Of a stretch of DNA of 64,000 bases, positions 1 through 64,000 are shown one piece after another. The DNA comes from Patescibacteria group bacterium (lineage in GTDB: Bacteria > Patescibacteriota > Patescibacteriia > Magasanikbacterales > GWA2-37-8), in assembly GCA_041651015.1 (NCBI GenBank), contig JBAZKA010000005.1, forward strand, positions 1,326 to 65,325, written 5' to 3'. The translations under genes and the position numbers were made by a program. Each line of letters begins with the position of its first letter. Position 1 is the first letter of the stretch. The notes under the pieces are model-generated. The model saw only the letters and a list, made by a program, of their open reading frames with translations, was not told where the DNA came from and made no database searches.

Positions 1-96
1 TAAACCGCTCGCAACTACCTGTTGGCAAAATACCTGGTGGCGTCGAACAAGTTTTGTGAGTTTTAACCCCTCCCGGCATCTGCCGCGTGAGGGGTT

Positions 97-1278
97 TTAT
101 TTTAAGATATTTAGCCACTCCCTCCCCGCTTTGTCCCAAGAATATTTTTTCACTTGTTCCAATCCTTTTTGGATATGCCAGTCGCGCAAATTTTTATTAT
201 TCAAAAGTTCATTCATGGCCAAGGCGAGTTGTTCGGGCCGAGTCGGGTCAATCAGATACGCGGCCGAGCCCGTGACCTCGGGTAAAGATGAACGATTGGA
301 AGTAATGACGGGCGTGCCTAGGGACATGGCCTCCAACACCGGAAAACCAAAACCTTCATACAAACTCGGATAGACAAATAAATCCGCAGAGGCGTAAAGC
401 GCGTCTTTGTCTTCGGGCGCGACAAAATTTATAAAATGAATTTTGTCGGCCAAATTGGAATTTTTCGCGCGTGCGTAAATTTCTTCATTTTTCCAACCCG
501 GCGCGCCGGCGATAACCAAGTGTTCAACTGATTGATTTTTCGCGCGGTATGTTTCAAAGGCTTCAATCAAGCCGATGATGTTTTTGCGTGGTTCAATCGT
601 GCCAAGGAATAAAATAAATTTTTCCGGAAGATTGTATTTTTGTTTGATGTCTGTGTTGCGTTTTGGCGTGTCATTCCCGACCTGATCGGGAATCCAGTCG
701 CACCGTCCTGGATCCCCGCCTTCGCGGGGATGACAAATACCAACCCCCGGATAAATCACTTTAATTTTTTCCGGACTGATTTTGTAATAATTCACAATAT
801 CGCGCTTGGTGTTTTCCGATGGGGTGATAATCACATTGGCGCGTTCACATTGATTTTTCGGACGAATGGCTTTGTGCCAAAAAAATTGTTTGCGTGTGGA
901 AAATTTCGGAAACAAGTCAAAAGAAATATCATGAATGGTCAAAATGTATTTTATTTCCCGCGACAGGGCGGTAAAGTTCAGGTTGGGGGAGAACCATAAA
1001 TCAATTTTTTCGGGGAAAACCTTATCCAATTTAGGATATTTGAAAACACCGAGGCCAAAGTTAAAAAATTTATTCGGGATATGCGAGTCAATAATTTTCA
1101 CGTTGGGAAAATCCCATTTTGGAATGTTGGCGGACACATCTCGGCTGGAATTGTAAAACAAAAAATATTGATTGTTTTTATCAAGATTAAAAATCGCATT
1201 CAGAAGTTCATAAGTGTATTCGCCGACTCCCGTGCGCGGGGCGGTCATGAGCGGGCGGATATCAATGCCGATGTTCAT
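97..1278 (-). CDS. Glycosyltransferase family 1 (GT4-type) with an in-frame GC-rich insertion
   Basis: C-terminal GT1/GT4 motif EGFGFPVLEAMSLGTPVITSNRSSLPEV and Rossmann-like layout. The conserved ...IKVIYPGV-//-KYNLPEKFILFLG segment is interrupted by about 27 aa (ICHPREGGDPGRCDWIPDQVGNDTPKR) encoded by a GC-rich palindromic element. Confidence 0.8.
   Translation of the reverse strand: MNIGIDIRPLMTAPRTGVGEYTYELLNAIFNLDKNNQYFLFYNSSRDVSANIPKWDFPNVKIIDSHIPNKFFNFGLGVFKYPKLDKVFPEKIDLWFSPNLNFTALSREIKYILTIHDISFDLFPKFSTRKQFFWHKAIRPKNQCERANVIITPSENTKRDIVNYYKISPEKIKVIYPGVGICHPREGGDPGRCDWIPDQVGNDTPKRNTDIKQKYNLPEKFILFLGTIEPRKNIIGLIEAFETYRAKNQSVEHLVIAGAPGWKNEEIYARAKNSNLADKIHFINFVAPEDKDALYASADLFVYPSLYEGFGFPVLEAMSLGTPVITSNRSSLPEVTGSAAYLIDPTRPEQLALAMNELLNNKNLRDWHIQKGLEQVKKYSWDKAGREWLNILK
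688..770. repeat. GC-rich palindromic element copy A, in-frame inside the GT4 gene
   Basis: Hairpins attcccga-cctga-tcgggaat and tccccgc-cttc-gcgggga. GC composition contrasts with the AT-rich host gene. Related to copies at 8494, 20193 and 24008. Confidence 0.5.
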
Positions 1279-1304
1279 ACCCCGTAGAAGAATTTTGAAT
1301 AAAT

Positions 1305-2426
1305 TTATCCTATCAAACTCGTTTGGTTCATTTTATTTTGGAAATCATCCCAATAATCATTGACCGCGCGCGTCATTTTTTCCTGGAACACGGCCGTGTC
1401 AAATTTTTTCGCGTGTTCGCGGATGGCCGCTGCGTCCCAATTGGCATGATTGAATTTCAATATCGTATCCAAAAGCGATTCCCAATTTTGTTTTTTAAAA
1501 AACACTCCGGTCTGGTTTTCCAAAATCGTTTCGGTCGCGCCACCGCTCTCGTAAGCGATGACCGGCCGGCCCGAAGCCATGGCCTCCACCGCGGTAATGC
1601 CAAAGTCCTCAATCTGCGGATTGATAAAAGCGCGGGCGCGGGACAGTAATTTTATTTTTTCTTCTTCGGAGATAACGCCGAGAAATTCAATATTCGGCCG
1701 GGCAATGTTTTTTAATTTTGTCAGCTCCGGTCCGTCGCCGAAAATTTTAAGCGGTTCTCGTAAACGGTTAAAAGCGGCGATTAGCAAATCAAATTTTTTG
1801 TAAGGCACCATGCGTCCACCCGAGACAAAATAATCCTCGATGTTGCTTGAAGTCATGAATTTATTAATTTCAATCGGCGGATGTATGATTGTGGACTCAC
1901 GGCGATAATATTTGCGGATTCTTTGTTCCACAGTTTTGGAATTGGCGATAAAATGGTCCACGCGGTCCGCGCTCATTTTGTCCCACAGGCGCAACCTGTG
2001 TAATATATTTGGTAAAAATGCCTTTACCGCCGGCGACTGATTTAGCTCGGTGATATATTCATTGGAATCAGCCCAGAGATAGCGGGGCGGGGTGTGGCAA
2101 TAAGAAATGTGCAAGGTGCCGGGCGGGGTAATGACGCCTTTGGCAAACGCGCTGGTGGAGGATAAGACCACGTCAAAATCGCGCAGGTCATGATGCTCGG
2201 TCGCGGATGGCATCCAGGGCAAATACCATTGAAAAGCCGAGCGGACAAATGGCATCTTGGCCAAAAACGATTCTTTGATTTTTTCTTGGTCAAAATAATT
2301 TATTTTTTTCTTATCATGAAACAAAACAAAAATTGGCGCCTCGGGCCAAGTTTCGTGGAGGGCTTTGAGTACTCGTTCGGCCCCTCCGTCTTGTGATAAA
2401 TAATCGTGGACTAATGCTAAACGCAT
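1305..2426 (-). CDS. Glycosyltransferase family 1 (GT4-type)
   Basis: Start chosen at internal MRLALVHDY (ATG at 2426). Shows the N-terminal GT4 substrate-domain pattern and C-terminal GRPVIAYESGGATETI motif. The longer ORF to 2507 would run into a repeat. Confidence 0.8.
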   Translation of the reverse strand: MRLALVHDYLSQDGGAERVLKALHETWPEAPIFVLFHDKKKINYFDQEKIKESFLAKMPFVRSAFQWYLPWMPSATEHHDLRDFDVVLSSTSAFAKGVITPPGTLHISYCHTPPRYLWADSNEYITELNQSPAVKAFLPNILHRLRLWDKMSADRVDHFIANSKTVEQRIRKYYRRESTIIHPPIEINKFMTSSNIEDYFVSGGRMVPYKKFDLLIAAFNRLREPLKIFGDGPELTKLKNIARPNIEFLGVISEEEKIKLLSRARAFINPQIEDFGITAVEAMASGRPVIAYESGGATETILENQTGVFFKKQNWESLLDTILKFNHANWDAAAIREHAKKFDTAVFQEKMTRAVNDYWDDFQNKMNQTSLIG

Positions 2427-2475
2427 ATAATCGATGCAAATATACGAATTTATTCGAATAATACGAATGTGCGAA
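2411..2475. repeat. Distal half of the 85-bp AT-rich promoter-region repeat
   Basis: rc(2411-2475) contains gtattattcgaataaattcgtatatttgcatcgattat, identical to 6461-6500. It abuts the GT4 start codon. Confidence 0.7.
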
Positions 2476-2859
2476 TCATTCAAAATTAGTTTTGTTTTTT
2501 GTTTCAATTTTTATTATTCTCATGGGTTTGAGAAAACGGCTCCTAAAATTTATCAGCATTCCAAGTTTGTAATTATTTAGTTGTAAATATTTTTGTAGCT
2601 GGTAGTAATCATTTTTGATAATGAATGGTTTTGCTTTTAATTCCAGAACAATTTTTTCATCGACCACGAAATCCATAATATTACCGTATTCTGTTTGTCT
2701 CGCTTCTCTTTTGAAAGCAATATTATTTTCTTTAAATTTCATTTCAAGTAGATCCCCGTATTGTTTTTCTCTACAGAAACGGCCGAGTTCGTTATGAACG
2801 GCATAACAAATTCCGTTTATTTTGTATGACAACTCCGGATAAATAATTTTCCCCTCCAT
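2476..2859 (-). CDS. GxxExxY-family protein (PD-(D/E)XK-like small protein often found in IVS or mobile insertions)
   Basis: ELSYKINGICYAVHNELGRFCREKQYGDLLEMKFKE matches the GxxExxY signature. The 127-aa ORF sits exactly inside an interrupted copy of an 85-bp repeat. Confidence 0.75.
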   Translation of the reverse strand: MEGKIIYPELSYKINGICYAVHNELGRFCREKQYGDLLEMKFKENNIAFKREARQTEYGNIMDFVVDEKIVLELKAKPFIIKNDYYQLQKYLQLNNYKLGMLINFRSRFLKPMRIIKIETKNKTNFE

Positions 2860-2860
2860 A

Positions 2861-2912
2861 GAATATTATTCGTATAATTCGCATGCATTCGTATATTAGT
2901 ATCGCGTTTCTA
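2861..2912. repeat. Proximal half of the 85-bp repeat
   Basis: rc(2861-2912) = aacgcgatactaatatacgaatgcatgcgaattatacgaataatattc, versus 6423-6460 gacgcgatgctaatatacgaacgcatgcgaattatac (2 mismatches). Confidence 0.7.
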
Positions 2913-4328
2913 CCAGGCTCCTTTTCTTCGGATTACCACAAACGGCGTCTTTATTAAAATAATCAAATCAATCAGTAGGCTCCAATTTTCAATATAAAAA
3001 GCGTCCAATTTTACTTCGTCTTCAAAACTCAAATCACTGCGCCCGGAAATTTGCGCCATGCCGGTGACGCCCGGCTTAATCGCCAAAACGATTTTGTGGT
3101 GTTTGGCGTATTGGGCCACCTCGCGCGGTTGATGCGGGCGCGGGCCGACCAAACTCATTTGCCCGATGAACACATTCCAAAATTGCGGGATTTCATCAAG
3201 GCTCCACTGGCGGATAAACCGTCCGAATTTCGTCACCCGCGGGTCGCCTGCGATTTTGTAAACCGGCCCCTCTTTAATGTTTTTCTTGGCAATCAATTCA
3301 GCTTCTTTTTTCAAGGCTTCGTCGCCGGACGCGCCAAATTGCAGGCCGGTGCAATCCTTTTGAAACATGGAACGGAATTTGTAAGTAAAGAATTTTTTGC
3401 CATAAGCGCCGACCCGTTCGTTTTTGTAAAACACCGGCCGTCCGGTTTCGCATAAAATAATAATGGAAACCACTAGATACACGGGCGATAAAATTATCAG
3501 CAAAATTAAACTGCCAATAATGTCAGATGCGCGTTTAAAAATCCTACCCCAGCCGGTCAAGCGCGTCCGGCGTAATTCAATAATCGGCACACCGGCGATG
3601 GTGGTGACAGTCATGTTGGTGGAGATTGAAGCAAACAAGTCGGCTGAATATTTGAAAGAAATGTTTTGGTCATTGGCAAAATCCACTGCTTGCAAGGCCC
3701 CGTCCTCATTGGCTTTTGGGTCGGTAAAAATAATTTCGTCCGGCTTGAGCGCGAGGATTTGTGTTTGGGTATTGGCGTCAAAACGGGAAAATGTGCCCAC
3801 TAATTTAAAACCGGAATTGGCGTGGCGTTTCAAGGAATTGGCAATCACTTCGGCCACGGCTTGCGAGCCGACCACAACGGTCCGGCGCAGTCCCACGCCA
3901 AATTTATAAAATAATTTTTTTAGCCCGAGCACGAGCATCCGGCCGATGAAAACATAAAGGATGGATAATAACCAGCCGGCGAGTACGAGGAATCGGGAAT
4001 CAAATTTTTGCAAAGTAAAAAATACGTAAATGGTGATGCCGGCAAATCCCGTGGAGCAGGCGAAAATTATTTTCGGCAAATCGCGCGCCATTTTTCTTTG
4101 TCCCGAGGTATTGTAGAGTCCGGCTAAAGCAAAAATTAAAACCCAAACTCCGGCCACGAACATTACAATCGGCCAGAATTTGTCCCAAGAAATATTAAAA
4201 AGCACGGGCCTGATGGCGCGCATGGATTCGGTGAAGCGGAGCGCGTAGGCGGTAAATCCGGCCAGCATTACGGCCGTGAAATCAATCGGTACTTGCGCCA
4301 CGGCAAAAGTTAGTTCAAATTTTTTCAT
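2910..4328 (-). CDS. Polyprenyl-phosphate sugar phosphotransferase (bacterial sugar transferase, WbaP/CpsE-like)
   Basis: Multiple N-terminal TM helices. C-terminal bacterial sugar transferase domain [44 protein letters not shown]. Confidence 0.85.
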
Positions 4329-4336
4329 ATTGAAAA

Positions 4337-5125
4337 TTATTTCCGGTTTTCGTTTAATGCTTGAACGAGCTTTTCGCGAAGAAAATTTATTTTTTCCTTG
4401 TTGATGACGCTGTGTTTCTCTGTACGTTCGGTGTGATTGTCTAATTGAGATAAAATTTCTTCAATGATTTTATTTCTGAGTGGATGGCTATCTATATCTC
4501 CCTCCATTTGTTTTATGTTGGATTCGTCAGTTTCTTTTGAGAATCCTTTATTTTTGAAAGTTATCAGATCGTTAACCATAACGATAAGTTCGTTTGCGTC
4601 TTCTTTGGAAAAATTCACAGTAGCGAGCGCGGTATCAATAGCACAATGTTTTTCCGGATCAATCGGCGATTGATAATATTTAATACTCAGCGGTTCGTTC
4701 GCTCGCGTCAACGGCTTGTCGTTCGCTGAATCCACAATTAAATTTAATGCGAGTGGTATCTCCTCGCCATCGTCATAGACGATAACCAAATCCACTCCGT
4801 TTAATTTCTGGTCGTACTTGCTTGTTTGTCCGGTGTTGGCATCTTTGCCAAACCAATTAAATTTTTGGCCAAGCAAAAATACCGTTTCTCTCAATGTATC
4901 TTTCAAGATGTCATTGTATTTTTTTGCCTCGGCTTCCGATCTCTCCATATCAGTGACGACTTCACCTTTGTCATAATATGCGCCGATAAATTTACGCATA
5001 TTGACTTGTTCGGCTTCGTTTTCGGAGGTGAGATTATCAAAAATATGACGCAAAGTGGCAGCATTGCGTACCTCGTTCTTAATTGATCCATTTTCGTCCG
5101 ATGTTTGGAAACGACTCTCGTTCAT
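4337..5125 (-). CDS. Hypothetical acidic protein
   Basis: 262-aa ORF in line with flanking genes. No motif recognised. Confidence 0.5.
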   Translation of the reverse strand: MNESRFQTSDENGSIKNEVRNAATLRHIFDNLTSENEAEQVNMRKFIGAYYDKGEVVTDMERSEAEAKKYNDILKDTLRETVFLLGQKFNWFGKDANTGQTSKYDQKLNGVDLVIVYDDGEEIPLALNLIVDSANDKPLTRANEPLSIKYYQSPIDPEKHCAIDTALATVNFSKEDANELIVMVNDLITFKNKGFSKETDESNIKQMEGDIDSHPLRNKIIEEILSQLDNHTERTEKHSVINKEKINFLREKLVQALNENRK

Positions 5126-5206
5126 ATTTTTATGATAATTTAGCGTGATTTGCGCGTAAGATAATTTTAGGTTATTTTTGAGGCAAAGTCAATATAAAAT
5201 AAAAAG

Positions 5207-5248
5207 CCCCCCACCACTTTTTCCACGAGGCAAAAGTGGTGGGGGACG
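5207..5248. terminator. Rho-independent terminator hairpin (bidirectional)
   Basis: aaagccccccaccacttttccacgaggcaaaagtggtggggga with flanking A/T tracts, just after the 3' end of the minus-strand HD gene. Confidence 0.6.
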
Positions 5249-5252
5249 GGGG

Positions 5253-6341
5253 TTACCAATTTAGACCGGGGTCGGTCATGTCAATCGGGGTGTTTTTTAA
5301 GAACTCAATCAGCTTGGGGTCAAAAGATCCTCTGGCGATCGGTATCCACTGCTGTTTGTATCTCGGGGCGAGAATTCTTTCCAAGTCGCGTTCAGTGGAA
5401 AGAGCGATGAGCATGGACGGATCAACCTCGGGAATAGCGTCTTGCAAACGCGCGTAGATCTTTTCTATTATCTTCCAAAGCTCGTCTTCGCGATTGATGA
5501 CGTGGTAAATGTCGTCGTACATGATTTTGTACATCGCGAGGAAATTTTTTGCCGCTTCGGAACACTCAAAACTGGCGTAACCTTTTTTCGCCGATTCCAA
5601 GACAAGCGCGTTGATGCAGTTTTCTATCATGGCCTCGGCTGAACCACCAAACCAGCGGTAAAGACGAAAAAGATTTTTGTTTTTCGTTGGCAGGCTAATT
5701 CCTTTGGCCAAGAAGTAAGCAATGTCTTTGGCCACAAATTCTATTTTGTCGGCGAACATCACGATTGTCCACTCGGGCGGGCCGGTCCTTGCGACGAGCG
5801 GACCGCCGTTGCTGGTGTGGGCCAAGATGCCGCCAAAAGTCAGGTTGGTGAGCGGGATGCCGCGCCCATTGTTGTCTATCTTTTGCAGGACAATTGGGCC
5901 GTTAGTACTATGATGAAATTTGCGTCCGAATTTTTCCGAGAATGTCTTTTCGGTGCTGTGTGCGTATGGAACATGGCCGGAATCGTGGCAGATGGCGACT
6001 ACTTCGGCGAGCATCTCGTTCAAGCCGAGCAACTGAGCGATCCTTTTGGCGATGTAAGCGACTCCGATGGTGTGGTCGGCGCGAGTGCGGACGTCTCCCG
6101 TAAGAAAATATGCCGGTATCACTTGCGTTTTATCCACGAGACGCCGGAAGGCCGCGCTCAAGGTGATAATCAGCAAGTAGTCAAGCGCGAACGGCGAGAT
6201 GTTGCGCGGAAAGTTTGTGAGCGTCGCGTCGGCATTGGGATGACGACGAGCTTTGCTTTCATCGGTGCGTAAACTTTTTAAACACCCGATAACATTATCA
6301 AGTGGTTGTGGGTTGTAACGAGCGGCTGTTTGCTTTCCCAT
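5253..6341 (-). CDS. dGTP triphosphohydrolase-like HD-domain phosphohydrolase
   Basis: SAAFRRLVDKTQV ... RTRADHTIGVAYIAKRIAQLLG ... AICHDSGHVPYAHSTE matches the dGTPase family (H...HD, HDxGHxPFxH). Confidence 0.75.
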   Translation of the reverse strand: MGKQTAARYNPQPLDNVIGCLKSLRTDESKARRHPNADATLTNFPRNISPFALDYLLIITLSAAFRRLVDKTQVIPAYFLTGDVRTRADHTIGVAYIAKRIAQLLGLNEMLAEVVAICHDSGHVPYAHSTEKTFSEKFGRKFHHSTNGPIVLQKIDNNGRGIPLTNLTFGGILAHTSNGGPLVARTGPPEWTIVMFADKIEFVAKDIAYFLAKGISLPTKNKNLFRLYRWFGGSAEAMIENCINALVLESAKKGYASFECSEAAKNFLAMYKIMYDDIYHVINREDELWKIIEKIYARLQDAIPEVDPSMLIALSTERDLERILAPRYKQQWIPIARGSFDPKLIEFLKNTPIDMTDPGLNW

Positions 6342-6422
6342 TGTATCTTCCTCCTTTTGAGGTGAATGAACGTTTTGTTTGCTTAAACCCTATCAAAAAT
6401 ACAGTAAATGTCAAGTGTTTGA

Positions 6423-6503
6423 CGCGATGCTAATATACGAACGCATGCGAATTATACAAATATTTGTATTATTCGAATAAATTCGTATATTTGCATCGAT
6501 TAT
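6423..6503. repeat. Intact copy of the 85-bp AT-rich repeat
   Basis: gacgcgatgctaatatacgaacgcatgcgaattatacaaatatttgtattattcgaataaattcgtatatttgcatcgattat. Both halves match the split copy at 2411-2912 in inverted orientation. Confidence 0.7.
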
Positions 6504-6505
6504 GA

Positions 6506-6534
6506 TTGACAAAAACCCCAAAATGTGCTATAGT
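6506..6534 (+). promoter_or_regulatory. Sigma70-like promoter for rnpB
   Basis: TTGACA (6506-6511), 17-nt spacer, TATAGT (6529-6534), immediately upstream of the RNase P RNA. Confidence 0.6.
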
Positions 6535-6540
6535 AGTATG

Positions 6541-7048
6541 GTTCATTAAAAAGCAATCGCTCGTCTTCGTCCTACGGACTACGCCGAGCAAGCCTTCTTT
6601 TCTAAGTGGGGCTTGCCCGCCGAAGCCCGAAGGGCGAAGGCGGGAGGAAAGTCCGAACACGCGACGTTAAATCGTAAAGGTAGCGGGTAACGCCCGTCCG
6701 TCCGCCCTAGGCGGACGAGAGGTGCGAGCAGAGACGTCTTTGGTTGAAAAGCCAAAGAGAGCAAACCCCAAGTTTGTGTTAATCATAAATGAGCTTAGCT
6801 TCAATCAAGGGGATAAAAGATTGAAGGTGAAACGGCAAAATCCTTACCTGCGTGCAAGAGCAGAGTTCCGTCCGCCTAGGCGGACTGGATAAAAAGTTCG
6901 CTCGCTTGATCGTGTAGAGCAATTTATGCGACAGAGAAATGATTGCCCCGGCTTCGTCCTGCGGACTACGCACGGGCAAGTGTCTTGAAAAAGATGAACT
7001 TGTCCGGCGAAGCGCAGCGGAGTCGGACAAAATTCGGCTTATTATAAT
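6541..7048 (+). ncRNA. rnpB: RNase P RNA (bacterial type A), unusually long (about 500 nt)
   Basis: Universal motifs GGAGGAAAGTCCGAACAC (P4 5' strand), GGGTAACGCCCG, AGAGAGCAAACCCC, AAGGTGAAACGG, and 3' GACAAAATTCGGCTTAT (compare ACAGAACCCGGCTTATCG). Ends before the 7057 terminator. Confidence 0.8.
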
Positions 7049-7056
7049 GAACAAAA

Positions 7057-7084
7057 AACAACTCCCGCAAGGGAGTTGTTTTGA
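7057..7084 (+). terminator. Rho-independent terminator of rnpB
   Basis: aacaactcccgcaagggagttgtt followed by ttgatttg. Confidence 0.7.
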
Positions 7085-7140
7085 TTTGATAAAAATTCGG
7101 CGTATCGTCTCAAAGTGAGACGATAATTTTTTGCCAAAGT

Positions 7141-7959
7141 TTATCGCATTTGTTTTCGCCGTGTAAGCGATAAATAATTATTTTTACTGACAATTTTTTT
7201 TCCTGTTTCTTGTTCCATTTTTCGTCTGGCCAATCCTGACACACCGCCGCCACGCTTCGCGGTTTTTTTGTTTTCCGTAAGCCCAATGGGATTTTCCACT
7301 TTTGTAATTTCTGTTGTCGCCGCTTCACCGAGCATGGAAAATATCAATTCCAAATCATTCATGTGATCGCGTAAATTTTCTCGTTTCAATCCTTTGAGTT
7401 TTTTATGCTGGCTTGGAGTCAAACCAAACGCGGCTTTGGCGATTTCCGCGGTTAAAATCTCATATTCTTTTTTTTCTTTGACGCCGTGTTTGTTCCACTC
7501 GTCGGTTAAAGTTTCGCGAATTTCAATTCCGCGCATTCGTTTTTCAATCCAGCTATCGGGGTAGCCCTTTAATTTGTAAAGCATACGAGTGCGTTTGGCG
7601 CCGAGCTCGGGATTTTCAATTTCTTGAACGCGTTCATAACCGACTTTGGCCAGCCAGCGTTTGAACGGCTCGGCTTTGGGCGAGGGGATTGATTGGATGA
7701 TACGAAAAATACCTTCGGTGTTGGCACAGTTCATTTGTTGCCGTCCGCCGGCTGTGGCCACCCCAAGGGTATGGACAAATTGTCCATACCCTTTGGACAG
7801 TTCTTCGTCTCTGAGTCGTAGTTTGTTAATATAATCCTTTGGGTTTGGCGTGTCTGTTAACGCCGAGATAATATCTTCCACAACAAACCACCATTCCTTT
7901 TCAAATAACGTTTTGCGAATTTCCTTTTTTTGGAAAAGCGCGATTTTTGTGTCCTCCAT
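7141..7959 (-). CDS. DinD-like DNA-damage-inducible protein (Bro-N/KilA-N-type N-terminal domain)
   Basis: C-terminal KKLKGLKRENLRDHMNDLELIFSMLGEAATTEI...GGGVSGLARRKMEQETGKKIVSKNNYL parallels E. coli DinD (RKGLKKNQKILDHMGSTELAANLF...GRKVRQTIQELGGTMPEEL). Confidence 0.6.
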   Translation of the reverse strand: MEDTKIALFQKKEIRKTLFEKEWWFVVEDIISALTDTPNPKDYINKLRLRDEELSKGYGQFVHTLGVATAGGRQQMNCANTEGIFRIIQSIPSPKAEPFKRWLAKVGYERVQEIENPELGAKRTRMLYKLKGYPDSWIEKRMRGIEIRETLTDEWNKHGVKEKKEYEILTAEIAKAAFGLTPSQHKKLKGLKRENLRDHMNDLELIFSMLGEAATTEITKVENPIGLTENKKTAKRGGGVSGLARRKMEQETGKKIVSKNNYLSLTRRKQMR

Positions 7960-8118
7960 AGCTATGTTAGTTATTGTTAAATAAATACGATGAACGTTTG
8001 TTCACCTAAACATTATACGCCAAAAAATGGAGATGGTAAATTGTGGAGTGTGGACAATAATTTGACGAAAAGTTAATGGGGGGGGGTAGAATATAGGGGT
8101 TATAATATATACATTAAC

Positions 8119-8415
8119 ATGAAAAAAATTATTGCAGGCATCGTCGTATTATTTGTTGTAGTATATTTTTGGCAATATTATATTCCATATTCTATTCCGC
8201 GAGTTGACGAGAGGGATTTTCCAACGGGTTCTTCTACTATGGTATGCAAATCAATATATTCCGGACGATTAATTTATTCGAATAATCCTATTAATCCGAC
8301 GGTTGATCAGAAATTTTACGATAGTCGTGGAAATTTATTAACTTCAGAACCGAAGTTTATCAGGTGTATTTTTACTACAGTGGAGCATTATAACTCGATT
8401 GTAACGTCAAGATAA
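8119..8415 (+). CDS. Hypothetical small membrane-anchored protein
   Basis: N-terminal TM helix. Preceded by TTGACG...TAGAAT. No homology recognised. Confidence 0.3.
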   Translation: MKKIIAGIVVLFVVVYFWQYYIPYSIPRVDERDFPTGSSTMVCKSIYSGRLIYSNNPINPTVDQKFYDSRGNLLTSEPKFIRCIFTTVEHYNSIVTSR

Positions 8416-8440
8416 GATTGTTGGGTAGTATAATAATTCC

Positions 8441-8472
8441 AAAATCCCCACCGCGCGCGCGGTGGGGATTTT
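8441..8472. terminator. GC hairpin terminator
   Basis: aaaatccccaccgcgcgcgcggtggggatttt. Confidence 0.6.
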
Positions 8473-8493
8473 GTATCTAATTTTTTTTTGCGA

Positions 8494-8534
8494 CAAGGGA
8501 TTCCTCCCCGCCCAAGGCGGGTCGGAATGACAAG
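8494..8534. repeat. GC-rich palindromic element copy B (intergenic)
   Basis: caagggattcctccccgcccaaggcgggtcggaatgacaag. This is the reverse-orientation homologue of 20193-20247 and shares the CCGCCCAAGGCGG core. Confidence 0.65.
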
Positions 8535-8589
8535 TTGACATATCGTGTCATCATTTTCATCAAGCAACGCGATTCATCAATTTCATCAT

Positions 8590-10413
8590 CTACACCTCTA
8601 TAACTACGGGGAGGACCATTGGTCTCTTCTCTGTTTTGGTAAACAGAAATTGCCCGACATAATCGCGGATTTTGTTTTTGATTTCATTGGTATCGGCCCA
8701 GGAAAGCGGGTCCGAATCGTGAATGATTTTTTTCACGCGATGGCGCAAGTCTTCAATCAATTCTTTGTTTTCTTTGAGAAAGACAAAACCACGTGAGATA
8801 ATATCCGGATTTTGGATCAATTGTCCGGTCTTGGAATCAACCGTGGCGATCACCACAATCATGCCATCCTCGGACAATACTTGGCGATCGCGAAGCACGA
8901 CATTAGTTTCGTCAGACACGCCCAGGCCGTCCACGAACACATAATCAGCTGGAATTTTCTCTTTGCTCAAGGTGCCCTTGCCTCGGGAAAATTCCATCAC
9001 CTGTCCGTTGTCGGCAATAAAAATATTTTCTTTCGGCACGCCGACTGATTCGGCCACGCGGGCGTTGTAGTGCAAGAGGAAGTGGTTGCCTTCAATCGGC
9101 ACAAAATATTTGGGATTGAGCAAACGTATCATCAACTTCACATCATCAGCTTTGGCGTGACCGCCGGCGTGCACGTCCATCATTTGATAATGAATGACCT
9201 CGGCGCCTTTGCGGAACAAAGTATCTTTGAGGCGCTGGACCGTGCGCTCATTGCCCGGGATGACCGAGGACGAAAACACCACCGTGTCGCCAGGCACGAG
9301 CCTGACCGAACGATGTTCGCCGTTGGCAATGCGCATGAGCGAAGCGTTTTTCTCGCCTTGAGCGCCGGTGCAGATTACCACCACTTTATTATTTGGAAAA
9401 TCGTTAATGCGTTTCATGTCCACAATAGTCTTTGGGTTGAATTTCATGTAGCCGAGTTCTTTGGCGATTTCAATATTGCTTTTCATGGAAAAGCCGTCAA
9501 TCGCCACCACCTTGCCGTTTTTTTCGCAAATCTCAATTATTTGTTTGATGCGGGAGAGCAAGGAAGCGAATGTGCCGATGATGAGGCGCCCCGGGGCTTT
9601 AGTGACAATGTCCACCAGATTGGTGGAAATTTCTGATTCGGAAAGCTGATGTCCCGGTTGAGAAGCATTTGTGGAATCGGACATGAGCGCGAGCACGCCT
9701 TGAGAACCGATTTGCGCGATGCGTTGTAAATCAGCGGGCGCTTCGCCGGCCGGCTGGTAATCAAATTTCCAGTCGCCTGAATGGATAATCGTTCCTTCCG
9801 GCGTATGAACGACAATACCCATAGTGTCCGGGATGTTATGGTTCAAATGGAAAAATTCCAATTCAAACGAACCGAGGCGGAGTTTGTCGTTTAAAGCCAC
9901 ATTGTGAATGTTGAGTGGCCGGACATTTTTAAAATCCTCCTGGCGTTTTTTGATAATTGCATTGGTGAGGGGCAATCCGTAAATCGGCGGATAGCCGATA
10001 AGTGGAATGAGGTGGGGGATGCCGCCGATATGGTCGTAGTGCGCGTGCGTGATAATCACGCCGCGGATATTTTTTTCTTTGCCTTTCAGATAATTCATGT
10101 TCGGGATGATGTAATCAATACCGGGCATGTCTTCTTCGGGGAATTGCAAACCCATATCAATGAGAATGATGTCGTTCTCATATTCAATCATGGTGCAGTT
10201 GCGTCCGACTTCCTCCAGACCACCAATAACGGCCACGCGGAGTTTGGATTCCAAATTGCGGAAACGCGAAAACGACGGCCGATTATTTTGCGGCGCGTTT
10301 TGGCGCGTATCGCGCCGGCGAAATTCTTGAGCGCCCTTGGGGCGCGTCTCATAAGTCCGGCGCGGGCGATGAGCCTCGCCTGACGGCTTATTGGGTGAAT
10401 AACGTGAGTTCAT
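8590..10413 (-). CDS. rnj: Ribonuclease J (metallo-beta-lactamase/beta-CASP) with Arg-rich N-terminal extension
   Basis: ITHAHYDHIGGIP zinc motif, beta-CASP and C-terminal domain. Carries an about 55-aa basic N-terminal tail. Confidence 0.9.
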   Translation of the reverse strand: MNSRYSPNKPSGEAHRPRRTYETRPKGAQEFRRRDTRQNAPQNNRPSFSRFRNLESKLRVAVIGGLEEVGRNCTMIEYENDIILIDMGLQFPEEDMPGIDYIIPNMNYLKGKEKNIRGVIITHAHYDHIGGIPHLIPLIGYPPIYGLPLTNAIIKKRQEDFKNVRPLNIHNVALNDKLRLGSFELEFFHLNHNIPDTMGIVVHTPEGTIIHSGDWKFDYQPAGEAPADLQRIAQIGSQGVLALMSDSTNASQPGHQLSESEISTNLVDIVTKAPGRLIIGTFASLLSRIKQIIEICEKNGKVVAIDGFSMKSNIEIAKELGYMKFNPKTIVDMKRINDFPNNKVVVICTGAQGEKNASLMRIANGEHRSVRLVPGDTVVFSSSVIPGNERTVQRLKDTLFRKGAEVIHYQMMDVHAGGHAKADDVKLMIRLLNPKYFVPIEGNHFLLHYNARVAESVGVPKENIFIADNGQVMEFSRGKGTLSKEKIPADYVFVDGLGVSDETNVVLRDRQVLSEDGMIVVIATVDSKTGQLIQNPDIISRGFVFLKENKELIEDLRHRVKKIIHDSDPLSWADTNEIKNKIRDYVGQFLFTKTEKRPMVLPVVIEV

Positions 10414-10573
10414 AAATATAAGTTGTCATGCTGAACTTGTTTCAGCATCTTTTGTCAGATCCTGAAACGAGTTCAGGATGACAGAATAATAAAATTAAAT
10501 GAATAAAACATAAGAAGAAGTATAATTCCGATTCGACTCGCGGAATTAAATAATTTTTGTTAGATCAGTGTCG

Positions 10574-10655
10574 TGCGGACGGAGGGACTCGAACCCTCAA
10601 GGATTGCTCCATACGCTTCTGAGACGTACGCGTATACCAGTTCCGCCACGTCCGC
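10574..10655 (-). tRNA. tRNA-Leu (anticodon CAG)
   Basis: rc = GCGGACGTGGCGGAACTGGTATACGCGTACGTCTCAGAAGCGTATGGAGCAATCCTTGAGGGTTCGAGTCCCTCCGTCCGCA. Acceptor 7 bp, anticodon loop CTCAGAA, long variable arm, T-loop TTCGAGT. No encoded CCA. Confidence 0.8.
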
Positions 10656-10834
10656 GATTTAGTTTATAAAGTTGAAAGTTTGAAAGTTATAAAGTTTGCC
10701 GTTGATACGGCTTGGGTGCGGGAAGTAAATAATCAAGTAATTATAGCATAAAATAGGTGCCTTGTCAATAGCTGGGGAGATTTTTTTGCTGTGGCGGGGC
10801 GTTGCGACTTTATAACTTTATGAACTTTTTAACT

Positions 10835-12784
10835 TTAAAAACTCTTACCCAGCCACCAGCTGGTTTTAGTGTACCAAGAATTTATGTTGTTAAAGCGGTC
10901 GGCTGGAGAATAAATTCTTCCAACGTCAACACCTTGAACTTTTTTGTCTATTAGATATTCATACGTCGGAGAATACAGAAATATCGCCGGAATATCCTTG
11001 GCCAAAATGTCTTGGAATTTTTTGTAATAATCGGCGCGCGCCTCGGTGCTTGAGGCCACGCGGGCGTTTTCAATTAACGCATCAGCGTCTTTGTCCGAAA
11101 ACATCGCCAAGTTTAAGCCAGGGTATTCGGTTTGCGAAGAGTGCCAGAACGGAAATAAATCCGGGTCATCGCCCAAGATTTCGCTGAAGAGTAAAACATC
11201 ATAGGCGCGGCCTTTGAGCGCTTCACGGCTGATTTGTGAACTCGGGATGATAACGACATTGGTTTGTACGCCGACAGCGCGCCAGGCCAAAGCAATGGCT
11301 TCGGCCGCGGTTTCATATTCGGCCGTATCCACGGTCGTCAAATTGACGGAAAGAATTTCATTTTTGGAATTTTTGCGGTAGTAGGTTTGGTCCGGACGCA
11401 TACCGGAGCGCACCAAGTCCTCAGCCTGCTTTTGCAAATCGGCGAGCAAAGTGGTGGAGTTGGTGGCAAAATCCGGTTGAGTTTTCACGTCTGTTTCTTT
11501 TTCTTTTATCATGGCGTCGCGTTTCAAGGCGAAATATTCTTCGGGTGTGAGCCGAGTCCAATTTTTATCTAAAAGGGCGGCTGCCTCGTCAACATTGTAA
11601 GCAATTTTGGCGATATCAGGATGATAGCCAATAAAGTTGGACGGAATGGGAGCGTCTATTACTTCGCCCAGATCGCCCAAAGCCGCGTTCATTATGGTTT
11701 CTTTGTCTATAGCTTTGGCTAGAGCCGTGCGCACCTCCAAATTTTTGAGTGACGCCTTCGCACTTTGGTTAAAAAATATGGCGGTGTATTGGGGCAGGTG
11801 CAATTCGTAACTGTTAAAATTTTTACCGCCGTATGCCTCACTCAGATTGCGTGGTAAAAATGCCAAACCCATAACAACACGGCTTTTAAGTTCATCGGCC
11901 GCCGAAGCCTGGTCGTTATAAAATTTGAAAGAAAGTTTTTTCAAATATGTTTGTTCGCCAAAATAACGAGTGTTGCGTTCCAAAGTATATGTCTCCACAC
12001 CCTCTTCGTTTTTGGTCATTTTGGAAAATTTCCACGGGCCGGAAGTGACTGCCGGCTGTAAATTTTCTTTGGCCAAACGCAAATTGGCGGCCGTGGTCAT
12101 ACTAAATACATGTTCGGGCAAAATACCAACCGAGAGATTGGAGGTGAATGGCGCGAAAGCGTCTTTCAGAGTAAAAGTAATTTCATAGTCGTTGGTTTTT
12201 TCCACAATGACGCCGTTGAAAGCGGTGAAGAGGGGGCTGTTGGTTTCCGGATTTTGGATATATTCAAAAGTGAAGGCCACGTCATCGGCATTAATTTTTT
12301 CGCCGTCAGTCCAATACGCATCTTCGCGTAATTTGACGGTATAAATTTTACCGTCTTCGCTCACGGTATAGCCGGCGGCCAATTCGGGAATTAATTTTTG
12401 GTTCGCGCCGATTTTGAAAAGCCGGGCGTAAAGCAGGGGAGTGATATCCGCGTCAACATCATTGGCTGCGGCGAAAATCGGATTGATAAGTTTGGGTTGC
12501 CCGATCAAAGCCTCGCTGTATTCACCACCGATTTTCGGCGTTGACGATAAATGTTTGGGAACGAAAACAATTCCCCAGACAATCGAGGTCGCGGCGATGA
12601 CGAGGGCGCAAGCGAGAATGGCTATTTTTTCACCCCGGCCGAGAAATCTGCCAAGATAAGATAATTGCCGAAGAGATGGCCAAAAACGCCGGCGCAAGCT
12701 TTTGACCAGTTTTTTATCAAAATCACGAACCAGCGGCCTTGGCTCTTGCCGCAAAATCGGTCGGAAAAATTTTTTCCAATCCAT
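10835..12784 (-). CDS. ABC transporter substrate-binding protein, family 5 (OppA/DppA-like), membrane anchored
   Basis: N-terminal TM. SBP_bac_5 architecture (...DVDADITPLLYARLF..., ...GPWKFSKM...). Confidence 0.8.
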   Translation of the reverse strand: MDWKKFFRPILRQEPRPLVRDFDKKLVKSLRRRFWPSLRQLSYLGRFLGRGEKIAILACALVIAATSIVWGIVFVPKHLSSTPKIGGEYSEALIGQPKLINPIFAAANDVDADITPLLYARLFKIGANQKLIPELAAGYTVSEDGKIYTVKLREDAYWTDGEKINADDVAFTFEYIQNPETNSPLFTAFNGVIVEKTNDYEITFTLKDAFAPFTSNLSVGILPEHVFSMTTAANLRLAKENLQPAVTSGPWKFSKMTKNEEGVETYTLERNTRYFGEQTYLKKLSFKFYNDQASAADELKSRVVMGLAFLPRNLSEAYGGKNFNSYELHLPQYTAIFFNQSAKASLKNLEVRTALAKAIDKETIMNAALGDLGEVIDAPIPSNFIGYHPDIAKIAYNVDEAAALLDKNWTRLTPEEYFALKRDAMIKEKETDVKTQPDFATNSTTLLADLQKQAEDLVRSGMRPDQTYYRKNSKNEILSVNLTTVDTAEYETAAEAIALAWRAVGVQTNVVIIPSSQISREALKGRAYDVLLFSEILGDDPDLFPFWHSSQTEYPGLNLAMFSDKDADALIENARVASSTEARADYYKKFQDILAKDIPAIFLYSPTYEYLIDKKVQGVDVGRIYSPADRFNNINSWYTKTSWWLGKSF

Positions 12785-12802
12785 GGAATGATTTTATTAA
12801 TC

Positions 12803-13024
12803 TTAGAAGAACAAACGCGCCAACGTAAAGCCAAAAAACAGAACGCCCAGCACGATTGTGGCGTAAAAAAGAATTTTATCCAAGCCGCGTTTGGTGCTGT
12901 AAACATTGGAACTGCCGCCAAACACACCGCCCACGCCACCGCCTTTTTGTTGGAGCAAGACCACGATGATAATAAGTACGGACAGGACAATTTGTATGAT
13001 GTTGAACAGGGTGTTCATAACCAA
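12803..13024 (-). CDS. secG: Preprotein translocase subunit SecG
   Basis: LLQQKGGGVGGVFGGSS motif between two TM helices. Confidence 0.85.
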   Translation of the reverse strand: MVMNTLFNIIQIVLSVLIIIVVLLQQKGGGVGGVFGGSSNVYSTKRGLDKILFYATIVLGVLFFGFTLARLFF

Positions 13025-13219
13025 AATAGATAAATAAAGTATGAAAAAAGTATATCATTATTTATGTTTAGTGTCAATGGAGACGAATGGTGAAGAATGA
13101 CAAATATCCAATATCCAATGTCAAATGAATGACAAAGTTCAAATGACAAAATGCCGTAAATTTGACATTTGATATTAATAATTGTGGATATTATTTCGTA
13201 AATATGATAAAATATTTAT

Positions 13220-14002
13220 ATGGCATTTTATCTTCCCAAGGCAAAGCATTGGTATTCCACTTGGTGGGGTGTGACGATTTTGGCCATGTCAGTCCTCATC
13301 GCCGCGGCGCTTATTGCGTTTGGTCTTTTGATTTTTAATTATTGGCATGCGGTCAAGTCCGGACAGGGCGAAGCTTTGCAAAATAATTTCTACGGGCAAA
13401 TTCAGACAACCGAGGATCCGGCGATAATGGCTTTGCGCAAAACTTTGGAAACAACCGATGACCCGTCCGTGGGCAATGCCGCTGCTCCGATTGTGATTGT
13501 GGAATTTGTGGATTTGAAATGCCCGTATTGCAAACAAGAAGACTCGGTGTTGCAACAAATTATTTCCAAATATGGTTATAATGTAAAAATTATTACGCGC
13601 GATTTTCCGATGGAATCGGTACACGAAGGTACGACGCAATTCGCGGCCATTGCTTCTTGCGCCAATGAGCAGGGCGGGTATTCTTTGGTGGCGAATTTCT
13701 TTTACTCCAATCAAGATATTTTGCCGACCGAATTATCATCTGATGAAATCGGCAACATGTCGGACAGTTTTGGATTGGACAGGACAAAAATGCTTGAATG
13801 TGTAAATTCCGGCCGTGGCAAGACCGAGGCTATGCAAGATTATTCTGATTTGGTCAAAAGCGCGAAGAGCTCGGCCATTGCCGGCACCCCGATATTTTTT
13901 GTAAACGGCGTGATGTTCGCGGATGCTAACGGCACAAACAAGGGATATATTCCACTGGCCACATGGGAACAGTTATTTCAAAAAATCGGACTGACTAAAT
14001 AA
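13220..14002 (+). CDS. DsbA-like thiol:disulfide oxidoreductase (thioredoxin fold), membrane anchored
   Basis: N-terminal TM. CPYC active site (FVDLKCPYCKQ). Confidence 0.7.
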   Translation: MAFYLPKAKHWYSTWWGVTILAMSVLIAAALIAFGLLIFNYWHAVKSGQGEALQNNFYGQIQTTEDPAIMALRKTLETTDDPSVGNAAAPIVIVEFVDLKCPYCKQEDSVLQQIISKYGYNVKIITRDFPMESVHEGTTQFAAIASCANEQGGYSLVANFFYSNQDILPTELSSDEIGNMSDSFGLDRTKMLECVNSGRGKTEAMQDYSDLVKSAKSSAIAGTPIFFVNGVMFADANGTNKGYIPLATWEQLFQKIGLTK

Positions 14003-14004
14003 TT

Positions 14005-15471
14005 ATGCGCAAAATAAATTTCGGAAAAATTTTATCAGCCATCACACTTAGTATTTTATTTTTATTGCCGAATACGGTTTTGGCCGCGGAAATTAAAACG
14101 GAATTTAATCCCATGTGCTGGACCGAGCAGGAATGCAAAGACAAGAGAACAGAGTTGTGGGGCGCCGAGCGCGCGAATGGCGGTTGGTTGGAAAAAGAAG
14201 GCAAGGAATGTAATAAAATCGGTTGGGGTAAATGTTTGGCCGGCAATGTCACTGAGACGCAAATTTCATTCGGCGGGACGAAATCTTTTTCCAACCTCGG
14301 CGAATATATAAAAACGATTTATAATTATGGTTTAGTGGTAATTGGAATTTTGGCCGTGATAATGATAGTGATGGCCGGCGCTCAATGGATAACTTCGGCC
14401 GGCAGTTCCGAGCGCATCACCCAATCCAAGAAAAGAATCTCAGGCGCGATTATCGGACTTTTTATCGCCTACATGTCATATATTATTTTGAAAAGCATCA
14501 ATCCCGCGACCGTCAATTTGCGTTTGCCGCAAGTTTATCTCATCAAATCACAAGTGTTGCCGTCCAAATGGTGCAAGGATGTGCCAAAAAACGGTGGCCA
14601 GGACACGAAGTTTGCTTTAGCTGCTGATAAGAATAATCAAAAGAGCAAAGTTGAGGCCACGGGTAGCGAATCGCCTTGGCTTGTTTACTCCAACGATAAT
14701 CCGTATTCAGTGGATTTTTGGTGCGGCAAAAGATATTTCGTCAGTGGCGCAGATGCGGATACAACTTGTTTGGGGGATAGGTGCGATTTTGGGTATGTCT
14801 GTTCTAATTTTGAACCGCCTGACTCAAATAATCCTTACCATTGCATCGTGGGAACGATCACCGGGGAGGTAAAAAATTTAAACAGCGGGACATTTGAAGG
14901 CCTTGTGTCGGATAATTGGGAAGATGTTGATGGAGAAGAATTGTATCTTGTTTGTCTTGGCACGGGTGAGTCGGTGGAAGTTGACGCTGAAACCAGTGAG
15001 TCGGGCGTGATAAGCAACAAACAACAATATACAATCTCGGCCTCAGCCGAAGATTTGAAAGACGCGGTTGCAGAATGTGGTGGTGAGACAAAGGTCAGGG
15101 GCGGATTTATGAAGTTGGATTTTACACCCAGCGTGTCGGGAAATATTCTCTCCGAAGAGAGTCATTTGATTGGAAAAGACGGGAAAGATATTGCCGGCGG
15201 TTTACTGGTTGATGCCGTGGTGGATTATCCCGCCATCATCAAAACTGAGGCATTGATACCGTACGCGTTAATGAAGGCCGGAACCACGGTTGATGTTGAT
15301 GCCAAAAGTATAAAGATGTGGGAAAAGATGACGGAATCATTTTTGCAAACGTGGAGCGTAATTTTCACTGATGATACGGTTATTTCCGCGATGAAAGACA
15401 AATTAAAAGATGTATTTGGTTATTATAAGGATTACATCGTAGTTCAATATTCTGATAAAGTCTCAAAATAA
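14005..15471 (+). CDS. Secreted Cys-rich protein with internal VirB2/TrbC pilin-like two-helix hydrophobic module
   Basis: Signal peptide. The segment IKTIYNYGLVVIGILAVIMIVMAGAQWITSAGSSERITQSKKRISGAIIGLFIAYMSYIIL resembles the T4SS pilin hairpin. Cys-rich flanks. Confidence 0.5.
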   Translation: MRKINFGKILSAITLSILFLLPNTVLAAEIKTEFNPMCWTEQECKDKRTELWGAERANGGWLEKEGKECNKIGWGKCLAGNVTETQISFGGTKSFSNLGEYIKTIYNYGLVVIGILAVIMIVMAGAQWITSAGSSERITQSKKRISGAIIGLFIAYMSYIILKSINPATVNLRLPQVYLIKSQVLPSKWCKDVPKNGGQDTKFALAADKNNQKSKVEATGSESPWLVYSNDNPYSVDFWCGKRYFVSGADADTTCLGDRCDFGYVCSNFEPPDSNNPYHCIVGTITGEVKNLNSGTFEGLVSDNWEDVDGEELYLVCLGTGESVEVDAETSESGVISNKQQYTISASAEDLKDAVAECGGETKVRGGFMKLDFTPSVSGNILSEESHLIGKDGKDIAGGLLVDAVVDYPAIIKTEALIPYALMKAGTTVDVDAKSIKMWEKMTESFLQTWSVIFTDDTVISAMKDKLKDVFGYYKDYIVVQYSDKVSK

Positions 15472-15606
15472 TACCTGTTTTGAATCAATACCGTGTAAGT
15501 TATACCACTGTCCTTGACACCCCCTTGAAAACATGTTAAGATTGGACATCAAAAAATTTCACCCAAAACGTTTGATTTTCGGTGAAAAATGTCTTCTTAA
15601 CAAAAT

Positions 15607-18435
15607 ATGCCGGACAAAAATAACGCCAAAGATAAAATTATTATCAAAGGCGCCAGAGTGCACAACCTCAAAAACATCAACATTGAAATTCCGAAAAATA
15701 AATTTGTCGTCATCACCGGCTTGTCCGGTTCGGGCAAATCTTCGCTCGCTTTTGACACCATTTACGCCGAAGGCCAGCGCCGTTACGCCGAATCATTATC
15801 TTCTTTTGCGCGCCAATTCATGGAAGTGCGCGACAAACCCGATGTGGATTCCATTGAAGGGTTGTCGCCGACTATTGCCATTGACCAGCGCGTTTCCACG
15901 CAAAATCCTCGTTCCACCGTTGGTACGGTGACCGAGATTTATGATTATTTGCGTTTGCTTTTTGCCCGCGCCGGCGATCAATTTTGTCCGGACTGCGGGG
16001 TAAAAGTAAATGTTTTTACAGCCGGAGGAATCGCGGAAAAAGTCCGCAACCTCGCTCGCAAGGGCGAAGTTTTTATTTTATCGCCCTTGGCGCGAGACGA
16101 ATTTGTGGATGCCAAAATGTTGATTGAAAAAATTGAACAGTCGGGTATGGACACGGTTTGGATTGATGGCGAAGTTTTGAAAATCAATGACATTGCCGAT
16201 TTTGATTTTGAACCCAAGACCAAATACCGCGTCGGTCTGGTGGTGGATAAAATTGAAGATATTAGAAAACAAGACCCGATGAAACCGGTGGAGATTGCTC
16301 TGGATTTATCCAACGGCCTGGTGGAAATTGTCTACAACGGAAAAATTGAAACTTATTCCACTTTTGGACTTTGTCCGTCTTGCGGCAAGATGACGCCGGA
16401 ACCGGATATCAGAAATTTTTCGTTTAACAGCCCGATCGGCGCCTGCCCGCGTTGTACCGGCCTCGGCATTACCATGGAAGTGGACCCGGATTTGGTCGTG
16501 CCCAATCCGCGCCTGACTTTGGCCGAGGGTGCCATTCAGCCATGGACCCGCATTACCGGCAATCAGGCTTGGTATCAAAAAATGCTTTCCGCCGTGGCTG
16601 ACAGGCATAATTTTTCTTTGGATATTGCCATTGGCGATTTGCCCAAGACTGCCTTGGAAATAATTTTAAAAGGTACTGGCAACGAGCCGTATGAAGTGGA
16701 AAATAAAAAAGTTAATTTTCCGGGTGTGATGGAAGATCTGCGCGCGCGCCATTTGGCCACTGATTCCGAATATGTGCGCAAGGAAATTGAACAATACATG
16801 CGCGAACAATTGTGCAGTGTCTGCCATGGTAAACGCTTGAAAACAGAATCGCTCGCGGTCAAAGTCAATGGCTTAAATATCGCCGAAGTGGCGGGTTTGA
16901 ATATTGATGAAGGCTTGGCATTTTTCAAGTCAATCAATACCGGCAATGGGAAAAAAGATAAGACTGACGGCCGGTCTATGGTGGTCGCGCCGGTGGTTAA
17001 AGAAATTATTATTAGATTGGAAAATTTATCCCGAGTTGGTTTGGGTTATTTGAGCATTGACCGGGCCATGAACACGCTCTCCGGCGGTGAGGTGACGCGC
17101 GTGCGTTTGTCCACTCAGCTCTCGTCCGGCCTGACCGGCGTGGTATATATCCTGGATGAGCCGTCGGTTGGTTTGCATCCCCGCGATATCAAAAAATTGG
17201 TAGACACTCTGAAGTATTTGCGCGATCTCGGCAACAGTGTGATTGTGGTAGAGCATGATGCTTCCATTATGAACGCGGCCGACTATATCATTGATGTTGG
17301 TCCGGGCGCCGGTCTTTATGGTGGAGAAATTTTGGCCAAAGGCACACTCGCGGAAATTAAAAAATCCAAAAAATCATTGACTGGAGATTATTTGTCCGGC
17401 CGGGTAAAAATAAAAAGAGTTTTACCGCGCCAAAAAGCCGACAAAGTGACAAAAAAAATTCGCGTGGTCGGCGCCAAGGCGTTTAATTTGAAAAATGTCA
17501 CCGTGGATTTTCCTTTGGAAAAATTGGTTTGCGTCACCGGCGTGTCCGGATCGGGCAAATCAACTCTAGTGGTGGAAATTTTGTCCAAAGCCTTGTCCAA
17601 ACATTTTTATCGGGCCAAAGACGAACCGGGCGCGCACAAATCCATTGAAGGCATGGATAATGTGGACAAAGTAATCGCCATTGATCAAACGCCGATTGGA
17701 CGCACTCCGCGTTCCAATCCCGCGACTTACACCGGCGTGTTCACTCTCATTCGCGATTTGTATGCCGCTTTGCCCGAAGCCAAGATGCGCCGTTTTGACG
17801 CCGGTAAATTCAGTTTCAATGTGAAAGGCGGGGGACGCTGTGAGGCCTGCTCGGGCGATGGTTATGTCCGCATTCCCATGCAATTTTTGGCTGATGTGTT
17901 TGTCACCTGCAATGAGTGTAATGGTTCGCGCTATAACCGCGACGCCATGGAAATTCATTATCAGGGTAAAAATATTTCCGATGTTCTGAACATGACCGTG
18001 GAAGAAGCGTTTAAATTTTTTGTCAGCGACCGCCAGATTTCGCAAAAGTTAAATGTCTTGCGCGACGTCGGCCTCGGCTATGTCCGTTTGGGCCAGCCGG
18101 CCACCACGCTTTCGGGCGGTGAAGCGCAACGCATCAAGCTGGCGACCGAACTGGCGCGCGCCTCCACCGGTTCCACTTTGTATATTTTGGATGAGCCGAC
18201 CACGGGTTTGCATTTTGAAGATATCGGCCGCTTGCTCATGGTCTTGGAACAATTAGTCGCCAAGGGCAACACCGTTTTGATTATTGAACACAACATTGAC
18301 GTGATAAAAAATTGTGATTGGATAATTGAGATGGGTCCGGATGGCGGTAAGAACGGCGGTGAACTAATTGCCGAAGGGCCGTTGGAAAAACTCGCGAAAA
18401 ATAAAAAATCTTGGACCGCGAAATATCTTAAATAA
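15607..18435 (+). CDS. uvrA: Excinuclease ABC subunit A
   Basis: Two ABC ATPase modules ([18 protein letters not shown]), zinc fingers [24 protein letters not shown] signatures. Confidence 0.95.
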
Positions 18436-18444
18436 TAAAAATAA

Positions 18445-18473
18445 AAAAGCTCCGATTTACATCGGAGCTTTTT
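18445..18473. terminator. Bidirectional terminator between uvrA and rplS
   Basis: aaaaagctccgatttacatcggagcttttt. Confidence 0.7.
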
Positions 18474-18475
18474 AG

Positions 18476-18805
18476 TTATTTCTTTTTTTCTGTCATCTTG
18501 CGTTTGAACTTTGGGTCGCGCAAGAAGTGCAATTTGGCTCGGCGAGTTTCAAACTCGCGGACGATTTCAATCTGAGCCACAACCGGCGATTTGATGGGAA
18601 AGATTTTTTCCACACCCACGCCGTCCGAGATTTTGCGCACCGTGATGGTGGCGCCTTCTTCGGCGCCGTGCTTCACGGCGATAATCGTGCCTTCATAAAT
18701 CTGAATACGCTCTTTTTCTTCGCCTTTGGTGTTAAGTTCTTTGACTTTTTGGTGAACTTTCACGACCATACCGGGCTTGTACACAACAGCTTTTTCTTCG
18801 GTCAT
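18476..18805 (-). CDS. rplS: 50S ribosomal protein L19
   Basis: Full-length L19 signature ([12 protein letters not shown]...[11 protein letters not shown]...[19 protein letters not shown]). Confidence 0.9.
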
Positions 18806-18857
18806 ATTTTTATAAAAGAATATAGAATAAGGGATAAGTGCCGATATATTAGCCTAT

Positions 18858-19436
18858 TTATTGATTTGTGTCAAGACCGAGGCGCTCGTTGATAATTTCC
18901 TCGGCTTTTTCAATTGTTTCCGCCAGTTTATCCTGATAATTCACGATTTTATAATCATAAATTTTTGACTCGGCCACTTCACTAATTGCCGTCTCCAACC
19001 GCTGTTTGATTTTTTCCGGTGTGAGCCCGCCACGAGTTTCAATGCGTATTTTTAACACTTCTTCACTTTCCGGCATCAAAAAAATGGATAAATTGTTCCA
19101 GCCGGCCGCGTCAAGGTTTTTTTTACCGTTGACCTCAATATTGGAAAAAACGATATTATGCTTATCCAGTAAATCGGTGAGTCGCTGTCTTTCTGTGCCA
19201 TAGTAATTTTCCGCGTAAAAGTTATACTCAATCATTTTTCCGTCACGGAGCATTTTTTCAAACTCGTCGCGCGTCACGAAATTGTAATCAACGCCATTTT
19301 GTTCTCCCGGGCGCGGTGGGCGGGTAGTCGTGGTCATTAATTTGACGGCATCGGGCAATTTGTGGATTAATCCGCGGATGACCGCGTCTTTGCCGCCGCC
19401 GGAAGGGGATGAAATGATTATGAGATGTCCTGACAT
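18858..19436 (-). CDS. gmk: Guanylate kinase
   Basis: P-loop SSPSGGGKD, TTTRPPRPGEQNGVDYNFV. Confidence 0.9.
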   Translation of the reverse strand: MSGHLIIISSPSGGGKDAVIRGLIHKLPDAVKLMTTTTRPPRPGEQNGVDYNFVTRDEFEKMLRDGKMIEYNFYAENYYGTERQRLTDLLDKHNIVFSNIEVNGKKNLDAAGWNNLSIFLMPESEEVLKIRIETRGGLTPEKIKQRLETAISEVAESKIYDYKIVNYQDKLAETIEKAEEIINERLGLDTNQ

Positions 19437-19439
19437 ATT

Positions 19440-20492
19440 TTATGCTAATTTTTCAAGAAAATTTTGTAATTCACTCGGCAGGGGAGATTCAAATTCCATT
19501 TGTTTGCCGTCCAAATCAGTAAATCCCAATTTGGCTGAATGTAAGAATAATCGTCCGCATTTTTCATCCCAGACGCGTTTTTGTTTTTTTTGAAAATACA
19601 TTGGGTCGCCAACCACAGGATGGTTGTAGGCAAACATGTGCACGCGGATTTGATGTGTTCGTCCGGTGTGGATTTTGACGCGGAGCAAGGTAAAATTGAC
19701 AAAATGTTTCTCCACCCAAAATTCTGTTTTCGCTTCTTTTCCCCGCACACCAAGCTCGCCCGGCGAGTTGGTGTGGGGCCCGGCCATTAAATTTTGCGGT
19801 TGGCCTCTAAAAGTCAAAGGGATAGCCGCCATTTTGTCGGCCGTGTCTGAACGGCCAATGGGGAAATCAATCACGCCTTCCTCGCGTTCCACTTTGCCAT
19901 GCACCAAAACCAGGTATTCTTTGTTGATTGAACGGTTTTGAAATTGTTCCTTCAGGTGTTCAAACATTTTTTGTGTGCGCGCGACAACCATTAGTCCGGA
20001 TGCTTCTTTGTCCAAGCGGTGGACAATGCCCGGGCGCATTTTGTCTTCGCCGACTTTTTTAATTTCGGTATATTTTTTTACGAGCCAGGCCGATAACGAT
20101 TCTTTTTCATTGGCCATGGTCGGGTGGGTGAGCAGGCCGGTTGGTTTGTTGACCACAATGTAATCCGGTGTTTCGGCGATGATGTATATTTTTGTCATTC
20201 CGACCGAGTCCGCCTTGGGCGGACGAGCGGAGGAATCCCTTGACGTCTTCGCAACAAGGGATCTCTCGGCTTCGCCCTGCTCCGTTCGAGATGACACGAC
20301 GACAATTTTATCCCCGTCCTTAACTTTTTCGCCATACTTTTTTGGGGCTTTCCCGTTGATTTCAATCCTATTTTCGTCAATCATTTTTTGGACTTGGGAG
20401 CGGGTGATTTTTAATTCAGACGCCAAAAAAACATCCAATCGGGCGTCGCCTGTTTTGTTGATTATGGTTTTGTCTTTCATAGGCCTAATCAT
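19440..20492 (-). CDS. RluA-family 23S rRNA pseudouridine synthase (RluD-like) with S4 domain and in-frame repeat insertion
   Basis: S4 domain at N-terminus. Catalytic HRLDKEASGLMVVA. An about 36-aa insert (SSRTEQGEAERSLVAKTSRDSSARPPKADSVGMTK) lies in the S4-catalytic linker and is encoded by the GC-rich palindromic element. Confidence 0.85.
   Translation of the reverse strand: MIRPMKDKTIINKTGDARLDVFLASELKITRSQVQKMIDENRIEINGKAPKKYGEKVKDGDKIVVVSSRTEQGEAERSLVAKTSRDSSARPPKADSVGMTKIYIIAETPDYIVVNKPTGLLTHPTMANEKESLSAWLVKKYTEIKKVGEDKMRPGIVHRLDKEASGLMVVARTQKMFEHLKEQFQNRSINKEYLVLVHGKVEREEGVIDFPIGRSDTADKMAAIPLTFRGQPQNLMAGPHTNSPGELGVRGKEAKTEFWVEKHFVNFTLLRVKIHTGRTHQIRVHMFAYNHPVVGDPMYFQKKQKRVWDEKCGRLFLHSAKLGFTDLDGKQMEFESPLPSELQNFLEKLA
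20193..20300. repeat. GC-rich palindromic element copy C (tandem pair), in-frame in the RluD-like gene
   Basis: ttgtcattccgaccgagtccgccttgggcggacgagcggaggaatcccttg plus a degenerate second unit gcaacaagggatctctcggcttcgccctgctccgttcgagatgac. 108 nt keeps the reading frame. Confidence 0.65.
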
Positions 20493-20572
20493 AGCAAATA
20501 AATCTTTTTACGGCAAATAAAAATCCCCGACAGCGATTGGCCATCGGGGTTTGTCCTCCTTGTAATCGCGCG

Positions 20573-20896
20573 TTAATATCTTCGGCAACGGACGGCGAAC
20601 TTATTTAAGTAAGTGTGTACGTCACTCGGGGCAAGCGCGAATTCAATCTCGTCGCTGACTTTTAGCGCGTCGGTGATGTTTTTGGCGCCGTCAACTAATG
20701 TCGCTTTATAAAAGTTCACTCCGCCTTCGTTGTGTCTGCGCGGAGACATTTTGCGGACATCGTGGGGAATTTTTGCAATAATTCCCGAATTGAAAAAGAA
20801 CTTGTGCGGTGAACCCGGCCGCATACCGACAATAAACTCCTTACTCCCAATCGGTTCTCTGGTTTCATCACAGAGCAGAATTTCTTTTTTTATCAT
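20573..20896 (-). CDS. Hypothetical protein (107 aa)
   Basis: Start at MIKKEILL (ATG 20896) preceded by GAGGAGGGG. The longer listed ORF would overlap the tRNA at 21011. Confidence 0.5.
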   Translation of the reverse strand: MIKKEILLCDETREPIGSKEFIVGMRPGSPHKFFFNSGIIAKIPHDVRKMSPRRHNEGGVNFYKATLVDGAKNITDALKVSDEIEFALAPSDVHTYLNKFAVRCRRY

Positions 20897-21010
20897 CGAA
20901 ACCCCTCCTCGCGGTTTGTTACGCCTCAGTAGATGATTGCCGGAATTAATGATAACACAAATAAATAAAAAACAATGTGGATAACTAAAAAAGACCATGA
21001 TGCGGTCTTT

Positions 21011-21085
21011 TGGTGCGCCTGGATGGATTCGGACCATCGACTTACACCTTATAAGGGTGCCACTCTACCGCTGAGTTACAGGCGC
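21011..21085 (-). tRNA. tRNA-Ile with apparent UAU anticodon (encoded CCA)
   Basis: rc = GCGCCTGTAACTCAGCGGTAGAGTGGCACCCTTATAAGGTGTAAGTCGATGGTCCGAATCCATCCAGGCGCACCA. Anticodon loop CTTATAA. Good cloverleaf. Confidence 0.6.
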
Positions 21086-21187
21086 TTAAGTTGCGAATAC
21101 TTTATCATTTTAATAAAAAATAATCAAGATAAAAAATTCAAGCGCGCTCCCGAGAGAACGCGCTTGCCGTAAAGAGCCTTGTTCCCA

Positions 21188-21313
21188 CTACATGTGGGAC
21201 AAAAACAGTGAGATCACGACTGCCACGGCGACTGTGGCGATCGCGACCACGACCCCGATGTCGAATTTGGACATTCTCCTCTTCGCGTCAAAATCTTTCG
21301 TTATCATAGCCAT
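21188..21313 (-). CDS. Hypothetical 41-aa small membrane protein
   Basis: MAMITKDFDAKRRMSKFDIGVVVAIATVAVAVVISLFLSHM preceded by AGGAGAT. Followed by hairpin caagcgcgctcccgagagaacgcgcttg (21141-21168). Confidence 0.35.
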   Translation of the reverse strand: MAMITKDFDAKRRMSKFDIGVVVAIATVAVAVVISLFLSHM

Positions 21314-21405
21314 TTTCGATCTCCTTTTTGGGTTAGCTAGCCCTACATCATAGCACAAAATAGCCATCTTGTCAAGACCCTGGTTTTCTAGTAAAATATC
21401 AACAC

Positions 21406-21933
21406 ATGAAAGACTACAACCGCCTAATTTTTGATAAAATCAACTCCTGGCAAGGCCGTAATCCTTGGCTGGATGCTTTTGGCCGGGCCGGCGCAGAATG
21501 GGTGATTGTGGCCATGCTCGGCTGGTATGCGGCGGCAACTTTTCTCGCCTGCTGGCCGGATTGGAAATCCGCGTTTGGTCCAATTATTATCTTGGCCGGT
21601 GTTTGGGTTTTGACATGGTGTGTTGATGTCGCTATTGGTTATTTTGTGCATGAAATGCGTCCTCACATTACCGAGCCGGCCACTCGTCAATTATTTAAGC
21701 CCATGATGGGTTGGAAATCATTTCCTTCCGACCATACCATGACCGCGTTTTTGATATTTTTCACAGCTTGCGTTTTTGGTTTGGCCGGCACGCCTGCGTT
21801 GTTTGTGTTGGCGCTCTGGGCCGCTTTCGGCCGGATGTTTTCCGGCGTGCATTATCCGATTGATATTATCGGCGGAATTTCCACGGCCGGTGTCGCGGCC
21901 ATTTGGTTAAAATTTATTTTGATTTTAATATGA
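21406..21933 (+). CDS. PAP2-family phosphatase (undecaprenyl-diphosphatase-like)
   Basis: PAP2 motifs HEMRP, SFPSDHT, SGVHYPIDIIGG. Multi-TM. Confidence 0.8.
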   Translation: MKDYNRLIFDKINSWQGRNPWLDAFGRAGAEWVIVAMLGWYAAATFLACWPDWKSAFGPIIILAGVWVLTWCVDVAIGYFVHEMRPHITEPATRQLFKPMMGWKSFPSDHTMTAFLIFFTACVFGLAGTPALFVLALWAAFGRMFSGVHYPIDIIGGISTAGVAAIWLKFILILI

Positions 21934-22628
21934 AAGCAATAATTCTCGCCGGAGGATTGGGCACGCGTCTGCGTCCACTAACCAACGACACGCCAAAACC
22001 GCTTCTGCCAATTCAAGGGCGCCCGATTATGGAGCATGCGATTTTGAATTTAAAAAGGCATGGCATTGAAGATGTTATTTTGTCCATCGGCTATTTATCC
22101 GAAAAAATCAAAAATTATTTTGGCGCCGGAGAAAAATTGGGCGTAAATTTATCATATTTTGTGGAGACTGAACCCCTCGGCACGGGCGGGGCGATCAAAT
22201 CGGCTGCAGCCGGTATTGACGAGCCGGTTTTTGTTATTTGGGGCGATAATTTGATGGATGTAAATTATACCGAATTAATGGAAGTTTTTTTAAAATATCA
22301 AAAAACTTTGGCCATGGTTTTAACACCGCGCGAAGATGTGGAACATTTTGGTGTGGCGAAATTGGAAGGAGATAGAGTTGTGGCTTTTGTGGAAAAGCCG
22401 GCGCGTGAATCCGCGCCATCAAACCTGATCAACGCGGGCGCGATTGTTTTGAATACGGCGAGACTGGCGATTTTGCCCGAAGGCAAATCGTCCATTGAAT
22501 ATGATTTTTACGAAAAACTTGAACCCGGAGAAATAGTCGCTCACATTCATCGCGGACAGTGGTATCCGACCGATACAATGGAAAAATACAGACATGCCGA
22601 TGATAATTTCCGACCGCCGGAATTATGA
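21930..22628 (+). CDS. Sugar-1-phosphate nucleotidyltransferase (NTP_transferase domain)
   Basis: MKAIILAGGLGTRLRPLTNDTPKPLLPI signature. Start moved to internal ATG 21930. Confidence 0.8.
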   Translation: MKAIILAGGLGTRLRPLTNDTPKPLLPIQGRPIMEHAILNLKRHGIEDVILSIGYLSEKIKNYFGAGEKLGVNLSYFVETEPLGTGGAIKSAAAGIDEPVFVIWGDNLMDVNYTELMEVFLKYQKTLAMVLTPREDVEHFGVAKLEGDRVVAFVEKPARESAPSNLINAGAIVLNTARLAILPEGKSSIEYDFYEKLEPGEIVAHIHRGQWYPTDTMEKYRHADDNFRPPEL

Positions 22629-23488
22629 AAAATTTTTTGTTGAATTTATTTCTATTGTTTTTTATCGCGGGCATTTCGGCCGCGGGTTTTTTTTATTATA
22701 AACATACGCACGCGCCAAAAATCGCGAATATAATTATCCCGAGAAAAGAAATTGACATCACAATTATTCCGGGCTGGAATTTGCGCGACATTGCCGATGA
22801 TTGGGTGAAGAAGGGGATTGTCTCATCCACCGAAGATGTCTATGTCTTACTTGGGAAACCGGCCTATAATTACAAGGCTCACGGCGAGACCGCGCCCGTG
22901 CTTGCCCTCGCGAATAATCCGGAATGGGCCGAACTTTTTGCCGACAAGCCGAATAATGTTTCGTACGAGGGTTATCTGATGCCGGATACTTATCGCGTTT
23001 ATGCCGATGCCACGCCCGAAGATGTTCTTAAAAAAATATTTACGAATTTGAATGATAAAATTACGTCCGAGATGCGCGCGGAAATTAAAAAGAAAAATAA
23101 GACGTTTTATGAAATTTTGACCATGGCTTCGGTGGTGCAAAAAGAAGCGCCAACCAAAGAAGAAATGGCGATGGTAGCCGACATCTTCTGGCGCCGGTAT
23201 GATAAAAATTGGGCTTTGCAATCCTGCGCCACGGTTAATTACATCACCGGCAAAAATGACCCGGGTGTTAGCTCGGGCGACAAAGACATTAACTCTCTAT
23301 TTAATACTTATAAATATCCAGGCTTGCCTCTGGGCGCCATCAGCAACCCTGGTCGTGGCGCGATTGAAGCGACTATTAATCCGCAAAATAATTCCTATTG
23401 GTATTTTATGAGCGACGCGGACGGCGTCACTCATTGGGCGAGGACCTTGGATGAGCACAATTATAATGTGGCGAAATATCTAAGATAA
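22625..23488 (+). CDS. mltG: Endolytic murein transglycosylase MltG (YceG family)
   Basis: N-terminal TM, YceG domain (ALQSCATVNYITGK...). Confidence 0.85.
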   Translation: MKNFLLNLFLLFFIAGISAAGFFYYKHTHAPKIANIIIPRKEIDITIIPGWNLRDIADDWVKKGIVSSTEDVYVLLGKPAYNYKAHGETAPVLALANNPEWAELFADKPNNVSYEGYLMPDTYRVYADATPEDVLKKIFTNLNDKITSEMRAEIKKKNKTFYEILTMASVVQKEAPTKEEMAMVADIFWRRYDKNWALQSCATVNYITGKNDPGVSSGDKDINSLFNTYKYPGLPLGAISNPGRGAIEATINPQNNSYWYFMSDADGVTHWARTLDEHNYNVAKYLR

Positions 23489-23489
23489 C

Positions 23490-24641
23490 ATGCTTACTTC
23501 AGACTTTGATTACAATTTACCCAAAGAATTGATCGCCCAGACGCCGGCCGAACCGCGCGATAGCGCCCGCCTCATGGTGATTGATAAAAACAAAAAAAGT
23601 TTGGAGCACAAACACTTTTATGATTTGCCGGATTATTTATGTACCGGTGATTTACTTGTTTGGAACAACACCAAGGTATTTAAAGCGCGTCTGCGCGGCA
23701 CAGTTTGTTTGGATGAAAAAGTAATAAAGAACGCGCCGAAAAATAATTCCGAAGTCATTTTGAATGAACCGAAAGTGGAAATATTTTTACTTCGGCCGAT
23801 GGAGAATCGTTTTGTTTGGAAGGTGCTGGCCAAACCGGGTAAGAAATTACAATTAGGCATGAAAATTATTTTTGCCGAAGATTTTTCTTGCGAGGTGATG
23901 TTGAAAGAATCGGACGGCACCGTGCTGGTGCAGTTTGAAGATGACGATATGATCGTGCGAGAAAAAGCCAATCGTTACGGCGAAGTGCCGACCCCGCCTT
24001 ATATTCACCCTGTTAAATCCCCGCAAAGCGGGGTGGCCGCCCAAGGCGGCCAATTTAACAGGGTAAAAAAGTTAGGTGATAATGAGCGATTGGTACTGGA
24101 TTATCAAACGGTTTACGCGAAGAACGAAGGCTCGGTGGCCGCGCCGACTGCCGGTTTTCATTTTACGCCCGAACTCATTGAAAAATTGAAATCACGCGGT
24201 GTGGAGTTTGCCGAGGTGACTTTGCACGTCGGACTCGGAACTTTTCAGCCGGTCAAAGAAGAAAAGTTGGAACAACACAAAATGCACGAGGAATGGGTGG
24301 AATTGACCGATAAAAATGCAGGTTTGATTAATCAGGCCAAGTCCGAAGGCCGGCGGGTGGTCGCGGTTGGCACCACCACGACGCGCGCTTTGGAAGCGAT
24401 TGCCGATGACCAAGGTTTTGTCCGCCCGTTTTCCGGTGATATAAATATTTTTATTTATCCCGGATACAAATTTAAAATTATTGACGCGCTCATCACCAAT
24501 TTTCATTTGCCCAAGTCCACCCTGCTCATGCTCGTCTCGGCTTTTGTGGATGATCGTAAATTTATTTTGGATTGCTATGGTGAAGCCGTTGAAAATAAAT
24601 ATAGATTTTTTTCTTTCGGCGATGCCATGCTGATAAAATAA
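23490..24641 (+). CDS. queA: S-adenosylmethionine:tRNA ribosyltransferase-isomerase with in-frame repeat insertion
   Basis: MLTSDFDYNLPKELIAQTP..., DRERYQTVYA and GSVAAPTAGFHFT motifs. About 20 aa (HPVKSPQSGVAAQGGQFNRV) are inserted between PPYI and the conserved ERL..YQTVYA block. Confidence 0.9.
   Translation: MLTSDFDYNLPKELIAQTPAEPRDSARLMVIDKNKKSLEHKHFYDLPDYLCTGDLLVWNNTKVFKARLRGTVCLDEKVIKNAPKNNSEVILNEPKVEIFLLRPMENRFVWKVLAKPGKKLQLGMKIIFAEDFSCEVMLKESDGTVLVQFEDDDMIVREKANRYGEVPTPPYIHPVKSPQSGVAAQGGQFNRVKKLGDNERLVLDYQTVYAKNEGSVAAPTAGFHFTPELIEKLKSRGVEFAEVTLHVGLGTFQPVKEEKLEQHKMHEEWVELTDKNAGLINQAKSEGRRVVAVGTTTTRALEAIADDQGFVRPFSGDINIFIYPGYKFKIIDALITNFHLPKSTLLMLVSAFVDDRKFILDCYGEAVENKYRFFSFGDAMLIK
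24008..24063. repeat. GC-rich palindromic element copy D, in-frame in queA
   Basis: ccctgttaaat-ccccgcaaagcgggg-tggccgcccaaggcggcca-atttaacaggg. Perfect outer 11-bp inverted repeat, two GC hairpins, CCGCCCAAGGCGG core. Confidence 0.7.
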
Positions 24642-24707
24642 TTCGACACCCTCAGGTAGAGAGTGTCGCAAGTAAAGATCGTCGCTGTCTTCCGTAATTC
24701 GCCTCCA

Positions 24708-24902
24708 TTATTCCGGGTCGTCTTCGTGCCCGACCACGCAACCGCCCAGACCGCACCGTCGAGGATGGCCGACGAGCACTCCGTCCAAGCCGCTGTAATC
24801 TTCTTCCCCATTAACCACGCGGTCCAAAATTTTTTGCCACCCCTCACTGATTTTTTTCCGAAGTGCCTGGTTATTTCTGTAGTCCTTAAGTTTGATGGTC
24901 AT
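24708..24902 (-). CDS. Hypothetical 64-aa protein (third gene of the GC-rich small-protein operon)
   Basis: GAGAGGAGGAAGA-ATG. MTIKLKDYRNNQALRKKISEGWQKILDRVVNGEEDYSGLDGVLVGHPRRCGLGGCVVGHEDDPE. Local GC far above the genome average. Confidence 0.45.
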   Translation of the reverse strand: MTIKLKDYRNNQALRKKISEGWQKILDRVVNGEEDYSGLDGVLVGHPRRCGLGGCVVGHEDDPE

Positions 24903-24913
24903 TCTTCCTCCTC

Positions 24914-25057
24914 TCAATGTGCCGGGCAAGAACGCATGAACACAGCGAACGCCAGCACGATCCACAGGACGGCGAAAGCGATATTCCGCAGTCGCATTTC
25001 CTTTCCGAAGTATTTTTCCAACCAAGTTATTTGCCGCATCATGGCCTTTTTCTCCAT
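24914..25057 (-). CDS. Hypothetical small membrane peptide (about 42-47 aa; second gene of operon)
   Basis: MEKKAMMRQITWLEKYFGKEMRLRNIAFAVLWIVLAFAVFMRSCPAH, one TM. ATGATG overlaps the TGA of the upstream peptide (translational coupling). Confidence 0.45.
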   Translation of the reverse strand: MEKKAMMRQITWLEKYFGKEMRLRNIAFAVLWIVLAFAVFMRSCPAH

Positions 25058-25176
25058 CTGGGAATCGGGAGCGACTCCGCGATTATCTCCGTGGTCACAC
25101 ATACGACCGTGACGGCTGCGAAGAAAATCGCGACAGCATATGCACCCGCGCTCATGTTCCAAGTTTTGTTACCCAT
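25039..25176 (-). CDS. Hypothetical 45-aa small membrane peptide (first gene of operon)
   Basis: CAGAGGAGGTCCC-ATG. MGNKTWNMSAGAYAVAIFFAAVTVVCVTTEIIAESLPIPRWRKRP. Upstream TTGACA-17-TAGGAT promoter-like sequence. Confidence 0.45.
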   Translation of the reverse strand: MGNKTWNMSAGAYAVAIFFAAVTVVCVTTEIIAESLPIPRWRKRP

Positions 25177-25243
25177 GGGACCTCCTCTGTGAAATGTGCC
25201 GTGGCGGCATTGTTTGTTTGTATCCTACTTTATCATCAAAATC

Positions 25244-25319
25244 ATGTCAAACCCCTCACTCAGAAATTTGAGTGAGGGGTCAACAAAAAAATCGCTCCAT
25301 AGAAATGAAGCGATTTTTG
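25244..25319. terminator. Tandem hairpins downstream of rplK (minus strand)
   Basis: cccctcactcagaaatttgagtgagggg and aaatcgctccatagaaatgaagcgattttt with A/T runs on both sides. Confidence 0.6.
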
Positions 25320-25329
25320 ATAGTAGATT

Positions 25330-25752
25330 TTATTCAACAGTCAAACCCATGTTTTTGGCCGTGCCTTCCACCATTTTCATCGCTGATTCAATATTGGTGG
25401 TATTCATATCTTGGATTTTGGCAGTGGCGATTTCACGGATTTGCGCTTTTGTGATTTTGCCAACCTTGTCTTGCAAAGGTTTGGCCGAACCCTTCGGGAG
25501 TTTCAAAACTTTTTTGATCATGTCCGCGACCGGCGCGGCTTTCATAATAAAGCTGAAACTGCGGTCATCGTAAACAGTGATAATCACCGGTACGACTTCG
25601 CCTTTTTTGTCCTGGGTTTTGTCATTGAACTCTTTGCAGAAGCCGGCGATATTCACACCGTGCTGGCCGAGAGCCGGACCGACCGGCGGGGCCGGGTTGG
25701 CGGCGCCACCGATAATTTGCAATTTGATTTGCGTAAGTACTTTCTTAGCCAT
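25330..25752 (-). CDS. rplK: 50S ribosomal protein L11
   Basis: [35 protein letters not shown]. Confidence 0.9.
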
Positions 25753-25820
25753 AGAAATATTATTTAATTCGTTTTATCTGTTGAGAAGCCCCTGCGTAAA
25801 CAGGGCAACAGGTTGAATGA

Positions 25821-26366
25821 TTATATCTTTTTTACCTGCAAGGCGTCAAGTTCCACCGGTGTTTCGCGTCCGAACATAGTCACCATGACTTTGATCTTTC
25901 CGCGTTCTTGGTCAACCGCGCTGACCTTGCCTTCAAAGTTTTTGAACGGACCATCGCTGATGCGAATGACATCGTTGACTTCCAAATCAATGGTGTGCTG
26001 TGGTTCGGCAGCCGAGACGCGCTTCATCAGACTCTCAACTTCTTTGGCGTCAATCGGAGTTGGTGTGGTGCCCGAGCCGATAAAGCCGGTAACGTTCGGG
26101 GTGTTGCGCACCACATACCAGGAATCATCAGTGACAACCATTTCCACCAGCACATAGCCTGGGAAGATTTTTTCTTCAATGGTGGTGCGTTTGCCGTTTT
26201 TGATTTTAATTCTTTTTTCTTTCGGGACGAGTACACCGAAAATTTTGTCCTTCATGTCAAAAGATTCAATGCGTTGTTCCAAAGAGCTTTTGACGTTTTC
26301 TTCGTATCCGCTGTAAGTGTGAAGCACATACCAACGGCGCCCCAAGTTTAGTGTTTGTTTAGCCAT
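25821..26366 (-). CDS. nusG: Transcription termination/antitermination factor NusG
   Basis: NGN domain (WYVLHTYSGYE) plus C-terminal KOW (GPFKNFEGKVSAVD). Confidence 0.9.
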   Translation of the reverse strand: MAKQTLNLGRRWYVLHTYSGYEENVKSSLEQRIESFDMKDKIFGVLVPKEKRIKIKNGKRTTIEEKIFPGYVLVEMVVTDDSWYVVRNTPNVTGFIGSGTTPTPIDAKEVESLMKRVSAAEPQHTIDLEVNDVIRISDGPFKNFEGKVSAVDQERGKIKVMVTMFGRETPVELDALQVKKI

Positions 26367-26376
26367 ATAGGTTGGT

Positions 26377-26562
26377 TTAACGTGCGATTAATTTCTCCAA
26401 CCCAAGGTTGAAAATATAATCCAGCGCCACAAAAAATAAAGCAAATCCGACTGATAACGCGATGACCAACACCGAATAATTCAGTGTTTGCTTTTTGGTC
26501 GGCCAGGAAACTTTTTTGGCTTCGTTCCACGCACTCGTAAAATAGTTGATGATTTTGCTCAT
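26377..26562 (-). CDS. secE: Preprotein translocase subunit SecE
   Basis: 61 aa, single TM, W-P motif (KVSWPTKKQT). Canonical secE-nusG-rplK order. Confidence 0.8.
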   Translation of the reverse strand: MSKIINYFTSAWNEAKKVSWPTKKQTLNYSVLVIALSVGFALFFVALDYIFNLGLEKLIAR

Positions 26563-26703
26563 AGCAAATTAATAATTAATATTTAGCATTTTGCCAAATA
26601 TGAGAAGTATTTATTATTTAAGAGGGCTTGCCCGGCGTAGCACAGCGAAGCCGGGGACTTAAAAACGGCCTGTGGCCGGTATGGGGATACTATACATTAT
26701 ATA

Positions 26704-26717
26704 GGGGGATTTGTCAA
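26704..26717 (+). promoter_or_regulatory. Third copy of the conserved GGGGATTTGTCAAG promoter-core motif
   Basis: Same 14-mer as at 47382 and 49252. No + strand CDS follows here. Followed by a bidirectional hairpin (26740-26766) that also terminates gyrB. Confidence 0.4.
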
Positions 26718-26791
26718 GGGGGCGTGTTAACAAAAAAATCGCCCCGTTTCCGGAGCGATTTTTCTATATTCAGTATTCTAGATTCATCATT

Positions 26792-29011
<2,220 letters not shown>

Positions 29012-29231
29012 CTAAATATACAGAATTTATGTGATTATTTTATCATTATATATGACTATTGGCAAGGCGCAAGTTGTGGGTGGAATGCGATTGTTGATTA
29101 GTCATGGCAATAACGAACCAGCCGTTAGACATGCGGTAAATCAATATTTTATATTTCAAATTTACGGCCGATATGTTATTATAAATTAATATAGAATTAT
29201 TATGGCACAATACAGCTAAAGTCAAATAATT

Positions 29232-29711
29232 ATGATTACTTTTCGTCCTCATATTAGAGCAGATATACCTTTTCGCGTTAAGTGGCTCAATAACAAGAAT
29301 GCCTCTGTTTACGCCGTGGATGATCCCGGCAAGACTACAGACATTCCGCAACAAACAAAATGGTTTGATGATTATGAACAAAACCCCGCCAAGAGTTTTT
29401 TGACTATTTGTGATGATATAACCCCAATCGGTTTTATGGGTTTGACAGAGATTGATAATATCAAAAAAACAGCAAGCATTTTTATTTTAATTGGGGAGGA
29501 CGAATACCGTGGTAAAGGGATTGGTAAAACCGCTTTGCAGCATTTAATTGATGTTGCTGTTAAGCAAGAGCATCTTGTTTTTTTGAATTTAGGAGTAGAC
29601 AAGCGCAATATTGTGGCAATTAAGTTGTACCAGTCATTAAATTTTTTTACAGTGGCTGAGAATGATAAAGAAATTTTTATGCGTTTGGACAATGGTGGCC
29701 ATCTTGACTAA
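29232..29711 (+). CDS. GNAT-family N-acetyltransferase
   Basis: Acetyl-CoA binding motif EYRGKGIGKTALQHLID, 159 aa. Confidence 0.75.
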   Translation: MITFRPHIRADIPFRVKWLNNKNASVYAVDDPGKTTDIPQQTKWFDDYEQNPAKSFLTICDDITPIGFMGLTEIDNIKKTASIFILIGEDEYRGKGIGKTALQHLIDVAVKQEHLVFLNLGVDKRNIVAIKLYQSLNFFTVAENDKEIFMRLDNGGHLD

Positions 29712-29780
29712 AATCGTTTTATTGGTGTATTATTTTATCGATAAACCTCAATCTCGGGGTTTACAAAGGAGGGTTGGGTC

Positions 29781-29900
29781 ATGAAGAAGACTCCGCAGAA
29801 AGTCTCGACCAATGTTGTTCATGTATGCTTCAAGGGCAACCGAAAGGTGGTGCGCGCCACGCGCGAATCGATCGGTGCCATGAAGTACAAGGGCGAATAG
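29781..29900 (+). CDS. Candidate RiPP precursor-like peptide (39 aa)
   Basis: AAAGGAGGG-7 nt-ATG. MKKTPQKVSTNVVHVCFKGNRKVVRATRESIGAMKYKGE. Followed by hairpin agtggcggagaggactgaaaaccctccgccactttt and then the radical-SAM gene. Confidence 0.45.
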   Translation: MKKTPQKVSTNVVHVCFKGNRKVVRATRESIGAMKYKGE

Positions 29901-29981
29901 TCGCCCGGACAGCTCAACCAGTGGCGGAGAGGACTGAAAACCCTCCGCCACTTTTCTTAACAAGAGGAAAAAGGAGAGAGA

Positions 29982-31340
29982 ATGCACGTTTATGAACGGG
30001 AGGGAAGATTTCTTGTTGTTATTGGCCACATTCCTCAGTGGTTTGTGGTAGACGGGTTTGGTTTGGCGATCGCGCGTGGAATTGAACACGGCTATTCGTT
30101 ACAACAAATTTTGTTAAGGCACGGCAAGGACGTACATTGTGAAGCGGAGGCGGTGTACGCAGATCTCGCGCCGTTAATCAATCAACAAGTAAATCGGACG
30201 ACTGCCATTGTAGAAAACGTTCTTACCTCCAAGACGACGGTCGCCATGATCAGCGTCACCCGGGGCTGCAATTTAAAGAGCATTTGTCCTCACTGCTATG
30301 TGGACGCTAATGGTTCGCGTGGTATAGAACTTACTGTCGTTGAACATCGGAACATTGCCAAGCAACTCCGTGAGTGCATGGCCGCGGACGATCATCATGA
30401 ATATAAGGTGAACCTGACCGGAGGCGAGCCTTTTATTCGCAAGGATATTCTGGACATCATCCAGGCCTACAGCGACGCGGGGTTTTTAGTCAGCATGAGC
30501 ACTAACGCCTTGCTGATTCACCGCAAGTATATGGAATCCTTGAAACGAATGAATGTCACACTGTCCGTTTCGCTTGATGGTTCCAATGCATGCACGCACG
30601 ACCGCATTCGTGGCGCCGGTTCGTGGGAACGTGTGGTCAAGAAAATTCGCATACTGACCAAAGTGGGCGTGCGTGTGGGGATTAACTATCTGGTCAACAA
30701 CGAGAATTTTCTTGACATGGAAAAAACCATCGCACTCGCGCATCAACTGGGTTGCACTGGGTTCAACCCCATCAATCTCGTTCAACTTGGGCGGGCGTGC
30801 ACCGGCACCTTGCACAGGGTTCCCGAAGTGGATATTTTTGGCCACTTAGCCAAACACCTGATCAACAATCCCAGTCACCAACACCTCTTTGCCGCCTCGT
30901 CATTGTTTTCTTCGCTAGGCGCCGCCTTGCTGGCCGGTATCACCTGCGAGAGTTGCGGTGTCGGAAACAGGCCGTGCGTCTATATTGATGAAACTGGCGC
31001 TGTCTATCCTTGCCCCAACACCCAGCGCGCAGAGTTTCTCCTGGGTAATTTACGCACACAGTCGCTACATGATTGCGTTTATCTAGATCATCCGGTTTTG
31101 AGCAATTTACGTAATCTTGAGATCGCTTCTCTTAACCCTATTTGTGGAGATTGTGATGTGCGCTATTTCTGTGGCGGTGACTGTCGCGGCGAGACATATA
31201 ATGTCACTGGAGACCTTCGAGCTCCTTATGTGGCTTGCCAAGATCGTCACGATTCTCTCATAGAACTAATGTGGGTAGTCGCCGATAATCCGCAGCTGTT
31301 CGAAACAAGAGCCGACGAGTATGCTTCGAACCTCCACTGA
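29982..31340 (+). CDS. Radical SAM/SPASM-domain peptide-modifying enzyme with N-terminal PqqD-like RRE
   Basis: N-terminal about 90-aa RRE-like region. Cys triad CNLKSICPHC (Cx5Cx2C), GGEP SAM motif, SVSLDG. C-terminal SPASM Cys clusters (CESCGVGNRPC...YPC, CGDCDVRYFCGGDC). Confidence 0.85.
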   Translation: MHVYEREGRFLVVIGHIPQWFVVDGFGLAIARGIEHGYSLQQILLRHGKDVHCEAEAVYADLAPLINQQVNRTTAIVENVLTSKTTVAMISVTRGCNLKSICPHCYVDANGSRGIELTVVEHRNIAKQLRECMAADDHHEYKVNLTGGEPFIRKDILDIIQAYSDAGFLVSMSTNALLIHRKYMESLKRMNVTLSVSLDGSNACTHDRIRGAGSWERVVKKIRILTKVGVRVGINYLVNNENFLDMEKTIALAHQLGCTGFNPINLVQLGRACTGTLHRVPEVDIFGHLAKHLINNPSHQHLFAASSLFSSLGAALLAGITCESCGVGNRPCVYIDETGAVYPCPNTQRAEFLLGNLRTQSLHDCVYLDHPVLSNLRNLEIASLNPICGDCDVRYFCGGDCRGETYNVTGDLRAPYVACQDRHDSLIELMWVVADNPQLFETRADEYASNLH

Positions 31341-31363
31341 TCTTTGCTTGTAATTTCAACTTT

Positions 31364-31400
31364 GGGCAGTCTGCATATATGCGCGGGCTGCCTTTTTTAT
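31364..31400 (+). terminator. Terminator after the radical-SAM gene
   Basis: gggcagtctgcatatatgcgcgggctgcc followed by tttttt. Confidence 0.6.
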
Positions 31401-31636
31401 ATTATTTGTTTGGAATATACGTATTTAAAACAACATTCGCCGCATGAGTATTGTTTTAATTTAAGTTCGTCGTTTAGAGTTGATTTTGATAATAACGCAT
31501 ATCAAATTTACGAATACGCATTTGAGAGTATTAATGACAAATTGTTCATACGGCATGTGGAATACAACTTTGAAGGCGCAAGTTGCGGGTTGTCCGCATT
31601 TTGTTTATATGATGATTTTGATGTATAATATATATA

Positions 31637-32620
31637 ATGATATTTTTCTATCATTATATTATGGTCAATTTTTACTCACAGCAAAATCGTAATGGCGACG
31701 GAAATATCATCCCTGAATCGCCGGCCAAGAAAACAACCAAGTCAAAAGTCAATATTGGAAAATATGTTGACCCGACCGGCGAGTTTGGTTCCGAACAATA
31801 CAAACGATCATTTTGGTTTGTAAAAAATAAATTATTACTCTATCGTTTGCTGGTCTCTTTTTTGGTTGCTTTCAGCGTCATCACTGTCGGTTATTCTTTG
31901 TGGAAGGGTTTTGAACTTTTAATTTTTGAACTGACGGCTAATGATACAATGGAACAGCAATTGGCTCACTCCACCAATTATGGAGCGTTAAACACGGCTT
32001 ATACGCCATCGCCAATAGATATTTTATCCACGCAAATTTATACCGGTGGAACAGATAAAATTGATTTGGTTTCGGAAGCGGTTAACGTCAATGAGCGTTA
32101 CGTGGCGCGTTTTACCTATTATTATGATTTTAATGGATTAAAAACCGCACCGCAATCAGCGATTTTGCTTCCGACCGAAAGCCGCCCGTTGGCGACACTG
32201 GGATTGGATACAAGTGAATTTTCCGGTTCGGCCAATTTGGTTTTGACCAACGTGAGTTTCACGCGCGTGGACAATCATATTATTCCGGATTTATCCGCTT
32301 GGATGGCGGAACGTTTAAATTTTAGCGTGGACAATTTTGTTTATACGCCGGCCGATTCCGATCTGAACGCCAATTCCATAAAATTTACTTTGGTAAATAA
32401 TTCTCCTTATGGTTATCGCGCGCCGAATTTTTATCTTGGTCTATTCCAAAACGGGGGACTGGTTGGATTGATGAAATTTGATACCACTGATTTGCAATCG
32501 CAAGAATCAAGAGAAATTGATTTGCGTAATTTTGTTCAGAATCTGTCTGTATCCGAAGTGAAGCTATATCCGCTCATTGACCTTTTTGATGATAGCGTGT
32601 ATCTTGCTCCAAAGAGGTAG
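31637..32620 (+). CDS. Hypothetical membrane-anchored protein
   Basis: One TM (LLLYRLLVSFLVAFSVITVGY) followed by an about 240-aa extracytoplasmic domain. Start could be the internal ATG at 31661. Confidence 0.5.
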   Translation: MIFFYHYIMVNFYSQQNRNGDGNIIPESPAKKTTKSKVNIGKYVDPTGEFGSEQYKRSFWFVKNKLLLYRLLVSFLVAFSVITVGYSLWKGFELLIFELTANDTMEQQLAHSTNYGALNTAYTPSPIDILSTQIYTGGTDKIDLVSEAVNVNERYVARFTYYYDFNGLKTAPQSAILLPTESRPLATLGLDTSEFSGSANLVLTNVSFTRVDNHIIPDLSAWMAERLNFSVDNFVYTPADSDLNANSIKFTLVNNSPYGYRAPNFYLGLFQNGGLVGLMKFDTTDLQSQESREIDLRNFVQNLSVSEVKLYPLIDLFDDSVYLAPKR

Positions 32621-32634
32621 GCAAAAGTAAATTT

Positions 32635-33729
32635 ATGCTTGGTTTTGACCGATTATCCTGGCGCGGTTTTGATTGGCCGCTTATTGCGGCTGTTTTTTTG
32701 CTGTGCGCGATCGGCTTTGCCGCCATTTACAGTGTGGACTTATCGCGCGGTGCCGATTTGCTATATACCAGAAAACAATTCATGTCTTTTGGCATCGGGT
32801 TAGTTTTCATGTTTGGTTGCGCCGCGACCGCGCCGACATTTTTTAGAAATTATTCCAAATGGTTTTATTTCGCGGCCATGATTTTATTGGTCGCGGTTTT
32901 AATTTTTGGGCGCACCATCCGCGGCACGACCGGTTGGTTTAATTTTTTTGGATTTTCTTTGCAACCGGTGGAAATAGCCAAGGCCGCCCTCATCTTAATG
33001 CTCGGATACGTGGCCGCCAATTTTGGCCGGCGTTTTGAAAAACCGTTATTTTTTTTCGGCACGGGAGTGCTCGCGCTTATTCCCATTGGCCTAACTTTGA
33101 AGCAGCCGGATTTGGGTTCGGCGATTTTGCTCGGAGCGATTTGGTTTGGCATTATGTGGCTGGCCGGAGCGCGTAAATTATATTTGGTACTGCTCGCGCT
33201 TATTATGCTGATCGTGTCTGTTTTTTCTTGGCATTATCTTTTGGCGGATTACCAGCGAGAGCGCGTTTTGACTTTTATGTATCCGGACAGAGACCCTCTC
33301 GGTTCGGGCTATAATACCATCCAATCAACCATTGCCGTGGGTTCGGGCGGCGTGATTGGCCGGGGCCTTGGTTTCGGTTCGCAAAGTCAATTGAGATTTT
33401 TGCCGGAAACGCAAACTGATTTTATTTTTTCCGTCATCGGCGAAGAATTGGGATTGGCCGGCGTGATTGTGGTATTATTTTTATTTTTTATTATATTTTG
33501 GCGGCTGACGCGCATTGCTCGGCTGGTTAGCGATGACTTTGCGGCATTTGTCGCGCTTGGCGCCGCCGTCTTGTTTTTTACACAATTTTTTATTAATATT
33601 GGAGCTAATATCGGCATTTTGCCGGTAACCGGCGTTACTTTGCCTTTTGTCAGTTATGGCGGTTCATCGCTTATTGTTAATATGGCGTTGGTGGGTACGG
33701 TGGTTAGCTTGAGTAAGAGATATTTATAA
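32635..33729 (+). CDS. SEDS-family peptidoglycan glycosyltransferase (FtsW/RodA)
   Basis: 10-TM SEDS architecture, PETQTDFIFSVIGEELG motif. Confidence 0.85.
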   Translation: MLGFDRLSWRGFDWPLIAAVFLLCAIGFAAIYSVDLSRGADLLYTRKQFMSFGIGLVFMFGCAATAPTFFRNYSKWFYFAAMILLVAVLIFGRTIRGTTGWFNFFGFSLQPVEIAKAALILMLGYVAANFGRRFEKPLFFFGTGVLALIPIGLTLKQPDLGSAILLGAIWFGIMWLAGARKLYLVLLALIMLIVSVFSWHYLLADYQRERVLTFMYPDRDPLGSGYNTIQSTIAVGSGGVIGRGLGFGSQSQLRFLPETQTDFIFSVIGEELGLAGVIVVLFLFFIIFWRLTRIARLVSDDFAAFVALGAAVLFFTQFFINIGANIGILPVTGVTLPFVSYGGSSLIVNMALVGTVVSLSKRYL

Positions 33730-33773
33730 GTTTATAAAGTTTGTAAAGTCCATAAAGTTATAAAGTTAAAAAA

Positions 33774-34850
33774 ATGATTTCCGATAAATTAAAAAATTTA
33801 AAAGAAAAAATTATTTCAACCACAGAGTTGCTTCATTTTGGCGACCTCAAAAGCAAGGCCGAACAGCTGTCGCAAGAAATGAACGCGCCGGATTTTTGGT
33901 CTGATCAAGAAAACGCGCAGAGCGTATCCGCTGATTACACCGACTTACGCAAGGAAATTGAAAAATGGGAACTAATCCTAAAAGAAGTTAATGACCTGCT
34001 TGATTTATCCGATGAGGGTGACGCGAGCATGGCCGGGGAAATTGACAAGCAAACCGATGAACTGGAAAAACAATTTGGCGATTATGAATTTTATCTATTG
34101 CTGAATGGTCCATATGATGCGAGCAACGCGGTTATTACTTTACACGCCGGTTCGGGCGGAACCGAGGCCCAGGATTGGACCGAGATGCTGACGCGCATGA
34201 TTTTGCGCTTTTGCGAAAAAATGAATTGGCGCACGCGAGTGGTTGACGAATCGCGCGGAGCCGAGGCTGGTTATAAATCCATCACCATGGAAATCAAAGG
34301 ACGTTATGCTTACGGTTATTTAAAATCCGAACACGGCGTACATCGCCTGGTGCGCATCTCGCCGTTTGACGCGGAAAAAATGCGCCACACTTCGTTCGCG
34401 CTGGTGGAAGTTTTGCCAGAGATTCCGGAAAAAGAAGAGGTTGAAATTGACCCCAAGGATTTGCGCATTGATACATTTATGTCCGGCGGTAAAGGCGGTC
34501 AGAGCGTGAACACGACTTATTCGGCTGTGCGCATCGTCCATATTCCGACCAACATTTCCGTGCAATGCCAGAATGAACGTTCGCAACAACAAAACAAAGA
34601 ATTGGCCATGAAAATTTTGAAGGCCAAATTATTTCGCTTGGAAATGGAGCGCAAAGCCAAAGAGCGCGAAGACTTGCGCGGTGAATACAAATCCGCCGAA
34701 TGGGGCAACCAAATTCGTTCGTATGTTTTGCATCCGTATCACATGGTCAAAGACCATCGGACTGATTACGAATCTGCTGATCCTGAAAGCGTGTTGGAAG
34801 GGGACTTGTTGCCTTTGTGCGAGGCGTATTTGAAGTGGATAAAAAAATAA
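33774..34850 (+). CDS. prfB: Peptide chain release factor 2 (contiguous ORF, no frameshift site)
   Basis: SPF tripeptide motif (RISPFDA) and GGQ (SGGKGGQSVNTT). Confidence 0.9.
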   Translation: MISDKLKNLKEKIISTTELLHFGDLKSKAEQLSQEMNAPDFWSDQENAQSVSADYTDLRKEIEKWELILKEVNDLLDLSDEGDASMAGEIDKQTDELEKQFGDYEFYLLLNGPYDASNAVITLHAGSGGTEAQDWTEMLTRMILRFCEKMNWRTRVVDESRGAEAGYKSITMEIKGRYAYGYLKSEHGVHRLVRISPFDAEKMRHTSFALVEVLPEIPEKEEVEIDPKDLRIDTFMSGGKGGQSVNTTYSAVRIVHIPTNISVQCQNERSQQQNKELAMKILKAKLFRLEMERKAKEREDLRGEYKSAEWGNQIRSYVLHPYHMVKDHRTDYESADPESVLEGDLLPLCEAYLKWIKK

Positions 34851-34851
34851 T

Positions 34852-36624
34852 ATGCGCGTTTTCAAGAAAGAAAATATCTCCGAAATTGCCGCTGAATTTT
34901 TTGGCGGCAATGTTGTTATTTTCCCCACCGAGACATCCTACGGCCTGGGTTGTGATGCGACCAATCAAACGGCGGTGGATAAAATTTATCAGATAAAGAA
35001 TCGGCCGGCGAGCAAATCGCTTCTAATTGTTGCGCCGAATATTGCGGAAGCGAAGAAATATTTAGTTTGGAATAGAACCATAGATAAACTCGCGAATAAA
35101 TTTTGGTCCGGCTCCGCTCACGCTACGCCGGATAAAATTAAAAAAATAGCGCCTCTGACTATCGTGGGAAAATGCGCGAGCAAAGATTTGGCGCGCGGGG
35201 TGGTATCAAAAGAAAATACAGTGGCTGTCCGCGTCACCTATGACCTGTGGCTCAAAGAATTGGGCGAGCAAACCGGCCTGCCGATCATTGCCACCTCGGC
35301 CAATCTTTCGGGCGCCGGCGATATATATAATGTAGAGGAGGCGATTAATCAATTCAAAGATACACAGTTCGAGCCCGATGCCATCGTGGACGCGGGCGTT
35401 TTGCCTCATAATTTACCATCCACGATCGTGGATGCATCGGAGAATAAAATTAAAATTTTGCGTCAGGGCGCTTTGAAAATTTCCGATTCGTTCGGACAAG
35501 CATTTATTTCCATAATTTTGATTGGCACGGCAGTGATTCTCGGCGCGCTGGCCATTGTTTACGCCTGGCAAACGGCGTTAGTTGGTATGAATATTAATTT
35601 GCTTTTTACGTCAGCCTACGATGGAGAAAAATATCCGGCCGGAGAGAAACATTATCTCAAGACCGTTAAAGGACTTTATCTTACGGCTTATTCGGCCGGC
35701 AGTGAGAAAAAGATTGATGCCATAATAAATTTGATTGATAAAACCGAGCTCAATGCCGTAGTTATAGATATCAAGGATTATAGCGGTTTGGTTTTGTACG
35801 ACAGTCAGCTCGCGACAGTAAACGAGTTAAATACAGAAGATAACAGACTGGGCGATGTGCCCGCCTTGATTGAGAAATTGCATGAACACAAAATTTACGT
35901 CATCGCTCGCCAGACGATTTTTCAAGATCCGGTCTTGGCCGAAGCCAAATCCGATTGGGCGATAAAGAAAAAGTCCGGCGGTGTTTGGCGTGATAAAAAG
36001 GGTTTGGCTTGGGTGGATCCGACGCGTAAAGAAGTTTGGGAATATAATTTGGCCATTGCCAAAGAGGCGATTAAATTTGGTTTTGATGAAATAAATTTTG
36101 ACTATGTCCGCTTTCCGTCCGACGGCAATATGAGCGATGTGGTCTATACGGTCGGCGACAAAAAGAAATATGAAGTGATGAATGAATTTTATAGATATAT
36201 GAGCGCGCATTTGCGCGATGAACCGGCTTGGCTATCTTTGGATATGTTTGGCTTGGTGATGGAGACGGCGCCCGAGAATGATATGAATATTGGCCAGCGT
36301 TTGGCGGACGCGGTGGATTACGCGGATTTTATTTGTCCGATGATGTATCCCTCGCATTATCCGTCCGGACATTTGGGTTTGAAAAATCCGGCCGATTACC
36401 CGACTTTGGTTTTTGAAAACGGCCTGCAAAAAGGTTTGCCAAAATTTGTGGATAAACGCGCCATACTTCGCCCTTGGCTCCAGGCATTCAATCTGGGCGC
36501 GGTCTATGGTGCGGATAAAATTCGCGCGCAAATTGACGCCACGGAAAAATATACCGACGCCGGATGGTTGCTTTGGAATGCGAGCAATAATTATACGGAT
36601 AAAGGTTTGAAATATGAACGATAA
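34852..36624 (+). CDS. Fusion protein: TsaC/YrdC/Sua5-like threonylcarbamoyl-AMP synthase domain, a TM helix, and a C-terminal putative glycoside-hydrolase-like (GHL10/DUF4015-type) domain
   Basis: N-terminal VVIFPTETSYGLGCDATN...KNRPASKSLLIV (YrdC fold). TM AFISIILIGTAVILGALAIVYAW. C-terminal LNAVVIDIKDYSG...GFDEINFDYVRFPSDGN. Confidence 0.7.
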   Translation: MRVFKKENISEIAAEFFGGNVVIFPTETSYGLGCDATNQTAVDKIYQIKNRPASKSLLIVAPNIAEAKKYLVWNRTIDKLANKFWSGSAHATPDKIKKIAPLTIVGKCASKDLARGVVSKENTVAVRVTYDLWLKELGEQTGLPIIATSANLSGAGDIYNVEEAINQFKDTQFEPDAIVDAGVLPHNLPSTIVDASENKIKILRQGALKISDSFGQAFISIILIGTAVILGALAIVYAWQTALVGMNINLLFTSAYDGEKYPAGEKHYLKTVKGLYLTAYSAGSEKKIDAIINLIDKTELNAVVIDIKDYSGLVLYDSQLATVNELNTEDNRLGDVPALIEKLHEHKIYVIARQTIFQDPVLAEAKSDWAIKKKSGGVWRDKKGLAWVDPTRKEVWEYNLAIAKEAIKFGFDEINFDYVRFPSDGNMSDVVYTVGDKKKYEVMNEFYRYMSAHLRDEPAWLSLDMFGLVMETAPENDMNIGQRLADAVDYADFICPMMYPSHYPSGHLGLKNPADYPTLVFENGLQKGLPKFVDKRAILRPWLQAFNLGAVYGADKIRAQIDATEKYTDAGWLLWNASNNYTDKGLKYER

Positions 36625-37459
36625 ATTATTCAATCCCGACTATTTGTATTCGCTTTGTAAAAATTGCGGTCTTCAGCCATCCAAAAATTACGGTCAGAAT
36701 TATTTAATCAATCCGGAAGTGATTGAGAAAATGATTGAGGCGGCCGATGTCAAAAAAACAGATAAGATTGTGGAAGTCGGGCCCGGTTTTGGCGTGCTCA
36801 CGTTTGCCCTTGCGGAGAAAGCCAAAGAGGTTTTTGCTTATGAGATTGAAAAAAAGTTAATGCCGTATTGGGAAGCGCGCGCGCTAAAAAATTTACATAT
36901 ATTTTGGGGCAATGTTTTGAAAACAGCCGAAAATTTACCAAACGGGAAATATAAAGTAGTGGCGAACCTGCCTTATCAAATTACTTCGGCCGTTATCAGA
37001 TTTTTTTTGGAAAATGAAAACCCACCCGAATCAATGACCCTAATGGTGCAAAAGGAAGTAGCTGAACGCATTTGCGCGAAAGCGGGGGATATGTCCTTGC
37101 TTTCAGTCGCGGTGCAATATTATGCCGATGCCGAAATAGTCGGGATTGTGCCCGGAGATAATTATTGGCCCGTACCAAAAGTGGATTCGGCGATAATAGT
37201 TCTTAAAGTTCATAAAGTTAAAAAGTTTATAAAGTCCGCCGACTTCTTTAATTTAGTCAAAGCCGGATTTGCCAACCGCCGGAAATTATTGATCAAAAAT
37301 ATATTACCTATTGTCGGCAAGCAAAACAAAGAAAAATTGAAATCAGTTCTTGCCGAACTGGGTTTGTCGGAAAACGCGCGGGCGCAGGAGTTGGGAGTGG
37401 AGGATTGGAAAAAACTTCTTGCCGCCATTTCATCCACACCGCCAACTATTTTATTATAG
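36614..37459 (+). CDS. rsmA: 16S rRNA (adenine1518-N6/adenine1519-N6)-dimethyltransferase
   Basis: GQNYLINPEV, VEVGPGFGVLT SAM motif, NLPYQITS. Contains an in-frame AT-rich ATAAAGTT-type repeat (KVHKVKKFIKS). Confidence 0.9.
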   Translation: MNDKLFNPDYLYSLCKNCGLQPSKNYGQNYLINPEVIEKMIEAADVKKTDKIVEVGPGFGVLTFALAEKAKEVFAYEIEKKLMPYWEARALKNLHIFWGNVLKTAENLPNGKYKVVANLPYQITSAVIRFFLENENPPESMTLMVQKEVAERICAKAGDMSLLSVAVQYYADAEIVGIVPGDNYWPVPKVDSAIIVLKVHKVKKFIKSADFFNLVKAGFANRRKLLIKNILPIVGKQNKEKLKSVLAELGLSENARAQELGVEDWKKLLAAISSTPPTILL

Positions 37460-37496
37460 TTTAAATATTGCTATAATATAGAGGTAATAAACGTTT

Positions 37497-38171
37497 ATGG
37501 ACGAACCGCAAAACCGTTTTAGCAAAGAGCAGAAAATCGGCTTGGTTTTGCTGTCTTCTTTTGTCGTACTGGCGGTGACGCTCGGGTTGATTGAAATGCG
37601 TAATACCTTGTATAGTCCGTTTGCTTTGAATAATTCCATTCCGGCTATGATTGGGAGTGATGTGGATACGACCGACGCGTTGCGTTATCGTGATACCGAT
37701 GCTGACGGCCTGAATGATTTTGACGAATTATATGTTTATTCCACCAGCCCGTATTTGGCTGATACTGATTCGGACGGCTTGACCGACAAGCAAGAAGTTG
37801 AAGGTGGTAAAAATCCCAATTGCGCCGAAGGCAAAGATTGCAATGCGTCAATCGCGGAAAACGGTTCGGCCATAATCGCCACCAGTTCCACTGATGTGGC
37901 CGATACCAACACACTGTTTTCAAATTATGATGTGACATCAACCTTGGAAGCCATGCTCACTTCGCCGGATCAGATGAGAACTCTTTTGCTTGAATCCGGT
38001 TTGGCGCAATCAGTGGTGGATAAAATTTCCGATGATGATCTGACCAAAATGGCGTTGGAGATAATGTCTTCATCTACCATCTTGGATAGTATGGAAACCA
38101 CTTCCACTACAGTATCTGATGTGACGACCACGGCGAAATTTATCAATCAACTAATGAATGCTTCGCAATAA
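37497..38171 (+). CDS. Membrane-anchored protein with thrombospondin-type-3-like Ca-binding repeats
   Basis: N-terminal TM. DTDADGLNDFDE / DTDSDGLTDKQE repeats. Its 3' end overlaps the start of the giant gene. Confidence 0.55.
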   Translation: MDEPQNRFSKEQKIGLVLLSSFVVLAVTLGLIEMRNTLYSPFALNNSIPAMIGSDVDTTDALRYRDTDADGLNDFDELYVYSTSPYLADTDSDGLTDKQEVEGGKNPNCAEGKDCNASIAENGSAIIATSSTDVADTNTLFSNYDVTSTLEAMLTSPDQMRTLLLESGLAQSVVDKISDDDLTKMALEIMSSSTILDSMETTSTTVSDVTTTAKFINQLMNASQ

Positions 38172-41100
38172 TCAGCGCTTTATGTTTTTTAACACAAAAA
38201 AATTTGGTTTGAGCGCGATACTTTCAATCTTTGTATTTGTGACCATTTTCGGTTCATTATTTTTTGCGCCGCGTCCGGCGCGAGCACAAATGGACGCAAA
38301 TATTACAAATGCATTCAGGGCATGGCAAGTCAAAGGTACGGTTCAAGAAGTCAAACAAACTCTCAAAGAGAAAGCCCAGTTCATGTTTATGACCGCGCTC
38401 ATGAACGGCTTAAATTATTTTGCCAATAAAATCGCTTATGATATGGGCGTTTGGCTGGCCTCGGGTGATTGGGGTCAAGGGCCGTTTTCCAGCGGAAAAA
38501 GTTTTGGCAGTTATATGGCTCAAGTAGCCGGCGATTCGCTCGGTGAAATGCTTGGCTCACTCAGCGAAGATTTGGGTTTGAATCTCTGCGACTTGCCGGA
38601 TTTGCGTTTGGATTTGGCTCTGCAACTCGGTTTTCATTTTGCGTATAATGAACCAAAGCCGAAATGTTCATGGCAACAACTCCGTGCGGCCTATAATCCG
38701 GAAAATGTTTACAGCAAATATGCTAGTCGCGAGGGCTTGGCCGATAGAATCGGTTTGGGTGTGAATGTCAAAGACACTGATATGGGTATTTGGTTTAAAT
38801 CCAAAGAAACAATTGACGCTTATACCGAAGAACAAGTGGCCGGCGCTTCGGGCGAGGATGCGCGCGGCGAGGGTATCAGCGCCATGACGGAAATTATTTC
38901 CGGCAAACAAGTTACTCCGGCCGCTGCCATGAAACAAGAAATGCTGGCACAAACTCCATCCAAACAGCAAGAAGGGCGCGCGGCTGATACTCGTTCCATG
39001 ACCAATGCCGCTTTGCAAAAAGGCGCGACCACGGTGGCGCTCAACGCAGTCAGTACTTTTGTAAATACTTTACTGGGCACGGTGGTAAATAATTTTGTTA
39101 CCAAAGGCATGTTGCCGGGCGGAAAAACAATTTGCAACCCGGGACTCAGTATTACCGGCGTGGGTTGGAACCAATGCGCTGATTCTGATTCCTCCGACAC
39201 GCTTGCCGCAAATTATTACACCTCTGGTTCGGAAACGGACAACCGCCGGGCGGCTCAAGAATTATTTTCAGAATTGCTCGCGCCGAAAATTACTACTTTG
39301 GAAAATTATGATTTGGCCACCAATATGGCCGAGTGTTCCGAGGATAATAAATCTCCGGACGCCTGCGTGATTGATCAGTCATTCATGCAAATTTTACAGC
39401 AGGCTGATTTGGGTGACGCACTCACCATCAAGCAAGCGATGGAACGCGGACTTTTGCACGGCGATTGGAAATTAATATCCCCGAACAATGCCGAGGAAAC
39501 CGATAAATGGACTTGCGCCGAAGAAGCTTATTGTTATCGCAACATTAAATTTTTACGCCAAGCCAGAATTTTGCCGGTCGGATTTGAAATGGCCGCTTAT
39601 ATCGCCAATGCGTCCACTCCGCCGAGTTTGTCCGATGTGGTGAATGGTTTTTATGATGAATCAAGCGCGTATTATCATTTGATCAATCCACAGTGGGTAA
39701 TCAAAATGCCCAAAATGCGTTGCGCTTCGTATGCTTACGGCGCCGTGGCCCAAGACGGTGTGCGCGTGCAGGAATGTGTGGATTTGCAACATTGCGTCGG
39801 CTACAACAAAGACGGCACCTGCCAATCATGGGGTTATTGTATGAAAGAAAAACCGGTTTGGAAATTTGATGCCGGTTATTGCGATTCAATTTATAGTACT
39901 TGCAAAGCTTTCACCGGCGCAGACGGCGACGCTTCATACCTTACTCGCACATTGGACACCACTGAATGCAATTCAGATAATGTTGGTTGCGCCAGATATT
40001 CGCGCGACAAATATTATGTAAATTCATCAACCGTGGATTGGTATTCGCAGTTGGCCGTATATAATGCCACTGATGAAACTTTTACCAACACCGGAATTCA
40101 TTTTAATAAATCAGTTTCCACTTGCTCGGCCGAAAATGACGGGTGCAGCGCGTTCAAATTAGCGAGTGACAACTCCACTTTATTGTATCTCAAAAAGGCG
40201 CCGGATTATCTGGGTTGCTATGATGCCGACCCGTCAACCGCCGCCAATTCTTTAGCCTTGCTCAACAAAAAAATCTCCAACGGCGTCCAGTGGCCGATGA
40301 CTTTATCCGGCTTGAATTTGATTCAACCGCAAGACAAAAAAGCCTGCGCCAATTACGCGCAAGTTTGTTTGCCCGAAGAAGTAAATTGTAATTATTACAC
40401 GGCTTCATACACCGGCGAGAAAATTCCGGCCAAGTTTACTCCGGCAGTCGTGAGCGACGGCCTGGTGACTTGGAATGATCAATGCGACGCAGTCTGCAAC
40501 GGTTATGCCGCCTACCAAGAAATGCCGAGTAATTATTCCAGCGGGCAAAATTTATCATATATAATACCTTCGTCTGGAAATTCTTGCATTGCTTCGCAAT
40601 CCGGCTGTACCGCTTTTACCAATTTGAATGCCAACTCGGGCGGGATGGAACAAAAAGAATATTTTTCTTATCTGCGCCTCTGCGCTTTGCCTGATCAGAC
40701 CAAGCAAAAAAATTATACTGTTTACGAAAGTTCGGAATCCGGCGGTTATTCCATCAAGACTTACACCCTGGTAAAAAATGACAGCAACAACGGACCCAAA
40801 CAAATTTTCCGCGATGCCGACGAGTATGCCGAGTTAGCCCCGTTATGTTCTCAAACGGCTTATGAAGCCGGCACGGCTGATCCGGATTGTCATCAATTTA
40901 TCGGCGATGATGCCTCCAAATATTACGCGTTTTTATCCAAGACAATTATCGCGACCGACCAATGCACGCCATATCGTCTAAGTTCCCCGGAGCTAATAGC
41001 GTTAACCTCAACCGATTTGCGTTGCGCTTATGATTACGATTATTACGGCGTTGATCGCCGTGCCGGTTCTTCCACCGTGGAATTCAAGAGCAATGCCTGT

Positions 41101-44100
41101 TATTACATGGGCACGACCGTCGGTACCAATGGCGCGGGCGATACGCGCACCTGCAATTCTAATGTTGAATCCTGTCGCGCTTACAAAGGCAATGCCGGCA
41201 ACAACGTCAGATTATTATTAAATGAAGATTTTGAAAATGCCGATTTGACGAATTGGGGTGTGTCGGCCAGTTCCGCGTCCACTGTCACTATTGCCACTTC
41301 CACCGAGTCCACGCAAATTGATGGGCATTCTTTACGCGTGAATGTGAAGACGAATTCTAGTGCAGCCACGGCTTACGCGCAATTAAACGGCCTTCCCGTG
41401 ACCAAAGGTAAAGCTTACACCATATCATTTTGGGCCAAAGGCAGTGCGGCTCTGAAAAGTGTTAGTTTGGCGAGCGCGGATTTTGAAGGTTCGTTTACCG
41501 ACAGCGAAATTAATTCGTCCGATGTTTGGAAATATTATTCCTTCGGTCCGCTAAATTACAACGGCAGCGCGACTACTTCGATTTTATATTTACCTTTGAG
41601 TGCGACCGGCGGCGCGACCCAACAATTATTTATAGACAACATCCGCTTGACCGAGGTGGCTGATTATATATATTTGGTAAAAAATTCTTTGAGCGTCAAT
41701 GCGCTGTGCGACAGTGATACCTCGGATAATTTGCCGGGCGAGGCACTGGGTTGCACGGCTTATTCTGATCCGCTCAAAAATATGTTTTATCTCACCGGCT
41801 TTAATTATCTTTGCCGTGAAGCCGCAGTTGGCTGTACGGCCGTGCTGGACACCTACAACACGCCGGATGATCCCAATGCGCAAGCTTATAATGTTTGGAT
41901 TGCCGGCGCCTCAGGCGGTACCGCATCTGCTACTGTGGGCGGGGAAACATTTACTTGCCAAGTACCGACCGGCGAGACCGGATGTTATACCGATATAATG
42001 GGTTATACGGCGGCACAATTGGTGGCGGCCGGTAATGTTCACTTGACCAGTTCCACAATTTATATTCCGCCGGACACCACCACCTCCACCCCGATTTATT
42101 TGGTAGCCAATCAAAGCGCGACATGCAAAGCGGAAAATTTAGGTTGCGAAGTTTTGGGCAAATCAACGGTGAGTGCCAGCGGATTATCCTATAAGGTGGA
42201 TGGCATTCTGGTAGTCCATTACGAAACATTTGAAGAGACGGCCGTATTAAATAATCCCGCGCTTTATAGCGATACATTGTGTAAAAACGAAGAAGCCGGT
42301 TGCAGCGCGTGGACCTCGGGCGACAGCTCATATTATTTCAAAAAACCAAACGCCACCTGCACATACAAAACAGATAAATTTATTTCCATTGAGCCTCCGG
42401 CCGCCGGCGTGGAAATTAAATCAGTAAATCTAAAAGCCAATTCCATTGGCTGGGTGATGCAGGACACGGGCATTTGCGTGCGAAACGAACTTTCTTCTTA
42501 TGGAATTGTTGGTAGTTCCATCTTTGGTATTGGCGGTTTTATACTTAATTCAGGGTCCCATTACATGGGCCGATACTGCGCTACTGATGCCGATTGTGTT
42601 ATCGGCACCTCTACCGGTACCTGCAAATATGTCAATCAAGTGCCGTGTTATCCGGCTTCAAGAAAACCGAGCGGGGAATATCAATTATGGTCATCGGGTA
42701 ATCCTGTCAAATACTATAATTACGTCGGCACATGTCCACAAGAGCAATCCGGTTGCACCGAGTATGTTGATCATAGTTCATCTGATAATAACGTCTGCGC
42801 CATGACCGGCGAAGTCTGCACTGATGATAGCGATTGTGAGACAGAGGGTGATACTTGCGTGGCAAATGAGGATAGCGCGTATTATTTAATTGATAATGAA
42901 AAACTTCAAGCGCAAGAAGCGGCCTGTAATGGCCAGGTCAGCCAAGCCGAAGGTTGCGCCCTGTTGGACAATACCAATAATCCCAATAAATATTGGAACA
43001 CAACTTCATCATATGCGTTATCAACAAGCAATGATGAAAATTTGGTGACCCCGGTTGATAAAGGCAATGCCAATGATGCTAACACAATTTTAAAAGTCAA
43101 ACACGATCGCGAATGCGCCGAGTGGGCGTATTGTGATTTTAAACAAACATATGTTGATTCGGAAACCAATGAAACCGCTTCGCGCTGTTATCATTTGGGC
43201 GTATGCCAGCAAGCAAGCTCGGCGGTTGGAGTTAGCGGCCGATGCGCGGAAGGTGGCGTAGTGACTGGTAGTTGGCTTGGTAAAGACAAAGTGCTTGATA
43301 AAAATTACTATCAATCCCTTTATTCATCGTGGGATTCAATTGATTTGTCCGGATATTCCATACCTTTTACGTATCAAATACCTGATTTAAGAGTGCGTAA
43401 TGTTGATGATACTAATCGTTTGGTTTATGTGACCACGACCGCATTATGCACTGACGAGACTGATAACGGCAGTGCATGCGGCTCGGGTGGTGCTTGTTAT
43501 AACGGAGAATGCTTATTTAATTATATAGGTCCGGGAAATTCCGTCACTTCGTCACGAAGTATATCTTGTCGCAGCTATCCTGAAGACTCCAGTCCGTTTT
43601 CCACCAGCGTATTGAGTGACAATACGGTTTGGGGCGATGGCGGATCGTCTGGCGGACATTTAATGTCAGCAATATACAAAACCGGTTTTGAAAACACGAA
43701 TTTGTGTTATGATGATTCGGGCGAACTCACCAACAATAAATGTGATTGTAGCTATGATAAATTTCAAACATCGGGTGGGGATATCTTTACTCAGGTCGGA
43801 CGCTCCACCGCTTCGGGCTATGTTTGCTCGGGCGGATCATATAATGGCAAAGATTGCGACGGTTCGGATGATATAGATACCTGTGGCACTGGTGGGACGT
43901 GTTCAAAAGTAAATTCCGTATCAGTCATGACCGGTTGGCAAGGATATTGCATGGAAAAAGATTTACGTCAGACTATAAATGGTACAAGCAATCATCGTTG
44001 TCTTACATGGTGGCCGCTTGAGCTTGCTCCGGGAACTTCAGATATTTGGGCGACTGATCCGAGCGCCGGTTATGAAGTGGGTGAGACCGACGATCGGTAT

Positions 44101-46341
44101 ATGTGTTTGATTAATGCGCCGACCAACAGAAAGCGCTCCACTGCTTATCCTACTTTTAATATGGGAGGTGCCTCAATGCAGGCGGACTGGGGAAATTCCA
44201 CGGGTAGTCTTCAAGGTCCGAATGGTGAGGCGATTCTTTATTCCGGCTCAGCGACTGTTGTTTATAATTCTTTGGAAAATAGCATCGTCACCGGATGTTG
44301 GGACACGAGTGCTAATGCGTTTGATGCTATTTGGGGGTTGTCTATGTCAGATGGAGACGATTCGCAAGGTAAATATTGTCCAATAAATAAAAATACATTG
44401 AAAGAAGCCGGGTCAAATCTCGCTCGGATCAGTTTGCCGGTCGGGCAGACATATTTGCAGAGGAATGATATTGAGAGAATAGATGTTTATCTTGATAAAC
44501 GGTACTCTGGCGACGGTGGTGATGGTGCTGGTTGTAGTGACGGTTGGGTGAGTTTTTACAATGATTTACTTGACGAGAACGAGGATCAATCTTTTATCGT
44601 TAAAGAATGGTTTAGACCGGGTTGTACAAATTCAAGCTGGAGAAAAAAGAGTTTTGGTAGTACCCCTTATTCATTATTAACCGACTGGTATTCGTGGCAA
44701 TGGGAAGGGGGCAATCTCGACGGAGATGGTAATTGGGTTAAAGATAGCAGTATTGTGTACAATCTACAAAACGATACCTATGCGTCCATAACACAAAACA
44801 ATGATTCAGGCAATGGCACTGGTATTCGGATTATATTTGATTCCAAAAATAATTTCAGAGGTATCTGGGTTGATGGCGAAGATAACGCGTCTGGTAGTAC
44901 CGATATGGGATTTTTCTTTGTCATTACTCTACGTGATGGTCGTTGCGCGGAACAATTGCAAATTTCCGATGAAGATGATGAATATTTTGGTTTTAAACCA
45001 TTTACCGGAAGACTAGCACTTGGAGACTTATCTGTCGGTGGAGACTGGGCGGAGTTTGGATTGTCTGCCACTCGCACCAAAGAGATGGATAACCCAAATT
45101 ATGGTTTAAATAGTGATAGCTCACCGCGCACTCTTATCAATCCATTTGTTACGTTATTGGGCAAGTATGGTGCTAACGCCCACAGTCCGCAGGGTATCTC
45201 CGATCCAGATACGGCCATGACAATTCACGCTTCAGATTATGACGCCGGTGTGCCGTTGAGCGTAATGAGGGTGCAAGATGCACCAGCAAGCGAGTACGCG
45301 AGATTTTATGTTGAAAAAGTTAGTGACTGTGCGGCGAACCCGGGTGCACCATATTGTCAGATGCTTAAGCGAATGTTTGCTCGAGTTTATTCGGATAGAT
45401 TGCTGGTGCGCGTGTCGGACGGTGTTTACGCGTTCAAAGATGATCCGACGACATCCGATGGTACAATAGTGGTAAAAAACGGGACATCGGTAGATGACTT
45501 TGACTCTACTGCCGACGCTGCCAATCCGGCAACCGCAAAGACATTAAAATTAATTCTTTATCCGCCACGTGTGGCGGCTCCAACATCTGCCGGTTACGAG
45601 ATAGATGCAGTTGCAGTTAACGGACAAACATCCGGCAATGTGTACTTGGCATCTGGTGCGACTGCGGCGATTCAATTTTACGCGTGGGCTTCACCCAACC
45701 AAATGCCACTGCGCCGTGTCGCGGTCAGAAAAGGCGATGGCACGGATCCAGTAGCGGTTGAGAGCGAAAGTTTAAGTAATAAAAAACCGTCATGCAATAC
45801 AAAATTTTGTGATTGCAATCGCAATACGGGTACAGGTGGAGATGAATTTTGTATTCAGGACCTTAGTGAATTGATGCCTTGTAGTAATGATAGTGATTGC
45901 GACGGATTAACGAACAACACCGTATGCTCAGGCTCTTCCGCCTCCGGTTATACGACCTTTGGCTCGACTTCGGACACCGGCTGCAAAGCCGAACCCTATG
46001 ATTTCATTGTGGATTATTCTTGCCCAATGGGTGGCAGTGAAGGAGCAAAAGTTTATCCATCATCCGCCTCCACCTACGGCATAAATTGGAACACAGACAT
46101 TGTCGCCAATTTCGGTGATGTTCCTTACGTTTGCGCCTTCCAACCCAAAGTTCAGGTGTTGGATAATTGGGGTTGGTGCACTAGTCGAGCGCCAGGTACA
46201 AACGGTGGATGTAATTATTCTTCAAATGAATATGTGAATGGATACGGGTGTTATGCGGAGGATGTATATGATTATTGCGCTTTAAGTAAATCACAACCGT
46301 GGGTACTATATGGTGGTTACGTGGTCGTAGTGCCAATGTAA
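38158..46341 (+). CDS. Giant (2727 aa) Cys-rich extracellular/surface protein with polymorphic C-terminal module
   Basis: Uninterrupted 8.2-kb ORF. N-terminal signal/anchor (FGLSAILSIFVFVTIFGSLFFAP). Hundreds of Cys spaced as in disulfide-rich repeats. The C-terminal 125 aa are homologous to the downstream orphan ORF 47885-48259. Confidence 0.85.
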   Translation: MLRNNQRFMFFNTKKFGLSAILSIFVFVTIFGSLFFAPRPARAQMDANITNAFRAWQVKGTVQEVKQTLKEKAQFMFMTALMNGLNYFANKIAYDMGVWLASGDWGQGPFSSGKSFGSYMAQVAGDSLGEMLGSLSEDLGLNLCDLPDLRLDLALQLGFHFAYNEPKPKCSWQQLRAAYNPENVYSKYASREGLADRIGLGVNVKDTDMGIWFKSKETIDAYTEEQVAGASGEDARGEGISAMTEIISGKQVTPAAAMKQEMLAQTPSKQQEGRAADTRSMTNAALQKGATTVALNAVSTFVNTLLGTVVNNFVTKGMLPGGKTICNPGLSITGVGWNQCADSDSSDTLAANYYTSGSETDNRRAAQELFSELLAPKITTLENYDLATNMAECSEDNKSPDACVIDQSFMQILQQADLGDALTIKQAMERGLLHGDWKLISPNNAEETDKWTCAEEAYCYRNIKFLRQARILPVGFEMAAYIANASTPPSLSDVVNGFYDESSAYYHLINPQWVIKMPKMRCASYAYGAVAQDGVRVQECVDLQHCVGYNKDGTCQSWGYCMKEKPVWKFDAGYCDSIYSTCKAFTGADGDASYLTRTLDTTECNSDNVGCARYSRDKYYVNSSTVDWYSQLAVYNATDETFTNTGIHFNKSVSTCSAENDGCSAFKLASDNSTLLYLKKAPDYLGCYDADPSTAANSLALLNKKISNGVQWPMTLSGLNLIQPQDKKACANYAQVCLPEEVNCNYYTASYTGEKIPAKFTPAVVSDGLVTWNDQCDAVCNGYAAYQEMPSNYSSGQNLSYIIPSSGNSCIASQSGCTAFTNLNANSGGMEQKEYFSYLRLCALPDQTKQKNYTVYESSESGGYSIKTYTLVKNDSNNGPKQIFRDADEYAELAPLCSQTAYEAGTADPDCHQFIGDDASKYYAFLSKTIIATDQCTPYRLSSPELIALTSTDLRCAYDYDYYGVDRRAGSSTVEFKSNACYYMGTTVGTNGAGDTRTCNSNVESCRAYKGNAGNNVRLLLNEDFENADLTNWGVSASSASTVTIATSTESTQIDGHSLRVNVKTNSSAATAYAQLNGLPVTKGKAYTISFWAKGSAALKSVSLASADFEGSFTDSEINSSDVWKYYSFGPLNYNGSATTSILYLPLSATGGATQQLFIDNIRLTEVADYIYLVKNSLSVNALCDSDTSDNLPGEALGCTAYSDPLKNMFYLTGFNYLCREAAVGCTAVLDTYNTPDDPNAQAYNVWIAGASGGTASATVGGETFTCQVPTGETGCYTDIMGYTAAQLVAAGNVHLTSSTIYIPPDTTTSTPIYLVANQSATCKAENLGCEVLGKSTVSASGLSYKVDGILVVHYETFEETAVLNNPALYSDTLCKNEEAGCSAWTSGDSSYYFKKPNATCTYKTDKFISIEPPAAGVEIKSVNLKANSIGWVMQDTGICVRNELSSYGIVGSSIFGIGGFILNSGSHYMGRYCATDADCVIGTSTGTCKYVNQVPCYPASRKPSGEYQLWSSGNPVKYYNYVGTCPQEQSGCTEYVDHSSSDNNVCAMTGEVCTDDSDCETEGDTCVANEDSAYYLIDNEKLQAQEAACNGQVSQAEGCALLDNTNNPNKYWNTTSSYALSTSNDENLVTPVDKGNANDANTILKVKHDRECAEWAYCDFKQTYVDSETNETASRCYHLGVCQQASSAVGVSGRCAEGGVVTGSWLGKDKVLDKNYYQSLYSSWDSIDLSGYSIPFTYQIPDLRVRNVDDTNRLVYVTTTALCTDETDNGSACGSGGACYNGECLFNYIGPGNSVTSSRSISCRSYPEDSSPFSTSVLSDNTVWGDGGSSGGHLMSAIYKTGFENTNLCYDDSGELTNNKCDCSYDKFQTSGGDIFTQVGRSTASGYVCSGGSYNGKDCDGSDDIDTCGTGGTCSKVNSVSVMTGWQGYCMEKDLRQTINGTSNHRCLTWWPLELAPGTSDIWATDPSAGYEVGETDDRYMCLINAPTNRKRSTAYPTFNMGGASMQADWGNSTGSLQGPNGEAILYSGSATVVYNSLENSIVTGCWDTSANAFDAIWGLSMSDGDDSQGKYCPINKNTLKEAGSNLARISLPVGQTYLQRNDIERIDVYLDKRYSGDGGDGAGCSDGWVSFYNDLLDENEDQSFIVKEWFRPGCTNSSWRKKSFGSTPYSLLTDWYSWQWEGGNLDGDGNWVKDSSIVYNLQNDTYASITQNNDSGNGTGIRIIFDSKNNFRGIWVDGEDNASGSTDMGFFFVITLRDGRCAEQLQISDEDDEYFGFKPFTGRLALGDLSVGGDWAEFGLSATRTKEMDNPNYGLNSDSSPRTLINPFVTLLGKYGANAHSPQGISDPDTAMTIHASDYDAGVPLSVMRVQDAPASEYARFYVEKVSDCAANPGAPYCQMLKRMFARVYSDRLLVRVSDGVYAFKDDPTTSDGTIVVKNGTSVDDFDSTADAANPATAKTLKLILYPPRVAAPTSAGYEIDAVAVNGQTSGNVYLASGATAAIQFYAWASPNQMPLRRVAVRKGDGTDPVAVESESLSNKKPSCNTKFCDCNRNTGTGGDEFCIQDLSELMPCSNDSDCDGLTNNTVCSGSSASGYTTFGSTSDTGCKAEPYDFIVDYSCPMGGSEGAKVYPSSASTYGINWNTDIVANFGDVPYVCAFQPKVQVLDNWGWCTSRAPGTNGGCNYSSNEYVNGYGCYAEDVYDYCALSKSQPWVLYGGYVVVVPM

Positions 46342-46378
46342 ACAAATGATCAATGATTGAGGTAAAAAACGAATTAAC

Positions 46379-46410
46379 CCACGCAAGAAATTGCGTGGGT
46401 TTGGTTTTTG
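46379..46410. terminator. Terminator (member of a repeated terminator family)
   Basis: cccacgcaagaaattgcgtgggtttggttttt. Near-identical unit at 48291-48323. Confidence 0.7.
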
Positions 46411-46460
46411 TGGAGCTGTGCACTCCTTAGGTAGGACCGATCGCTTTGCGCGGTCGGCGG

Positions 46461-47003
46461 TTATGGCTGGTAACGAATGAGCGAATCTGCAATATCGTCA
46501 TTCACAACGATGTCAATTGAGTCTGAAGCCGCGTGGTAGATGATGCAAATCGTAGAGGTACTGCTAGAATAACAGACAGACGTACCAGTACCGACGAAAA
46601 CGACTTCCGAATTGATTGGGCAGCTGTCCTCTTCCCACGGTAGATCAGCGTGATCGGTTTCACATTGATCGTCCGGAAATTCCGTGGTAAAAACACAACC
46701 CAAGGAGGTGTTGTCTTGTCCAACCCACGTATCCGCAAAGAAGTCGCCGGTCTGGTTGCACGCTTCCTCGGCCTCGGTATCCGTCTCCGTATCCGCGTCG
46801 GTGTCGGAGTCGCTGTCGGAATCACTGTCGGAATCGGTATCCGTATCCGTATCGGAATCCGAGTCGGAATCACTGTCGGAATCGGTATCCGTATCCGTAT
46901 CGGAATCCGAATCCGCGGAACCGCCGTCATCACCACAGGCGGTGATGAACGAGAACAAGGAAATGATGGTGATGAGAATCGCGAACCGATAAAATTTTTC
47001 CAT
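46461..47003 (-). CDS. Lipoprotein with (DS/DT)n acidic repeat linker and Cys-containing C-terminal domain
   Basis: GGAGGGTACC-ATG. Lipobox FITAC. SADSDSDTDTDTDSDSDSDSD... repeat. Paralogue of 48384-48947. Candidate immunity partner of the upstream C-terminal module (inference). Confidence 0.6.
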   Translation of the reverse strand: MEKFYRFAILITIISLFSFITACGDDGGSADSDSDTDTDTDSDSDSDSDSDTDTDTDSDSDSDSDSDTDADTETDTEAEEACNQTGDFFADTWVGQDNTSLGCVFTTEFPDDQCETDHADLPWEEDSCPINSEVVFVGTGTSVCYSSSTSTICIIYHAASDSIDIVVNDDIADSLIRYQP

Positions 47004-47295
47004 GGTACCCTCCCCATTGCCAACCCATCGGGCCGGCGTCAATCCGCGAGCTGACCGAAGTCAAAGCGCGGACTTTGTTGCGAACCTTTTTTGTTTCGCC
47101 CCCTCATGGGGCAGAGAAGCGCGGCCTAACGAAATGACAAATTTCCAATTTCCAATGTCAAATCAATGCCAAAATCCAAACGTCAAATTTTTAAATTTTG
47201 AGCTTTGGATTTGATTGAATATTTGTCATTGGATATTTGACATTAAGCAACACTTTTCTACCTCATAAGAAAGGCGTCTAATCCTACCTGTATTG

Positions 47296-47420
47296 TAAAG
47301 AGCGGTTTTTGGCCGACATTCGGCCTCTATTTCTATTTTAACCCATTTTCGTGGGTAAAACAAGATATAATAGCACGTTTTGGGGGATTTGTCAAGAGGG
47401 GGCGGGTGTGATAGTATAAT
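47296..47420 (+). promoter_or_regulatory. About 120-bp conserved promoter repeat (copy 1) driving hicBA
   Basis: ctattttaacccattttcgtgggtaaaacaagatataatagcacgttttgggggatttgtcaag is almost identical to 49195-49262. TTGTCA -35-like, TAGTATAAT -10-like. Confidence 0.6.
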
Positions 47421-47446
47421 GATAGCTAAATAATAATTTTATATCT

Positions 47447-47704
47447 ATGCGTCGGAATAAACTAAATTACAACCTAATTTTTCGTCCTGAACCGGAGGGT
47501 GGTTTTACCGTAGTTGTTCCATCATTACCTGGCTGCATTACCTATGGTAAAAGCCTTGAAGAAGCGCGCAAAGCGGCGGCAGACGCTATTCGTGGATATG
47601 TCGCCAGCCTAAAAAAACATCATGAATACCTCCCGACTGACGAAGCTAATTTTATATCCTCTTTTGATTTAGAAATATCCAAGCCATATGCCGCGCGCGC
47701 CTAG
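47447..47704 (+). CDS. hicB: HicB-family antitoxin
   Basis: IFRPEPEGGFTVVVPSLPGCITYGKSLEEARKAAADAI matches the HicB/UPF0150 fold. Confidence 0.8.
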   Translation: MRRNKLNYNLIFRPEPEGGFTVVVPSLPGCITYGKSLEEARKAAADAIRGYVASLKKHHEYLPTDEANFISSFDLEISKPYAARA

Positions 47705-47888
47705 GCTAACGGCCAAACAAATTATTAAAATGTTAAAAGAAAATGGTTTTGTATTAGACCATGCTTCCGGTAGTCATTATATTTTTTATCATCCGGTATC
47801 TCACAAACGAGTGACAGTGCCATATCATTCTAGGACACTCCCGATGGGCACACTAAAAAGTATTTTGCGAGCGGCAGAGTTGAATTGA
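47688..47888 (+). CDS. hicA: HicA-family mRNA interferase toxin
   Basis: KQIIKMLKENGFVLDHASGSHYIFYHP...RVTVPYHSRTLPMGTLKSILRAAEL. Overlaps hicB. Confidence 0.8.
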   Translation: MPRAPRLTAKQIIKMLKENGFVLDHASGSHYIFYHPVSHKRVTVPYHSRTLPMGTLKSILRAAELN

Positions 47889-48259
47889 ATTTTTCCCAAC
47901 TTTCCTTCGGCTCCACCGCCGACACCGGCTGTAAGAGTAGGCCGTTGGAATTTATCACTGATTACAACTGTCCGTCGGCCGCGGCAAATATAGTTGGTTG
48001 GGACACTTCAGGTTATGGTATTGATTGGAATTATATCGCCGCCAATTACGGTCATCCGACTTATGTTTGCGCCTTCAAACCAAAAGTTCAAGTGTTGGAT
48101 AATTGGGGTTGGTGCACGGGGAGTTGTACCAATGATGACGACGTGGTGAAGGGGAATGGGTGTTATTCAGAATCAGACACTGGAGACCAATGTAAAACAT
48201 CCTATACTAAACCATGGGTCAATTACGATGGATATATCGTTGTAGTGCCAGTGTTGTAA
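47885..48259 (+). other. Orphan C-terminal module (no ATG; TTG at the junction) homologous to the giant protein's C-terminus
   Basis: (TTG)NFSQLSFGSTADTGCKSRPLEFITDYNCP...YVCAFKPKVQVLDNWGWCTG...YIVVVPVL versus giant C-terminus FGSTSDTGCKAEPYDFIVDYSCP...YVCAFQPKVQVLDNWGWCTS...YVVVVPM. About 90% nucleotide identity across tatgtttgcgccttcaaaccaaaagttcaagtgttggataattggggttggtgcac. Confidence 0.75.
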
Positions 48260-48290
48260 AATATAAATTACGTAGATAATAAAAAATAAA

Positions 48291-48323
48291 CCCTCGCAAG
48301 AAATTGCGGGGGTTTGGTTTTTT
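48291..48323. terminator. Terminator (second copy of repeated terminator)
   Basis: ccctcgcaagaaattgcgggggtttggtttttt. Confidence 0.7.
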
Positions 48324-48383
48324 GTGGAGCAAAGGCTCCGAGGTAGGATTGTTGTGCCGGCCAAGAGTTGGCCGACAGCGGGG

Positions 48384-48947
48384 TTAACAGCCGCAACGGA
48401 CGTAGGTCGTGCCATCAGTTTCTCCGTCATCCACGGAGTACTGTTGACGGAAACCACCGTCACTGTCAACGTAAAATTCCATTGTGGTTGATGTGTTAGC
48501 GTCGTACTCGCTATACGGCAATGCAGTCATATCTACTGTTCCGGTTGCGACAGCACCGTCACCGGAAAAAGTCACTTGACACGTGGTCACCGCGTATGTT
48601 AGGACGGTGTTGAGAATGTAGTCGGAGTCGCAACAATGATTTTCAGCGTACATATCGCCCTCAATGTCCACGCATCCCTCGGCATCCGATGTGCCGTTGA
48701 GGCAATCGCACGAAGTGTCGGCATCCGTGTCCGTGTCGGTATCCGAGTCGCTGTCCGAATCGGTATCGGTATCCGTATCCGAGTCGCTGTCGGAATCCGA
48801 ATCCGTGTCACTGTCGCTGTCCGAATCGGCATCGGTGTCCGAATCCGCAGAGGAACCGCCGTCGTCACCACAAGCGGTGACAAACGTGGAGAGGGAGGCC
48901 ATCATGACGATGGCCATGATCGCGAACAAATTCGCCAGCTTCGTCAT
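48384..48947 (-). CDS. Lipoprotein paralogue with (DS/DT)n acidic repeat linker and divergent Cys-rich C-terminal domain
   Basis: AAGGAAG-ATG. Lipobox FVTAC. SSADSDTDADSDSDSDTDSDSD... repeat. C-terminal domain differs from 46461-47003. Confidence 0.6.
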   Translation of the reverse strand: MTKLANLFAIMAIVMMASLSTFVTACGDDGGSSADSDTDADSDSDSDTDSDSDSDSDTDTDTDSDSDSDTDTDTDADTSCDCLNGTSDAEGCVDIEGDMYAENHCCDSDYILNTVLTYAVTTCQVTFSGDGAVATGTVDMTALPYSEYDANTSTTMEFYVDSDGGFRQQYSVDDGETDGTTYVRCGC

Positions 48948-49129
48948 GGCTTTCTTCCTTTTTTACCTCAAACGCGTTCGCGAGTGAGGTTTGGTTGTAT
49001 CTGCTCGTTGCCCCTTTCGGGGACGACCCGTATAACCCGGGAATCTGACAACATTGATTAAGACAGATTAAAACTGATTTAAACTGACGCGACAATGCCG
49101 ACAAATTTCCGGATCATACTTTTAATCCT

Positions 49130-49286
49130 ACCTGCCCCGACCTAAATGCGTCGGGGCCTATATTGTAAAGAGCAGGTTTTGCCATTAAATGGCCTATATT
49201 TCTATTTTAACCCATTTTCGTGGGTAAAACAAGATATATTAGCACGTTTTGGGGGATTTGTCAAGCCCCCTGCTGTGTGATATGAT
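49130..49286 (+). promoter_or_regulatory. About 120-bp conserved promoter repeat (copy 2) driving mnt-hepT
   Basis: Same repeat as 47296-47420. TTGTCA (49258-49263), 17-nt spacer, TATGAT (49281-49286), then GGGAGGG SD and ATG 49313. Confidence 0.65.
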
Positions 49287-49312
49287 GGGAGGGTAAAAAT
49301 GATGCAATTTAT

Positions 49313-49600
49313 ATGACTGCTACGCAAAAACAAATTAAAAGTGCTGTCTTACCCATATTAAAAAAATACGGTGTTTTAAAGTCTGCGCTTTTCGGATCGT
49401 TTGCCTCCGGTGAACAAAATAAAAAAAGTGATGTGGATATTTTAGTAAAGATGCCTCGCGGCAGTAGCTTGTTTGAATTGGTGGATTTACGTGTTGAGTT
49501 AAAAGATAAATTAAAACGTGATGTGGATCTTGTCACATATGAGTCAGTGCACCCTCGGCTTAAAGATAAAATTGCGGCATCATCCACCAGTATCTTATGA
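49313..49600 (+). CDS. Nucleotidyltransferase-family antitoxin (MntA-like)
   Basis: ALFGSFASGEQNKKSDVDILV minimal NTase motif (GS...DxD). Confidence 0.8.
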   Translation: MTATQKQIKSAVLPILKKYGVLKSALFGSFASGEQNKKSDVDILVKMPRGSSLFELVDLRVELKDKLKRDVDLVTYESVHPRLKDKIAASSTSIL

Positions 49601-49962
49601 AGAAAGATAAAGACACACAAGTATTTATTGAACATATTTTAGATTCCATTGAAGCGATTGAAAAATATATCGCCAATATGCCGTTTGAAGACTTTGCTAA
49701 AAATGGTTTAACTCAAGACGGCGTTTTCCGACGGCTGGAAATCATCGGTGAAGCGGTCAAAAATATACCCATAAGTTTTAGAAAAAATTATCCGGATATT
49801 CCTTGGCGAAAAATTGCCGGCATGCGCGATTTTTTAATTCATGAATATTTTGGGGTAGATATTAGATTGGTTTTTGAAACGGCAAGCGGGCGTTTACCAA
49901 AATTTAAACAACAAATTTTGGAAATTAAGTTTTCCGAACCGGCCTTGAAACTAAGGAAGTGA
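49597..49962 (+). CDS. HepT-like HEPN toxin (DUF86)
   Basis: R-x4-HxY motif (MRDFLIHEY). Overlaps mnt by 4 nt. Confidence 0.8.
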   Translation: MKKDKDTQVFIEHILDSIEAIEKYIANMPFEDFAKNGLTQDGVFRRLEIIGEAVKNIPISFRKNYPDIPWRKIAGMRDFLIHEYFGVDIRLVFETASGRLPKFKQQILEIKFSEPALKLRK

Positions 49963-50264
49963 ATATTCGGTCATTATTAAGTTATTTTTCCTTCGGTTCC
50001 ACCGCCGACACCGGCTGTAAGGAAGAACCACTGAGCGAAATTGCTGGACTTGAATTAGATGAAAATACGTTAGATGATTTGGATAAAATTAATGAATTTA
50101 ATATTCGCGCCAGATACCCGGATTATAAAAATGAATTTTATAAAAAATGCGATAAGAAATATGCGAATAAATATTTGGTAATCATCAAAAAAATTTATTT
50201 AAATTTATGTCAAGGCTTGAAGCAAAAAAATAGTCAAAAAATACGCGGAAGTATTGAAAGATAA
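49959..50264 (+). other. Orphan C-terminal module 3: conserved junction (SFGSTADTGCKEEP) fused to a HEPN-like fragment; GTG start overlapping the hepT stop
   Basis: Nucleotides tccttcggttccaccgccgacaccggctgtaag are identical to the 47903-47935 junction. The downstream part (NEFNIRARYPDYKNEFYKKCDKKYANKYLVIIKKIYLNL) carries a HEPN-type (A)RYPD signature. Confidence 0.6.
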
Positions 50265-50520
50265 CAAATTTCCTTTTTTCGCGATTTATCTTTTCGGTTC
50301 GCACGCCAAAAATCACGCGAGTCGTTGGAGCGATATTGATGTGGCGGTAATCACCGATCGTTTAAACAGAGATAATGATACGGCGAGATTTGACTTAAGA
50401 AAATATCGCCGTGCTGTTGATGTGCGCATTGAGCCGCATGGTTTTAACGTAAAAGATTTTGCGGTTGCCGCTGATCCGTTGGTGCATGAGATTAAGAAGA
50501 CGGGGATACGCATTGTTTAA
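50254..50520 (+). CDS. Nucleotidyltransferase-domain protein (MNT-like), TTG start, possibly N-terminally truncated
   Basis: IYLFGSHAKNHASRWSDIDVAV (GS..DxD). No in-frame ATG after the upstream stop. Partner of the HEPN-like orphan. Confidence 0.5.
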   Translation: MKDNKFPFFAIYLFGSHAKNHASRWSDIDVAVITDRLNRDNDTARFDLRKYRRAVDVRIEPHGFNVKDFAVAADPLVHEIKKTGIRIV

Positions 50521-50533
50521 ATTAAATATTTAT

Positions 50534-50562
50534 AAACGCGTCCAAATACGGCGCGTTTTTTG
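50534..50562 (+). terminator. Terminator ending the cassette array
   Basis: aacgcgtccaaatacggcgcgtttttt. Confidence 0.6.
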
Positions 50563-50656
50563 TTTGCCGCCGACCGTGGTAAAAAATATGCAAATGTAAA
50601 TATAACCGCCTTGTTTTTGAAGACAAGGCGGTACGGATAAACAAAGAGCAATTTTT

Positions 50657-51187
50657 TTACCATGAGATGTGGATTATGGCAAGATCAGGGTCATGACCTA
50701 TTATTTCATTCTGATAATAGGAGTCACTAGCGGGACAAAACTTTATTTCCACCCCCAGCCCCCTTGATTTGATATCAGAAATCACGAGATTGAGTTCATT
50801 ACTGGCTACAAGTGTACGTCCGCCCCAGAGACGTTCTTCCACGCTGTACCACGGTAGCCGATAATTGCTCTCAAAATGAGCTATGGAGAAAATCTCGCTG
50901 TGCGTGAACACTTTAATATCATTATTTTCATAACTTTTTTTACGAACCGGGTCGCTTCTATCCATAATGACAAATGAATTTTTATCTTCCTTGGCAACTT
51001 TTGTAGCTATTTCCATAATTGCCGCGACATATTTATCCGCTTGTCTTTTGATAAATTCCGGCGAGCTTGTAATGCGGCGTAATTCATCAGCCGCTTTTTC
51101 CTCTAGAAATTTACGTTGCTCATTTTCTTGCCGTGCTTGGCGCATCAGATCGTGGAGCTGCGTGGCTGTTTTGATTTTTTCATTCAT
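50657..51187 (-). CDS. Hypothetical protein (176 aa)
   Basis: Start at MNEKIKTATQ (GGAGG-ATG at 51187). Confidence 0.5.
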   Translation of the reverse strand: MNEKIKTATQLHDLMRQARQENEQRKFLEEKAADELRRITSSPEFIKRQADKYVAAIMEIATKVAKEDKNSFVIMDRSDPVRKKSYENNDIKVFTHSEIFSIAHFESNYRLPWYSVEERLWGGRTLVASNELNLVISDIKSRGLGVEIKFCPASDSYYQNEIIGHDPDLAIIHISW

Positions 51188-51434
51188 GGGAGCCTCCTCA
51201 TGCAAATAGATGCTGTTTTGATACAAAAAATTGTCAAAGAAGTTAACTATATCAATTGAGTATATTGAAGCATAAAACAGTAGTGCGGTCAAGTATAATA
51301 AGGGGAAAAGTTCGGTGGCATTATTAGTTAAAACGCCTTTACCTATTGTGGATAAATCCCAATACTTTTAAACTTTGTCTTGCCGCGTCCTTTGTGCTAT
51401 AATAACATCATAAACGTAAGCCCGATTCGGCTTT

Positions 51435-54400
51435 ATGAATAATTCCCTCCTGAACAAGGGGAGATGGTTGTGGCAGAAAATTAAACCGCGAAGGCGGCTT
51501 GGTTTTGTTTCCATATTTTTGCTAATGTCGGTCTTTTTGTTCGCGATGTTTGTGGTGGGAATCCATCCGGCGTATGCCGATTTTGGCAGTACGCTTTCCG
51601 AGTGGTTAGGAAATTTAGTTTTGGGATTGGCGGCGACTTTCATGTCCATTACGGTTTTTATTTTGAAATTCGTCATTGAAATCGCCAGCTATAATCATTA
51701 TATCAACGCGCCGGCCGTCACTCTCGGCTGGGTGTTGGTGCGCGACGTCACCAACATGTTTTTTGTTTTGATTTTAATGGTGATCGCGTTTGGCACAGTT
51801 CTCGGCATAGAGCAATACGAATGGAAAAAATTATTGGTCAAGTTTGTCATGGCCGCCATACTGGTTAATTTTTCTCGTTTGATTTGCGGCGTCATCATTG
51901 ATGCGGCCCAAGTGTTTATGATGACTTTTATTTCCGGCGCGGCCGCGACCGCTGGCGGAAATTTGGTCAATGCTTTGCACATGAATGATATTTTAGCTTT
52001 TGCCACCGATGCCGACCCGAGCGCGTTGAGTACTGATATAAATGTTCTTGTTTCAGCAATAGTCGCTTGTATTTTTGCCTTTACCGCCATGGTGGTGATT
52101 GGCGCGTATCTACTCATGCTGATTGCACGCGTCATCGCGCTTTGGATTTGCATTATTTTGTCGCCGTTGGCTTTTGTGCTTGGCGTAATTCCCAAATTTC
52201 AATCTTACGCCAGCCAGTGGTGGACTGAATTTACCAACAATGTTTTGTCCGGGCCGGTGTTGGCATTTTTTTTATGGTTGGCTTTTGCCGTGGCCGGAGG
52301 CGCTAACATCCACGATGAATTCACCGGCGCCAATTCCGGCTATCCAATTACAGATGCGGAAACCGCCATGCAAGAGGCATCGACAGCCACCGGCGGCGAG
52401 CCGAGCATGAACCTTAACAAAGTTTTGCAATGGGAAAATTTAGCGAATTTTATTTTAGCGGCGGCATTGTTGCTGGCCGGCGTGAAAACCACGCAAAAAT
52501 TATCCGCGGCCGGAGCTGGTATGCTTGGCGCCGCGGCCGGCGCAGCCACTAAGTTTGCTTATGCGGCGTCCGGCGCCGCGGCCGGTTTGGCCGCCGCCAA
52601 GTGGACGGGGAAGACGGCAAAGGCCGTGGGAAAAGGTATTGCCATGAATGTGCCGTTAGTGGGAGGAAATGCATGGAAAGAACGGGGAGAAAATTTAGCG
52701 TTGAACGCGAAACTTGGGATGCAAGCAGGGAAGGATTTTTATAATAGACAAATACTTGAACGTGGGTCGCATGCCTTTGCTCGAACAAAGCCCGGCAAAT
52801 TCTTGGCAGCTGCTGGGGGTGTCGTTGGCCTGAATAAAGGAGATATTTCTAGTCAGTTTATGATTGGTACTAGGGCGGCGCAAATTAAAACGAAGAAAGA
52901 TATGCTGGAAAATCGTATTAAGCTTGCTGAAACATCTGTAAAGGAACCGGAAGATCTAAAACAAAAACAGGCTGATCTCAAGGCCAACGTTGAGCTCGGA
53001 AAACTAATAAAAGCCGGTGTTATTGCAAAACGTGATGAGCAGGCGTGGAAAAATCTTGAGGAGAAAATTGCGCCTGATAGTAAAGGTAGGGGTGAAAAAT
53101 TAGTTGACATGGCTGCCAGCATGCAAGCAAAGGCTGATTTGTTTGAATCTAAACACAAACAAGAACAACAAGTAAGGTTGTTATCCGCGAAAGAAGATGT
53201 TTTGCGGAAAAAAGCCGGTGAAACCGGCATTGGAGGCTACACGGTGGAAGCTGATAAAGCCAAAGCTGAACGCTTGGGGATTGAAAATGAAAAAATGGTG
53301 AAGGAGGCCGGCGGTATTGATAATTTAACTGATCAACAAAAATTAGAATTTCAAAAAAATAAACAATTTATTGATATTTCCGCGGCGCAAACAAAATTAA
53401 TTGAAGAACAAACTCAGGTCGCCGGTGAGCAAGCTAAACAGGTGTTGTTGACCGGTGCTGGCGAGGAATCCGGGCGCTTAGAAGGCATTCAAGGGCGCCA
53501 AGCTGAGTTGATGAAAGAAAAGGAGTTGATTACCCAAGATAATCGCGCGATTGAAGAAATTAGACAGCTAAAGCGTATAGAGGAGCTATTGCGGACAAGC
53601 GGAAGAATGCAAGATTTAAACAGCAGTTTGCATGGAAATAAAATTGAACTGGATGACGCGAAAATAGAAACCGATCGGGCGACTTCGGAACTAAACGCCA
53701 AAAGCTATGAGGGTAAAGGCCGAGATGATTTGGCGCGTTTGGAACACGCAAAATTTGCGAACAGTTATTTTAAGAAAATGCAGGAAAATTTTGCCGATTA
53801 TAGTTATAATGATTTTGCAACTGAAGCCCCGGCGCAATTTAAACGTGTTCAGGATGCCGCGGCAGCATATGATGGCGTGAAGGGGACAGGTAGTCCAGAC
53901 GAAGCCGAAAAAACGAAAGCGTACCAAAAAGAGGCGGCCAAAACCGCGAGCTTTGTAGCTCTGAGCATGCGTGACGCCTCAACTTACAAAGCAGTTGAAG
54001 ACGCGGCAACAAAGGTGATCCCTTACACCGGCGACAGGTCACCGGAAAACAGGCAAAATATTCTCGCCTCAATGATTAGCGGACGAGACATGAAAGGTAA
54101 GAATAGTGTTGAGCTTAATAGCGAATTAAGCGGTCTTAATAGAAATAATCAGCACCAAGTTAATGCCATGTTGAAAATTTTGCAAGACAACGCCAAGACA
54201 TTGGCCTCTAAGTCTGGCTATGCTTCAGTGGTATCTGGTGTCAAATATGATACGGTGAAGGGAAACTATTCTCTTGGTTATAATAAAGAAGATGCTGATT
54301 ATTATTCTACCCATGCCAATATGCGTGAGGCAACGAATGCCTACCACATAATCTATCAAGACAAGACAGGTGATCTCAACATCGACGTGCACAATGAAAA

Positions 54401-54659
54401 TGCTTTTATAAGTCAAGTTAAGAACGCGGATCAAAATAATGTGGGTCGCGTGTTCCTTCCCGCGTTAATGGCTGACTTGAATGAAAAAATGGAAGCCCTT
54501 GATCCTGCTAAGCTGGATGGATTCCTAAAACATGTAGCCGAAGGCATGACAGACGACAAAGCACTTAAAATTTTAATCAAACGCATGGAGAAAATTTTGA
54601 AAAAATCCGGTAAAACAGAGGCGGAAATTTTAAAGTATTGGAAAGATTCGCATAAGTAA
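51435..54659 (+). CDS. VirB6/TrbL-like polytopic membrane protein with about 700-aa C-terminal coiled-coil/charged extension
   Basis: About 330-aa N-terminal region with 6-7 TM helices in TrbL/VirB6-like spacing, Gly/Ala-rich hinge, then long Lys/Glu/Ala-rich alpha-helical tail. Confidence 0.6.
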   Translation: MNNSLLNKGRWLWQKIKPRRRLGFVSIFLLMSVFLFAMFVVGIHPAYADFGSTLSEWLGNLVLGLAATFMSITVFILKFVIEIASYNHYINAPAVTLGWVLVRDVTNMFFVLILMVIAFGTVLGIEQYEWKKLLVKFVMAAILVNFSRLICGVIIDAAQVFMMTFISGAAATAGGNLVNALHMNDILAFATDADPSALSTDINVLVSAIVACIFAFTAMVVIGAYLLMLIARVIALWICIILSPLAFVLGVIPKFQSYASQWWTEFTNNVLSGPVLAFFLWLAFAVAGGANIHDEFTGANSGYPITDAETAMQEASTATGGEPSMNLNKVLQWENLANFILAAALLLAGVKTTQKLSAAGAGMLGAAAGAATKFAYAASGAAAGLAAAKWTGKTAKAVGKGIAMNVPLVGGNAWKERGENLALNAKLGMQAGKDFYNRQILERGSHAFARTKPGKFLAAAGGVVGLNKGDISSQFMIGTRAAQIKTKKDMLENRIKLAETSVKEPEDLKQKQADLKANVELGKLIKAGVIAKRDEQAWKNLEEKIAPDSKGRGEKLVDMAASMQAKADLFESKHKQEQQVRLLSAKEDVLRKKAGETGIGGYTVEADKAKAERLGIENEKMVKEAGGIDNLTDQQKLEFQKNKQFIDISAAQTKLIEEQTQVAGEQAKQVLLTGAGEESGRLEGIQGRQAELMKEKELITQDNRAIEEIRQLKRIEELLRTSGRMQDLNSSLHGNKIELDDAKIETDRATSELNAKSYEGKGRDDLARLEHAKFANSYFKKMQENFADYSYNDFATEAPAQFKRVQDAAAAYDGVKGTGSPDEAEKTKAYQKEAAKTASFVALSMRDASTYKAVEDAATKVIPYTGDRSPENRQNILASMISGRDMKGKNSVELNSELSGLNRNNQHQVNAMLKILQDNAKTLASKSGYASVVSGVKYDTVKGNYSLGYNKEDADYYSTHANMREATNAYHIIYQDKTGDLNIDVHNENAFISQVKNADQNNVGRVFLPALMADLNEKMEALDPAKLDGFLKHVAEGMTDDKALKILIKRMEKILKKSGKTEAEILKYWKDSHK

Positions 54660-54667
54660 AACATATT

Positions 54668-55663
54668 ATGCAATCATTTCATCCAAAATTAATCGGTTCA
54701 AAAACATTTGAAGAATTGTTCAAGGATTTTTTTGAAACCGCGCGATATGATTCTGTGCAAATGGAGGTGACGAGATTGGAATTATTCAGTTTGTTTGGCG
54801 AGATGAGCATAACTGAGATTCAGGAGTATCGCCGGACTTATTGGCCATTTTATGTTTATGCCATTTGGTCAAATCCTTTGGATGTTCGCCCGGAAGTAAT
54901 GATAAAGAATATTGCGATTCAATTGCCCGATGCTGTGCGGCTGGGTTTTGATATTTTAGATAAAATTCTTTCATACGCGAATTTTCGTTTGACATTGGAG
55001 CCGGACATTCAATCATTTTTTGCCAAGACGCGCGACGCTTTGGAGAGATCCGACTGGCCGATCGGCGTATTGCCAAATGGTAAAATTTATACAATTGCCG
55101 ATTGCGTCAAAGAGGTTATGATGAATGAAAGTAGAGCGAGCAACAGTATGGAATATGCCGAGCTGTATCAGAAATTATCAAAGCTGATATTTCCAAACGG
55201 TTTAAATGATGAGTTGTATAAAAAAGAATATATTTATATTACGACTCACGAGGCTGTTGATAATTTGATCAAAATAATTACCGTGTTAACACAAAATTCA
55301 CCAGAGACCCTTACTCAATTAGTTGATCAATATGCACATCCGGAGATTTATGACCCTGATTATGGCATGAATATAAATATTAAAACTGAACCTGTGATGT
55401 CAAGTCAAGATGGCAAGCCTTCATCACCCATAACCCCACCCGCAAACCCTATGCCCCCAACTCCACCCCTCGTCAAACCCGCGCCCGCGGAAATCCGCGC
55501 GAAAATTGATGCCGCGTTTGAAAAAGACGCGCAAGGAAATTACAAAGATTTAGATGGTGTGTTTATTGTTTTGGGACGTGCGGCCGCTAAATACAACGAC
55601 CCAAAGATCGCCGAATTATATTATTTTGATGACAATGCCGGTGAGTTTAAATGGAATGTTTAA
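54668..55663 (+). CDS. Hypothetical protein with Pro-rich C-terminus (T4SS-cluster associated)
   Basis: 331 aa. PITPPANPMPPTPPLVKPAPA linker. Confidence 0.5.
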   Translation: MQSFHPKLIGSKTFEELFKDFFETARYDSVQMEVTRLELFSLFGEMSITEIQEYRRTYWPFYVYAIWSNPLDVRPEVMIKNIAIQLPDAVRLGFDILDKILSYANFRLTLEPDIQSFFAKTRDALERSDWPIGVLPNGKIYTIADCVKEVMMNESRASNSMEYAELYQKLSKLIFPNGLNDELYKKEYIYITTHEAVDNLIKIITVLTQNSPETLTQLVDQYAHPEIYDPDYGMNINIKTEPVMSSQDGKPSSPITPPANPMPPTPPLVKPAPAEIRAKIDAAFEKDAQGNYKDLDGVFIVLGRAAAKYNDPKIAELYYFDDNAGEFKWNV

Positions 55664-55664
55664 T

Positions 55665-56780
55665 ATGACAGATGAAGTTTTAATCCCAGTCAAAAAATTA
55701 GACGGCACGGTGGAAAAAATCACCATGGCCGAATTTCAGACTCGGCAAAAAAATAAACAGCGTGCCAAGACGGCCGTGGTAATTACGCAAAAACCAATTT
55801 CGCCGGCACAAACTGTCGTCATTCCCGCACCCACGACGCCAAAGACGGTTATCAATGAAAAAATTAAAGAAGAACCGGCGTTGGAAGAATTACCCAAGAC
55901 AACCGCTAATGCCCCGCGAGTCAGTCCGGATAGAAAAGCCGAGGCTGGGGAGATCGTTCGCAAATTAAATTTACAAATTTCATCTGATGCCAAAAATCGT
56001 TTGCTTGGTTTGGTTCAACTGCGCCTCAAAGATGTGCGCGGCGAGGAAGAAGTAAAAGAATGGCTCGTCCGTTCGGAAAATCAATATGGCATTGGTTTAG
56101 ATGCCGTGGCCGCGGATAAAGTTATCATGGCGGTTAATGATTTTATCAAAAAAAATATTCCCCAATCCGCTGAAGTTCCGGTTTTAAAAAAACCTCTCGG
56201 TGTGCCTAAAGCGCTTTTGAAAGAAGACCAAGAACCGTTCCCGGCCACATCATCCCCGATAAATTCGTTTGTGCATCGTAGCACGCCAGAGCCCCAAAGG
56301 GGCGAAGGTGGCCTTGGCTCGCCGAAGCAAAAAAGCGAAGGTGGCCGTAAATCTTTGGATGATTTGGTACGCGCCGAGTCCGTTAATATGGGTAATGATA
56401 TTTCCGGCCTGGTGGCGAAAAGAGAAATGCCGGCGCGGACAATGGTGCAAGATATTACGCCGGCCAAACCGGCCAATCTCGGGCCGGTGGAAGAAATTCG
56501 TTATTTCACGCTGACTGATTTTCGCCGGCTGTCCACCAACCCAAATGAAGCCGCCTCGCGTCTGGCGCAAAAATTTACGAATCTGCGGGACGAGTCGTAT
56601 ATTTTATTTATGAATGCTTTGGAAGCGTGGCGTTTGAGCCCGTTGTTTAATGATTATATTGGCGCTTCGGCCGCATCATTGAATATGAAAAAGAAAGTGG
56701 CGGAAAATATGGCTGATAAAAATAAAATTCAGATGAACGAAATTAAGGCCTTGATACAAATGGAGAAAGATTTGCTATAA
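55665..56780 (+). CDS. Hypothetical Lys/Pro-rich protein (T4SS-cluster associated)
   Basis: Start at MTDEVLIP (ATG 55665). Contains a GC-rich internal direct repeat (56290-56345; GEGGLGSPKQKSEGG). Confidence 0.5.
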   Translation: MTDEVLIPVKKLDGTVEKITMAEFQTRQKNKQRAKTAVVITQKPISPAQTVVIPAPTTPKTVINEKIKEEPALEELPKTTANAPRVSPDRKAEAGEIVRKLNLQISSDAKNRLLGLVQLRLKDVRGEEEVKEWLVRSENQYGIGLDAVAADKVIMAVNDFIKKNIPQSAEVPVLKKPLGVPKALLKEDQEPFPATSSPINSFVHRSTPEPQRGEGGLGSPKQKSEGGRKSLDDLVRAESVNMGNDISGLVAKREMPARTMVQDITPAKPANLGPVEEIRYFTLTDFRRLSTNPNEAASRLAQKFTNLRDESYILFMNALEAWRLSPLFNDYIGASAASLNMKKKVAENMADKNKIQMNEIKALIQMEKDLL

Positions 56781-56784
56781 TACT

Positions 56785-57222
56785 ATGGCGATGCAAACAC
56801 AATTTGTCGTGCCGCAATTCATTGATGTGGAAGACAAGATTTTTGGACCGGTGACGGCACGCCAGTTTGTGATTTTGTTGGTGTCCGGCTTGCTCATTGT
56901 ACTTGCTTATAAGTTGGCGGATTTTGCTTTATTTGTTTTTATCTTGGTGATATTGGGCGGCGGATCGCTGGTCATCGCTTTTGTCAAAGTCAACGGCCAA
57001 CCATTTCATTATGTAATTTTGAACATTATTCAGACATTGCGTCGTCCATCGCTCAGAATTTGGAATAAAGTTTTTGACACGGCGGATTTGAAACGCATAC
57101 GCGAAGAGGCGAAAGTAGTGGTGCCGGAAGCGGCTAAACCGATTCAGCGAATATCTTACAGCCGTTTGCGTGATTTATCCTTGACGGTCAATACCGGCGG
57201 ATATTATAAATCAGAAGACTAA
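56785..57222 (+). CDS. Small two-TM membrane protein, VirB3/PrgI-like by position and topology
   Basis: FGPVTARQFVILLVSGLLIVLAYKL...FVFILVILGGGSLVIAFV. Immediately precedes the VirB4 ORFs, as VirB3-type genes do. Confidence 0.4.
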   Translation: MAMQTQFVVPQFIDVEDKIFGPVTARQFVILLVSGLLIVLAYKLADFALFVFILVILGGGSLVIAFVKVNGQPFHYVILNIIQTLRRPSLRIWNKVFDTADLKRIREEAKVVVPEAAKPIQRISYSRLRDLSLTVNTGGYYKSED

Positions 57223-57224
57223 CT

Positions 57225-57911
57225 ATGAAAAATAATAATGCGGTCAAAAAACGCGCGGCCATCCCATCTTCACAAAAGAATTTGGCTTTGGCGGAAATTA
57301 AAAATGACACCATCTTGATGAAAGATGGGACTTTGCGCGCCGCTTTGGTCGTGTCCAGTATTAATTTTGCCCTCAAGAACGAGGATGAACAGCAGGCTAT
57401 TGTTAGCGCCTATGTTTCATTTTTGAACGGCTTGGACCATCCTTTACAAATTGTCATCCAATCTCGGCAACTAAATATTAAACCATATTTAGAAAAGTTG
57501 GCGCAAAAAGAACGCGAACAGCCCAACGAATTATTGCGCATGCAAATTGCCGACTATAGGTCCTTTGTCGGCGAGCTGGTCAGCCTGGGAAAAATTATGA
57601 GCAAAAATTTTTACGTGATTGTGCCATATGATCCGCTCTCAAATAAGAAACGCGGTTTTTGGGCGCGCGCGTCCGAAGTTTTAAACCCCGCCATCACCGT
57701 GCACCTGAAAGAAGAAAGATTTTTGAAACGAAAATATGATTTAGATATGCGCGTCCGCCAAATTGAATCTGGCCTCACCAGCATGGGTTTGGAAGTGGTG
57801 CGCTTGGATACGCAATCGTTGATTGAATTATTTTATTCAACTTACAACCCGGACATTTCATTGTCCGAGCCGCTCGCGCCAATCGGGGATTTTAATATAG
57901 AAAACGCCTGA
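57225..57911 (+). CDS. VirB4/TrbE-family ATPase, N-terminal domain encoded as a separate ORF
   Basis: ILMKDGTLRAALVVSSINFALKNEDEQQAIVSAYVSFLNGLDHPLQIVIQSRQLNIKPYL, ...NFYVIVPYDP..., ...EVVRLDTQSLIELFYSTYNPD. This matches the canonical N-terminus of Gram-positive-type VirB4 (PrgJ/TcpF class). Confidence 0.7.
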   Translation: MKNNNAVKKRAAIPSSQKNLALAEIKNDTILMKDGTLRAALVVSSINFALKNEDEQQAIVSAYVSFLNGLDHPLQIVIQSRQLNIKPYLEKLAQKEREQPNELLRMQIADYRSFVGELVSLGKIMSKNFYVIVPYDPLSNKKRGFWARASEVLNPAITVHLKEERFLKRKYDLDMRVRQIESGLTSMGLEVVRLDTQSLIELFYSTYNPDISLSEPLAPIGDFNIENA

Positions 57912-57916
57912 TTAAT

Positions 57917-59797
57917 ATGGCCTTCAAACCATCATCAATAAATAAAAAAGAAGAAAAAAAATCAACCGGGCGTTTAGCCATGGAAACTTCGGCCATCAAA
58001 CAGAGTACGGCCGAAGAAATGGCCACGCTGGAAGAGGAGCGGATTTATCGCGAGGGCGTAATTTCCATTCGTGATTTAGTGGCGCCGTCCGCGTTTCGCG
58101 TGGAATCAAGTTTTGTTCAGCTCGGCGATGTTTTTTGCCGTACGCTTTTCATCACCGCGTATCCGCGCTACATCTCCATCGGTTGGGCCTCGCCGATTAT
58201 CAACATGTCGGCCACGATGGATGTGGGCATGTTTTTCTATCCGATTAAATCCGCGATAATTTTGAAACAATTAAAAAATAAAGTCGGCGCCTTGGAGGCG
58301 CAAATAAATTCCGATACTGAAAAGGGCGCCCCGCGCGACCCGATTCGCGAAACGGCTTTGCGCGATATAGAACAATTGCGCGACAACCTGACTCAAGGAA
58401 CCGAACACTTTTTCCAATTTTGTTTTTATGCCACGGTTTATGCTAAGAGCAAGGAAGAATTGGACCGGACATCCGAAGATATAGAAAATATTTTTGGCGG
58501 CAAACTAATAATTACGCGTAAGGTTTTGTATCAAGCCGAGCAAGGCTTTAATTCCACTTTGCCGATTGCGAACGACGAACTTTTTATTTCTTTCAACATG
58601 AATTCGTCGCCGATTGCCGCCTCGTTCCCGTTTATCTCGGCCGAGCTGACTTCGGATGATGGTATTTTGTACGGTATCAATCGCCACAACAATAGTTTGA
58701 TTTTGTTTGATAGATTTTCCCTGCAAAACGCCAATATGGTGGTCTTTGCCACCTCGGGCGCGGGCAAAAGTTATACTATTAAATTGGAAATTCTGCGCAC
58801 GATGATGATGGGTGTGGACGTGATTGTCATTGACCCGGAAATGGAATACAAACATTTGAGCGACGCGGTTGGGGGGACGTATATCAATATTTCGCTTTCA
58901 TCCGAAGCTAAGATCAATCCTTTTGATTTGCCTCGTCCGATGGGGATGGAAATTTCCACCGAGGATGTCATCCGGAGCGCGGTGATTACCGTTAAAGGTT
59001 TACTCCGCATCATGCTTGGCGGTTTATCCGTGGAGCAGGACGCGATTATTGATCGGGCTTTGATTGAAGCGTTTGCCAAAAAAGATATTACGCCGGATGC
59101 GGATTTGGCCACCGTTCGTCCGCCGATTATGCAGGATTTGGTGGAAGTTTTGGAAGGCATGCAAGGTTCGGGCGAGTTGGTGCTCAAATTGCAAAAATAC
59201 ACTGATGGCACATTTGCCGGCTTGTTTAATTCGCCGACCAATGTGGATATGAAAAATCAATTGGTGGTATTTTCAGTCCGAGATTTGGAAGAAGAACTTC
59301 GTCCGATTGCCATCTATACCATTATCAACTACATTTGGAACGTGGTGCGGTCCGAACGCAAAAAAAGAATTCTGGTGATTGATGAGGCTTGGTGGCTGAT
59401 GATGCATGAGGACTCGGCGAAATTTATTTTTTCTCTGGTCAAACGCGCGCGTAAATATTATTTGGGCGTCACCACCATCACTCAGGATGTAAACGACTTT
59501 TTGAAGTCTCAATACGGACAAGCGATCGTCACGAACTCGGCTTTACAGTTATTACTTCGCCAGTCGCCGGCTTCCATTGATTTGATTCAAAAAGTATTTG
59601 TCTTGACCGACAGTGAAAAATATCTATTATTGGAATCGGGTGTGGGCGAAGGGATTTTCTTTGCCGGACTAAAGCATGCGGCTATCAAAGTGGTGGCGTC
59701 ATACACCGAAGACCAAATTGTCACCACCAATCCTGAACAGCTTTTGGCCATAGAAAAAGCCAAAAAAGAATTTTCCGCCCAAGGCGGATCAGCTTAG
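57917..59797 (+). CDS. VirB4/TrbE-family conjugal transfer ATPase, central and C-terminal ATPase part
   Basis: RTLFITAYPRYISIGWASPIINMSATMD. Walker A FATSGAGKSYTIK. Walker B ILVIDEAWWLM. Different frame from 57225-57911, separated by TGA + 5 nt. Confidence 0.85.
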   Translation: MAFKPSSINKKEEKKSTGRLAMETSAIKQSTAEEMATLEEERIYREGVISIRDLVAPSAFRVESSFVQLGDVFCRTLFITAYPRYISIGWASPIINMSATMDVGMFFYPIKSAIILKQLKNKVGALEAQINSDTEKGAPRDPIRETALRDIEQLRDNLTQGTEHFFQFCFYATVYAKSKEELDRTSEDIENIFGGKLIITRKVLYQAEQGFNSTLPIANDELFISFNMNSSPIAASFPFISAELTSDDGILYGINRHNNSLILFDRFSLQNANMVVFATSGAGKSYTIKLEILRTMMMGVDVIVIDPEMEYKHLSDAVGGTYINISLSSEAKINPFDLPRPMGMEISTEDVIRSAVITVKGLLRIMLGGLSVEQDAIIDRALIEAFAKKDITPDADLATVRPPIMQDLVEVLEGMQGSGELVLKLQKYTDGTFAGLFNSPTNVDMKNQLVVFSVRDLEEELRPIAIYTIINYIWNVVRSERKKRILVIDEAWWLMMHEDSAKFIFSLVKRARKYYLGVTTITQDVNDFLKSQYGQAIVTNSALQLLLRQSPASIDLIQKVFVLTDSEKYLLLESGVGEGIFFAGLKHAAIKVVASYTEDQIVTTNPEQLLAIEKAKKEFSAQGGSA

Positions 59798-59827
59798 GAC
59801 TGAAATGTATATAAAATAAATTTTAAT

Positions 59828-60421
59828 ATGACCACACTTCGTTCCCGAATATTTATTCTCATCAGTTTGATTGTTCTCATAATATTGGCCATCAGCATTG
59901 GCTTGATTGTGATTTCCAAGAAAAAACAGGCCGCTACTGTGGCCGAGACAACTCCAACCACGACTGCCGGCACGATTGATTCCACGAATTTTCCGGCGCA
60001 AATTACCACGCCGGCCACGGTTATTCCTTCCGGCACGACCGTAAAGCCGGCCACCACTGAAGAAACCATGAAAAATGCGGCTAAACAATTGGCTAAAATT
60101 TTTGTGGAGCGGTATGGCTCATATTCATCGGACGCAAGCGGTGAAAATATCCGTTCGGTGGAACCATTGGTGACGAAAGATTTGTGGGCAATCTTGAGCC
60201 AGCGCTTGAACGTAAAATACAACGGTGATTTTATCGGCGTCACCACCAAGGTTATCGCAACCAATGTGACGGATTTTTCAGCGTCCAGCGCAACAGTTGA
60301 ACTTAATTCCCAGAGGACGACCACCAAGGGTGCTACCGTGGCCGAGAGCACTCAAGCGGCGACGGTTAAACTGGTTAAATCCGGTGATAACTGGCTGGTG
60401 GATGATATCAAGTGGAAGTAA
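59828..60421 (+). CDS. Thr-rich membrane-anchored protein (possible VirB8-like periplasmic-domain protein; weak)
   Basis: N-terminal TM, Thr/Ala-rich linker, about 110-aa globular C-terminal domain. Confidence 0.45.
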   Translation: MTTLRSRIFILISLIVLIILAISIGLIVISKKKQAATVAETTPTTTAGTIDSTNFPAQITTPATVIPSGTTVKPATTEETMKNAAKQLAKIFVERYGSYSSDASGENIRSVEPLVTKDLWAILSQRLNVKYNGDFIGVTTKVIATNVTDFSASSATVELNSQRTTTKGATVAESTQAATVKLVKSGDNWLVDDIKWK

Positions 60422-60535
60422 TTTTTATTATTCAATTTTCCTCCCCCTATTAGGGGGAGGACAGAGGAGGGGGTATGTTTTGTTGACCTCACCCTCTGTC
60501 CCTCTCCTAAAAGGAGAGGGATTTAATTAGTTTAT

Positions 60536-61054
60536 ATGAGGAAAAAATTATTGGTCGCAATTCTAATTATCGCGTTGCTCGTGTTGGTCGGCCTAATTAC
60601 CTGGCAATTTTACGGTCGTTCGTGGTGGGAAATAAAAAAAGAAAAGATTTCTATTGGTTTGTCTGAGCCAAATTTTCCTTGGCGCGATAGAACTCAAGAT
60701 GAATTAAATACACTATATCCACAAATTAAAAACGCCGATGTGGCGACTCGGACCACGCCCGAGCAAACGTATGCCAAATTTAGAGAAGGTTTGAAAAATA
60801 ATGATTTGCCAACTGTATTGGATCAATTATTCAAAGATTCTTCGCGCTATGAATCAAATGTCGCGGCTATCTCTAAGGCGTATAATGAAAATAAATTTAC
60901 TTCAATTTATGAAAAATATCCGGAGGTGATAACAAGTACTCTACAGGGTGATTCGCTGGCGCAGTATGTATTTATATATAACAACGGGGCATCTTCGCAT
61001 CATGTTGATTTCAATAAAAATAGCAGCGGAGATTGGAAAATAACGCAATATTAA
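60536..61054 (+). CDS. Membrane-anchored hypothetical protein
   Basis: N-terminal TM plus about 140-aa domain. Preceded by a cluster of GC hairpins (60440-60517). Confidence 0.5.
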   Translation: MRKKLLVAILIIALLVLVGLITWQFYGRSWWEIKKEKISIGLSEPNFPWRDRTQDELNTLYPQIKNADVATRTTPEQTYAKFREGLKNNDLPTVLDQLFKDSSRYESNVAAISKAYNENKFTSIYEKYPEVITSTLQGDSLAQYVFIYNNGASSHHVDFNKNSSGDWKITQY

Positions 61055-61065
61055 TAATATATTAT

Positions 61066-63666
61066 ATGAGGAGGGTAATTTTCTTTGCCGTATTGATTGT
61101 TATAATTGTATCCATAGCAACTATATCTAAACAGGCAAGTTCCTTTGATACTTATGTGGCGCACCCGCATTTGACCGAGGCGGCAATAAATTTATTTAAT
61201 CAAAAAGCGGGCAATAAAATAAACGATGAAGAAAAACAAAATATTATTCAAGGGTCAATTGATGAGGATACACCGGCTCGTTGGATGAATCATTTTTATA
61301 ACCCGAATACGAACAAGGGGTTATATGGTTTTTCCTCAGCTAAAAAATGGGTCAATTATCCAGACTCGCAAGAAATGTACGCTGTCGGCGACCAATCATG
61401 GGACGCGGCTTTATATGCCTATGCGGATAACGATTATAATACGGCCTTTTTGGCTTTGGGGCATGTTTTGCATTTGATTGAAGATATGGCGGTGCCGGCC
61501 CACACACGTCTTGATTCGCATCCCGAGGGCGACCCGTTGGAATCATGGGCCGAAAAATATAATCCAGGTTTTGCAAGAGAAGATATAGAATATTACGATA
61601 ATTTAGATGCATATTTTTATAATTTAGCCAGTATTTCAAATAATAATTTTTTTAGTGAAGATACGATAGATAAGAAAGATATAAATCTAAATAATATTAA
61701 AGGAGTAATATATAGTGGCGTTCCGCTAAATTGTGTCCAAGAATTATATGATAATAAGAAATATTGTAAAATAGCCGTTGAAGAAGATCTCGTTGACTCA
61801 AATAATAATAAATATTTTATAACAGATAAAATTAACTCCGACTACTATTCCATTCTCGCGCCAAAAGCCGTATCATACGCGGCCGGAGTAATCCAATTAT
61901 TTTTTGAACAAGGCGAGGCAACACGCGCTAAACATGATGCAATTAGAGCCAAGTATAACGCGTATACAAATGCCTTAACAAAATTATTTATTAATCAAAA
62001 CGGGAAACTTGTTTCCGCAGTTGACCTTTTGAAAAATCCGCAAACCTCGCAAAAGGTCGCTGATGTAATTATCCAATCGGTCAATAAAACTCAGGCGGAA
62101 ACCACCAAAGAAATTATCAAGATCTTAACTCCGGCCACCACGACAAAAACTGCCGATGTATTGGGTGAAAAAATTATTCCGCCTTTGGAAAATGATGTAT
62201 CTTCAGCTACCTCAACCACAGATGATTCCGTCAAAACAATATATTTATTTACCGGTTCGCCCGCTTATGTTTTTGAACCATGGCCGGCTTTGATTTTTGA
62301 TTCAATATTTTCTTCAACGCTTTATACTTCGTCAACATTGGTCTCGGTATTTGGCGAGTGCGCCAGCGGGACACAATCAATTTTTGTATATCGCTCGGCC
62401 GAGTCATCGTCAACTCCTGACTATATGGCGAACGCCACTACCACGATAAATAATATTAACTGGTCGTCAGAACTAATTCCGCAATACGGCATCAATTTAT
62501 ATTATTTTTCCGCGCTCGGCGATGATGGACGTCCGACTTCGTCGGCCGTTGGGCCGGCGCAAATCATTTTAGATTACTTTGCTCCGTCGTCCACCGCGCT
62601 CGCGGCCGAAATAATTTCCACGTCCACCACTTCCACTGTAATTCATTTAAATCTTTCGGCCGAAGAAAATATCTCTGTTCCAGTTGCGTATGATTTGGAT
62701 TTTTCGGCCAGCGGCACTGAATGGGCTAACCTTCTATCAGTATCCACTAGTACATTTTATGATTTTACGGCGACCAGTTCGGGCGATTATGTGTTTCGTT
62801 TGCGGGCAAGCGACGCGCTTGGCAACGTGTCTGACTATGTATTCGCGACGACCACTGTGGAATTAGGACCGATTGAATATGAGTACATCCATCTGAGCGG
62901 GGAACAAATTGATGATGAATTAATTTTAACCGCGACCGGCAGTCCGTATATTTTGGAGCATTATATTGTCCCGGCTGGTAAAATTTTACGGCTTCAACCC
63001 GGCACAATAGTCAAAGGATTAAACCGCGCTTCGTATATGGAAATATATGGTTCAATGTATGTTGAAGGGGCGGGGAGCGGCCGCGTTGCGTTTACGTCAG
63101 TCCAAGATAGAAGTTTTGGCGATGATAGAACCAACACGATGACTCTTGGCACAAACAATGAACCAGCAGCGTGGGATTGGGGTGGCCTGATATTCTATGG
63201 CGGTAGTTATGGCGAGATAAACTACGCAGATTTTCGTTATAGCGGTTCAGACCCGTTCCTGTGCCTAACCGCGCGGGCTACCTGTGGTTTCTATAGTAAA
63301 ACAATTTATGCCGGCGATGGCGTCATCTTGTCAATTGATAATTCCACCTTTTCATACGGCGGCAACTTGTATATTAAAGCGGAATTTTATCAATCAATTC
63401 CGGAAGCGAACTCAATTTCCATAACCAATACTATTTTTGATGGCGCTAATTCCTATAGTAATTACGGTTCCGGAATTGGCGGAATATATATTGTACGCGG
63501 TGCGTTGCATTTAGATAATGTGCAATTTTTAAATTTAGAATATGGAATATATTCCGACTCGCGTGATTGGAATTGGCCGGCGATCACAATAAACAATGTT
63601 TCATCGGCGAATTTCATTAACGTGACAACGCCGGTTTATCCGGAGGGAATATTGACGCTTGAGTGA
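61066..63666 (+). CDS. Membrane-anchored zinc-dependent phospholipase C (PLC/nuclease P1 fold)-like protein with C-terminal beta-helix region
   Basis: YVAHPHLTEAAI..., HFYNPNTNKG (compare B. cereus PLC HFYDPDNGKTY), ALGHVLHLIEDMAVPAHT (compare LGLSLHYLGDVNQPMHA). C-terminal Gly/Asn/Ser-rich repeats typical of parallel beta-helix. Start at internal ATG 61066. Confidence 0.65.
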   Translation: MRRVIFFAVLIVIIVSIATISKQASSFDTYVAHPHLTEAAINLFNQKAGNKINDEEKQNIIQGSIDEDTPARWMNHFYNPNTNKGLYGFSSAKKWVNYPDSQEMYAVGDQSWDAALYAYADNDYNTAFLALGHVLHLIEDMAVPAHTRLDSHPEGDPLESWAEKYNPGFAREDIEYYDNLDAYFYNLASISNNNFFSEDTIDKKDINLNNIKGVIYSGVPLNCVQELYDNKKYCKIAVEEDLVDSNNNKYFITDKINSDYYSILAPKAVSYAAGVIQLFFEQGEATRAKHDAIRAKYNAYTNALTKLFINQNGKLVSAVDLLKNPQTSQKVADVIIQSVNKTQAETTKEIIKILTPATTTKTADVLGEKIIPPLENDVSSATSTTDDSVKTIYLFTGSPAYVFEPWPALIFDSIFSSTLYTSSTLVSVFGECASGTQSIFVYRSAESSSTPDYMANATTTINNINWSSELIPQYGINLYYFSALGDDGRPTSSAVGPAQIILDYFAPSSTALAAEIISTSTTSTVIHLNLSAEENISVPVAYDLDFSASGTEWANLLSVSTSTFYDFTATSSGDYVFRLRASDALGNVSDYVFATTTVELGPIEYEYIHLSGEQIDDELILTATGSPYILEHYIVPAGKILRLQPGTIVKGLNRASYMEIYGSMYVEGAGSGRVAFTSVQDRSFGDDRTNTMTLGTNNEPAAWDWGGLIFYGGSYGEINYADFRYSGSDPFLCLTARATCGFYSKTIYAGDGVILSIDNSTFSYGGNLYIKAEFYQSIPEANSISITNTIFDGANSYSNYGSGIGGIYIVRGALHLDNVQFLNLEYGIYSDSRDWNWPAITINNVSSANFINVTTPVYPEGILTLE

Positions 63667-63667
63667 T

Positions 63668-64000
63668 GTGTTTAAACAATTTTTACTCTTAATCAAAGCC
63701 ACACTTTTTCCAATCTATTGCGTGGAATGCGGCGCGGAAGGCGAGTGGTGGTGCAAAAAATGTTTAGCCCGACAGGAAAAATGTTTTGGCGAGTTTGAGG
63801 CCAGTGCGTCATCGTTGGATGGCGCTTTTGCCTTTTTACCATACTTGGAGCAGGTGCCAGCTGGTAAATTAATCCGCGCGTTTAAATATAATTTCGCCTC
63901 GGATATTGAGAATGTTTGGCATAAGGTAATTGTTCACAGCGAAAAATTTGATAATTTTGCCAAACAAATATCAACGGAAAATTGTATGATTGTGCCAGTC
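63668..64000 (+). CDS. ComF-family protein (partial, continues beyond window); GTG/TTG start
   Basis: Double CxxC (PIYCVECGAEGEWWCKKC) as in ComFC/amidophosphoribosyltransferase-like proteins. No stop before the window end. Confidence 0.5.
   Translation, partial: MFKQFLLLIKATLFPIYCVECGAEGEWWCKKCLARQEKCFGEFEASASSLDGAFAFLPYLEQVPAGKLIRAFKYNFASDIENVWHKVIVHSEKFDNFAKQISTENCMIVPV

Follow-up and report, generated by a model that had tools for sequence, protein, structure and literature searches.

Does selfish DNA in the form of small hairpin repeats settle inside the housekeeping enzymes of an ultra-small Patescibacteria bacterium, in parallel with what is seen in Rickettsia? The question is raised by a 64 kb stretch of DNA (hereafter the window), which is the part of the source organism examined here and to which the element counts refer. 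The original prediction regarded four GC-rich palindromes in it as copies of a single family behaving like Rickettsia palindromic elements (RPEs), that is, as dispersed palindromes inserted in frame at permissive linkers of conserved enzymes. The palindromic elements are real, but they belong to more than one family: A, B and C, together with an additional element E, are TGTC-tagged REP units, while D represents another family. The RPE-like reading is supported and fits the recurrence of the elements elsewhere, the comparison with relatives and the match to a known REP superfamily. No earlier report of such elements in the phylum Patescibacteria was found in the literature. The best explanation of the whole, to which we give a probability of roughly 0.75, is a Magasanikbacteria-like genome with several families of small non-autonomous hairpin repeats, copies of which are tolerated in enzyme linkers.

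Palindromic elements in the window

The elements and their host genes are as follows.

97 to 1278, minus strand: GT4/GT1-family glycosyltransferase, host of A (assigned from its translation; homologues with Pfam Glycos_transf_1 and Glyco_transf_4)
669 to 735, unstranded: element A, two TGTC-tagged REP units forming an inverted doublet, in frame as CHPREGGDPGRCDWIPDQVGND
8490 to 8533, minus strand: element B, single TGTC-tagged REP unit, intergenic between convergent genes (43-nt alignment to C-left)
10424 to 10483, unstranded: element E, inverted doublet of TGTC-tagged units (GTCATGCTGAActtgTTCAGCATC / GTCATCCTGAActcgTTTCAGGATC), intergenic, newly added here
19440 to 20492, minus strand: RluD-type pseudouridine synthase (S4 and PseudoU_synth_2 domains), host of C and of a second palindrome
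19741 to 19783, unstranded: second palindrome of RluD, likewise in frame, an untagged hairpin (about 18 bp) in a 45-nt insertion, read ...AGPHTNSPGELGVRG
20193 to 20299, unstranded: element C, inverted doublet of TGTC-tagged units, in frame as VSSRTEQGEAERSLVAKTSRDSSARPPKADSVGMT
23490 to 24641, plus strand: QueA (S-adenosylmethionine:tRNA ribosyltransferase-isomerase), host of D
24004 to 24067, plus strand: element D, Y-shaped, separate family, in frame as HPVKSPQSGVAAQGGQFNRV
60446 to 60523, unstranded: element F, intergenic three-hairpin cluster, a third palindromic repeat type, newly added here

All four predicted palindromes exist, and the GT4, RluD and QueA open reading frames stay open across the copies they contain. 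Several details are revised: copy A, placed at 688-770, is a doublet that truly spans 669-735; the added peptides, predicted as 20-37 residues rich in Pro, Gly, Arg and Ser, amount to 22, 35 and 20 aa in A, C and D, respectively, at a P+G+R+S content of 40-43%; the background GC content, put at about 40%, is 44.6% as measured over the window; and the elements, described as strongly GC-rich, have a GC content of 55-65%, with E at 42%. The elements are short (A 67 bp, B 43 bp, C 107 bp and D 64 bp). In 70-nt sliding folds over the window (mean -13.8 kcal/mol, sd 5.4), D (-41.3 kcal/mol) and C (-37.0 kcal/mol) both lie beyond the 0.1 percentile (-36.1), and A (-33.1 kcal/mol) lies beyond the 1 percentile (-28.7).

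TGTC-tagged units

Elements A, B, C and E follow one unit plan, consisting of a TGTC tag, a stem opening with AT, a short loop and a C-rich tail, and all seven units have the T before the tag that gives TGTC followed by AT. The units are paired as inverted doublets in A, C and E and single in B. The core CCGCCYWRGGCGG occurs five times against 0.18 expected, a number reached in none of 100 shuffles, and GTCATTCC by itself is not significant (4 matches against 1.96 expected). A tag-plus-hairpin detector picks up six GTCAT-tagged units among the seven in the 64 kb (about 9 per 100 kb), missing the C-right unit, compared with one in the reversed-sequence control; elsewhere it finds 2.2 (other Patescibacteria loci) and 1.3 (other bacteria) units per 100 kb. 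Stems of 8 bp are found in A-left (ATTCCCGA), A-right (ATCCCCGC) and both E units, and the stems of B and C-left start with AT and are composite, extending over 14-20 bp with a GA/GA internal loop. Loops measure 5 and 4 nt in A, 4 nt in E and 3-4 nt in B and C-left; the tails are CCA in both A units, CCC in B and C, and C plus other bases in E.

In element A (GC 63%, MFE -32.9), the left unit (669-696, plus strand) and the right unit (709-735, minus strand), each with a stem starting with AT, point their tags outward and their CCA tails inward across a 12-nt spacer, giving the layout TGTCATTCCCGAcctgaTCGGGAATCCA, spacer, TGGATCCCCGCcttcGCGGGGATGACA. The insert sits in the linker after ...KVIYPGV of the glycosyltransferase, which is about 10 aa long and free of A in relatives of about 75% identity (P0124, P0125 and P0127). 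Other GT4 relatives have different REP types at this linker, and in the GT4 homologues P0122, P0142 and P0145 an E-type unit has the in-frame reading HPELVSGS...MLKQVQHD.

Element B has the layout TTGTCATTCC-GA-CCCGCC-ttg-GGCGGG-GA-GGAATCCC, with a terminator-like hairpin (8443-8472) about 18 nt away. Its predicted identity with the reverse complement of C applies to the C-left unit, with 42 of 43 aligned bases identical and two symmetric indels of 5 and 6 nt, and does not extend to the rest of C. In C itself, the left unit (about 20193-20240, plus strand) and the right unit (about 20260-20299, minus strand) flank a spacer hairpin, CCCTTG...CAAGGG. As predicted, C occupies the linker between the S4 and catalytic domains of RluD; rather than simply adding residues, it took the place of an ordinary AT-rich linker (about 28 aa) that relatives retain, and the net gain is about 10-12 aa. 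The AT-rich linker is found in the RluD proteins P0242, P0243 and P0244 (75-84% identity), and the loci L325 and L328 have its 28-aa form without C. A 97%-identical strain from another study (L330) carries C with five substitutions, an A.C position having become G.U through changes on both sides. RluD also contains the second palindrome (19741-19783), overlooked in the original prediction; it is common to P0241 and P0242 (L325) and absent from P0243, P0244 (L328) and E. coli RluD.

Element E is placed between a tRNA-Leu gene and the start of RNase J, and the Magasanikbacteria locus L331 has a unit (13070-13093) identical to the left one of E. In Magasanikbacteria GCA_016182085.1, E-type and C-like units recur at other loci, with seven units in 21 kb, among them an in-frame unit at a second hotspot of QueA. 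Even IMG/VR has more than 120 stretches that match the core pattern GTCATTCCGA-N5-35-GAGGAATC, and many of these matches are inverted doublets. Element F comprises the hairpins CCCCCTattAGGGGG, GGACAGAGG...CCTCTGTCC and CCCTCTCCtaaaaGGAGAGGG; QueA of P0033 has an in-frame insert with a hairpin of this type, as confirmed from its DNA, and peptide segments in P0031 (SPLEGGKGDV) and P0059 (SPLEGGRG / PLDEGGKGGV) suggest further in-frame copies. Overall, the same unit types recur between genes, in other genes and in other genomes.

Element D in QueA and across metagenomes

The termini of D, TTCACCCTGTTAAAT and ATTTAACAGGGTAAA, enclose two GC hairpins, CCCCGC-aaa-GCGGGG and GGCCGCC-caa-GGCGGCC, the former with three loop nucleotides in place of the predicted four. 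The outer arms gtcattcc/ggaatccc, attributed to all copies, are lacking in D, which has only small GC hairpin modules in common with B and C. The Y-shaped architecture, with the termini TTYACCCTGTTAAAT/ATTTAACAGGGTRAA around two variable hairpins, defines a family found on at least 120 metagenome contigs or loci, and 19 of the loci among the matches listed have multiple copies. Among these listed matches, 104 of 120 copies form exactly two hairpins in the interior, where the MFE per nucleotide is twice that of shuffles, and about one-third of the copies lie inside housekeeping genes. D is in frame in PpsA, TopA, NrdD, SMC, RNase J, UvrC (three copies) and MurD, as well as in UvrB, MnmA, TsaD, TilS, RsmH and RlmN. 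In-gene copies among the matches listed nearly always read (Y/H)PVKS...FNRV with a length divisible by three, as is the case for 31 of 33 copies in open reading frames; for copies outside them, the length remainders 0, 1 and 2 number 35, 21 and 15. Within open reading frames, 39 listed copies are in sense and 3 in antisense orientation, compared with 14 and 16, and thus no bias, between co-directional genes. Because intergenic copies are without orientation bias, the in-gene constraints look like translational selection.

In T. maritima QueA (1VKY), only 4 residues occupy the position of 28 in the window protein, and AlphaFold assigns pLDDT <50 to residues 167-196. Among the close relatives, P0002 (86% identity) lacks D, its linker being too diverged for a base-precise empty-site comparison. 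Three divergent lineages carry D at exactly the same nucleotide junction of QueA. Between lineages with 65-68% identity, even the third codon positions of the D termini are conserved, and the interior stems have wholly different sequences with their pairing retained. Neutral decay of selfish DNA alone does not predict this pattern, which points to insertion at a specific site, or to selection or gene conversion at the level of DNA or RNA structure.

Distribution among relatives and signs of mobility

In close relatives (75-86% protein identity), the elements are absent, or AT-rich linkers or other palindromes occupy the same positions, and relatives also have elements where the window is empty, e.g., in the uvrA-rplS spacer. 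The insert positions correspond to gaps in solved structures. Relatives with the same extra residues encoded by ordinary AT-rich sequence, the outcome named at the outset as speaking against insertion, were not found for QueA, RluD or GT4. Strain-level polymorphism, which would point to recent movement of the elements, was not seen for any window copy; the 97%-identical strain already has C. No transposase or other mobilizing gene was detected in the window, and Pfam scans of 30 open reading frames in it gave no Y1_Tnp or other transposase domain. Among the 120 D loci listed, neither an autonomous partner nor an IS-sized pair of solo termini was found, and the listed copies show no consistent target-site duplication, with a 6-nt flanking repeat in only 5 of 119.

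Alternative explanations

The hairpins could be functional nucleic-acid structures kept by selection, with the peptides as a by-product; possible roles are mRNA stabilization, RNase processing, transcriptional or translational pausing, and protein binding or recombination. Such a function would account for both D hairpins remaining paired in 104 of 120 listed copies though their stem sequences wholly differ, for the doubled folding energy of the listed interiors, for the symmetric changes on both arms between B and C, for the two-sided A.C to G.U change in the 97%-identical strain, and for the D termini preserved at third codon positions in QueA; in general, REPs are located downstream of genes, and a role as RNA elements has been suggested for them (PMC3733652). 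However, the balanced intergenic orientation of D (14 vs 16 among the matches listed) argues against a strand-specific RNA role, positions vary among close relatives, families swap at the same linker, and symmetry can come from intrastrand templated repair or recognition by a mobilizing enzyme, without any host function. Nor is there an Rfam family match: in Rfam 15, only two tRNAs in the window reach the gathering score, and the matches around C and D are weak and at chance level (at most 23.1 bits against gathering scores of 35-100). This explanation is considered improbable.

That the elements are removed or bypassed and absent from the protein, as intron-like RNAs or through a byp-like translational hop, is highly improbable. 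Compact stable hairpins do occur in genes for core functions (e.g., TopA, NrdD, UvrB, MurD and TsaD, covering DNA topology, nucleotide synthesis, DNA repair, cell-wall synthesis and tRNA modification), and the QueA insert has no confidently predicted structure in AlphaFold; yet an element that is removed or bypassed would be free of constraints on frame and stop codons, whereas all three in-gene window copies are open and in frame, D lengths in open reading frames are divisible by three in 31 of 33 listed copies, with one orientation and reading frame, and no ribozyme or intron family matches. Lineage-specific loops arisen in place by local duplication or slippage would agree with the variable linker lengths of QueA, RluD and GT4 in all relatives and with a window in which D is present once and tagged units are few, but are hardly credible given the same termini and unit architecture in unrelated genes, spacers and many genomes, the near-identity (42/43) of intergenic B and coding C-left, and the ordinary AT-rich sequence at these sites in the closest relatives. 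Chimeric joins at GC-rich hairpins are a concern in a metagenome-assembled genome, where hairpins can trouble assemblers; the chance of such an assembly or binning artefact is practically negligible, as identical elements are present in an independent Logan assembly (L001), L330 has the same elements including C, the families occur in many unrelated assemblies, and every junction is crossed by an intact reading frame.

Proposed history of the elements

On the preferred reading, tolerated non-autonomous repeats, the elements would have spread by transposition, probably on hairpinned single-stranded DNA as in REP/IS200-like systems. Copies would have inserted into DNA that codes, in GT4, RluD and QueA, for linkers between domains or for loops at the surface; in the case of C, the element would have taken the place of linker DNA, and this replacement, as opposed to a clean insertion, needs an extra deletion step or a recombination event. 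The inserts would then be transcribed and translated within the enzyme, adding 20-35 hydrophilic, probably disordered residues that are presumably close to neutral. The pattern probably reflects a selection filter rather than a function: hairpin elements could persist anywhere in the genome, but survivors within genes would be those without a stop codon, with a length divisible by three, a tolerable peptide and a permissive site. Such a filter would explain why a given linker has collected one element family in one lineage and another family elsewhere.

Comparison with known systems

GC-rich mobile hairpins that invade coding genes are known as yeast mitochondrial GC clusters or byp elements and as double-hairpin elements of fungal mtDNA. 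The present elements resemble them as GC-rich hairpins within coding genes, in a compact genome with a higher AT content. The ribosome skips over byps, which need not keep the reading frame; in contrast, frame and divisibility by three are preserved here, and translation is therefore implied. REPIN/RAYT systems (GTAG REPs; Bertels & Rainey; TnpA-REP) likewise contain non-autonomous, multicopy inverted REP doublets forming a long hairpin. However, REPINs are essentially extragenic, and the TGTC tag of the window units, where REPINs have GTAG, together with the lack of a RAYT or Y1_Tnp domain in the 30 window open reading frames scanned, speaks against membership. Element D is similar to prokaryotic MITEs (miniature inverted-repeat transposable elements; reviewed in PMC10969869) in its conserved terminal inverted repeats of about 15 nt, small size, lack of coding capacity and more than one copy on some metagenome contigs. 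It differs in having no detected target-site duplication or parent IS with the same termini, in being smaller than typical MITEs, and in its variable interior that always forms two hairpins; it is thus not classed as a MITE.

Members of the CGTC-REP superfamily include Neisseria dRS3 (CGTC-1), Rickettsia RPE-6 (CGTC-1) and RPE-4 (CGTC-4) (Di Nocera, De Gregorio & Rocco 2013, PMC3733652). The published unit has an unpaired terminal CGTC at one end (TGTC and CCTC being accepted variants), an 8-9 bp stem with complementary A/T at the first two positions, a 4-5 nt loop and a short unpaired tail with the consensus CCA; the many dispersed copies are often inverted dimers, lie mostly between unidirectional or convergent genes and have already been reported inside genes of several species (PMC3733652). 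Judged against this description rather than consensus sequences, A, B, C and E appear to fit the superfamily: they have an unpaired (C/T)GTC tag and a stem starting with A-T and T-A, with 8-bp stems and loops of 4-5 nt in A and E and the CCA tail in A; inverted dimers with structured spacers are frequent, no dedicated transposase is evident, and location is mostly downstream of genes or between convergent genes (B and E), with some in-gene copies of 20-30 aa. They differ in their host phylum, which is outside those named in PMC3733652, and in the longer composite stems (TCC, GA/GA internal loop and 6-11 bp) and CCC tails of B and C-left. Among homologues of the three host genes, in-gene copies also look unusually frequent and clustered at the same linkers.

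Eight RPE families, RPE-1 to RPE-8, were reportedly described by Ogata et al. in 2000 and 2002, and to our knowledge a three-way-junction architecture such as that of D has not been described for them. RPEs are interspersed palindromic repeats of 100-150 bp, both intergenic and in frame in protein-coding genes (PMC1779305). The window elements are smaller (43-107 bp), only C (107 bp) falling within the RPE size, but they similarly occur in intergenic (B and E) and coding (GT4, RluD and QueA) DNA, lie in frame within conserved enzymes at sites where homologues have gaps, belong to a reduced genome and show lineage-specific proliferation of families. RPE families are defined by Rickettsia-derived HMMs, and A, B, C and E are likened to RPE-4 and RPE-6 by description, through the statement in PMC3733652 that these two are CGTC REPs. 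Because A, B, C and E fit the superfamily equated with RPE-4/RPE-6, the RPE analogy may be a real family relationship for these four, while the D-type family, distinct from that superfamily, is apparently undescribed. With hairpin repeats in frame inside housekeeping enzymes, selfish DNA therefore seems to shape protein loops in Patescibacteria as it does in Rickettsia.

Palindromic elements and tagged repeat units

The four palindromes of the original prediction (A in the GT4 gene, B intergenic, C in RluD and D in QueA) are all present in the window, and the reading frame is kept as proposed, with the GT4, RluD and QueA ORFs open across A, C and D, respectively. A, first placed at 688-770, spans 669-735. 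Further elements were found at two intergenic sites (E and F) and in RluD.

Palindromic elements and host ORFs in the window
97-1278, minus: GT4 ORF, reading straight through A
669-735: element A, in GT4
10424-10483: element E (GTCATGCTGAAC...GTTCAGGATGAC), intergenic doublet between tRNA-Leu and RNase J
19440-20492, minus: RluD ORF, reading straight through C
19741-19783, minus: second palindrome in RluD, a roughly 18-bp hairpin lying in 45 additional nt, in frame, without TGTC tag
23490-24641, plus: QueA ORF, reading straight through D
24004-24067: element D, in QueA
60446-60523: element F, intergenic cluster of three hairpins (CCCCCT..AGGGGG, GGACAGAGG..CCTCTGTCC and CCCTCTCC..GGAGAGGG)

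In 70-nt sliding folds of the window (mean -13.8, sd 5.4), D (-41.3 kcal/mol) and C (-37.0 kcal/mol) lie beyond the 0.1 percentile (-36.1), and A (-33.1 kcal/mol) beyond the 1 percentile (-28.7). The common core CCGCCYWRGGCGG occurs five times in the window against 0.18 expected, including once within the RNase P RNA and once at an ORF end. As a stand-alone marker, GTCATTCC was not above chance and requires hairpin context, and CCGCCCTAGGCGG at 6702 was dropped as an element since it sits within the divergent RNase P RNA. The palindrome family was missed by a whole-window repeat search, its copies being too short and interrupted by indels.

A single unit type underlies A, B and C: a T/C-GTC tag is followed by a stem starting with AT, a short loop, a complementary arm that closes with AT, and a C-rich tail. 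A comprises two inverted units with tags outward, TGTC-ATTCCCGA-cctga-TCGGGAAT-CCA and, on the opposite strand, TGTC-ATCCCCGC-gaag-GCGGGGAT-CCA; C is arranged likewise, except that its composite stems are longer and its spacer is a hairpin, and B is a single unit. The proposal that B is the reverse complement of C holds for the left half only (42/43 aligned bases, two symmetric indels). A tag-plus-hairpin detector found six units in the window versus one in the reversed-sequence control and revealed E, which was absent from the original prediction. With this detector, unit density per 100 kb was about 9 in the window, 2.2 in other Patescibacteria loci and 1.3 in other bacteria, the control being QueA loci from GTDB genomes, of which those listed are mostly Bacillota and only two Magasanikbacteria.

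The pattern GTCATTCCGA-N5-35-GAGGAATC has at least 120 matching stretches even in IMG/VR, where the matches listed lie on contigs of 34-66% GC, often with several matches each and often as inverted doublets. The Magasanikbacteria genome GCA_016182085.1 (L331) carries seven units in 21 kb, including A-like doublets in the uvrA-rplS spacer and the spacer adjoining the L11 gene. It also has an E unit identical to that of the window at a different locus, the two QueA proteins being only 64% identical.

Gene content and other repeats of the window

The window has a GC content of 44.6%, its genes have their best homologues in Candidatus Magasanikbacteria, and an independent Logan assembly (L001, SRR8542065) carries the same genes. 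Glycosyltransferases, RNase J, UvrA, RluD, Gmk, L19 and QueA are encoded in the first 25 kb, where genes for two tRNAs and an RNase P RNA also lie. The latter (class A, 6603-7048, plus) is divergent, scoring 49 bits against a gathering score of 100, and expanded, spanning 446 nt versus the 367-nt model, and an extra helix includes TCCGCCCTAGGCGGACGAG, a sequence similar to the inside of element C. The tRNA-Ile at 21011-21085 (minus) has the anticodon TAT, which is unusual for bacteria, and a relative (L002) has a 42-nt GC hairpin inserted directly beside this gene. Scanning of 30 window ORFs detected no transposase domain.

A giant ORF of 2727 aa (38158-46341, plus) is followed at 51435-63666 by a cluster with PrgI, TraC/VirB4-like and TraG P-loop domains, and together they look like a type IV secretion-like or conjugation-like locus. 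Two or three tandem duplicated gene cassettes of about 1.9-2.0 kb occupy 45947-50029 (repeats D2-D4 and D13-D14), with 12-nt periodic arrays in small minus-strand ORFs at 46717-46957 and 48667-48895. AT-rich inverted repeats of 41-55 nt and 84-93% complementarity (2427-2481, 2867-2907 and 6422-6503; motifs such as ATACGAAT and TATTCG) lie in intergenic spacers bracketing a glycosyltransferase/sugar-transferase gene block, and another AT-rich motif, AAAGTTnATAAAGTT, recurs in both orientations in intergenic sequence at 10806-10843, 33729-33773 and 37198-37236. A perfect 14-bp palindrome, AAGGGTATGGACAA-a-TTGTCCATACCCTT, is located at 7736-7805 within the ORF of a Bro-N domain protein (7141-7959).

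Element D as a separate family

The original prediction grouped all four palindromes in a single family, a view ruled out by D, which lacks the tag and arms and has distinct termini of its own. Its outer stem, ACCCTGTTAAAT/ATTTAACAGGGT, encloses two GC hairpins. A scan for CCTGTTAAATCC-N6-36-ATTTAACAGG identified at least 120 D-type loci in metagenomes, more than one copy being present in 19 loci among the matches listed. The conserved termini reach TTYACCCTGTTAAAT and ATTTAACAGGGTRAA, with no conservation further out. Pairing measured for each copy showed exactly two interior hairpins in 104 of the 120 copies listed, and the interior stems vary widely in sequence while their pairing is kept. 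RNAalifold on a MAFFT alignment of D copies recovered the outer stem only, since interior hairpins of differing length do not line up. With up to two mismatches per terminus, D had no match in 270 kb of other Patescibacteria loci, 995 kb of other bacteria or 1.09 Mb of IMG/VR loci, and neither C nor D matched an Rfam family at the gathering score or a permissive E-value.

No consistent target-site duplication was seen among the D copies listed. Apparent 9-nt duplications at copies in L211 (2040-2110), L277 and L293 are mimicked by short tandem CGCAGATTA motifs, and the ACGCAGATT repeats flanking a few D loci belong to a local tandem motif. The loci listed contained no IS-sized pair of solo termini that could represent an autonomous partner. 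An attC-like reading of GTTAAAT/ATTTAAC was rejected, as the motif polarity is opposite to that of integron attC sites.

Elements inside protein-coding genes

About a third of the D copies listed sit in ORFs of at least 150 aa. The hosts, assigned by inspecting translations and not by a profile scan, include PEP synthase, topoisomerase I, anaerobic ribonucleotide reductase, SMC, RNase J, MurD, UvrB, UvrC (three copies), MnmA, TsaD, TilS, RsmH and RlmN, and nearly all host ORFs read the element as (Y/H)PVKS...FNRV(K/N), as in the window QueA. One UvrC gene (L237) contains three in-frame D-type elements, YPVKYREAVILPKAKLFNRV, HPVKSSPSEVFAEGEQFNRV and HPVKSLQGKFNRV. The RNase J N-terminus, a D-type host in other genomes (L205 and L222), has in the window (607 aa; 8590-10413, minus) an extension with a GC-rich hairpin-forming stretch at 10288-10390, 24 nt of which are missing in a relative (L328).

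The copies inside ORFs are constrained in both length and orientation. The length is divisible by three in 31 of 33 copies within ORFs, while copies outside ORFs show remainders 0, 1 and 2 in 35, 21 and 15 cases. Orientation in ORFs favours the PVKS...FNRV strand by 39 to 3, and between co-directional genes the two orientations are balanced (14 versus 16). Since the bias is confined to ORFs, it looks to be imposed by translation, through stop codons and the need for a tolerable peptide, rather than by a strand-specific RNA role or strand-specific insertion. The frame constraint also bears on the possibility that inserts are removed like introns or bypassed by the ribosome, as either process would free the copies from constraints that they visibly keep, which argues against both.

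Comparison with relatives indicates that several kinds of element occupy the same linkers. In P0124, P0125 and P0127, which are about 75% identical, the GT4 interdomain linker after KVIYPG(V/I) measures about 10 aa. The window has A in this linker; P0122, P0142 and P0145 have an E-type doublet there (HPELVSGS...MLKQVQHD), and P0123, P0131, P0132 and others show other REP-like translations. In RluD, C is present with five substitutions in a 97% identical strain (P0241, L330), and an ordinary AT-rich linker of 28 aa occupies the site in P0242 (84%, L325) and P0243/P0244 (about 75%, L328/L329), which indicates that C replaced the linker instead of being simply added. The second RluD palindrome, read as AGPHTNSPGELGVRG, is common to the window, P0241 and P0242 (84-97% identity) and missing in P0243/P0244 (about 75%) and E. 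coli RluD. The reverse case is also found, with relatives bearing elements at sites empty in the window, such as an E-type doublet in the uvrA-rplS spacer. As the original prediction anticipated for mobile insertions, none of the close relatives' QueA, GT4 and RluD genes encodes the same extra residues as ordinary AT-rich sequence.

The QueA linker after PPYI comprises about 15 aa in most of 120 homologues, with extra segments in 12 of them, and a second hotspot lies near residue 307, where L331 has a C-like doublet in frame (FCHSDRPARGGEWRNPL...ARDD). QueA P0002 (86% identity) is without D, its linker being too diverged from that of the window for a base-precise empty-site comparison. At the site where the window QueA has 28 residues, T. 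maritima QueA (1VKY) has 4, and AlphaFold predicts no secondary structure and pLDDT below 50 for residues 167-196. Predicted tryptic peptides spanning the inserts include SPQSGVAAQGGQFNR in QueA and SLVAK/TSR... in RluD. An F-type hairpin is confirmed in the DNA in frame in P0033 QueA, and SPL(E/D)GG(K/R)G peptides suggest further putative F-type copies in other lineages.

Proposed mechanism and recurrence of D in QueA

The favoured explanation (probability about 0.75) takes the elements to be non-autonomous palindromic repeats that would be spread by a trans-acting function, would be tolerated in genes only when open, divisible by three in length and placed in permissive linkers, and would there be translated into disordered hydrophilic loops; the spread, translation and neutrality of the inserts are what we infer. 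Survivability of insertions would thus lead different families to converge on the same linkers.

The recurrence of D in QueA does not sit comfortably with this account. In three lineages of 65-68% identity, D is found at exactly the same nucleotide junction, CCGCCNTATRTT|CAYCCTGTTAAAT..., with termini conserved at silent positions and interiors that are entirely different and perfectly paired. In a neighbour-joining tree of QueA, each of the three clean carriers groups most closely with a protein that lacks a clean element, in the case of P0033 with P0011, which has a degenerate HPIKS copy; the P0003 linker may also be a decayed D remnant, an indication no more than suggestive. Repeated site-specific insertion, conversion from other genomic copies and structure selection are all possible. 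On the basis of the shared junction, silent-position conservation and differing paired interiors, D could be an undescribed Patescibacteria-wide family that inserts site-specifically or is maintained by conversion, a proposal that appears unlikely at present. If true, new loops would be written into essential proteins of ultra-small bacteria through structure-guided DNA insertion, homing or cassette exchange, carried out by some enzyme. Unless this site-specific or structure-selected reading proves true, no new principle is involved.

Relation to known palindromic repeats

Patescibacteria (Candidate Phyla Radiation, CPR) have tiny, streamlined genomes, and Rickettsia, another reduced genome, is the classic case of palindromic DNA in enzymes. 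Several selfish palindromic families appear to be written into housekeeping enzymes of Patescibacteria in much the same way, a genuine parallel that may be general across the phylum. If so, some of the lineage-specific insertions and unusual lengths of CPR proteins would be explained, as would many of the spurious small ORFs and repeated peptide strings found in annotated metagenomes (for example CHSE..EESL, VIPxE..EMT, HPELVSGS..KQVQHD and YPVKS..FNRV). Such generality would also provide simple DNA signatures with which gene callers and protein aligners could mask inserts, widen the host range of the CGTC-REP superfamily, and make D a well-defined new family whose abundant natural variation is usable in the search for that superfamily's mobilising enzyme. 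A full-text search, of incomplete coverage so that earlier reports are possible, found no literature linking MITEs, RPEs or palindromic elements with the Candidate Phyla Radiation or Patescibacteria.

That REPs and RPEs can lie inside genes is already established (PMC3733652, PMC1779305), and A-C and E represent this known kind in a new phylum; D and F types behave as REPs and RPEs do, with no matching architecture found described. The closest published class is that of the CGTC-tagged REPs of Di Nocera et al. (PMC3733652), in which the tag is often TGTC, stems of 8-9 bp begin with complementary A/T residues, loops measure 4-5 nt and the tail approximates CCA. Many occur as inverted dimers separated by structured spacers, no dedicated transposase has been reported, and intragenic copies encode 20-30 aa in several species (PMC3733652). 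A, B and C correspond to this class in their tag and general unit architecture, whereas the longer stems and CCC tails of B and the left half of C fall outside the strict description. CGTC-1 has been equated with Neisseria dRS3, and CGTC-1 and CGTC-4 with Rickettsia RPE-6 and RPE-4 (PMC3733652); for A-C, the analogy with RPEs drawn in the original prediction may therefore reflect genuine kinship within one family, while D belongs to a different family.

Follow-up and report, generated by a model that had tools for sequence, protein, structure and literature searches.

Bacterial MITEs, such as the Correia/NEMIS, RPE and ERIC-type sequences, possess terminal inverted repeats (TIRs), occur as short non-autonomous copies that outnumber the coding ones, reside in intergenic regions or within operons, and yield hairpin transcripts. 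The ends of Tn7 and Mu carry multiple phased repeats that are bound by the transposase, and the TnsA protein of Tn7 is a PD-(D/E)XK nuclease; homing endonucleases of the PD-(D/E)XK type also exist, for example I-Ssp6803I. The intervening sequences (IVS) of 23S rRNA can carry small ORFs, which encode the four-helix-bundle IVS proteins (TIGR02436).

The locus described here, a GxxExxY gene enclosed by inverted repeats in an uncultured member of the Patescibacteria, resembles each of these systems in some respect. It shares TIRs and short multi-copy non-coding derivatives with MITEs and IS elements; inverted ends made of several binding-site-like units, together with a nuclease of the restriction-enzyme fold, with Tn7 and Mu; a small nuclease gene that seems to break up the center of a sequence also present unbroken, with free-standing and intron-borne homing endonuclease genes, whose repair-mediated copying would fit spread without a target duplication; and a small ORF enclosed by inverted repeats, with a possible long stem in the transcript, with the 23S rRNA intervening sequences, for which RNase III-type excision offers a plausible route to tolerance. 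A further likeness is to REPIN-RAYT systems, made up of REP doublets and REP-associated tyrosine transposases (PMC5581495, PMC8266576, PMC3733652): in both cases one small gene lies between inverted copies of a repeat, gene-less palindromic doublets far outnumber the gene, the doublets are intergenic, form hairpins and lack target duplications, and the type of repeat pairs with the clade of the protein. The best-supported reading of the locus is a small selfish element with coding and non-coding forms, the logic of which is closest to that of REPIN-RAYT systems and MITEs.

The window, by which we mean the whole 64-kb stretch of DNA that was analyzed, part of a Patescibacteria MAG contig of about 68 kb, holds one GxxExxY gene and one gene-less doublet of the associated repeat, and these are its only two copies of the element; the search for additional GxxExxY paralogues that had been proposed for the genome at large covered the window and returned none there. 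The gene (2476–2859, minus strand, 127 aa) lies inside a 486-nt block (2424–2909, minus strand) that fills the space between the stop codon (2910–2912) of a polyprenyl glycosylphosphotransferase (sugar transferase) gene directly upstream (2910–4328, minus strand; TIGR03025, 372 bits) and the start codon (2421–2423) of a GT4 glycosyltransferase gene directly downstream (1305–2423, minus strand), both of them cell-wall genes. The start of the GT4 gene at ATG 2423 is backed by the N-termini of orthologues; the gene caller had placed it at TTG 2483, reading through the adjoining repeat arm. No rRNA was found in the 64-kb window, and the element adjoins two protein-coding genes rather than lying within an rRNA helix, which, along with the different protein family, sets it apart from the 23S rRNA intervening sequences.

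According to the original prediction, the two halves of an 85-bp repeat flank the GxxExxY ORF, an arrangement that proved correct to the base, and alignment of the two halves with the intact copy gives exactly the predicted match counts of 38/38 and 33/35. The reverse complement of 2427–2464 is identical to 6466–6503 at 38/38 positions in a pairwise alignment, and that of 2873–2907 matches 6422–6456 at 33/35, or at 38/41 when extended to 2867–2907 against 6422–6462. An independent repeat search recovered the same pairs as 2427–2481/6449–6503 (55 nt, 89%) and 2867–2907/6422–6462 (41 nt, 93%). The start-side (downstream) arm (2427–2475, minus strand) comprises four units, matches the arm HMM at 2432–2468 and ends 3 nt before the GT4 ATG at 2423–2421. 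The stop-side (upstream) arm (2860–2909, minus strand) reads ACGCGATACTAAT ATACGAAT GCATGCGAAT TATACGAAT, then AATATTCT, then ATG; its CGAT lies 5 nt from the stop codon of the sugar-transferase gene. Up to three mismatches being allowed, the terminal 17-mer CGATGCWAATATACGAA matches four times in the window, in each case within one of the four arms, against an expectation of 0.51, and none of 100 shuffles attains four.

The copy at 6422–6503 (plus strand) is itself an imperfect palindrome (6425–6464 versus 6459–6498, 85%), in which a stop-side-type arm (6422–6461) abuts a start-side-type arm (6462–6503) at a palindromic center where ACAAAT meets ATTTGT, and it runs collinear with the arms of the gene-bearing copy. 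The halves on either side of the GxxExxY gene are likewise inverted repeats of each other (2432–2468 versus 2868–2904, 84%). Because the 85-bp repeat is palindromic and its halves are mutually inverted, the filled locus amounts to a gene between terminal inverted repeats of about 40 nt. In the window, each arm has GCGATRCNAAT as its terminal motif; the starts of the ATACGAAT-like units behind it are spaced by 8, 10 and 9 nt, without difference among the four arms. The arm consensus, GCGATRCNAAT-ATACGAAT-nnATRCKAAT-nATACNAAT, spans ~40–50 nt and contains 3–5 phased units of 8–10 nt. Such an array differs from a REP, a single hairpin with a GTAG/CGTC head, and from the TIRs of MITEs and IS elements, in that the GxxExxY TIRs consist of tandem units and the arm sequence is conserved across the whole phylum.

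To establish the state of the GT4 junction in related genomes, orthologous loci were obtained via close homologues of the GT4 gene. In three of them the stop codon and the ATG are separated by a few nucleotides: 4 nt (TAAaaatATG) in L200, the GT4 protein of which is 87% identical, 3 nt (TAAattATG) in L201 (78%), and 2 nt (TAAatATG) in L202 (74%), where synteny extends as far as RNase J. The arm HMM finds no match in any of these three loci, even at E ≤ 10. The closest relative, L199 (GT4 90%), has at the same junction an unrelated 150-nt element with its own TIRs (GTCATTGCGAG...CTCGCGATGAC). Since the gaps in the relatives measure 2–4 nt and contain no repeat, the whole 486-nt block is an insertion at a site where no repeat resided before. 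The original prediction of a discrete insertion thus stands, while its size of about 410 bp and the notion of a pre-existing resident repeat find no support. The simplest event would be insertion of the arm–gene–arm unit as a whole; a two-step route, in which a doublet arrived at the GT4 junction first and the gene second, is possible. Comparison of the window junction with the empty sites reveals no evident target-site duplication.

The doublet at 6422–6503, 3.5 kb from the filled copy, is placed between a dGTPase-like HD gene and the gene for RNase P RNA (6603–7048, plus strand; RF00010, 49.4 bits, E 4.4e-14, below the gathering score of 100). Its position upstream of rnpB is as originally described: it ends 3 nt before the rnpB promoter (TTGACA-17-TATAGT; 6506–6534, plus strand), which lies outside the element. 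The description of the repeat as a promoter-region element did not hold, given that the arms contain no sigma-70-like site, that the rnpB promoter is conserved with L202, which has no doublet there, and that gene-less doublets across the family mostly occupy the interval between a stop codon and the ATG that follows. The alignment with L202 begins only at the -35 hexamer of this promoter, and L202 carries a GC-rich hairpin at the place of the doublet. A search with the HD gene for an orthologous site empty of the doublet produced a single match, 58% identical, on a 1.3-kb contig, the protein being too rare for this comparison. Two other identities were considered for the repeats and rejected: a scan of 2424–2909 and 6422–6503 for a promoter or a terminator found neither sigma-70 hexamers nor a GC-rich stem with a U-tract, and comparison with known RNA families gave only sub-threshold matches to miRNA hairpins at 6419–6503, none at gathering score.

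The protein encoded between the arms belongs to the GxxExxY/PDDEXK_3 family, scoring 72 bits against TIGR04256 (cutoff 35) and 73.6 bits against PF13366 (cutoff 22), with no match to any other family; it is not a HUH/Y1 transposase of the IS200/IS605 type. The nuclease motif, D63..E73-x-K75, corresponds to a D..ExK site that is invariant in GxxExxY, and the PD-(D/E)XK model is confident, so that on this model GxxExxY is a minimal PD-(D/E)XK nuclease with both its fold and its active site intact. No solved homologue was detected by sequence search and PADLOC returned no defense-system match. This 127-aa protein is the sole ORF between the arms, with neither a DDE enzyme nor any other classical transposase beside it. 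In this respect the element departs from REPIN-RAYT systems, where the RAYT protein is a HUH/Y1 (IS200/IS605-type) transposase instead of a PD-(D/E)XK nuclease of ~125 aa; from MITEs and IS elements, in having neither a DDE transposase nor a target-site duplication; and from Tn7 and Mu, in that it lacks a DDE partner equivalent to TnsB or MuA as well as a target duplication and measures less than 0.5 kb. The family comprises 5,981 clusters at 50% identity (E ≤ 1e-3). It is listed as 'Unknown' in a 2012 survey of PD-(D/E)XK proteins, and a literature search for repeats tied to GxxExxY, PDDEXK_3 or TIGR04256 found nothing relevant. Many 'GxxExxY' representatives have 250–650 aa, a size that may be due to start calls extended through the arms.

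The association of GxxExxY genes with inverted arms was examined at 80 other loci from GTDB genomes, which represent many classes of Patescibacteria, with protein identities of 52–65%. For the resulting 81 loci, with flanks of 150 nt, the median of the best inverted-flank score is 14, compared with 8 for direct repeats and 7.8 for shuffled flanks. Most of the 80 loci have flanks with arms of the window type (CGATGCNAATATACGAAT...), and with the arm HMM a plus-strand arm just upstream of the gene and a minus-strand arm just downstream were recognized in ~65 of 80. Many studies have contributed contigs with arms of this type, more than 190 of them independent. The start and stop codons of the gene often fall inside arm units, and the gene is co-directional with its upstream neighbor in 63 of 68 cases and with its downstream neighbor in 48 of 61. 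This conserved architecture bears out the earlier proposal that the family rides on a small mobile element, inasmuch as a repeat-bounded element surrounds GxxExxY across Patescibacteria. Because the halves are TIRs conserved around these genes throughout the group, the 'intact copy' at 6422–6503 is to be seen as the gene-less form of the element.

The arms are not uniform, and their variation parallels that of the protein. Loci with ACGAAA-type arms (L055, L062, L066, L067, L068, L076) group in the protein tree. One MAG contains both a locus with ACTAAT-type arms (L021) and a locus with CTACAAAT-type arms (L071), and a doublet of the CTACAAAT type also occurs on the contig of L021; a further contig, L033, carries two divergent GxxExxY paralogues that differ in the unit type of their arms. 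Shared host ancestry could account for part of such a correspondence, and same-genome cases depend on MAG binning. The type of arm unit tracks the clade of the GxxExxY protein, and does so inside a single genome bin as well.

A comparable layout extends beyond the phylum. In Bacteroides finegoldii, Bernardetia and Treponema, GxxExxY genes occupy slots of ~55 nt between co-directional housekeeping genes, and the inverted arrays that bound them consist of another unit, CACAGAGG or ACACGGATTCG. In Bacteroidota the arrangement is as in Patescibacteria, with CACAGAGG as the unit, and inverted CACAGAG(G) arrays enclose the genes in B. finegoldii and Bernardetia; the Bacteroides record also contains one gene-less doublet and one ~140-nt pair. 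No match to the arms was obtained in IMG/VR, and tblastn against phage genomes also yielded nothing. The pairing of GxxExxY with a hairpin repeat recurs in many bacteria and looks like a small mobile element of a type not previously described.

Gene-less doublets form the larger part of the population. Within 4 kb on either side of the GxxExxY genes at the 80 loci, the arm HMM detected ~20 bystander doublets, from which doublets appear to exceed gene-bearing elements by ~8–20:1, or about tenfold; this ratio is rough but a better estimate than the metagenome counts. A scan of metagenomes with an arm pattern returned at least 117 stretches; the matches listed include 63 doublets, with a median length of 97 nt, and five gene-bearing elements that are distinct from one another, counts drawn with a biased pattern that matches the flanking arms of only one of 79 gene-bearing loci. 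For this reason an estimate of 5% gene-bearing elements from that scan was downgraded. The doublets have multiplied: among the matches listed, many pairs are 90–99% identical over ~100 nt, loop included, with unrelated flanks, as exemplified by L094 and L115 from one metagenome, by two copies on contig L133, and by L083 and L086. Near-identical copies in unrelated contexts imply duplicative spread. By arm similarity, gene-bearing copies stand closer to the doublets of their own contig (0.865) than to those elsewhere (0.717; p 1e-5), and the gene-bearing copy and doublet of the window, with a similarity of 0.93, are typical of same-contig pairs. The loops of the doublets measure 0–35 nt and differ in sequence. 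In several different contigs a doublet precedes rpmJ, a recurrence that may reflect a function in the host, an insertion of long standing or a hot spot.

The elements are inserted in a precise and polar manner. On one side the outer arm end is most commonly 2–3 nt from a stop codon, on the other side an ATG follows at 2–8 nt, and the stop–element–ATG order is seen in 51 of 112 unique elements. Placement exactly at stop/ATG junctions is another difference from REPIN-RAYT systems. Polarity is evident at position 19, which is G in 41 of 51 stop-side arms and T in 33 of 51 start-side arms; both window copies conform, the stop-side arm at 2860–2909 having the G typical of its class. Among 113 unique elements, no direct repeat of 2–5 nt rises above the shuffled expectation at any offset, which argues against classical cut-and-paste transposition.

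Pairing between the arms does not seem to be what conserves them. As RNA, the doublet at 6422–6503 is predicted to form a hairpin with a folding energy of -30.1 kcal/mol for the plus strand (z -4.6) and -32.1 kcal/mol for the minus strand (z -6.8), and the 501-nt transcript of the filled locus is predicted to close with an arm–arm stem. The two arms agree at every invariant position of the motif, and the variable positions match less often than expected by chance (0.25 versus 0.37 at position 7, 0.31 versus 0.48 at position 15, 0.22 versus 0.41 at position 19). Hairpin covariation is therefore unsupported, the variable positions being anti-correlated between the arms. Left and right arms are as similar within an element (0.687) as between elements (0.688). 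Anticorrelation and equal identities together imply that constraint acts on the sequence of the units and on two different ends, not on pairing, a pattern that points to recognition by a protein.

On the basis of these data, we propose, with a probability of roughly 0.55, that 2424–2909 is a compact mobile or selfish element, a PD-(D/E)XK gene within TIRs, that 6422–6503 is its gene-less, MITE- or REPIN-like form, and that the nuclease drives the spread of both. The element landed in the 2–4-nt spacer between the sugar-transferase stop codon and the glycosyltransferase ATG. The nuclease, probably in oligomeric form on phased sites, would recognize the repeated units of the arms and cut at or between the arms, whereupon repair or recombination by the host could copy arm-bounded DNA into new intergenic junctions without creating a target duplication; in trans, gene-less doublets could be mobilized or homogenized. 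That the nuclease acts on the arms and drives the spread is our inference. In the RNA, pairing of the arms would rejoin the upstream stop codon and the downstream ATG at the base of the stem, and insertions may be tolerated in tight operons because the stem brings the two together; a stem of this kind may also influence expression.

An alternative that we consider unlikely, and the one nearest to the original prediction, makes the doublets primary, mobile or useful to the host in themselves, and GxxExxY a free-standing homing nuclease gene that would cut empty doublets close to the center and be copied in by repair from a filled one, such that a doublet would have preceded the gene at the GT4 junction. 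It would agree with the excess of doublets over filled copies, the constantly central position of the gene and the collinear correspondence, left to left and right to right, of the nearly identical filled copy and doublet, and repair-mediated copying fits the absence of target duplication. However, none of the relatives has a doublet alone at the GT4 junction, their sites being empty or occupied by an unrelated element, so that the ancestral site lacked a target altogether; the doublet loops, variable and 0–35 nt long, provide no conserved central target; and in many lineages the start and stop codons of the ORF lie inside arm units, which suggests that gene and arms have long evolved together as a unit. 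No features of an intron or an intein are seen here, the supposed target is a dispersed repeat with a variable center, and a separate mechanism would still be needed to move the doublets.

It is rather improbable that the arms and doublets are a host cassette for cis-regulation or RNA processing, whether as operator arrays, as stems for RNase III or as terminator or stabilizer hairpins, in which GxxExxY is an ordinary gene that happens to be embedded and has no part in the spread. The strict stop-to-ATG placement with polarity fixed relative to transcription, the strong predicted hairpins, the doublets found ahead of rpmJ and a TATATT hexamer read in the sequences 12–18 nt ahead of many downstream ATGs would all suit a regulatory role. 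Against it, the elements are absent from the GT4 junction and the rnpB promoter of relatives and hence are not needed for expression there, the arms contain neither a sigma-70 consensus nor a U-tract terminator, complementarity between the arms has not been kept, copies that are nearly identical in unrelated surroundings point to duplicative spread, and the cross-phylum link between the nuclease family and lineage-specific arm units is left unexplained. As for chance, the region is AT-rich and built of short repeated units, and the original prediction had named identity below 70% as the sign of low-complexity similarity; the matches of 38/38 and 38/41, the four occurrences of the 17-mer against 0.5 expected with no shuffle attaining that number, the arms in more than 190 independent contigs and the identical assembly of the locus in an independent ENA record leave coincidence or an assembly artifact with a negligible probability.

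Beyond the window, a wider version of this proposal is offered only tentatively: GxxExxY may define a cross-phylum class of very small elements, in Patescibacteria, Bacteroidota and probably others, in which the ~125-aa nuclease, the sole encoded protein, recognizes the phased 8–10-nt units of its own arms and spreads both itself and a much larger population of doublets into stop/ATG junctions without target duplication, by a transposition or homing chemistry distinct from that of the DDE, HUH, serine and tyrosine enzymes. Some doublets may have been co-opted as polar hairpins at operon junctions. There are practical consequences for the study of these genomes, as the arms break assemblies, many homologues being stranded on contigs of 1–2 kb, and mislead gene callers, as in the extension of the GT4 start through an arm in the window. 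For the Patescibacteria, the genomes of which are tiny, the comparison reveals a phylum-wide population of polar palindromic doublets that fills operon junctions. For GxxExxY/PDDEXK_3, a large family without a known function, it provides a concrete cis-element on which function can be tested. If the nuclease does mobilize the doublets, the two would constitute a new minimal type of mobile element, in which repeats are served by a dedicated enzyme as in REPIN-RAYT systems.

The junction between the sugar-transferase and GT4 genes, which holds the GxxExxY element of the window (2424-2909, minus strand), is a landing site that has been used repeatedly. At the orthologous locus of the closest relative (L199), whose GT4 is 90% identical, a 150-nt TIR element (GTCATTGCGAGCCCCGAAGGGGC ... 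CTCGCGATGAC, 654-802) that is unrelated to the GxxExxY element occupies exactly the same junction. In the window, the start assigned by a gene caller to the GT4 next to the element is a TTG at 2483; the added stretch (2424-2483) passes through the arm, one of the two inverted repeats flanking the nuclease gene, and overlaps the GxxExxY stop. Read-through of stop-free arms may likewise have produced many cluster representatives of 250-650 aa that are listed as "GxxExxY-containing".

The second glycosyltransferase, a GT4 gene on the minus strand (97-1278), carries an in-frame insertion of ~23 amino acids in the inter-domain linker (window 600-720). The insertion reads GICHPREGGDPGRCDWIPDQVGND, or ...IPAKAGIQ... 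on the other strand; it is lacking in the orthologues of two relatives (L201 and L202), and in a third (L200) the corresponding position is taken by a different insert. The ~23-aa insertion looks like a member of a second, unrelated palindromic repeat family that inserts in frame.

Around rnpB, the genes at 4337-8415 are missing from the syntenic relative L202, in which rnpB directly adjoins the sugar transferase. They encode a Bro-N protein (PADLOC candidate PDC-S13, 364 bits), a dGTPase-like HD protein (PADLOC dGTPase, 71 bits), a 262-aa protein with no family match and a 98-aa ORF, and may represent an accessory or defence islet, at the edge of which the gene-less doublet (a pair of arms, 6422-6503) is located. 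The RNase P RNA itself (6603-7048) scores only 49 bits against RF00010 because of large insertions and, the gathering score being 100, escapes detection at the gathering threshold.

Elsewhere in the window, two arrays of 12-nt tandem repeats (46717-46957 and 48667-48895) lie ~1.9 kb apart, both inside the duplicated segments at 45947-50029 (repeat search, direct-repeat families D1, D3-D5, D10 and D11), which have the appearance of a gene cassette that was duplicated in tandem and whose coding sequence is repetitive. At 13096-13152 and 47133-47244 lies another dispersed repeat (AATGACAAATATCCAATATCCAATGTCAAATG...), in both direct and inverted orientation (families D7 and I3). A tRNA-Ile with the anticodon TAT, an uncommon means of AUA reading, is predicted at 21011-21085.

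The same architecture with a different unit (CCACAGAGGACNCAGAGG) is found in a Bacteroides finegoldii record (NZ_OY725952.1), which is labelled as a plasmid, yet contains housekeeping genes. Its 24.8 kb include a single copy that bears a GxxExxY gene, besides one doublet without a gene, one pair of ~140 nt and one solo arm, with elements at 5405-5580, 12841-12901 and 15188-15649. A further layout occurs at locus L009 (1574-2223), where one GxxExxY gene stands between two complete doublets (+- gene +-) and not inside one; these form a 72-nt direct repeat with the arm arrangement reversed, recalling a RAYT between two REPINs. On contigs L082 and L120, a solo arm (123-159 of L082) leads straight into the apparent interior of a coding sequence (IDPFNGQEDIKNKIIRTVGNP...) that reads like a CCA-adding/poly(A) polymerase-type gene, and the arm may have landed within a truncated gene or next to one. 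Finally, doublets are located immediately upstream of rpmJ (L36, MKVRASVK) on several different contigs (L095, L098, L113, L127 and L133), followed by a conserved ttagcgtaagcg motif and then the ATG; these rpmJ-linked doublets may go back to an old insertion, mark a hot spot or have been co-opted for a function.

Follow-up and report, generated by a model that had tools for sequence, protein, structure and literature searches.

Many bacterial small membrane proteins act as subunits or regulators of machines, with KdpF, AcrZ and CydX as examples. Others are the toxic peptides of type I systems (Hok/Gef, TisB, Ibs, Ldr, Fst, TxpA/BsrG), 40-50 aa long with one transmembrane (TM) helix, a charged tail and a strong Shine-Dalgarno (SD) site, encoded in lineage-restricted, fast-evolving cassettes at intergenic sites between core genes. 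Phage holin/antiholin pairs are likewise small membrane proteins, their genes adjoining so closely that the start codon of one overlaps the stop codon of the other. A minus-strand cassette in the gap between queA and rplK of an uncultured Patescibacteria (Magasanikbacteria-like) genome resembles the type I peptides and the holin pairs in these respects. Located within the 64,000-nucleotide stretch of DNA analysed here (the window), it consists of a promoter, ORF1, ORF2, ORF3 and a terminator hairpin (Table 1). It differs from type I toxins in the absence of any sequence match and in combining two peptides with a protein partner rather than one peptide with an RNA; no promoter-like plus-strand site for an antisense RNA was found between positions 24400 and 25500 in a pattern scan for canonical sites, and Rfam returned no match in the cassette region, its only matches in the whole window being two tRNAs elsewhere. 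Unlike holin and lysis cassettes, it has no endolysin, spanin or phage gene nearby, queA and rplK flanking all loci, and it yielded no PHROG match and no relatives in phage genomes or IMG/VR. For a class II bacteriocin, the sequences as read display no GG-type leader or cleavable signal peptide, and the Pfam-labelled gene tables of the syntenic loci contain no ABC/C39 exporter, ABC transporter or peptidase.

Table 1. Coordinates of the features discussed, as positions in the window
Feature	Position	Strand	Remarks
Hairpin A and U-run, intrinsic terminator of rplK	25287..25318	-	14-nt arms, 93% complementary
Hairpin B, perfect 12-13-bp inverted repeat adjoining the -35 box	25251..25280	-	Unique in the window
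Sigma-70-type promoter, TTGACA-17-TAGGAT	25222..25250	-	-10 region AAGTAGGATACAA invariant in the window, L001, L002 and L007/L018
Conserved 5' leader	25177..25221	-	Small hairpin (UGCCGCCACGGCA) and GAGGAGG SD site (25187..25181)
ORF1, 45-aa single-pass membrane peptide	25039..25176	-	One TM helix
ORF2, 42-aa single-pass membrane peptide	24914..25042	-	ATG overlaps ORF1 TGA (ATGA)
GGAGG core of the GAGGAGG SD site of ORF3	24907..24911	-	
ORF3, 64-aa soluble protein	24708..24902	-	Ends RRCGLGGCVVGHEDDPE; NCBI: hypothetical protein WC457_04185
ORF3 invariant C-terminal motif, residues 45-63	24714..24770	-	G-H-P-R-[RL]-C-G-L-[GV]-G-C-V-[VA]-G-x-E-D-D-P
Terminator hairpin common to the cassette and convergent queA	24644..24668	-	10-bp stem and 5-nt loop with G-U pairs
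149-aa plus-strand ORF	24663..25112	+	Rejected as a gene
Radical SAM/SPASM protein	29982-31340		Pfam PF04055 and PF13186

The minus-strand cassette is a real tri-cistronic operon with its own insulated sigma-70 promoter. An earlier reading of the letters of the window (the sequence-only reading) had described three minus-strand ORFs between queA and rplK and the promoter upstream of them, and all were found as described, 10 of the 12 promoter positions matching. The sequence of hairpin A is not kept in the related locus L002 (59% identity over the stretch), which has a different stem in the same place. Hairpin B has identical stems in the window and L002 around different loops and serves either as an operator or as a second terminator with an insulating role. 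From hairpin B to the ORF1 ATG the control region retains 88% identity between the window and L002, and most of ORF1 and ORF2 retains 51-55%. At its distal end the operon uses the old bidirectional terminator of queA and rplK; the hairpin there has its homologue in the one bidirectional hairpin (GACAC...GTGTC) present in the cassette-less loci L008 and L009. This hairpin had been noted with a 13-nt loop, a count obtained with only its five outer Watson-Crick pairs.

The cassette recurs at the syntenic site in independent assemblies (L001, L002/L003, L007/L017 and L018/L019), which makes the arrangement more than a product of chance. Among these relatives the ORFs are open, start codons and the ATGA coupling are retained, and all indels are in frame: 9 nt in ORF1 (against L001 and L002), 12 nt in ORF2 and 3 nt in ORF3 (L007 against L018). 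Gene order differs in L007, which has no ORF2 between its ORF1-like and ORF3-like genes; there a 45-aa peptide resembling ORF2 comes with a promoter, SD site and terminator of its own. Alignment by hhalign weakly supports a homology between the L007 peptides and ORF1 and ORF2 (P = 0.05 and 0.007). Among cassette-bearing genomes RplK is 98-99% identical, and the RplK proteins of cassette-less genomes are at most 82% identical to theirs. In these more distant, cassette-less relatives queA and rplK are separated by a spacer of only 40-104 nt with one bidirectional hairpin, and the cassette is therefore a clade-specific insertion of approximately 0.65 kb, limited to the subclade with 98-99% identical RplK and vertically inherited since insertion. 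The comparison offers a clear before-and-after view of a gene insertion between two core genes. A relic of rplA, the uL1 gene that usually comes after rplK, was considered and rejected because the outgroup spacers leave no room for it; tblastn with E. coli L1 gave no match in the window. The window contains no paralogues of the cassette proteins.

Both membrane peptides reach a Kyte-Doolittle hydropathy of about 2.3 (2.33 for the best 19-residue window of ORF1). The N-terminus of ORF1 (MGNKTWNMSxGAYAV) is conserved, and its C-terminal tail occurs in two allele classes, VCVTTEIIAES... and AGVAVELALDW.... ORF2 conserves a KYFxKxxRLRN segment and a C-terminal RxCPAH, and it is translationally coupled to ORF1 by its ATGA overlap, on which it depends. 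A length of 42-47 aa had been proposed for ORF2; the 42-aa form is the conserved one, and the upstream start (MEKKAMM) is non-ATG in L001 and L002.

ORF3 is the most secure of the three genes at the protein level. Its codon-usage log-likelihood ratio of 0.198 per codon is equalled in just 0.3% of out-of-frame windows, and purifying selection acts strongly on its C-terminal motif, in the sense frame alone: between the window and L002 the 19 codons of the motif differ by 11 synonymous and two non-synonymous changes in that frame (pS 0.75, pN 0.05). The motif comprises an invariant H-x3-C-x4-C arrangement (C50 and C55) followed by EDDP. We examined its likeness to zinc-binding anti-sigma proteins (ZAS, zf-HC2) and rejected it, the spacing being H-x3-C-x4-C and not H-x3-C-x2-C and no Pfam match being found. 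The protein is mostly acidic and cytoplasmic, and its helical N-terminal part evolves fast. AlphaFold models of both ORF3 forms (pLDDT 58-59) consist of an N-terminal helix and a disordered tail that holds the motif. Over whole ORFs, pN/pS in the cassette is 0.3-0.97, reaching 1.28 for the near-identical ORF3 pair of the window and L001, in comparison with 0.01-0.27 for the neighbouring rplK, nusG and queA.

Homology searches left the cassette proteins without relatives beyond the clade. No small protein or relative matched Pfam, NCBIfam, PHROGs or PADLOC, a PDB profile search gave nothing meaningful, phages, plasmids and IMG/VR contained no relative of the cassette, and about 15 billion proteins yielded no homologue beyond the clade. 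Searched against 5.8 billion clusters and 1.84 billion representatives, ORF3 matched only itself and the entries P0002 and P0003. Another candidate, P0004, carries a tandem GHPRRFGLGGF repeat, differs from ORF3 at the DNA level and is probably a chance match; its neighbour is 315 aa long and has a Ribosomal_L30 (PF00327) domain. For ORF2 the protein collection offered no word-sharing candidate. Two genome-contig matches (L005 and L006) were discarded as chance, lying out of frame inside large GC-rich genes, as were all six matches (L011-L016) of a metagenome DNA-pattern scan; the corresponding protein-pattern scan found nothing. The three ORFs constitute new sequence-orphan small-protein families with comparative evidence of translation, in a CPR lineage whose accessory functions are almost unknown.

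Composition bears on the origin of the insertion. The sequence-only reading had placed local GC far above the flanks, which overstates a moderate rise: cassette GC is 0.523 and the window mean 0.446, which puts the cassette at the 97th percentile of 551-nt windows (sd 0.041), and other places in the window reach 0.555. The GC3 of the three ORFs (0.60-0.63; mean 0.50, sd 0.08) is among the six highest of 47 genes. GGAGG sites had been reported for all three ORFs; GAGGAGG indeed stands 4 nt before the ATG of ORF1 and of ORF3, and ORF2 has only a non-conserved GGAG. Among the other window genes one of 42 has GGAGG, versus both ORF1 and ORF3 (Fisher p = 0.003), and GC3 is higher in GGAGG-led genes (p = 0.008). 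In L007 all three small ORFs have GGAGG and their neighbours none. Horizontal acquisition, previously suggested from composition, finds its support mainly in the cassette-less syntenic relatives and the SD sites, the composition signal alone being modest. We consider it fairly strongly supported that the cassette arrived by horizontal transfer from an SD-using donor with higher GC; no donor lineage was found, the family being confined to the clade among the 1.84 billion cluster representatives.

Genes led by SD sites occur in genomes that seldom use them, as with rpsU in Flavobacteriia. The present locus is similar in that a minority of genes has a strong, conserved SD site and the remainder have AT-rich, SD-less leaders, and dissimilar in that the genes with SD sites are accessory, rich in GC3 and probably of foreign origin. 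The cassette may be part of a small set of accessory genes, GC3-rich and led by GGAGG, in a putatively uL1-lacking lineage of the Parcubacteria type. Where a CPR genome is SD-poor, raised GC3 combined with a strong SD site is an inexpensive flag for probably foreign genes or a special translation class, and such genes offer a route to ask whether reduced ribosomes still use SD pairing. Most uL1-lacking Parcubacteria have been reported to be without the anti-SD motif (PMC9297842). The lineage of this genome may lack it as well; the window contains no 16S rRNA gene. Each small ORF with an initiation site of its own has a GGAGG box in front of it that diverged lineages retain, and if the 16S rRNA lacks CCUCC these boxes might be kept for a role other than canonical pairing, such as the dedicated initiation or regulation of acquired genes, an idea to which we assign a low probability.

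Superimposed on vertical inheritance is a mosaic of alleles. The window and L001 have identical flanks, yet differ at 43 of 79 columns in a patch spanning the ORF1 tail and the ORF2 start, with smaller differing patches in ORF3 codons 5-12 and just past the ORF3 stop. The same ORF3 segment also separates L007/L017 from L018/L019, each haplotype occurring in two independent samples, and the class of the ORF1 tail crosses lineages, the window grouping with L007 and L001 with L002. These patterns come from few metagenome contigs, some of them short, and L001 could conceivably be an assembly chimera. A target of a diversity-generating retroelement was rejected as their source: the 64-kb window has no second copy of a cassette segment, and the differences are not adenine-specific, comprising mixed substitutions with many transitions, synonymous as well as non-synonymous changes and in-frame indels.

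We tentatively propose an explanation that combines operon insertion, horizontal origin and a conflict module made up of membrane peptides and a soluble partner, and as a whole we place it somewhat below an even chance. The three products might form a small membrane-associated complex, in which both peptides would offer basic cytoplasmic segments for acidic ORF3 to dock onto and the Cys/His loop of ORF3 would bind a metal or a partner. As a conflict-type element the module would comprise a membrane-peptide toxin and an antidote or immunity function, and the accessory status, fast protein evolution, mosaic alleles and tightly conserved control region of the cassette would follow from this. The fast evolution and mosaic alleles of the cassette would suit a toxin-antidote or immunity-like function, which we favour weakly. 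The bacteriocin/immunity or holin-like role put forward by the sequence-only reading has no homology support, and no cassette protein matched toxin, antitoxin, holin, bacteriocin, immunity or defence families. If the locus does encode a true toxin-immunity or host-interaction module, it bears on how episymbiotic CPR bacteria compete and interact.

A useful physiological function would explain as well as an addiction module why the cassette has been stably inherited at a single locus (pS up to about 0.8). In a physiological setting the peptides would serve a membrane machine, such as a transporter, a translocon or an envelope enzyme, as its small subunits or regulators, with ORF3 as their partner that senses metal or redox state by means of its H-x3-C-x4-C loop and the extracytoplasmic RxCPAH of ORF2 binding metal or forming a disulfide. 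The invariant Cys/His residues of ORF3 and the conserved C-terminus of ORF2 agree with this, as do the strongly conserved regulatory region and the long retention at one site across lineages with pS of 0.4-0.8. Against it, the proteins match no family of this kind, the operon has no partner gene within or beside it, its neighbours being queA and rplK, closely related genomes manage without the cassette, and the high pN/pS and allele mosaicism would be unusual for a housekeeping accessory subunit. We regard a physiological module as unlikely.

The weak purifying selection on the membrane peptides (pN/pS 0.3-0.97) renders their function as proteins less secure than that of ORF3, and ORF3 might accordingly be the sole functional gene, with ORF1 and ORF2 as upstream ORFs in a long leader or as decaying remnants; their translation, and not their products, would then control ORF3 expression. 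Values of pN/pS for both are 0.45-0.97 in most comparisons, their codon-usage scores per codon are ambiguous (0.02 for ORF1 and -0.05 for ORF2, with 0.28 for real genes), and L007 manages without an ORF2 between its ORF1-like and ORF3-like genes. Both are absent from the 15-billion-protein collection, gene callers, NCBI's included, having annotated ORF3 alone; such programs routinely miss small proteins, and here only ORF3 was retained. What renders this alternative improbable is that TM character, the 15 N-terminal residues of ORF1 and both ORF2 segments are kept at approximately 50% nucleotide divergence, that indels are in frame and ORF1 has a strong, conserved SD site, that the ORF2-like peptide of L007 is equipped with its own expression signals, and that ORF1 pN/pS falls to 0.31 between L001 and L002.

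A further alternative starts from the radical SAM (rSAM)/SPASM protein encoded 5 kb away, whose best NCBIfam matches are peptide maturases such as StsB, WgkB and MftC, all below cut-off. ORF3 would be a RiPP precursor with a Cys core cross-linked by this enzyme, ORF1 and ORF2 would serve immunity or export, and both loci would have been acquired jointly. Like the substrates of rSAM/SPASM enzymes (MftA of mycofactocin, PqqA of PQQ, sacti- and ranthipeptides), ORF3 is small and precursor-like, and two Cys lie in its C-terminus, which is disordered and invariant. A 39-aa candidate precursor peptide (29781-29900) adjoins the rSAM gene; like the cassette it has a GGAGG site and high GC3, and the site of the rSAM gene itself is of the AGGAG type. 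The cassette-less L022, where synteny is otherwise conserved, has no GNAT-peptide-rSAM module either, a co-occurrence that consists of joint absence in this one genome. Unlike in MftA/PqqA-type systems, the maturase lies outside the operon and has its own adjacent peptide, with rplK-nusG-secE-gyrB in between on the other strand. ORF3 matches no precursor family, is long for the class (64-83 aa among relatives) with a helical N-terminal part, and varies precisely in what would be its leader, the opposite of most RiPP leaders. We judge a RiPP origin for ORF3 very unlikely; in a variant of this proposal, ORF3 and the 39-aa peptide would both be substrates of the co-acquired enzyme.

It is scarcely credible that the true gene is the 149-aa ORF on the plus strand and that the minus-strand ORFs arose by chance: although the long plus-strand frame is open in the window, L001 and L002 and one gene caller predicted an antisense ORF in L018, its ends shift among relatives (149, 132 and 189 aa, and a split into 98 + 99 aa in L007), its codon score is poor (-0.08), no promoter-like plus-strand site precedes it, and over the ORF3 motif its frame has pN 0.24 above pS 0.18, with no purifying selection. 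The earlier account had already observed that this ORF lacks an SD site and starts with GTG inside the terminator hairpin, and among the relatives it is the small ORFs that are conserved and not a plus-strand protein. The ORF is spurious, running codon-aligned antisense to ORF3 as a classic shadow frame.

The interval between rplK and queA, two genes whose names were borne out by Pfam labels of near-identical proteins and by source names, holds a minus-strand operon of three small ORFs (the cassette), which the evidence presented here establishes as solidly real. Its features are collected in the table, together with those of a second module. ORF1 and ORF2 each encode a peptide with one strongly hydrophobic segment of 19 residues, and the ORF3 product is hydrophilic. 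The sequence-only reading described this anatomy correctly overall and erred in three details: the GGAGG sites it placed on all three ORFs exist for two of them, the downstream hairpin loop, given as 13 nt, is of 5 nt when G-U pairs are counted, and the GC excess, described as far above the flanks, exists but is only moderate (0.523 vs 0.446; 97th percentile among equal-sized segments, with a window maximum of 0.555). A fourth tiny ORF (24652-24710, minus) overlaps the ORF3 stop as TAATG. It encodes 18 aa in the window, the same ATG yields only 6 aa in L001 (676-729), the contig of a near-identical strain, and a second ATG 12 nt beyond its start is common to L001 and the relative L002 and absent in the window and L007; this unconserved ORF is probably meaningless.

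Coordinates of the cassette, its flanking genes and the GNAT-peptide-radical SAM/SPASM module in the window
Feature	Coordinates	Strand or orientation	Remarks
rplK	25752..25330	minus	gene on upstream side of cassette
rplK terminator, hairpin A and U-run	25318..25287	minus	
Hairpin B, perfect 12-13-bp inverted repeat	25280..25251	minus	abuts -35 box
Promoter TTGACA-17-TAGGAT	25250..25222	minus	10/12 matches
Leader, 45 nt, with GAGGAGG	25221..25177	minus	
ORF1, 45 aa	25176..25039	minus	
ORF2, 42 aa	25042..24914	minus	ATG overlaps ORF1 TGA
Second GAGGAGG, GGAGG core	24911..24907	minus	
ORF3, 64 aa	24902..24708	minus	
Downstream hairpin, 10-bp stem	24668..24644	minus	directly against queA stop
queA	23490..24641	convergent with rplK	gene on downstream side of cassette
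GNAT acetyltransferase	29232-29711	plus	
GGAGG-led 39-aa peptide MKKTPQKVSTNVVHVCFKGNRKVVRATRESIGAMKYKGE	29781-29900	plus	terminator-like hairpin
Radical SAM/SPASM protein	29982-31340	plus	best NCBIfam matches are peptide maturases, all below cut-off

Codon usage supports ORF3 as a gene (0.198 bits per codon vs 0.28 in real genes, a score reached by 0.3% of out-of-frame windows), is ambiguous for ORF1 and ORF2, and is poor for the 149-aa plus-strand ORF antisense to them (24663..25112). Decisive for these predicted genes is the comparison with other genomes. Of 1.84 billion cluster representatives, only two are related to ORF3: P0002, 88% identical and encoded on L001, and P0003, an 80-aa protein sharing only its C-terminal 21 residues. 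The contigs of both proteins, and further ones reached through relatives of QueA, carry the cassette at the syntenic position. L002/L003 (QueA 86-90% identical) read secE-nusG-rplK, a 42-aa TM peptide, an ATGA-coupled 38-aa TM peptide, an 80-aa protein and queA. In L007/L017 and L018/L019 (QueA 73-77%), the same interval opens with a 45-aa TM peptide endowed with its own promoter, Shine-Dalgarno (SD) site and terminator, followed by TTGACT-17-TAGGAT, a 48-aa ORF1-like peptide and an 83-aa ORF3-like protein; homology of the L007 peptides to ORF1/ORF2 is plausible by position and architecture and statistically weak. In L018, a 10-N scaffold gap of the JGI contig (4600-4610) falls exactly within the ORF3 motif, which explains the antisense and fragment ORF calls there and why a DNA-pattern scan missed the locus.

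Across relatives, start and stop codons persist, as does the ATGA overlap, and indels within the ORFs are multiples of three. The ORF3 motif, G-H-P-R-[RL]-C-G-L-[GV]-G-C-V-[VA]-G-x-E-D-D-P, is constrained: between window and L002, synonymous changes outnumber non-synonymous ones 11 to 2 (pS 0.75, pN 0.05), and in each of the other five frames pN is at least about pS/3. ORF1 and ORF2 are under weaker constraint (pN/pS 0.3-0.97), with TM character retained in their relatives and with MGNKTWNMSxGAYAV conserved in ORF1 and KYFxKxxRLRN and RxCPAH in ORF2. The plus-strand ORF, the codon-aligned antisense frame over the motif, lacks a purifying pattern (pS 0.18, pN 0.24) and its ends shift among relatives (149, 132 and 189 aa; split in L007), so we reject it as a shadow ORF; synteny and frame-specific selection on the ORF3 motif thus uphold the earlier preference for the minus-strand ORFs.

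The cassette is an insertion. In four cassette-less relatives (L008; L009/L010, a Candidatus Magasanikbacteria MAG; L020/L022; L021), queA and rplK are likewise convergent, separated by 40-104 nt with one bidirectional hairpin each, which in L008 and L009 (GACAC...GTGTC) matches the downstream hairpin of the window. RplK identity is 98-99% among cassette-bearing genomes and at most 82% between them and cassette-less ones. Most simply, ~0.65 kb of DNA would have entered once, in the ancestor of the cassette-bearing subclade, landing after the rplK stop and before the old terminator, and a new rplK terminator would have been gained upstream of the cassette. Descent of the cassette from an rplA relic is rejected, the outgroups having no room for such a relic and the cassette no uL1 similarity. 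Neither rplA nor rplJ follows rplK in the window or in any relative examined (L008, L009, L020-L022), and the 64-kb window gave no tblastn match to E. coli L1 or L10, as would be expected of a Parcubacteria lineage that lacks uL1.

Composition, translation signals and the company of other GGAGG-led genes suggest a foreign origin. Horizontal acquisition had been proposed earlier from composition, and GC3 is indeed raised (0.60-0.63, placing the ORFs in the top six of 47 window genes), but only modestly. Translation signals show a sharp contrast. GAGGAGG precedes both ORF1 and ORF3, whereas GGAGG occupies the SD position in 1/42 other confident window genes (Fisher p = 0.003), and rplK, nusG, secE, gyrB and queA have AT-rich leaders; the contrast recurs in L002 and in L007, where all three small ORFs carry GGAGG and 0/9 neighbours do. 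The few other GGAGG-led window genes are GC3-rich (Mann-Whitney p = 0.008) and look accessory; they encode an HD-domain protein, a lipoprotein-like protein containing a DSD repeat, and the 39-aa peptide. GGAGG-led examples lie at 6341(-), 20896(-), 29781(+), 47003(-) and 51187(-). Judging from its leaders, the host genome scarcely uses SD sites, which fits a published survey reporting that the anti-SD motif is mostly missing in uL1-lacking Parcubacteria (PMC9297842); the 64-kb window contains no rRNA gene. It is unusual for a CPR genome that is SD-poor, and probably uL1-less, to carry SD-led genes. No donor was found: searches of phages, plasmids, IMG/VR, JGI metagenomes and GTDB species genomes yielded no relative.

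A second unusual feature is allele mosaicism across lineages. Between window and L002, cassette pS (0.4-0.77) is close to that of rplK and queA (0.42-0.51), and non-synonymous divergence is 5-20 times theirs. Identity is 88% in the segment running from hairpin B up to the ORF1 start, compared with 51-59% in hairpin A and over most of both ORF1 and ORF2, indicating strong constraint on the control region. Against L001, the upstream 181 aligned nt are 100% identical and the downstream part nearly so, with differences in 43/79 columns at the ORF1-tail/ORF2-start (an in-frame 9-nt indel included), 7/21 positions in ORF3 codons 5-12 and 11/19 just past the ORF3 stop. The homologous ORF3 segment also differs between L007/L017 and L018/L019, through substitutions of both synonymous and non-synonymous kinds plus an indel of 3 nt; two independent samples contain each haplotype. 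ORF1 tails are of two classes whose distribution conflicts with the lineage tree, VCVTT..ES being shared by window and L007 and AGVAVELALDW by L001 and L002. In this small haplotype sample, the variation looks like recombination between long-lived divergent alleles, and further indel hot spots occur in intergenic parts of the same loci. Mutagenesis by a DGR is rejected, there being no template repeat in the 64-kb window and no adenine bias.

The cassette resembles small-membrane-peptide modules such as type I toxins, holin pairs and small accessory subunits. Since every membership test run against known systems was negative, we file it under none of them. It has no match in Pfam, NCBIfam, PHROGs, PADLOC or PDB; on sequence grounds, its three predicted proteins are new, clade-restricted families and the operon is an orphan small-protein accessory operon. 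P0004, a 74-aa ORF (L004, 970-1194), contains two tandem copies of VIGHPRRFGLGGFV, resembling ORF3 GHPRRCGLGGCV with Phe replacing Cys (E = 6e-4 against the whole library). Its DNA differs from that of the window, so the likeness is probably chance; L004 also encodes a 315-aa protein with a Ribosomal_L30 (PF00327) domain and may therefore be eukaryotic.

In AlphaFold models, the N-terminal part of ORF3 forms one or two helices and the C-terminal motif is disordered (pLDDT 58-59). We infer an arrangement in which the ORF1 and ORF2 peptides would sit in the membrane; the positive-inside rule would place the ORF1 tail and the basic N-terminal segment of ORF2 on the cytoplasmic face. ORF3, which is mostly acidic, would associate with the two peptides and would bind a metal or a partner through its H-x3-C-x4-C loop. 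Tentatively, we prefer to read the cassette as a conflict-type system that pairs a membrane-peptide toxin with a partner acting as antidote or immunity factor, because it is an accessory insertion that evolves fast and has mosaic alleles, its promoter is tightly conserved and insulated, and its neighbourhood gathers accessory genes (Bro-N in L002, an extra 171-aa ORF in L018, the GNAT-peptide-radical SAM/SPASM module in the window). A physiological accessory role in metal or redox sensing, which we consider rather unlikely, fits the evidence nearly as well as the conflict-type role. A RiPP reading, in which the conserved Cys-bearing tail of ORF3 would be a second substrate of the radical SAM/SPASM protein, is quite improbable: the enzyme and its preceding peptide lie 5 kb from the cassette, and cassette-less L022 lacks the entire module at the syntenic site, but a peptide of the enzyme's own is encoded next to it, and four core genes separate it from the cassette. 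The module itself (29232-31340, plus) is a candidate RiPP cluster.

The clade also varies at the gyrB-secE junction. L002 carries a Bro-N domain gene just upstream of secE (1-321, minus) and L018 its 171-aa ORF at the junction (1957-2472, minus), neither present in the window; Bro-N domains are associated with phages or mobile elements. Elsewhere in the window, a tRNA-Ile (21011-21085, minus) with a TAT anticodon, read as UAU by ARAGORN, is unusual because AUA is read in most bacteria by a CAU tRNA modified with lysidine. Two very large ORFs, 38158-46341 (plus, 2727 aa) and 51435-54659 (plus, 1074 aa), are also present; CPR genomes commonly encode giant surface proteins.

Follow-up and report, generated by a model that had tools for sequence, protein, structure and literature searches.

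A RiPP-like radical SAM/SPASM cassette of Patescibacteria with an invariant tyrosine motif as its probable modification site

Radical SAM/SPASM peptide maturases are an established origin of novel bond-forming chemistry, and specialised metabolism is generally thought to be scarce in Patescibacteria (candidate phyla radiation). A locus in a patescibacterial genome raises the question of whether a radical SAM/SPASM enzyme acts on the 39-residue peptide encoded just upstream of it and, if so, on which residue. The locus lies within a window of 64 kb, which is the whole stretch of DNA that was analysed. A preliminary description of this DNA had reported a 39-aa open reading frame (ORF), a hairpin, and a 452-aa radical SAM/SPASM gene, and all of these are present, both ORFs at the positions given there. 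Here, we present evidence that the peptide is most likely the substrate of the enzyme, that the genes form a RiPP-like cassette without earlier characterisation, and that an invariant tyrosine motif of the peptide is probably the site of modification. Literature searches on the motif strings, on CPR radical SAM RiPPs, and on fused radical SAM precursors returned nothing specific to the cassette. The peptide gene is described by the following features.

29766..29772, forward strand: Shine-Dalgarno AAGGAGG of the peptide gene, read from the sequence, 8 nt 5' of the ATG.
29781..29900, forward strand: precursor-like peptide gene, 39 aa, reading MKKTPQKVSTNVVHVCFKGNRKVVRATRESIGAMKYKGE, with a basic N-terminal part, then VVHVCFKGN, then the conserved core RESIGAMKYKGE.

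Whether so short an ORF is a gene can be judged from homologous loci. The preliminary description had proposed a search for similar peptide-enzyme pairs in other metagenomes, and the pair was found in 18 distinct loci; a peptide-family ORF lies 5' of the enzyme in every full-length homologous locus, and the pairing is kept across otherwise unrelated neighbourhoods. Nucleotide differences in the peptide ORF of these 18 loci are distributed over the three codon positions as 711/523/1929, so that the third position dominates, and stops interrupt both other frames (in 16/18 and 12/18 sequences). From the third-position substitution bias, the conservation in homologous loci, and the stops in the other frames, comparative analysis shows the peptide ORF to be a real gene, strongly conserved and with purifying selection acting on its own reading frame. 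The preliminary description had counted a lack of conservation as evidence against the pairing, and the ORF is kept. It had also pointed to an overlapping 73-aa frame with a TTG start (29774-29995); this ORF exists, and it was rejected as an alternative gene because the alternative frames are broken by stops in most homologous loci.

The peptide family is small and strongly constrained. A database search run with a 43-aa member first as the query recovered homologues in 30 clusters among 5.8 billion proteins, all unnamed or annotated as 'hypothetical', and a second search gave 19 matches among 1.84 billion representatives. The core GN-x7-RE-x2-G-x-M-K-Y-K-x-E/Q is near-invariant, and residues G19, N20, R28, E29, M34, and Y36 are invariant among 31 aligned peptides. 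The 39-aa peptide has no match in Pfam or NCBIfam, and the family corresponds to none described. Among the 31 peptides, cysteine is conserved at no alignment position. The window peptide carries C16, others have the residue at position 17, about 13/31 have Cys right before R/K/Q/A/S-G-N, and Phe, His, Ser, or Leu replaces it in most members. Tryptophan is absent from every family peptide. Because the cysteine is not conserved and Trp is lacking, chemistry based on a conserved thioether or on Lys-Trp is unlikely, in agreement with the preliminary proposal of neither a classical sactionine nor a streptide-type Lys-Trp crosslink.

The enzyme that follows the peptide gene has the features listed below.

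29970..29976, forward strand: Shine-Dalgarno AAAGGAG of the enzyme gene, read from the sequence.
29982..31340, forward strand: radical SAM/SPASM peptide maturase, 452 aa (Pfam Radical_SAM and SPASM; peptide-maturase relatives).
29982..30251, forward strand: predicted RRE-type (PqqD-like) winged-helix peptide-binding domain, residues 1-90 (AF2 fold and profile alignments).
30267..30296, forward strand: radical SAM cluster motif C96-NLKSI-C102-PH-C105 (Cx5Cx2C), with all three Cys invariant.
30945..31238, forward strand: SPASM region, C322 to C419, with Cys that suffice for two auxiliary [4Fe-4S] clusters (predicted).

The catalytic domain is recognised by Pfam Radical_SAM at residues 90-252 (9e-23), and the C-terminal SPASM domain proposed earlier is borne out by Pfam SPASM at residues 332-392 (3e-5; 24.8 bits vs a cutoff of 21.5). 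The cysteines of the 7-Cys SPASM motif (C325, C344, C388, C391, C397, C401, and C419) are invariant and C258, C322, and C332 nearly so; a Cx2Cx5Cx3C motif spans residues 388-401. The N-terminal region had been guessed to be a PqqD-type RRE. Pfam PqqD has no match in the window enzyme and matches only 5/50 wider relatives; the AF2 model (pLDDT 91) nevertheless favours the guess, as residues 2-66 are predicted to adopt a β1-β2-β3-α1-α2-α3 topology (strands 2-6, 9-14, and 19-23; helices 25-35, 40-46, and 49-66; pLDDT about 88-97) and the CteB profile alignment starts at residue 4. About 50 homologs share 50-67% identity, and the closest solved structures are CteB, SkfB, SuiB, anSME, and TigE. The enzyme reaches none of the curated NCBIfam family cutoffs; its top match is StsB, at 150 bits vs a cutoff of 625, with the model aligned from residue 5. 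Grouping with anSME or cofactor-type enzymes had been regarded as evidence against a peptide substrate, and the enzyme sides with the RRE-bearing peptide maturases. The modelled fold and profile alignments thus show a predicted RRE + radical SAM + SPASM architecture of the peptide-maturase type, as in CteB and SuiB, and the locus combines the radical SAM core, the 7-Cys SPASM motif, the RRE fold, and the adjacent conserved precursor gene expected of a generic RRE-dependent radical SAM/SPASM RiPP maturase.

The noncanonical Cx5Cx2C cluster motif, which the preliminary description had singled out, is present in the enzyme but is not a family trait. It reflects a clade-specific insertion of 2 residues common only to the ten closest relatives (P0001-P0010); an independent insertion in P0016 also gives Cx5Cx2C, and Cx3Cx2C is found in 34/45 relatives. 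Cx5Cx2C radical SAM enzymes are known elsewhere, for example in RadicalSAM.org Megacluster-4-10 (PMC9477430). Membership in a Cx5Cx2C family of this type was rejected because the motif is not family-wide and the insertion lies within an otherwise canonical SPASM family. The change from Cx3 to Cx5 constitutes a natural experiment on the variation that the cluster-binding loop tolerates.

Around and between these two genes lie the remaining elements of the cassette.

29232..29711, forward strand: GNAT N-acetyltransferase, 159 aa, likely accessory gene (Pfam Acetyltransf_1 3e-15, Acetyltransf_3 3e-11).
29704..29733, forward strand: promoter-like site TTGACT-18-TATTAT, just 5' of the peptide gene (10/12 matches in a consensus scan; consensus match only).
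29920..29959, forward strand: GC-rich stem-loop (29920-29952, 12-bp stem) and T-run (29953-29959, TTTTCTT), terminator/attenuator-like.
31364..31403, forward strand: intrinsic-terminator-like hairpin and T-run at the cassette end (scan: 11 pairs, 7 GC, then TTTTTTATATT).

The GC-rich island noted earlier is confirmed as a modest enrichment, since no other stretch of 1650 bp in the 64 kb exceeds its 50.3% GC (mean over such stretches 44.7%, sd 2.4). It had been described as bracketed by terminators, which holds for the right side (31364-31393, after the enzyme) but not for the left, where only the promoter-like site at 29704-29733 is found. Inside the cassette, a hairpin stands 3' of the peptide gene. 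Its fold of -28.6 kcal/mol (z = -3.2) is equalled in stability by 1/200 shuffles, and a comparable stem-loop with a T-rich tract occupies the same place in about 16/18 distinct loci, with unrelated sequences. Comparison of the loci therefore shows a predicted structure between the two genes that is conserved while its sequence is not. An Rfam E-value scan of 28900-32000 found no known riboswitch or leader, the single sroH match (17 bits vs a gathering score of 80) being due to chance.

The GNAT gene adjoins the peptide-enzyme pair in 13/18 distinct loci, in four arrangements. Two observations speak against its membership: it is missing in 5/18, and its GC content is 36.9% vs 50% for the pair. 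Its nearest curated or solved relatives (PseH, SpeG, AAC(6'), and RimI) are weak matches; the cluster of a distant clade contains a GNAT of an unrelated subfamily. The functional unit probably includes this low-GC upstream gene, which lies outside the island as first drawn. We consider it likely that the GNAT, the precursor peptide, and the RRE/radical SAM/SPASM maturase together form a compact three-gene cassette of the RiPP type. The flanking genes in the 64-kb window are housekeeping genes (NusG, GyrB, FtsW/RodA, PrfB, Sua5, and KsgA), and no protease, transporter, or immunity gene was found within it, which speaks against this reading. Plasmid and phage collections contained only relatives of <30% identity and gave no sign of a mobile-element origin. 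In PADLOC, the peptide has no match and the enzyme matches generic viperin-type radical SAM cores only, giving no tie to a defence system.

In a sister clade (P0076-P0079, L041, and L044), peptide and enzyme share a single reading frame, with the peptide part at the N-terminus of the enzyme. The GNAT and these fused peptides had both been overlooked in the preliminary description. Such natural fusions show a functional interplay of peptide and enzyme, and imply that modification in the sister clade would occur in cis. The spacing in the fused forms, GN-x7-R-x-A-x2-A-M-K-Y, is the same as in the separate peptides. All clades keep the tyrosine without exception; at the position of E29, unfused forms carry Glu and fused forms an invariant Cys. 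A further relative, P0074, retains 'IHVLHPGN' and has a different core. In the AF2 model of the fused P0078, peptide residues 1-10 are confident (pLDDT 82 vs 52-60 for residues 11-40) and contain a strand at 3-5 ('IIH'), which fits a docked recognition sequence, the recognition strand being assigned from pLDDT and secondary structure alone. The gene sets of the sister clades also include enzymes of amino-acid chemistry: one cluster contains an ArgE/DapE-type deacylase and a RimJ-like GNAT, and others contain AsnRS/AsnA-like and LysRS/EpmA-like ligases, a methyltransferase, and an LdcA-like S66 carboxypeptidase.

A mechanism can be proposed on this basis. The peptide would be transcribed from its own promoter, and the hairpin would halt most transcripts, so that peptide mRNA would exceed enzyme mRNA. 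The RRE at the enzyme N-terminus may take the h-H-V-h-x-x-G-N segment (here VVHVCFKGN) as an extra β-strand, and this docking would present the active site with the conserved RE-x2-G-x-M-K-Y-K-x-E core of the C-terminal part. SAM would be cleaved at the Cx5Cx2C cluster, and the resulting 5'-deoxyadenosyl radical would abstract hydrogen from a core side chain. The carbon radical would most likely attack the invariant Tyr36 to give a C-C or C-O crosslink, with the SPASM clusters accepting an electron. Candidate partners of Tyr36 are E29, which is seven residues away on the same helical face, and K35. Neither is universal as a partner because K35 is replaced by His or Tyr in two rare peptide variants and E29 by Cys in the fused clade. 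In this scheme a conserved thioether would not be the chemistry. The most likely target of the GNAT would be an amine, either on the peptide itself or on a product of its breakdown, and the acetylation could serve tailoring or self-protection. A triceptide-type Ω1-X2-X3 cyclophane was considered and set aside on motif alone, as Y-K-G in the window peptide would put Gly, which lacks a β-carbon, at X3. A bolder version of the proposal, which we regard as rather doubtful, is that genome-reduced Patescibacteria make a previously unknown Tyr-based product (a crosslink to Glu, E-x6-Y, or to the adjacent Lys) by the logic of PQQ or mycofactocin and not by that of antimicrobial RiPPs, and that the sister clade would supply the first known examples of radical SAM maturases with a cis-fused substrate peptide, enzymes that would thus be self-modifying.

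The same genes can be interpreted in other ways. The peptide might serve as the scaffold or precursor of a small molecule or cofactor, as in PQQ, mycofactocin, and pearlins, with Tyr modified together with Glu or Lys, the product freed by peptidases, and acetylation by the GNAT or other processing to follow. Near-invariance of the core at only ~50% identity among the enzymes resembles PqqA/MftA more than antimicrobial RiPPs; Glu and Tyr are both invariant in the unfused peptides, the surroundings are housekeeping in character and lack a transporter or immunity gene, the sister clades carry the amino-acid-chemistry enzymes described above, and the MftC and PqqE models score comparably to RiPP models. 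However, no peptidase, oxidase, or ligase is found within the 64-kb window, the rarity and patchiness of the family (~30 peptide clusters) would be odd for a cofactor, and the motif is E-x6-Y vs E-x3-Y in PqqA, with a tyrosine that is not C-terminal, unlike that of MftA. Overall, this explanation seems unlikely.

A sactipeptide or ranthipeptide system, in which an acceptor carbon would be joined by a thioether to the single C16 in the manner of the CteB, StsB, and SCIFF maturases, is quite improbable, although the top curated model (StsB) and the top solved relative (CteB) both belong to this chemistry, the window peptide does contain one Cys, about 13/31 peptides have one directly before R/K/Q/A/S-G-N, and the fused clade has its invariant Cys at the E29 position. 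A conserved donor Cys is lacking among the 31 peptides, in which the residue shifts between positions 16 and 17 and is mostly Phe, His, Ser, or Leu. The scores are also far below the respective cutoffs, not only for StsB (NF045574) but also for PapB (NF047865, 83.5 vs 340) and the SCIFF maturase (TIGR03974, 60.8 vs 425), and, according to the StsB paper (PMC10288494), radical SAM chemistry is not predicted by full-length similarity. It is very improbable that the enzyme acts on a non-peptide substrate or another protein, in the manner of anSME or heme/cofactor-type SPASM enzymes, and that the peptide is an independent, merely linked small protein. Models and structures of anSME, AhbD, and NirJ also match the catalytic core, and so basic a peptide could bind nucleic acid; but the RRE-fold N-terminal domain lies outside the coverage of anSME, whose profile alignments start at query residue 94, the adjacency of peptide and enzyme is strict in all loci despite their differing neighbourhoods, the two are fused in-frame in the sister clade, and every curated cutoff is missed. 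The reading preferred here remains that of a RiPP-like cassette in which the invariant Tyr motif is probably modified.

As a two- or three-gene system with a nearly invariant core and no conserved Cys or Trp, the cassette is a tractable target in the search for a new crosslink or peptide-derived small molecule. The recurrent acetyltransferase partner, the natural Cx3 to Cx5 insertion, and the natural peptide-enzyme fusions are further assets of the family, and the fused homologs represent ready enzyme-substrate complexes for structural work.

Comparison with known systems places the cassette among the RRE-bearing peptide maturases. The anaerobic sulfatase maturase (TIGR03942) differs in its score (80.5 vs a cutoff of 349) and in that an N-terminal RRE is present here, and no sulfatase gene occurs among the annotated neighbours of the cassette. 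CteB, the thermocellin/SCIFF-type thioether maturase (PDB 5WGG/5WHY), shares the N-terminal RRE, the radical SAM barrel, and SPASM with two auxiliary clusters; it aligns with the family profile over residues 4-433 (E = 1e-28) and is the top Foldseek match (TM about 0.67-0.71), but identity is ~17%, its substrate is Cys-rich whereas no Cys is conserved here, and the cluster motif here is Cx5Cx2C. The StsB family (Streptomyces sparsogenes StsB, PMC10288494) likewise aligns over residues 5-433, taking in the N-terminal domain, and differs in that the score is far below cutoff and the window precursor is unrelated and without a conserved Cys. Borosins (OphMA) and plant burpitides resemble the sister clade in having core peptide and modifying enzyme on one chain; their enzyme, however, is a methyltransferase or a copper cyclase instead of a radical SAM enzyme, and the window peptide has a gene of its own. 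The streptococcal RaS-RiPP enzymes SuiB/StrB, WgkB, and RrrB also combine RRE, radical SAM, and SPASM domains and form aliphatic (Lys/Arg)-aromatic C-C crosslinks, the type of chemistry proposed here for Lys or Glu with Tyr. SuiB is a Foldseek match and the WgkB model (NF050035) scores 124 bits vs a cutoff of 650; the differences are the lack of Trp in the window peptide and the patescibacterial host, and no Rgg/SHP regulator gene is present among the annotated neighbours. PqqE (TIGR02109) scores 66 bits vs a cutoff of 381 and acts on E-x3-Y in PqqA vs E29-x6-Y36 here, and MftC (TIGR03962) scores 112 bits vs a cutoff of 265, with a window peptide that ends in K-Y-K-G-E rather than Val-Tyr; neither pqqB/C/D nor mftB/D/E/F genes are found near the cassette, where the neighbours are GNAT, GyrB, and FtsW. 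Like the cassette, PqqE/PqqA and MftC/MftA are nevertheless small gene sets without a transporter in which an RRE-aided radical SAM/SPASM enzyme acts on a short conserved peptide with an invariant Tyr, accompanied in PqqA by Glu.

The 39-aa peptide and the 452-aa radical SAM/SPASM enzyme encoded in the window are well supported as a substrate-enzyme pair of the RRE/radical SAM/SPASM kind, in which the conserved peptide is the substrate and the enzyme carries a RiPP recognition element (RRE). The genes and signals of the cassette are as follows.

Genes and signals of the window cassette
29232-29711, + strand: GNAT ORF, 159 aa (ORF reading and Pfam)
29704-29733, + strand: promoter-like TTGACT-18-TATTAT (sequence scan)
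8 nt 5' of the peptide ATG, + strand: Shine-Dalgarno-type AAGGAGG (read from sequence)
29781-29900, + strand: peptide ORF, 39 aa, MKKTPQKVSTNVVHVCFKGNRKVVRATRESIGAMKYKGE (ORF reading)
29920-29952, + strand: stem-loop with a 12-bp GC-rich stem, then TTTTCTT, between the peptide and enzyme genes
5 nt 5' of the enzyme ATG, + strand: Shine-Dalgarno-type AAAGGAG (read from sequence)
29982-31340, + strand: radical SAM/SPASM enzyme ORF, 452 aa (ORF reading)
31364-31393, + strand: terminator-like hairpin 3' of the enzyme gene (sequence scan)

The preliminary description of a GC-rich island is borne out, as 29750-31400 has a GC content of 50.3%, more than any other stretch of 1650 bp within the 64 kb (mean 44.7%, sd 2.4). 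Of the terminators said to bracket it, the hairpin after the enzyme gene is present, but the scan of the window found none 5' of the peptide gene. The GNAT gene, which had been left outside the island, has a GC content of only 36.9%. On its other side lies a 738-aa ORF (26792-29008, - strand) that reads, from its sequence, as GyrB and carries about 60 extra N-terminal residues enriched in Lys, Pro, Ala, and Glu. Directly 3' of the cassette is a 327-aa ORF (31637-32620, +) with no Pfam or NCBIfam match, which is not conserved at this place in other loci. Farther along, a 590-aa ORF (34852-36624, +) joins an N-terminal Sua5/YciO/YrdC domain (t6A synthesis) to a C-terminal DUF4015 putative glycosyl-hydrolase domain in what looks like an unusual fusion, and 38158-46341 (+) is a single very large ORF of 2727 aa.

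About 50 homologs of the enzyme were found at 50-67% identity. Those with a source-named organism come nearly all from Patescibacteria/CPR metagenome-assembled genomes (MAGs), including Azambacteria, Andersenbacteria, Komeilibacteria, Saccharibacteria, Berkelbacteria, and Peribacteraceae; of the others, one is in a bin labelled Gammaproteobacteria and one on a Microcoleaceae cyanobacterium contig. The Microcoleaceae locus (JBBITB010000005.1, L003/L011) lies amid XisH/XisI, NB-ARC, and BrnT-type genes, lacks a GNAT gene, and encodes a 59-aa precursor whose N-terminal part is long and acidic; this member suggests horizontal transfer beyond Patescibacteria. Wherever a locus reaches the enzyme start, a peptide ORF ending ...RE(A/S)xG(A/T)(M/F/V)(K/R)Y(K/R)(A/G/S)(E/Q) is found directly 5' of the enzyme, giving 18 distinct peptides. 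Searching 5.8 billion proteins with a profile returned 30 clusters, all unnamed or "hypothetical", and a search of 1.84 billion representatives only 19 matches; the peptide family is therefore genuine but rare. Numbered on the window peptide, G19, N20, R28, E29, M34, and Y36 are invariant among 31 aligned peptides, and A26, A30, G32, A33, K35, and K37 nearly so. Pairwise differences at codon positions 1/2/3 of the 21-codon core number 711/523/1929, and the other two frames contain stops in 16 and 12 of the 18 sequences; the 39-aa frame is thus under purifying selection. This disposes of the overlapping 73-aa TTG-started frame, which had been listed as an alternative lacking a usable Shine-Dalgarno sequence.

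Pfam places Radical_SAM at residues 90-252 of the enzyme and SPASM at 332-392. The top NCBIfam match is the StsB sactipeptide-maturase model (residues 5-433), whose 150 bits compare with a cutoff of 625. All other curated models likewise fall far short of their cutoffs, among them TIGR04053, WgkB, AhbD, MftC, ScmF, NirJ, DynA, and PapB, as well as the anSME, PqqE, and SCIFF maturase models. A profile built from 45 family members matches CteB (5WGG) at 1e-28 over residues 4-433, followed by SkfB, anSME, ChlB, PqqE, and SuiB. An AlphaFold2 model from the same alignment (pLDDT 91, pTM 0.89) ranks CteB, SkfB, SuiB, anSME, and TigE first in Foldseek against the PDB. Its modelled N-terminus, with strands 2-6, 9-14, and 19-23 and helices 25-35, 40-46, and 49-66, has the β3α3 topology of an RRE. 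This topology and the CteB alignment from residue 4 support the proposed PqqD-type domain; Pfam PqqD itself has no match on the window enzyme and matches 5 of 50 wider relatives. C96, C102, and C105 are invariant, as are seven SPASM cysteines (C325, C344, C388, C391, C397, C401, and C419), which together with the nearly invariant C258, C322, and C332 would provide enough ligands for two fully ligated auxiliary clusters. The noncanonical Cx5Cx2C motif is real but not a family hallmark. Its two-residue insertion is common only to the ten closest relatives (P0001-P0010), a separate one (CNMKEKCPHC) arose independently in P0016 (L005:4001-5362), and the remaining 34 aligned relatives are canonical Cx3Cx2C. 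At least two separate events have therefore extended the loop to Cx5, and since variant spacings including Cx5Cx2C are already described elsewhere in the superfamily (PMC9477430), it is a local curiosity.

The 59-105 nt peptide-enzyme spacer holds, in about 16 of the 18 distinct loci, a strong GC-rich stem-loop with T-rich sequence after it. In the window the fold has an energy of -28.6 kcal/mol (z = -3.2 relative to shuffled sequences), and z is mostly -2.3 to -6.4 across loci. The hairpin sequences are unrelated, and the retention of fold and location despite this supports a putative function as terminator or attenuator. Such elements between precursor and enzyme genes are common in RiPP operons and yield surplus precursor transcript.

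The GNAT protein, identified by Pfam, weakly resembles the amine N-acetyltransferases PseH, SpeG, AAC(6'), and RimI. Of the 18 distinct loci, 13 have a homolog adjoining the peptide-enzyme pair. It takes four arrangements, lying upstream or downstream and on the same or the opposite strand, and the remaining flanking genes vary by locus. In a distant unfused clade (L094:3831-6792), a tight same-strand row encodes a 50-aa peptide, the radical SAM enzyme, an ArgE/DapE-like M20 deacylase, and a GNAT; a DDE transposase lies just 5' of the row. This GNAT is RimJ-like, with no detectable similarity to that of the window, which suggests that an acetyltransferase may have been recruited independently. 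Given this and the adjacency, GNAT probably belongs to the system, though it is missing from five distinct loci.

In a sister clade at about 31-33% identity, the peptide is joined in-frame to the enzyme N-terminus.

Fused peptide-enzyme proteins and ORFs
Proteins P0076-P0079
L097:3253-4788
L044:2596-4122
L041:797-2329

An example is MSIIHPGNLQSILSPRCAMDAMKYSRVKN..., after which come about 45 aa of linker and the RRE; MSIIHPGNLQSILSPRCAMDAMKYS... likewise illustrates the fusion. The fused forms keep the GN-x7-R-x-A-x2-AMKY spacing of the free peptides, with Cys at the E29 position and Asp at G32. The fusion would imply modification in cis, and no radical SAM maturase joined to its own substrate peptide came up in literature searches. 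The fused-clade operons (L097:150-5689, L044:1421-5029), in which start and stop codons of neighbouring genes overlap, add AsnRS/asparagine-synthetase-A (AsnA)-like, LysRS/EpmA-like, SAM methyltransferase, and LdcA/MccF-family S66 carboxypeptidase genes, a hint that the peptide may be the target or the source of aminoacyl-ligation chemistry. In the peptide part of the P0078 model, the first 10 residues alone are confident (pLDDT 82, strand 3-5; residues 11-40 at 52-60), and P0074 retains "IHVLHPGN" with a different sequence thereafter. These patterns suggest that h-H-V-h-x-x-G-N may be the segment recognised, with the C-terminal motif as the core. The other unfused clades retain the core, as ...ESYSAMRYHGE in L094 and as ...CEAFGALKYKGE with an extension in L096, which has a second radical SAM gene. 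At L096:1861-4968, a 61-aa peptide has a GNSQVIETVCEAFGALKYKGE core and a 34-residue C-terminal extension, with two tandem radical SAM genes behind it.

A conserved thioether or Lys-Trp link is well supported as not being the chemistry, in agreement with the earlier doubt about a classical sactionine or Lys-Trp crosslink. The peptide Cys is at position 16 in the window and 17 in about 12 others, the remaining peptides have Phe, His, Ser, or Leu instead, and Trp is absent from all 31 aligned peptides. Tyr36 is invariant in all clades and is the only such side chain with obvious radical-acceptor character, which favours a Tyr-centred crosslink as the modification step, a tentative reading that we place somewhat short of an even chance. 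The partner could be E29, seven residues off, which would share a face with Tyr36 were the segment a helix and which the fused clade replaces by Cys, or the adjoining K35, for which two rare variants have His or Tyr. The main rival is a scaffold or cofactor-type role for the peptide, kept in play by the near-invariant core, the absence of transporter, protease, or immunity genes, the housekeeping flanks, and the amino-acid-chemistry enzymes of the sister clades. The StsB study (PMC10288494) cautions that overall similarity is no predictor of radical SAM chemistry.

Pfam and NCBIfam have no curated family that includes the peptide or whose cutoff the enzyme attains as a whole family member, a literature search found no paper on the peptide motif or on such a system in CPR bacteria, and plasmid and phage collections held no close relatives. 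Radical SAM RiPP-type maturases with a precursor are already known as a kind, and the window cassette is an uncharacterised family within them. What is unusual in this family is the invariant Cys/Trp-free core, the GNAT partner, the cluster-loop insertion, and the natural cis fusions in relatives.
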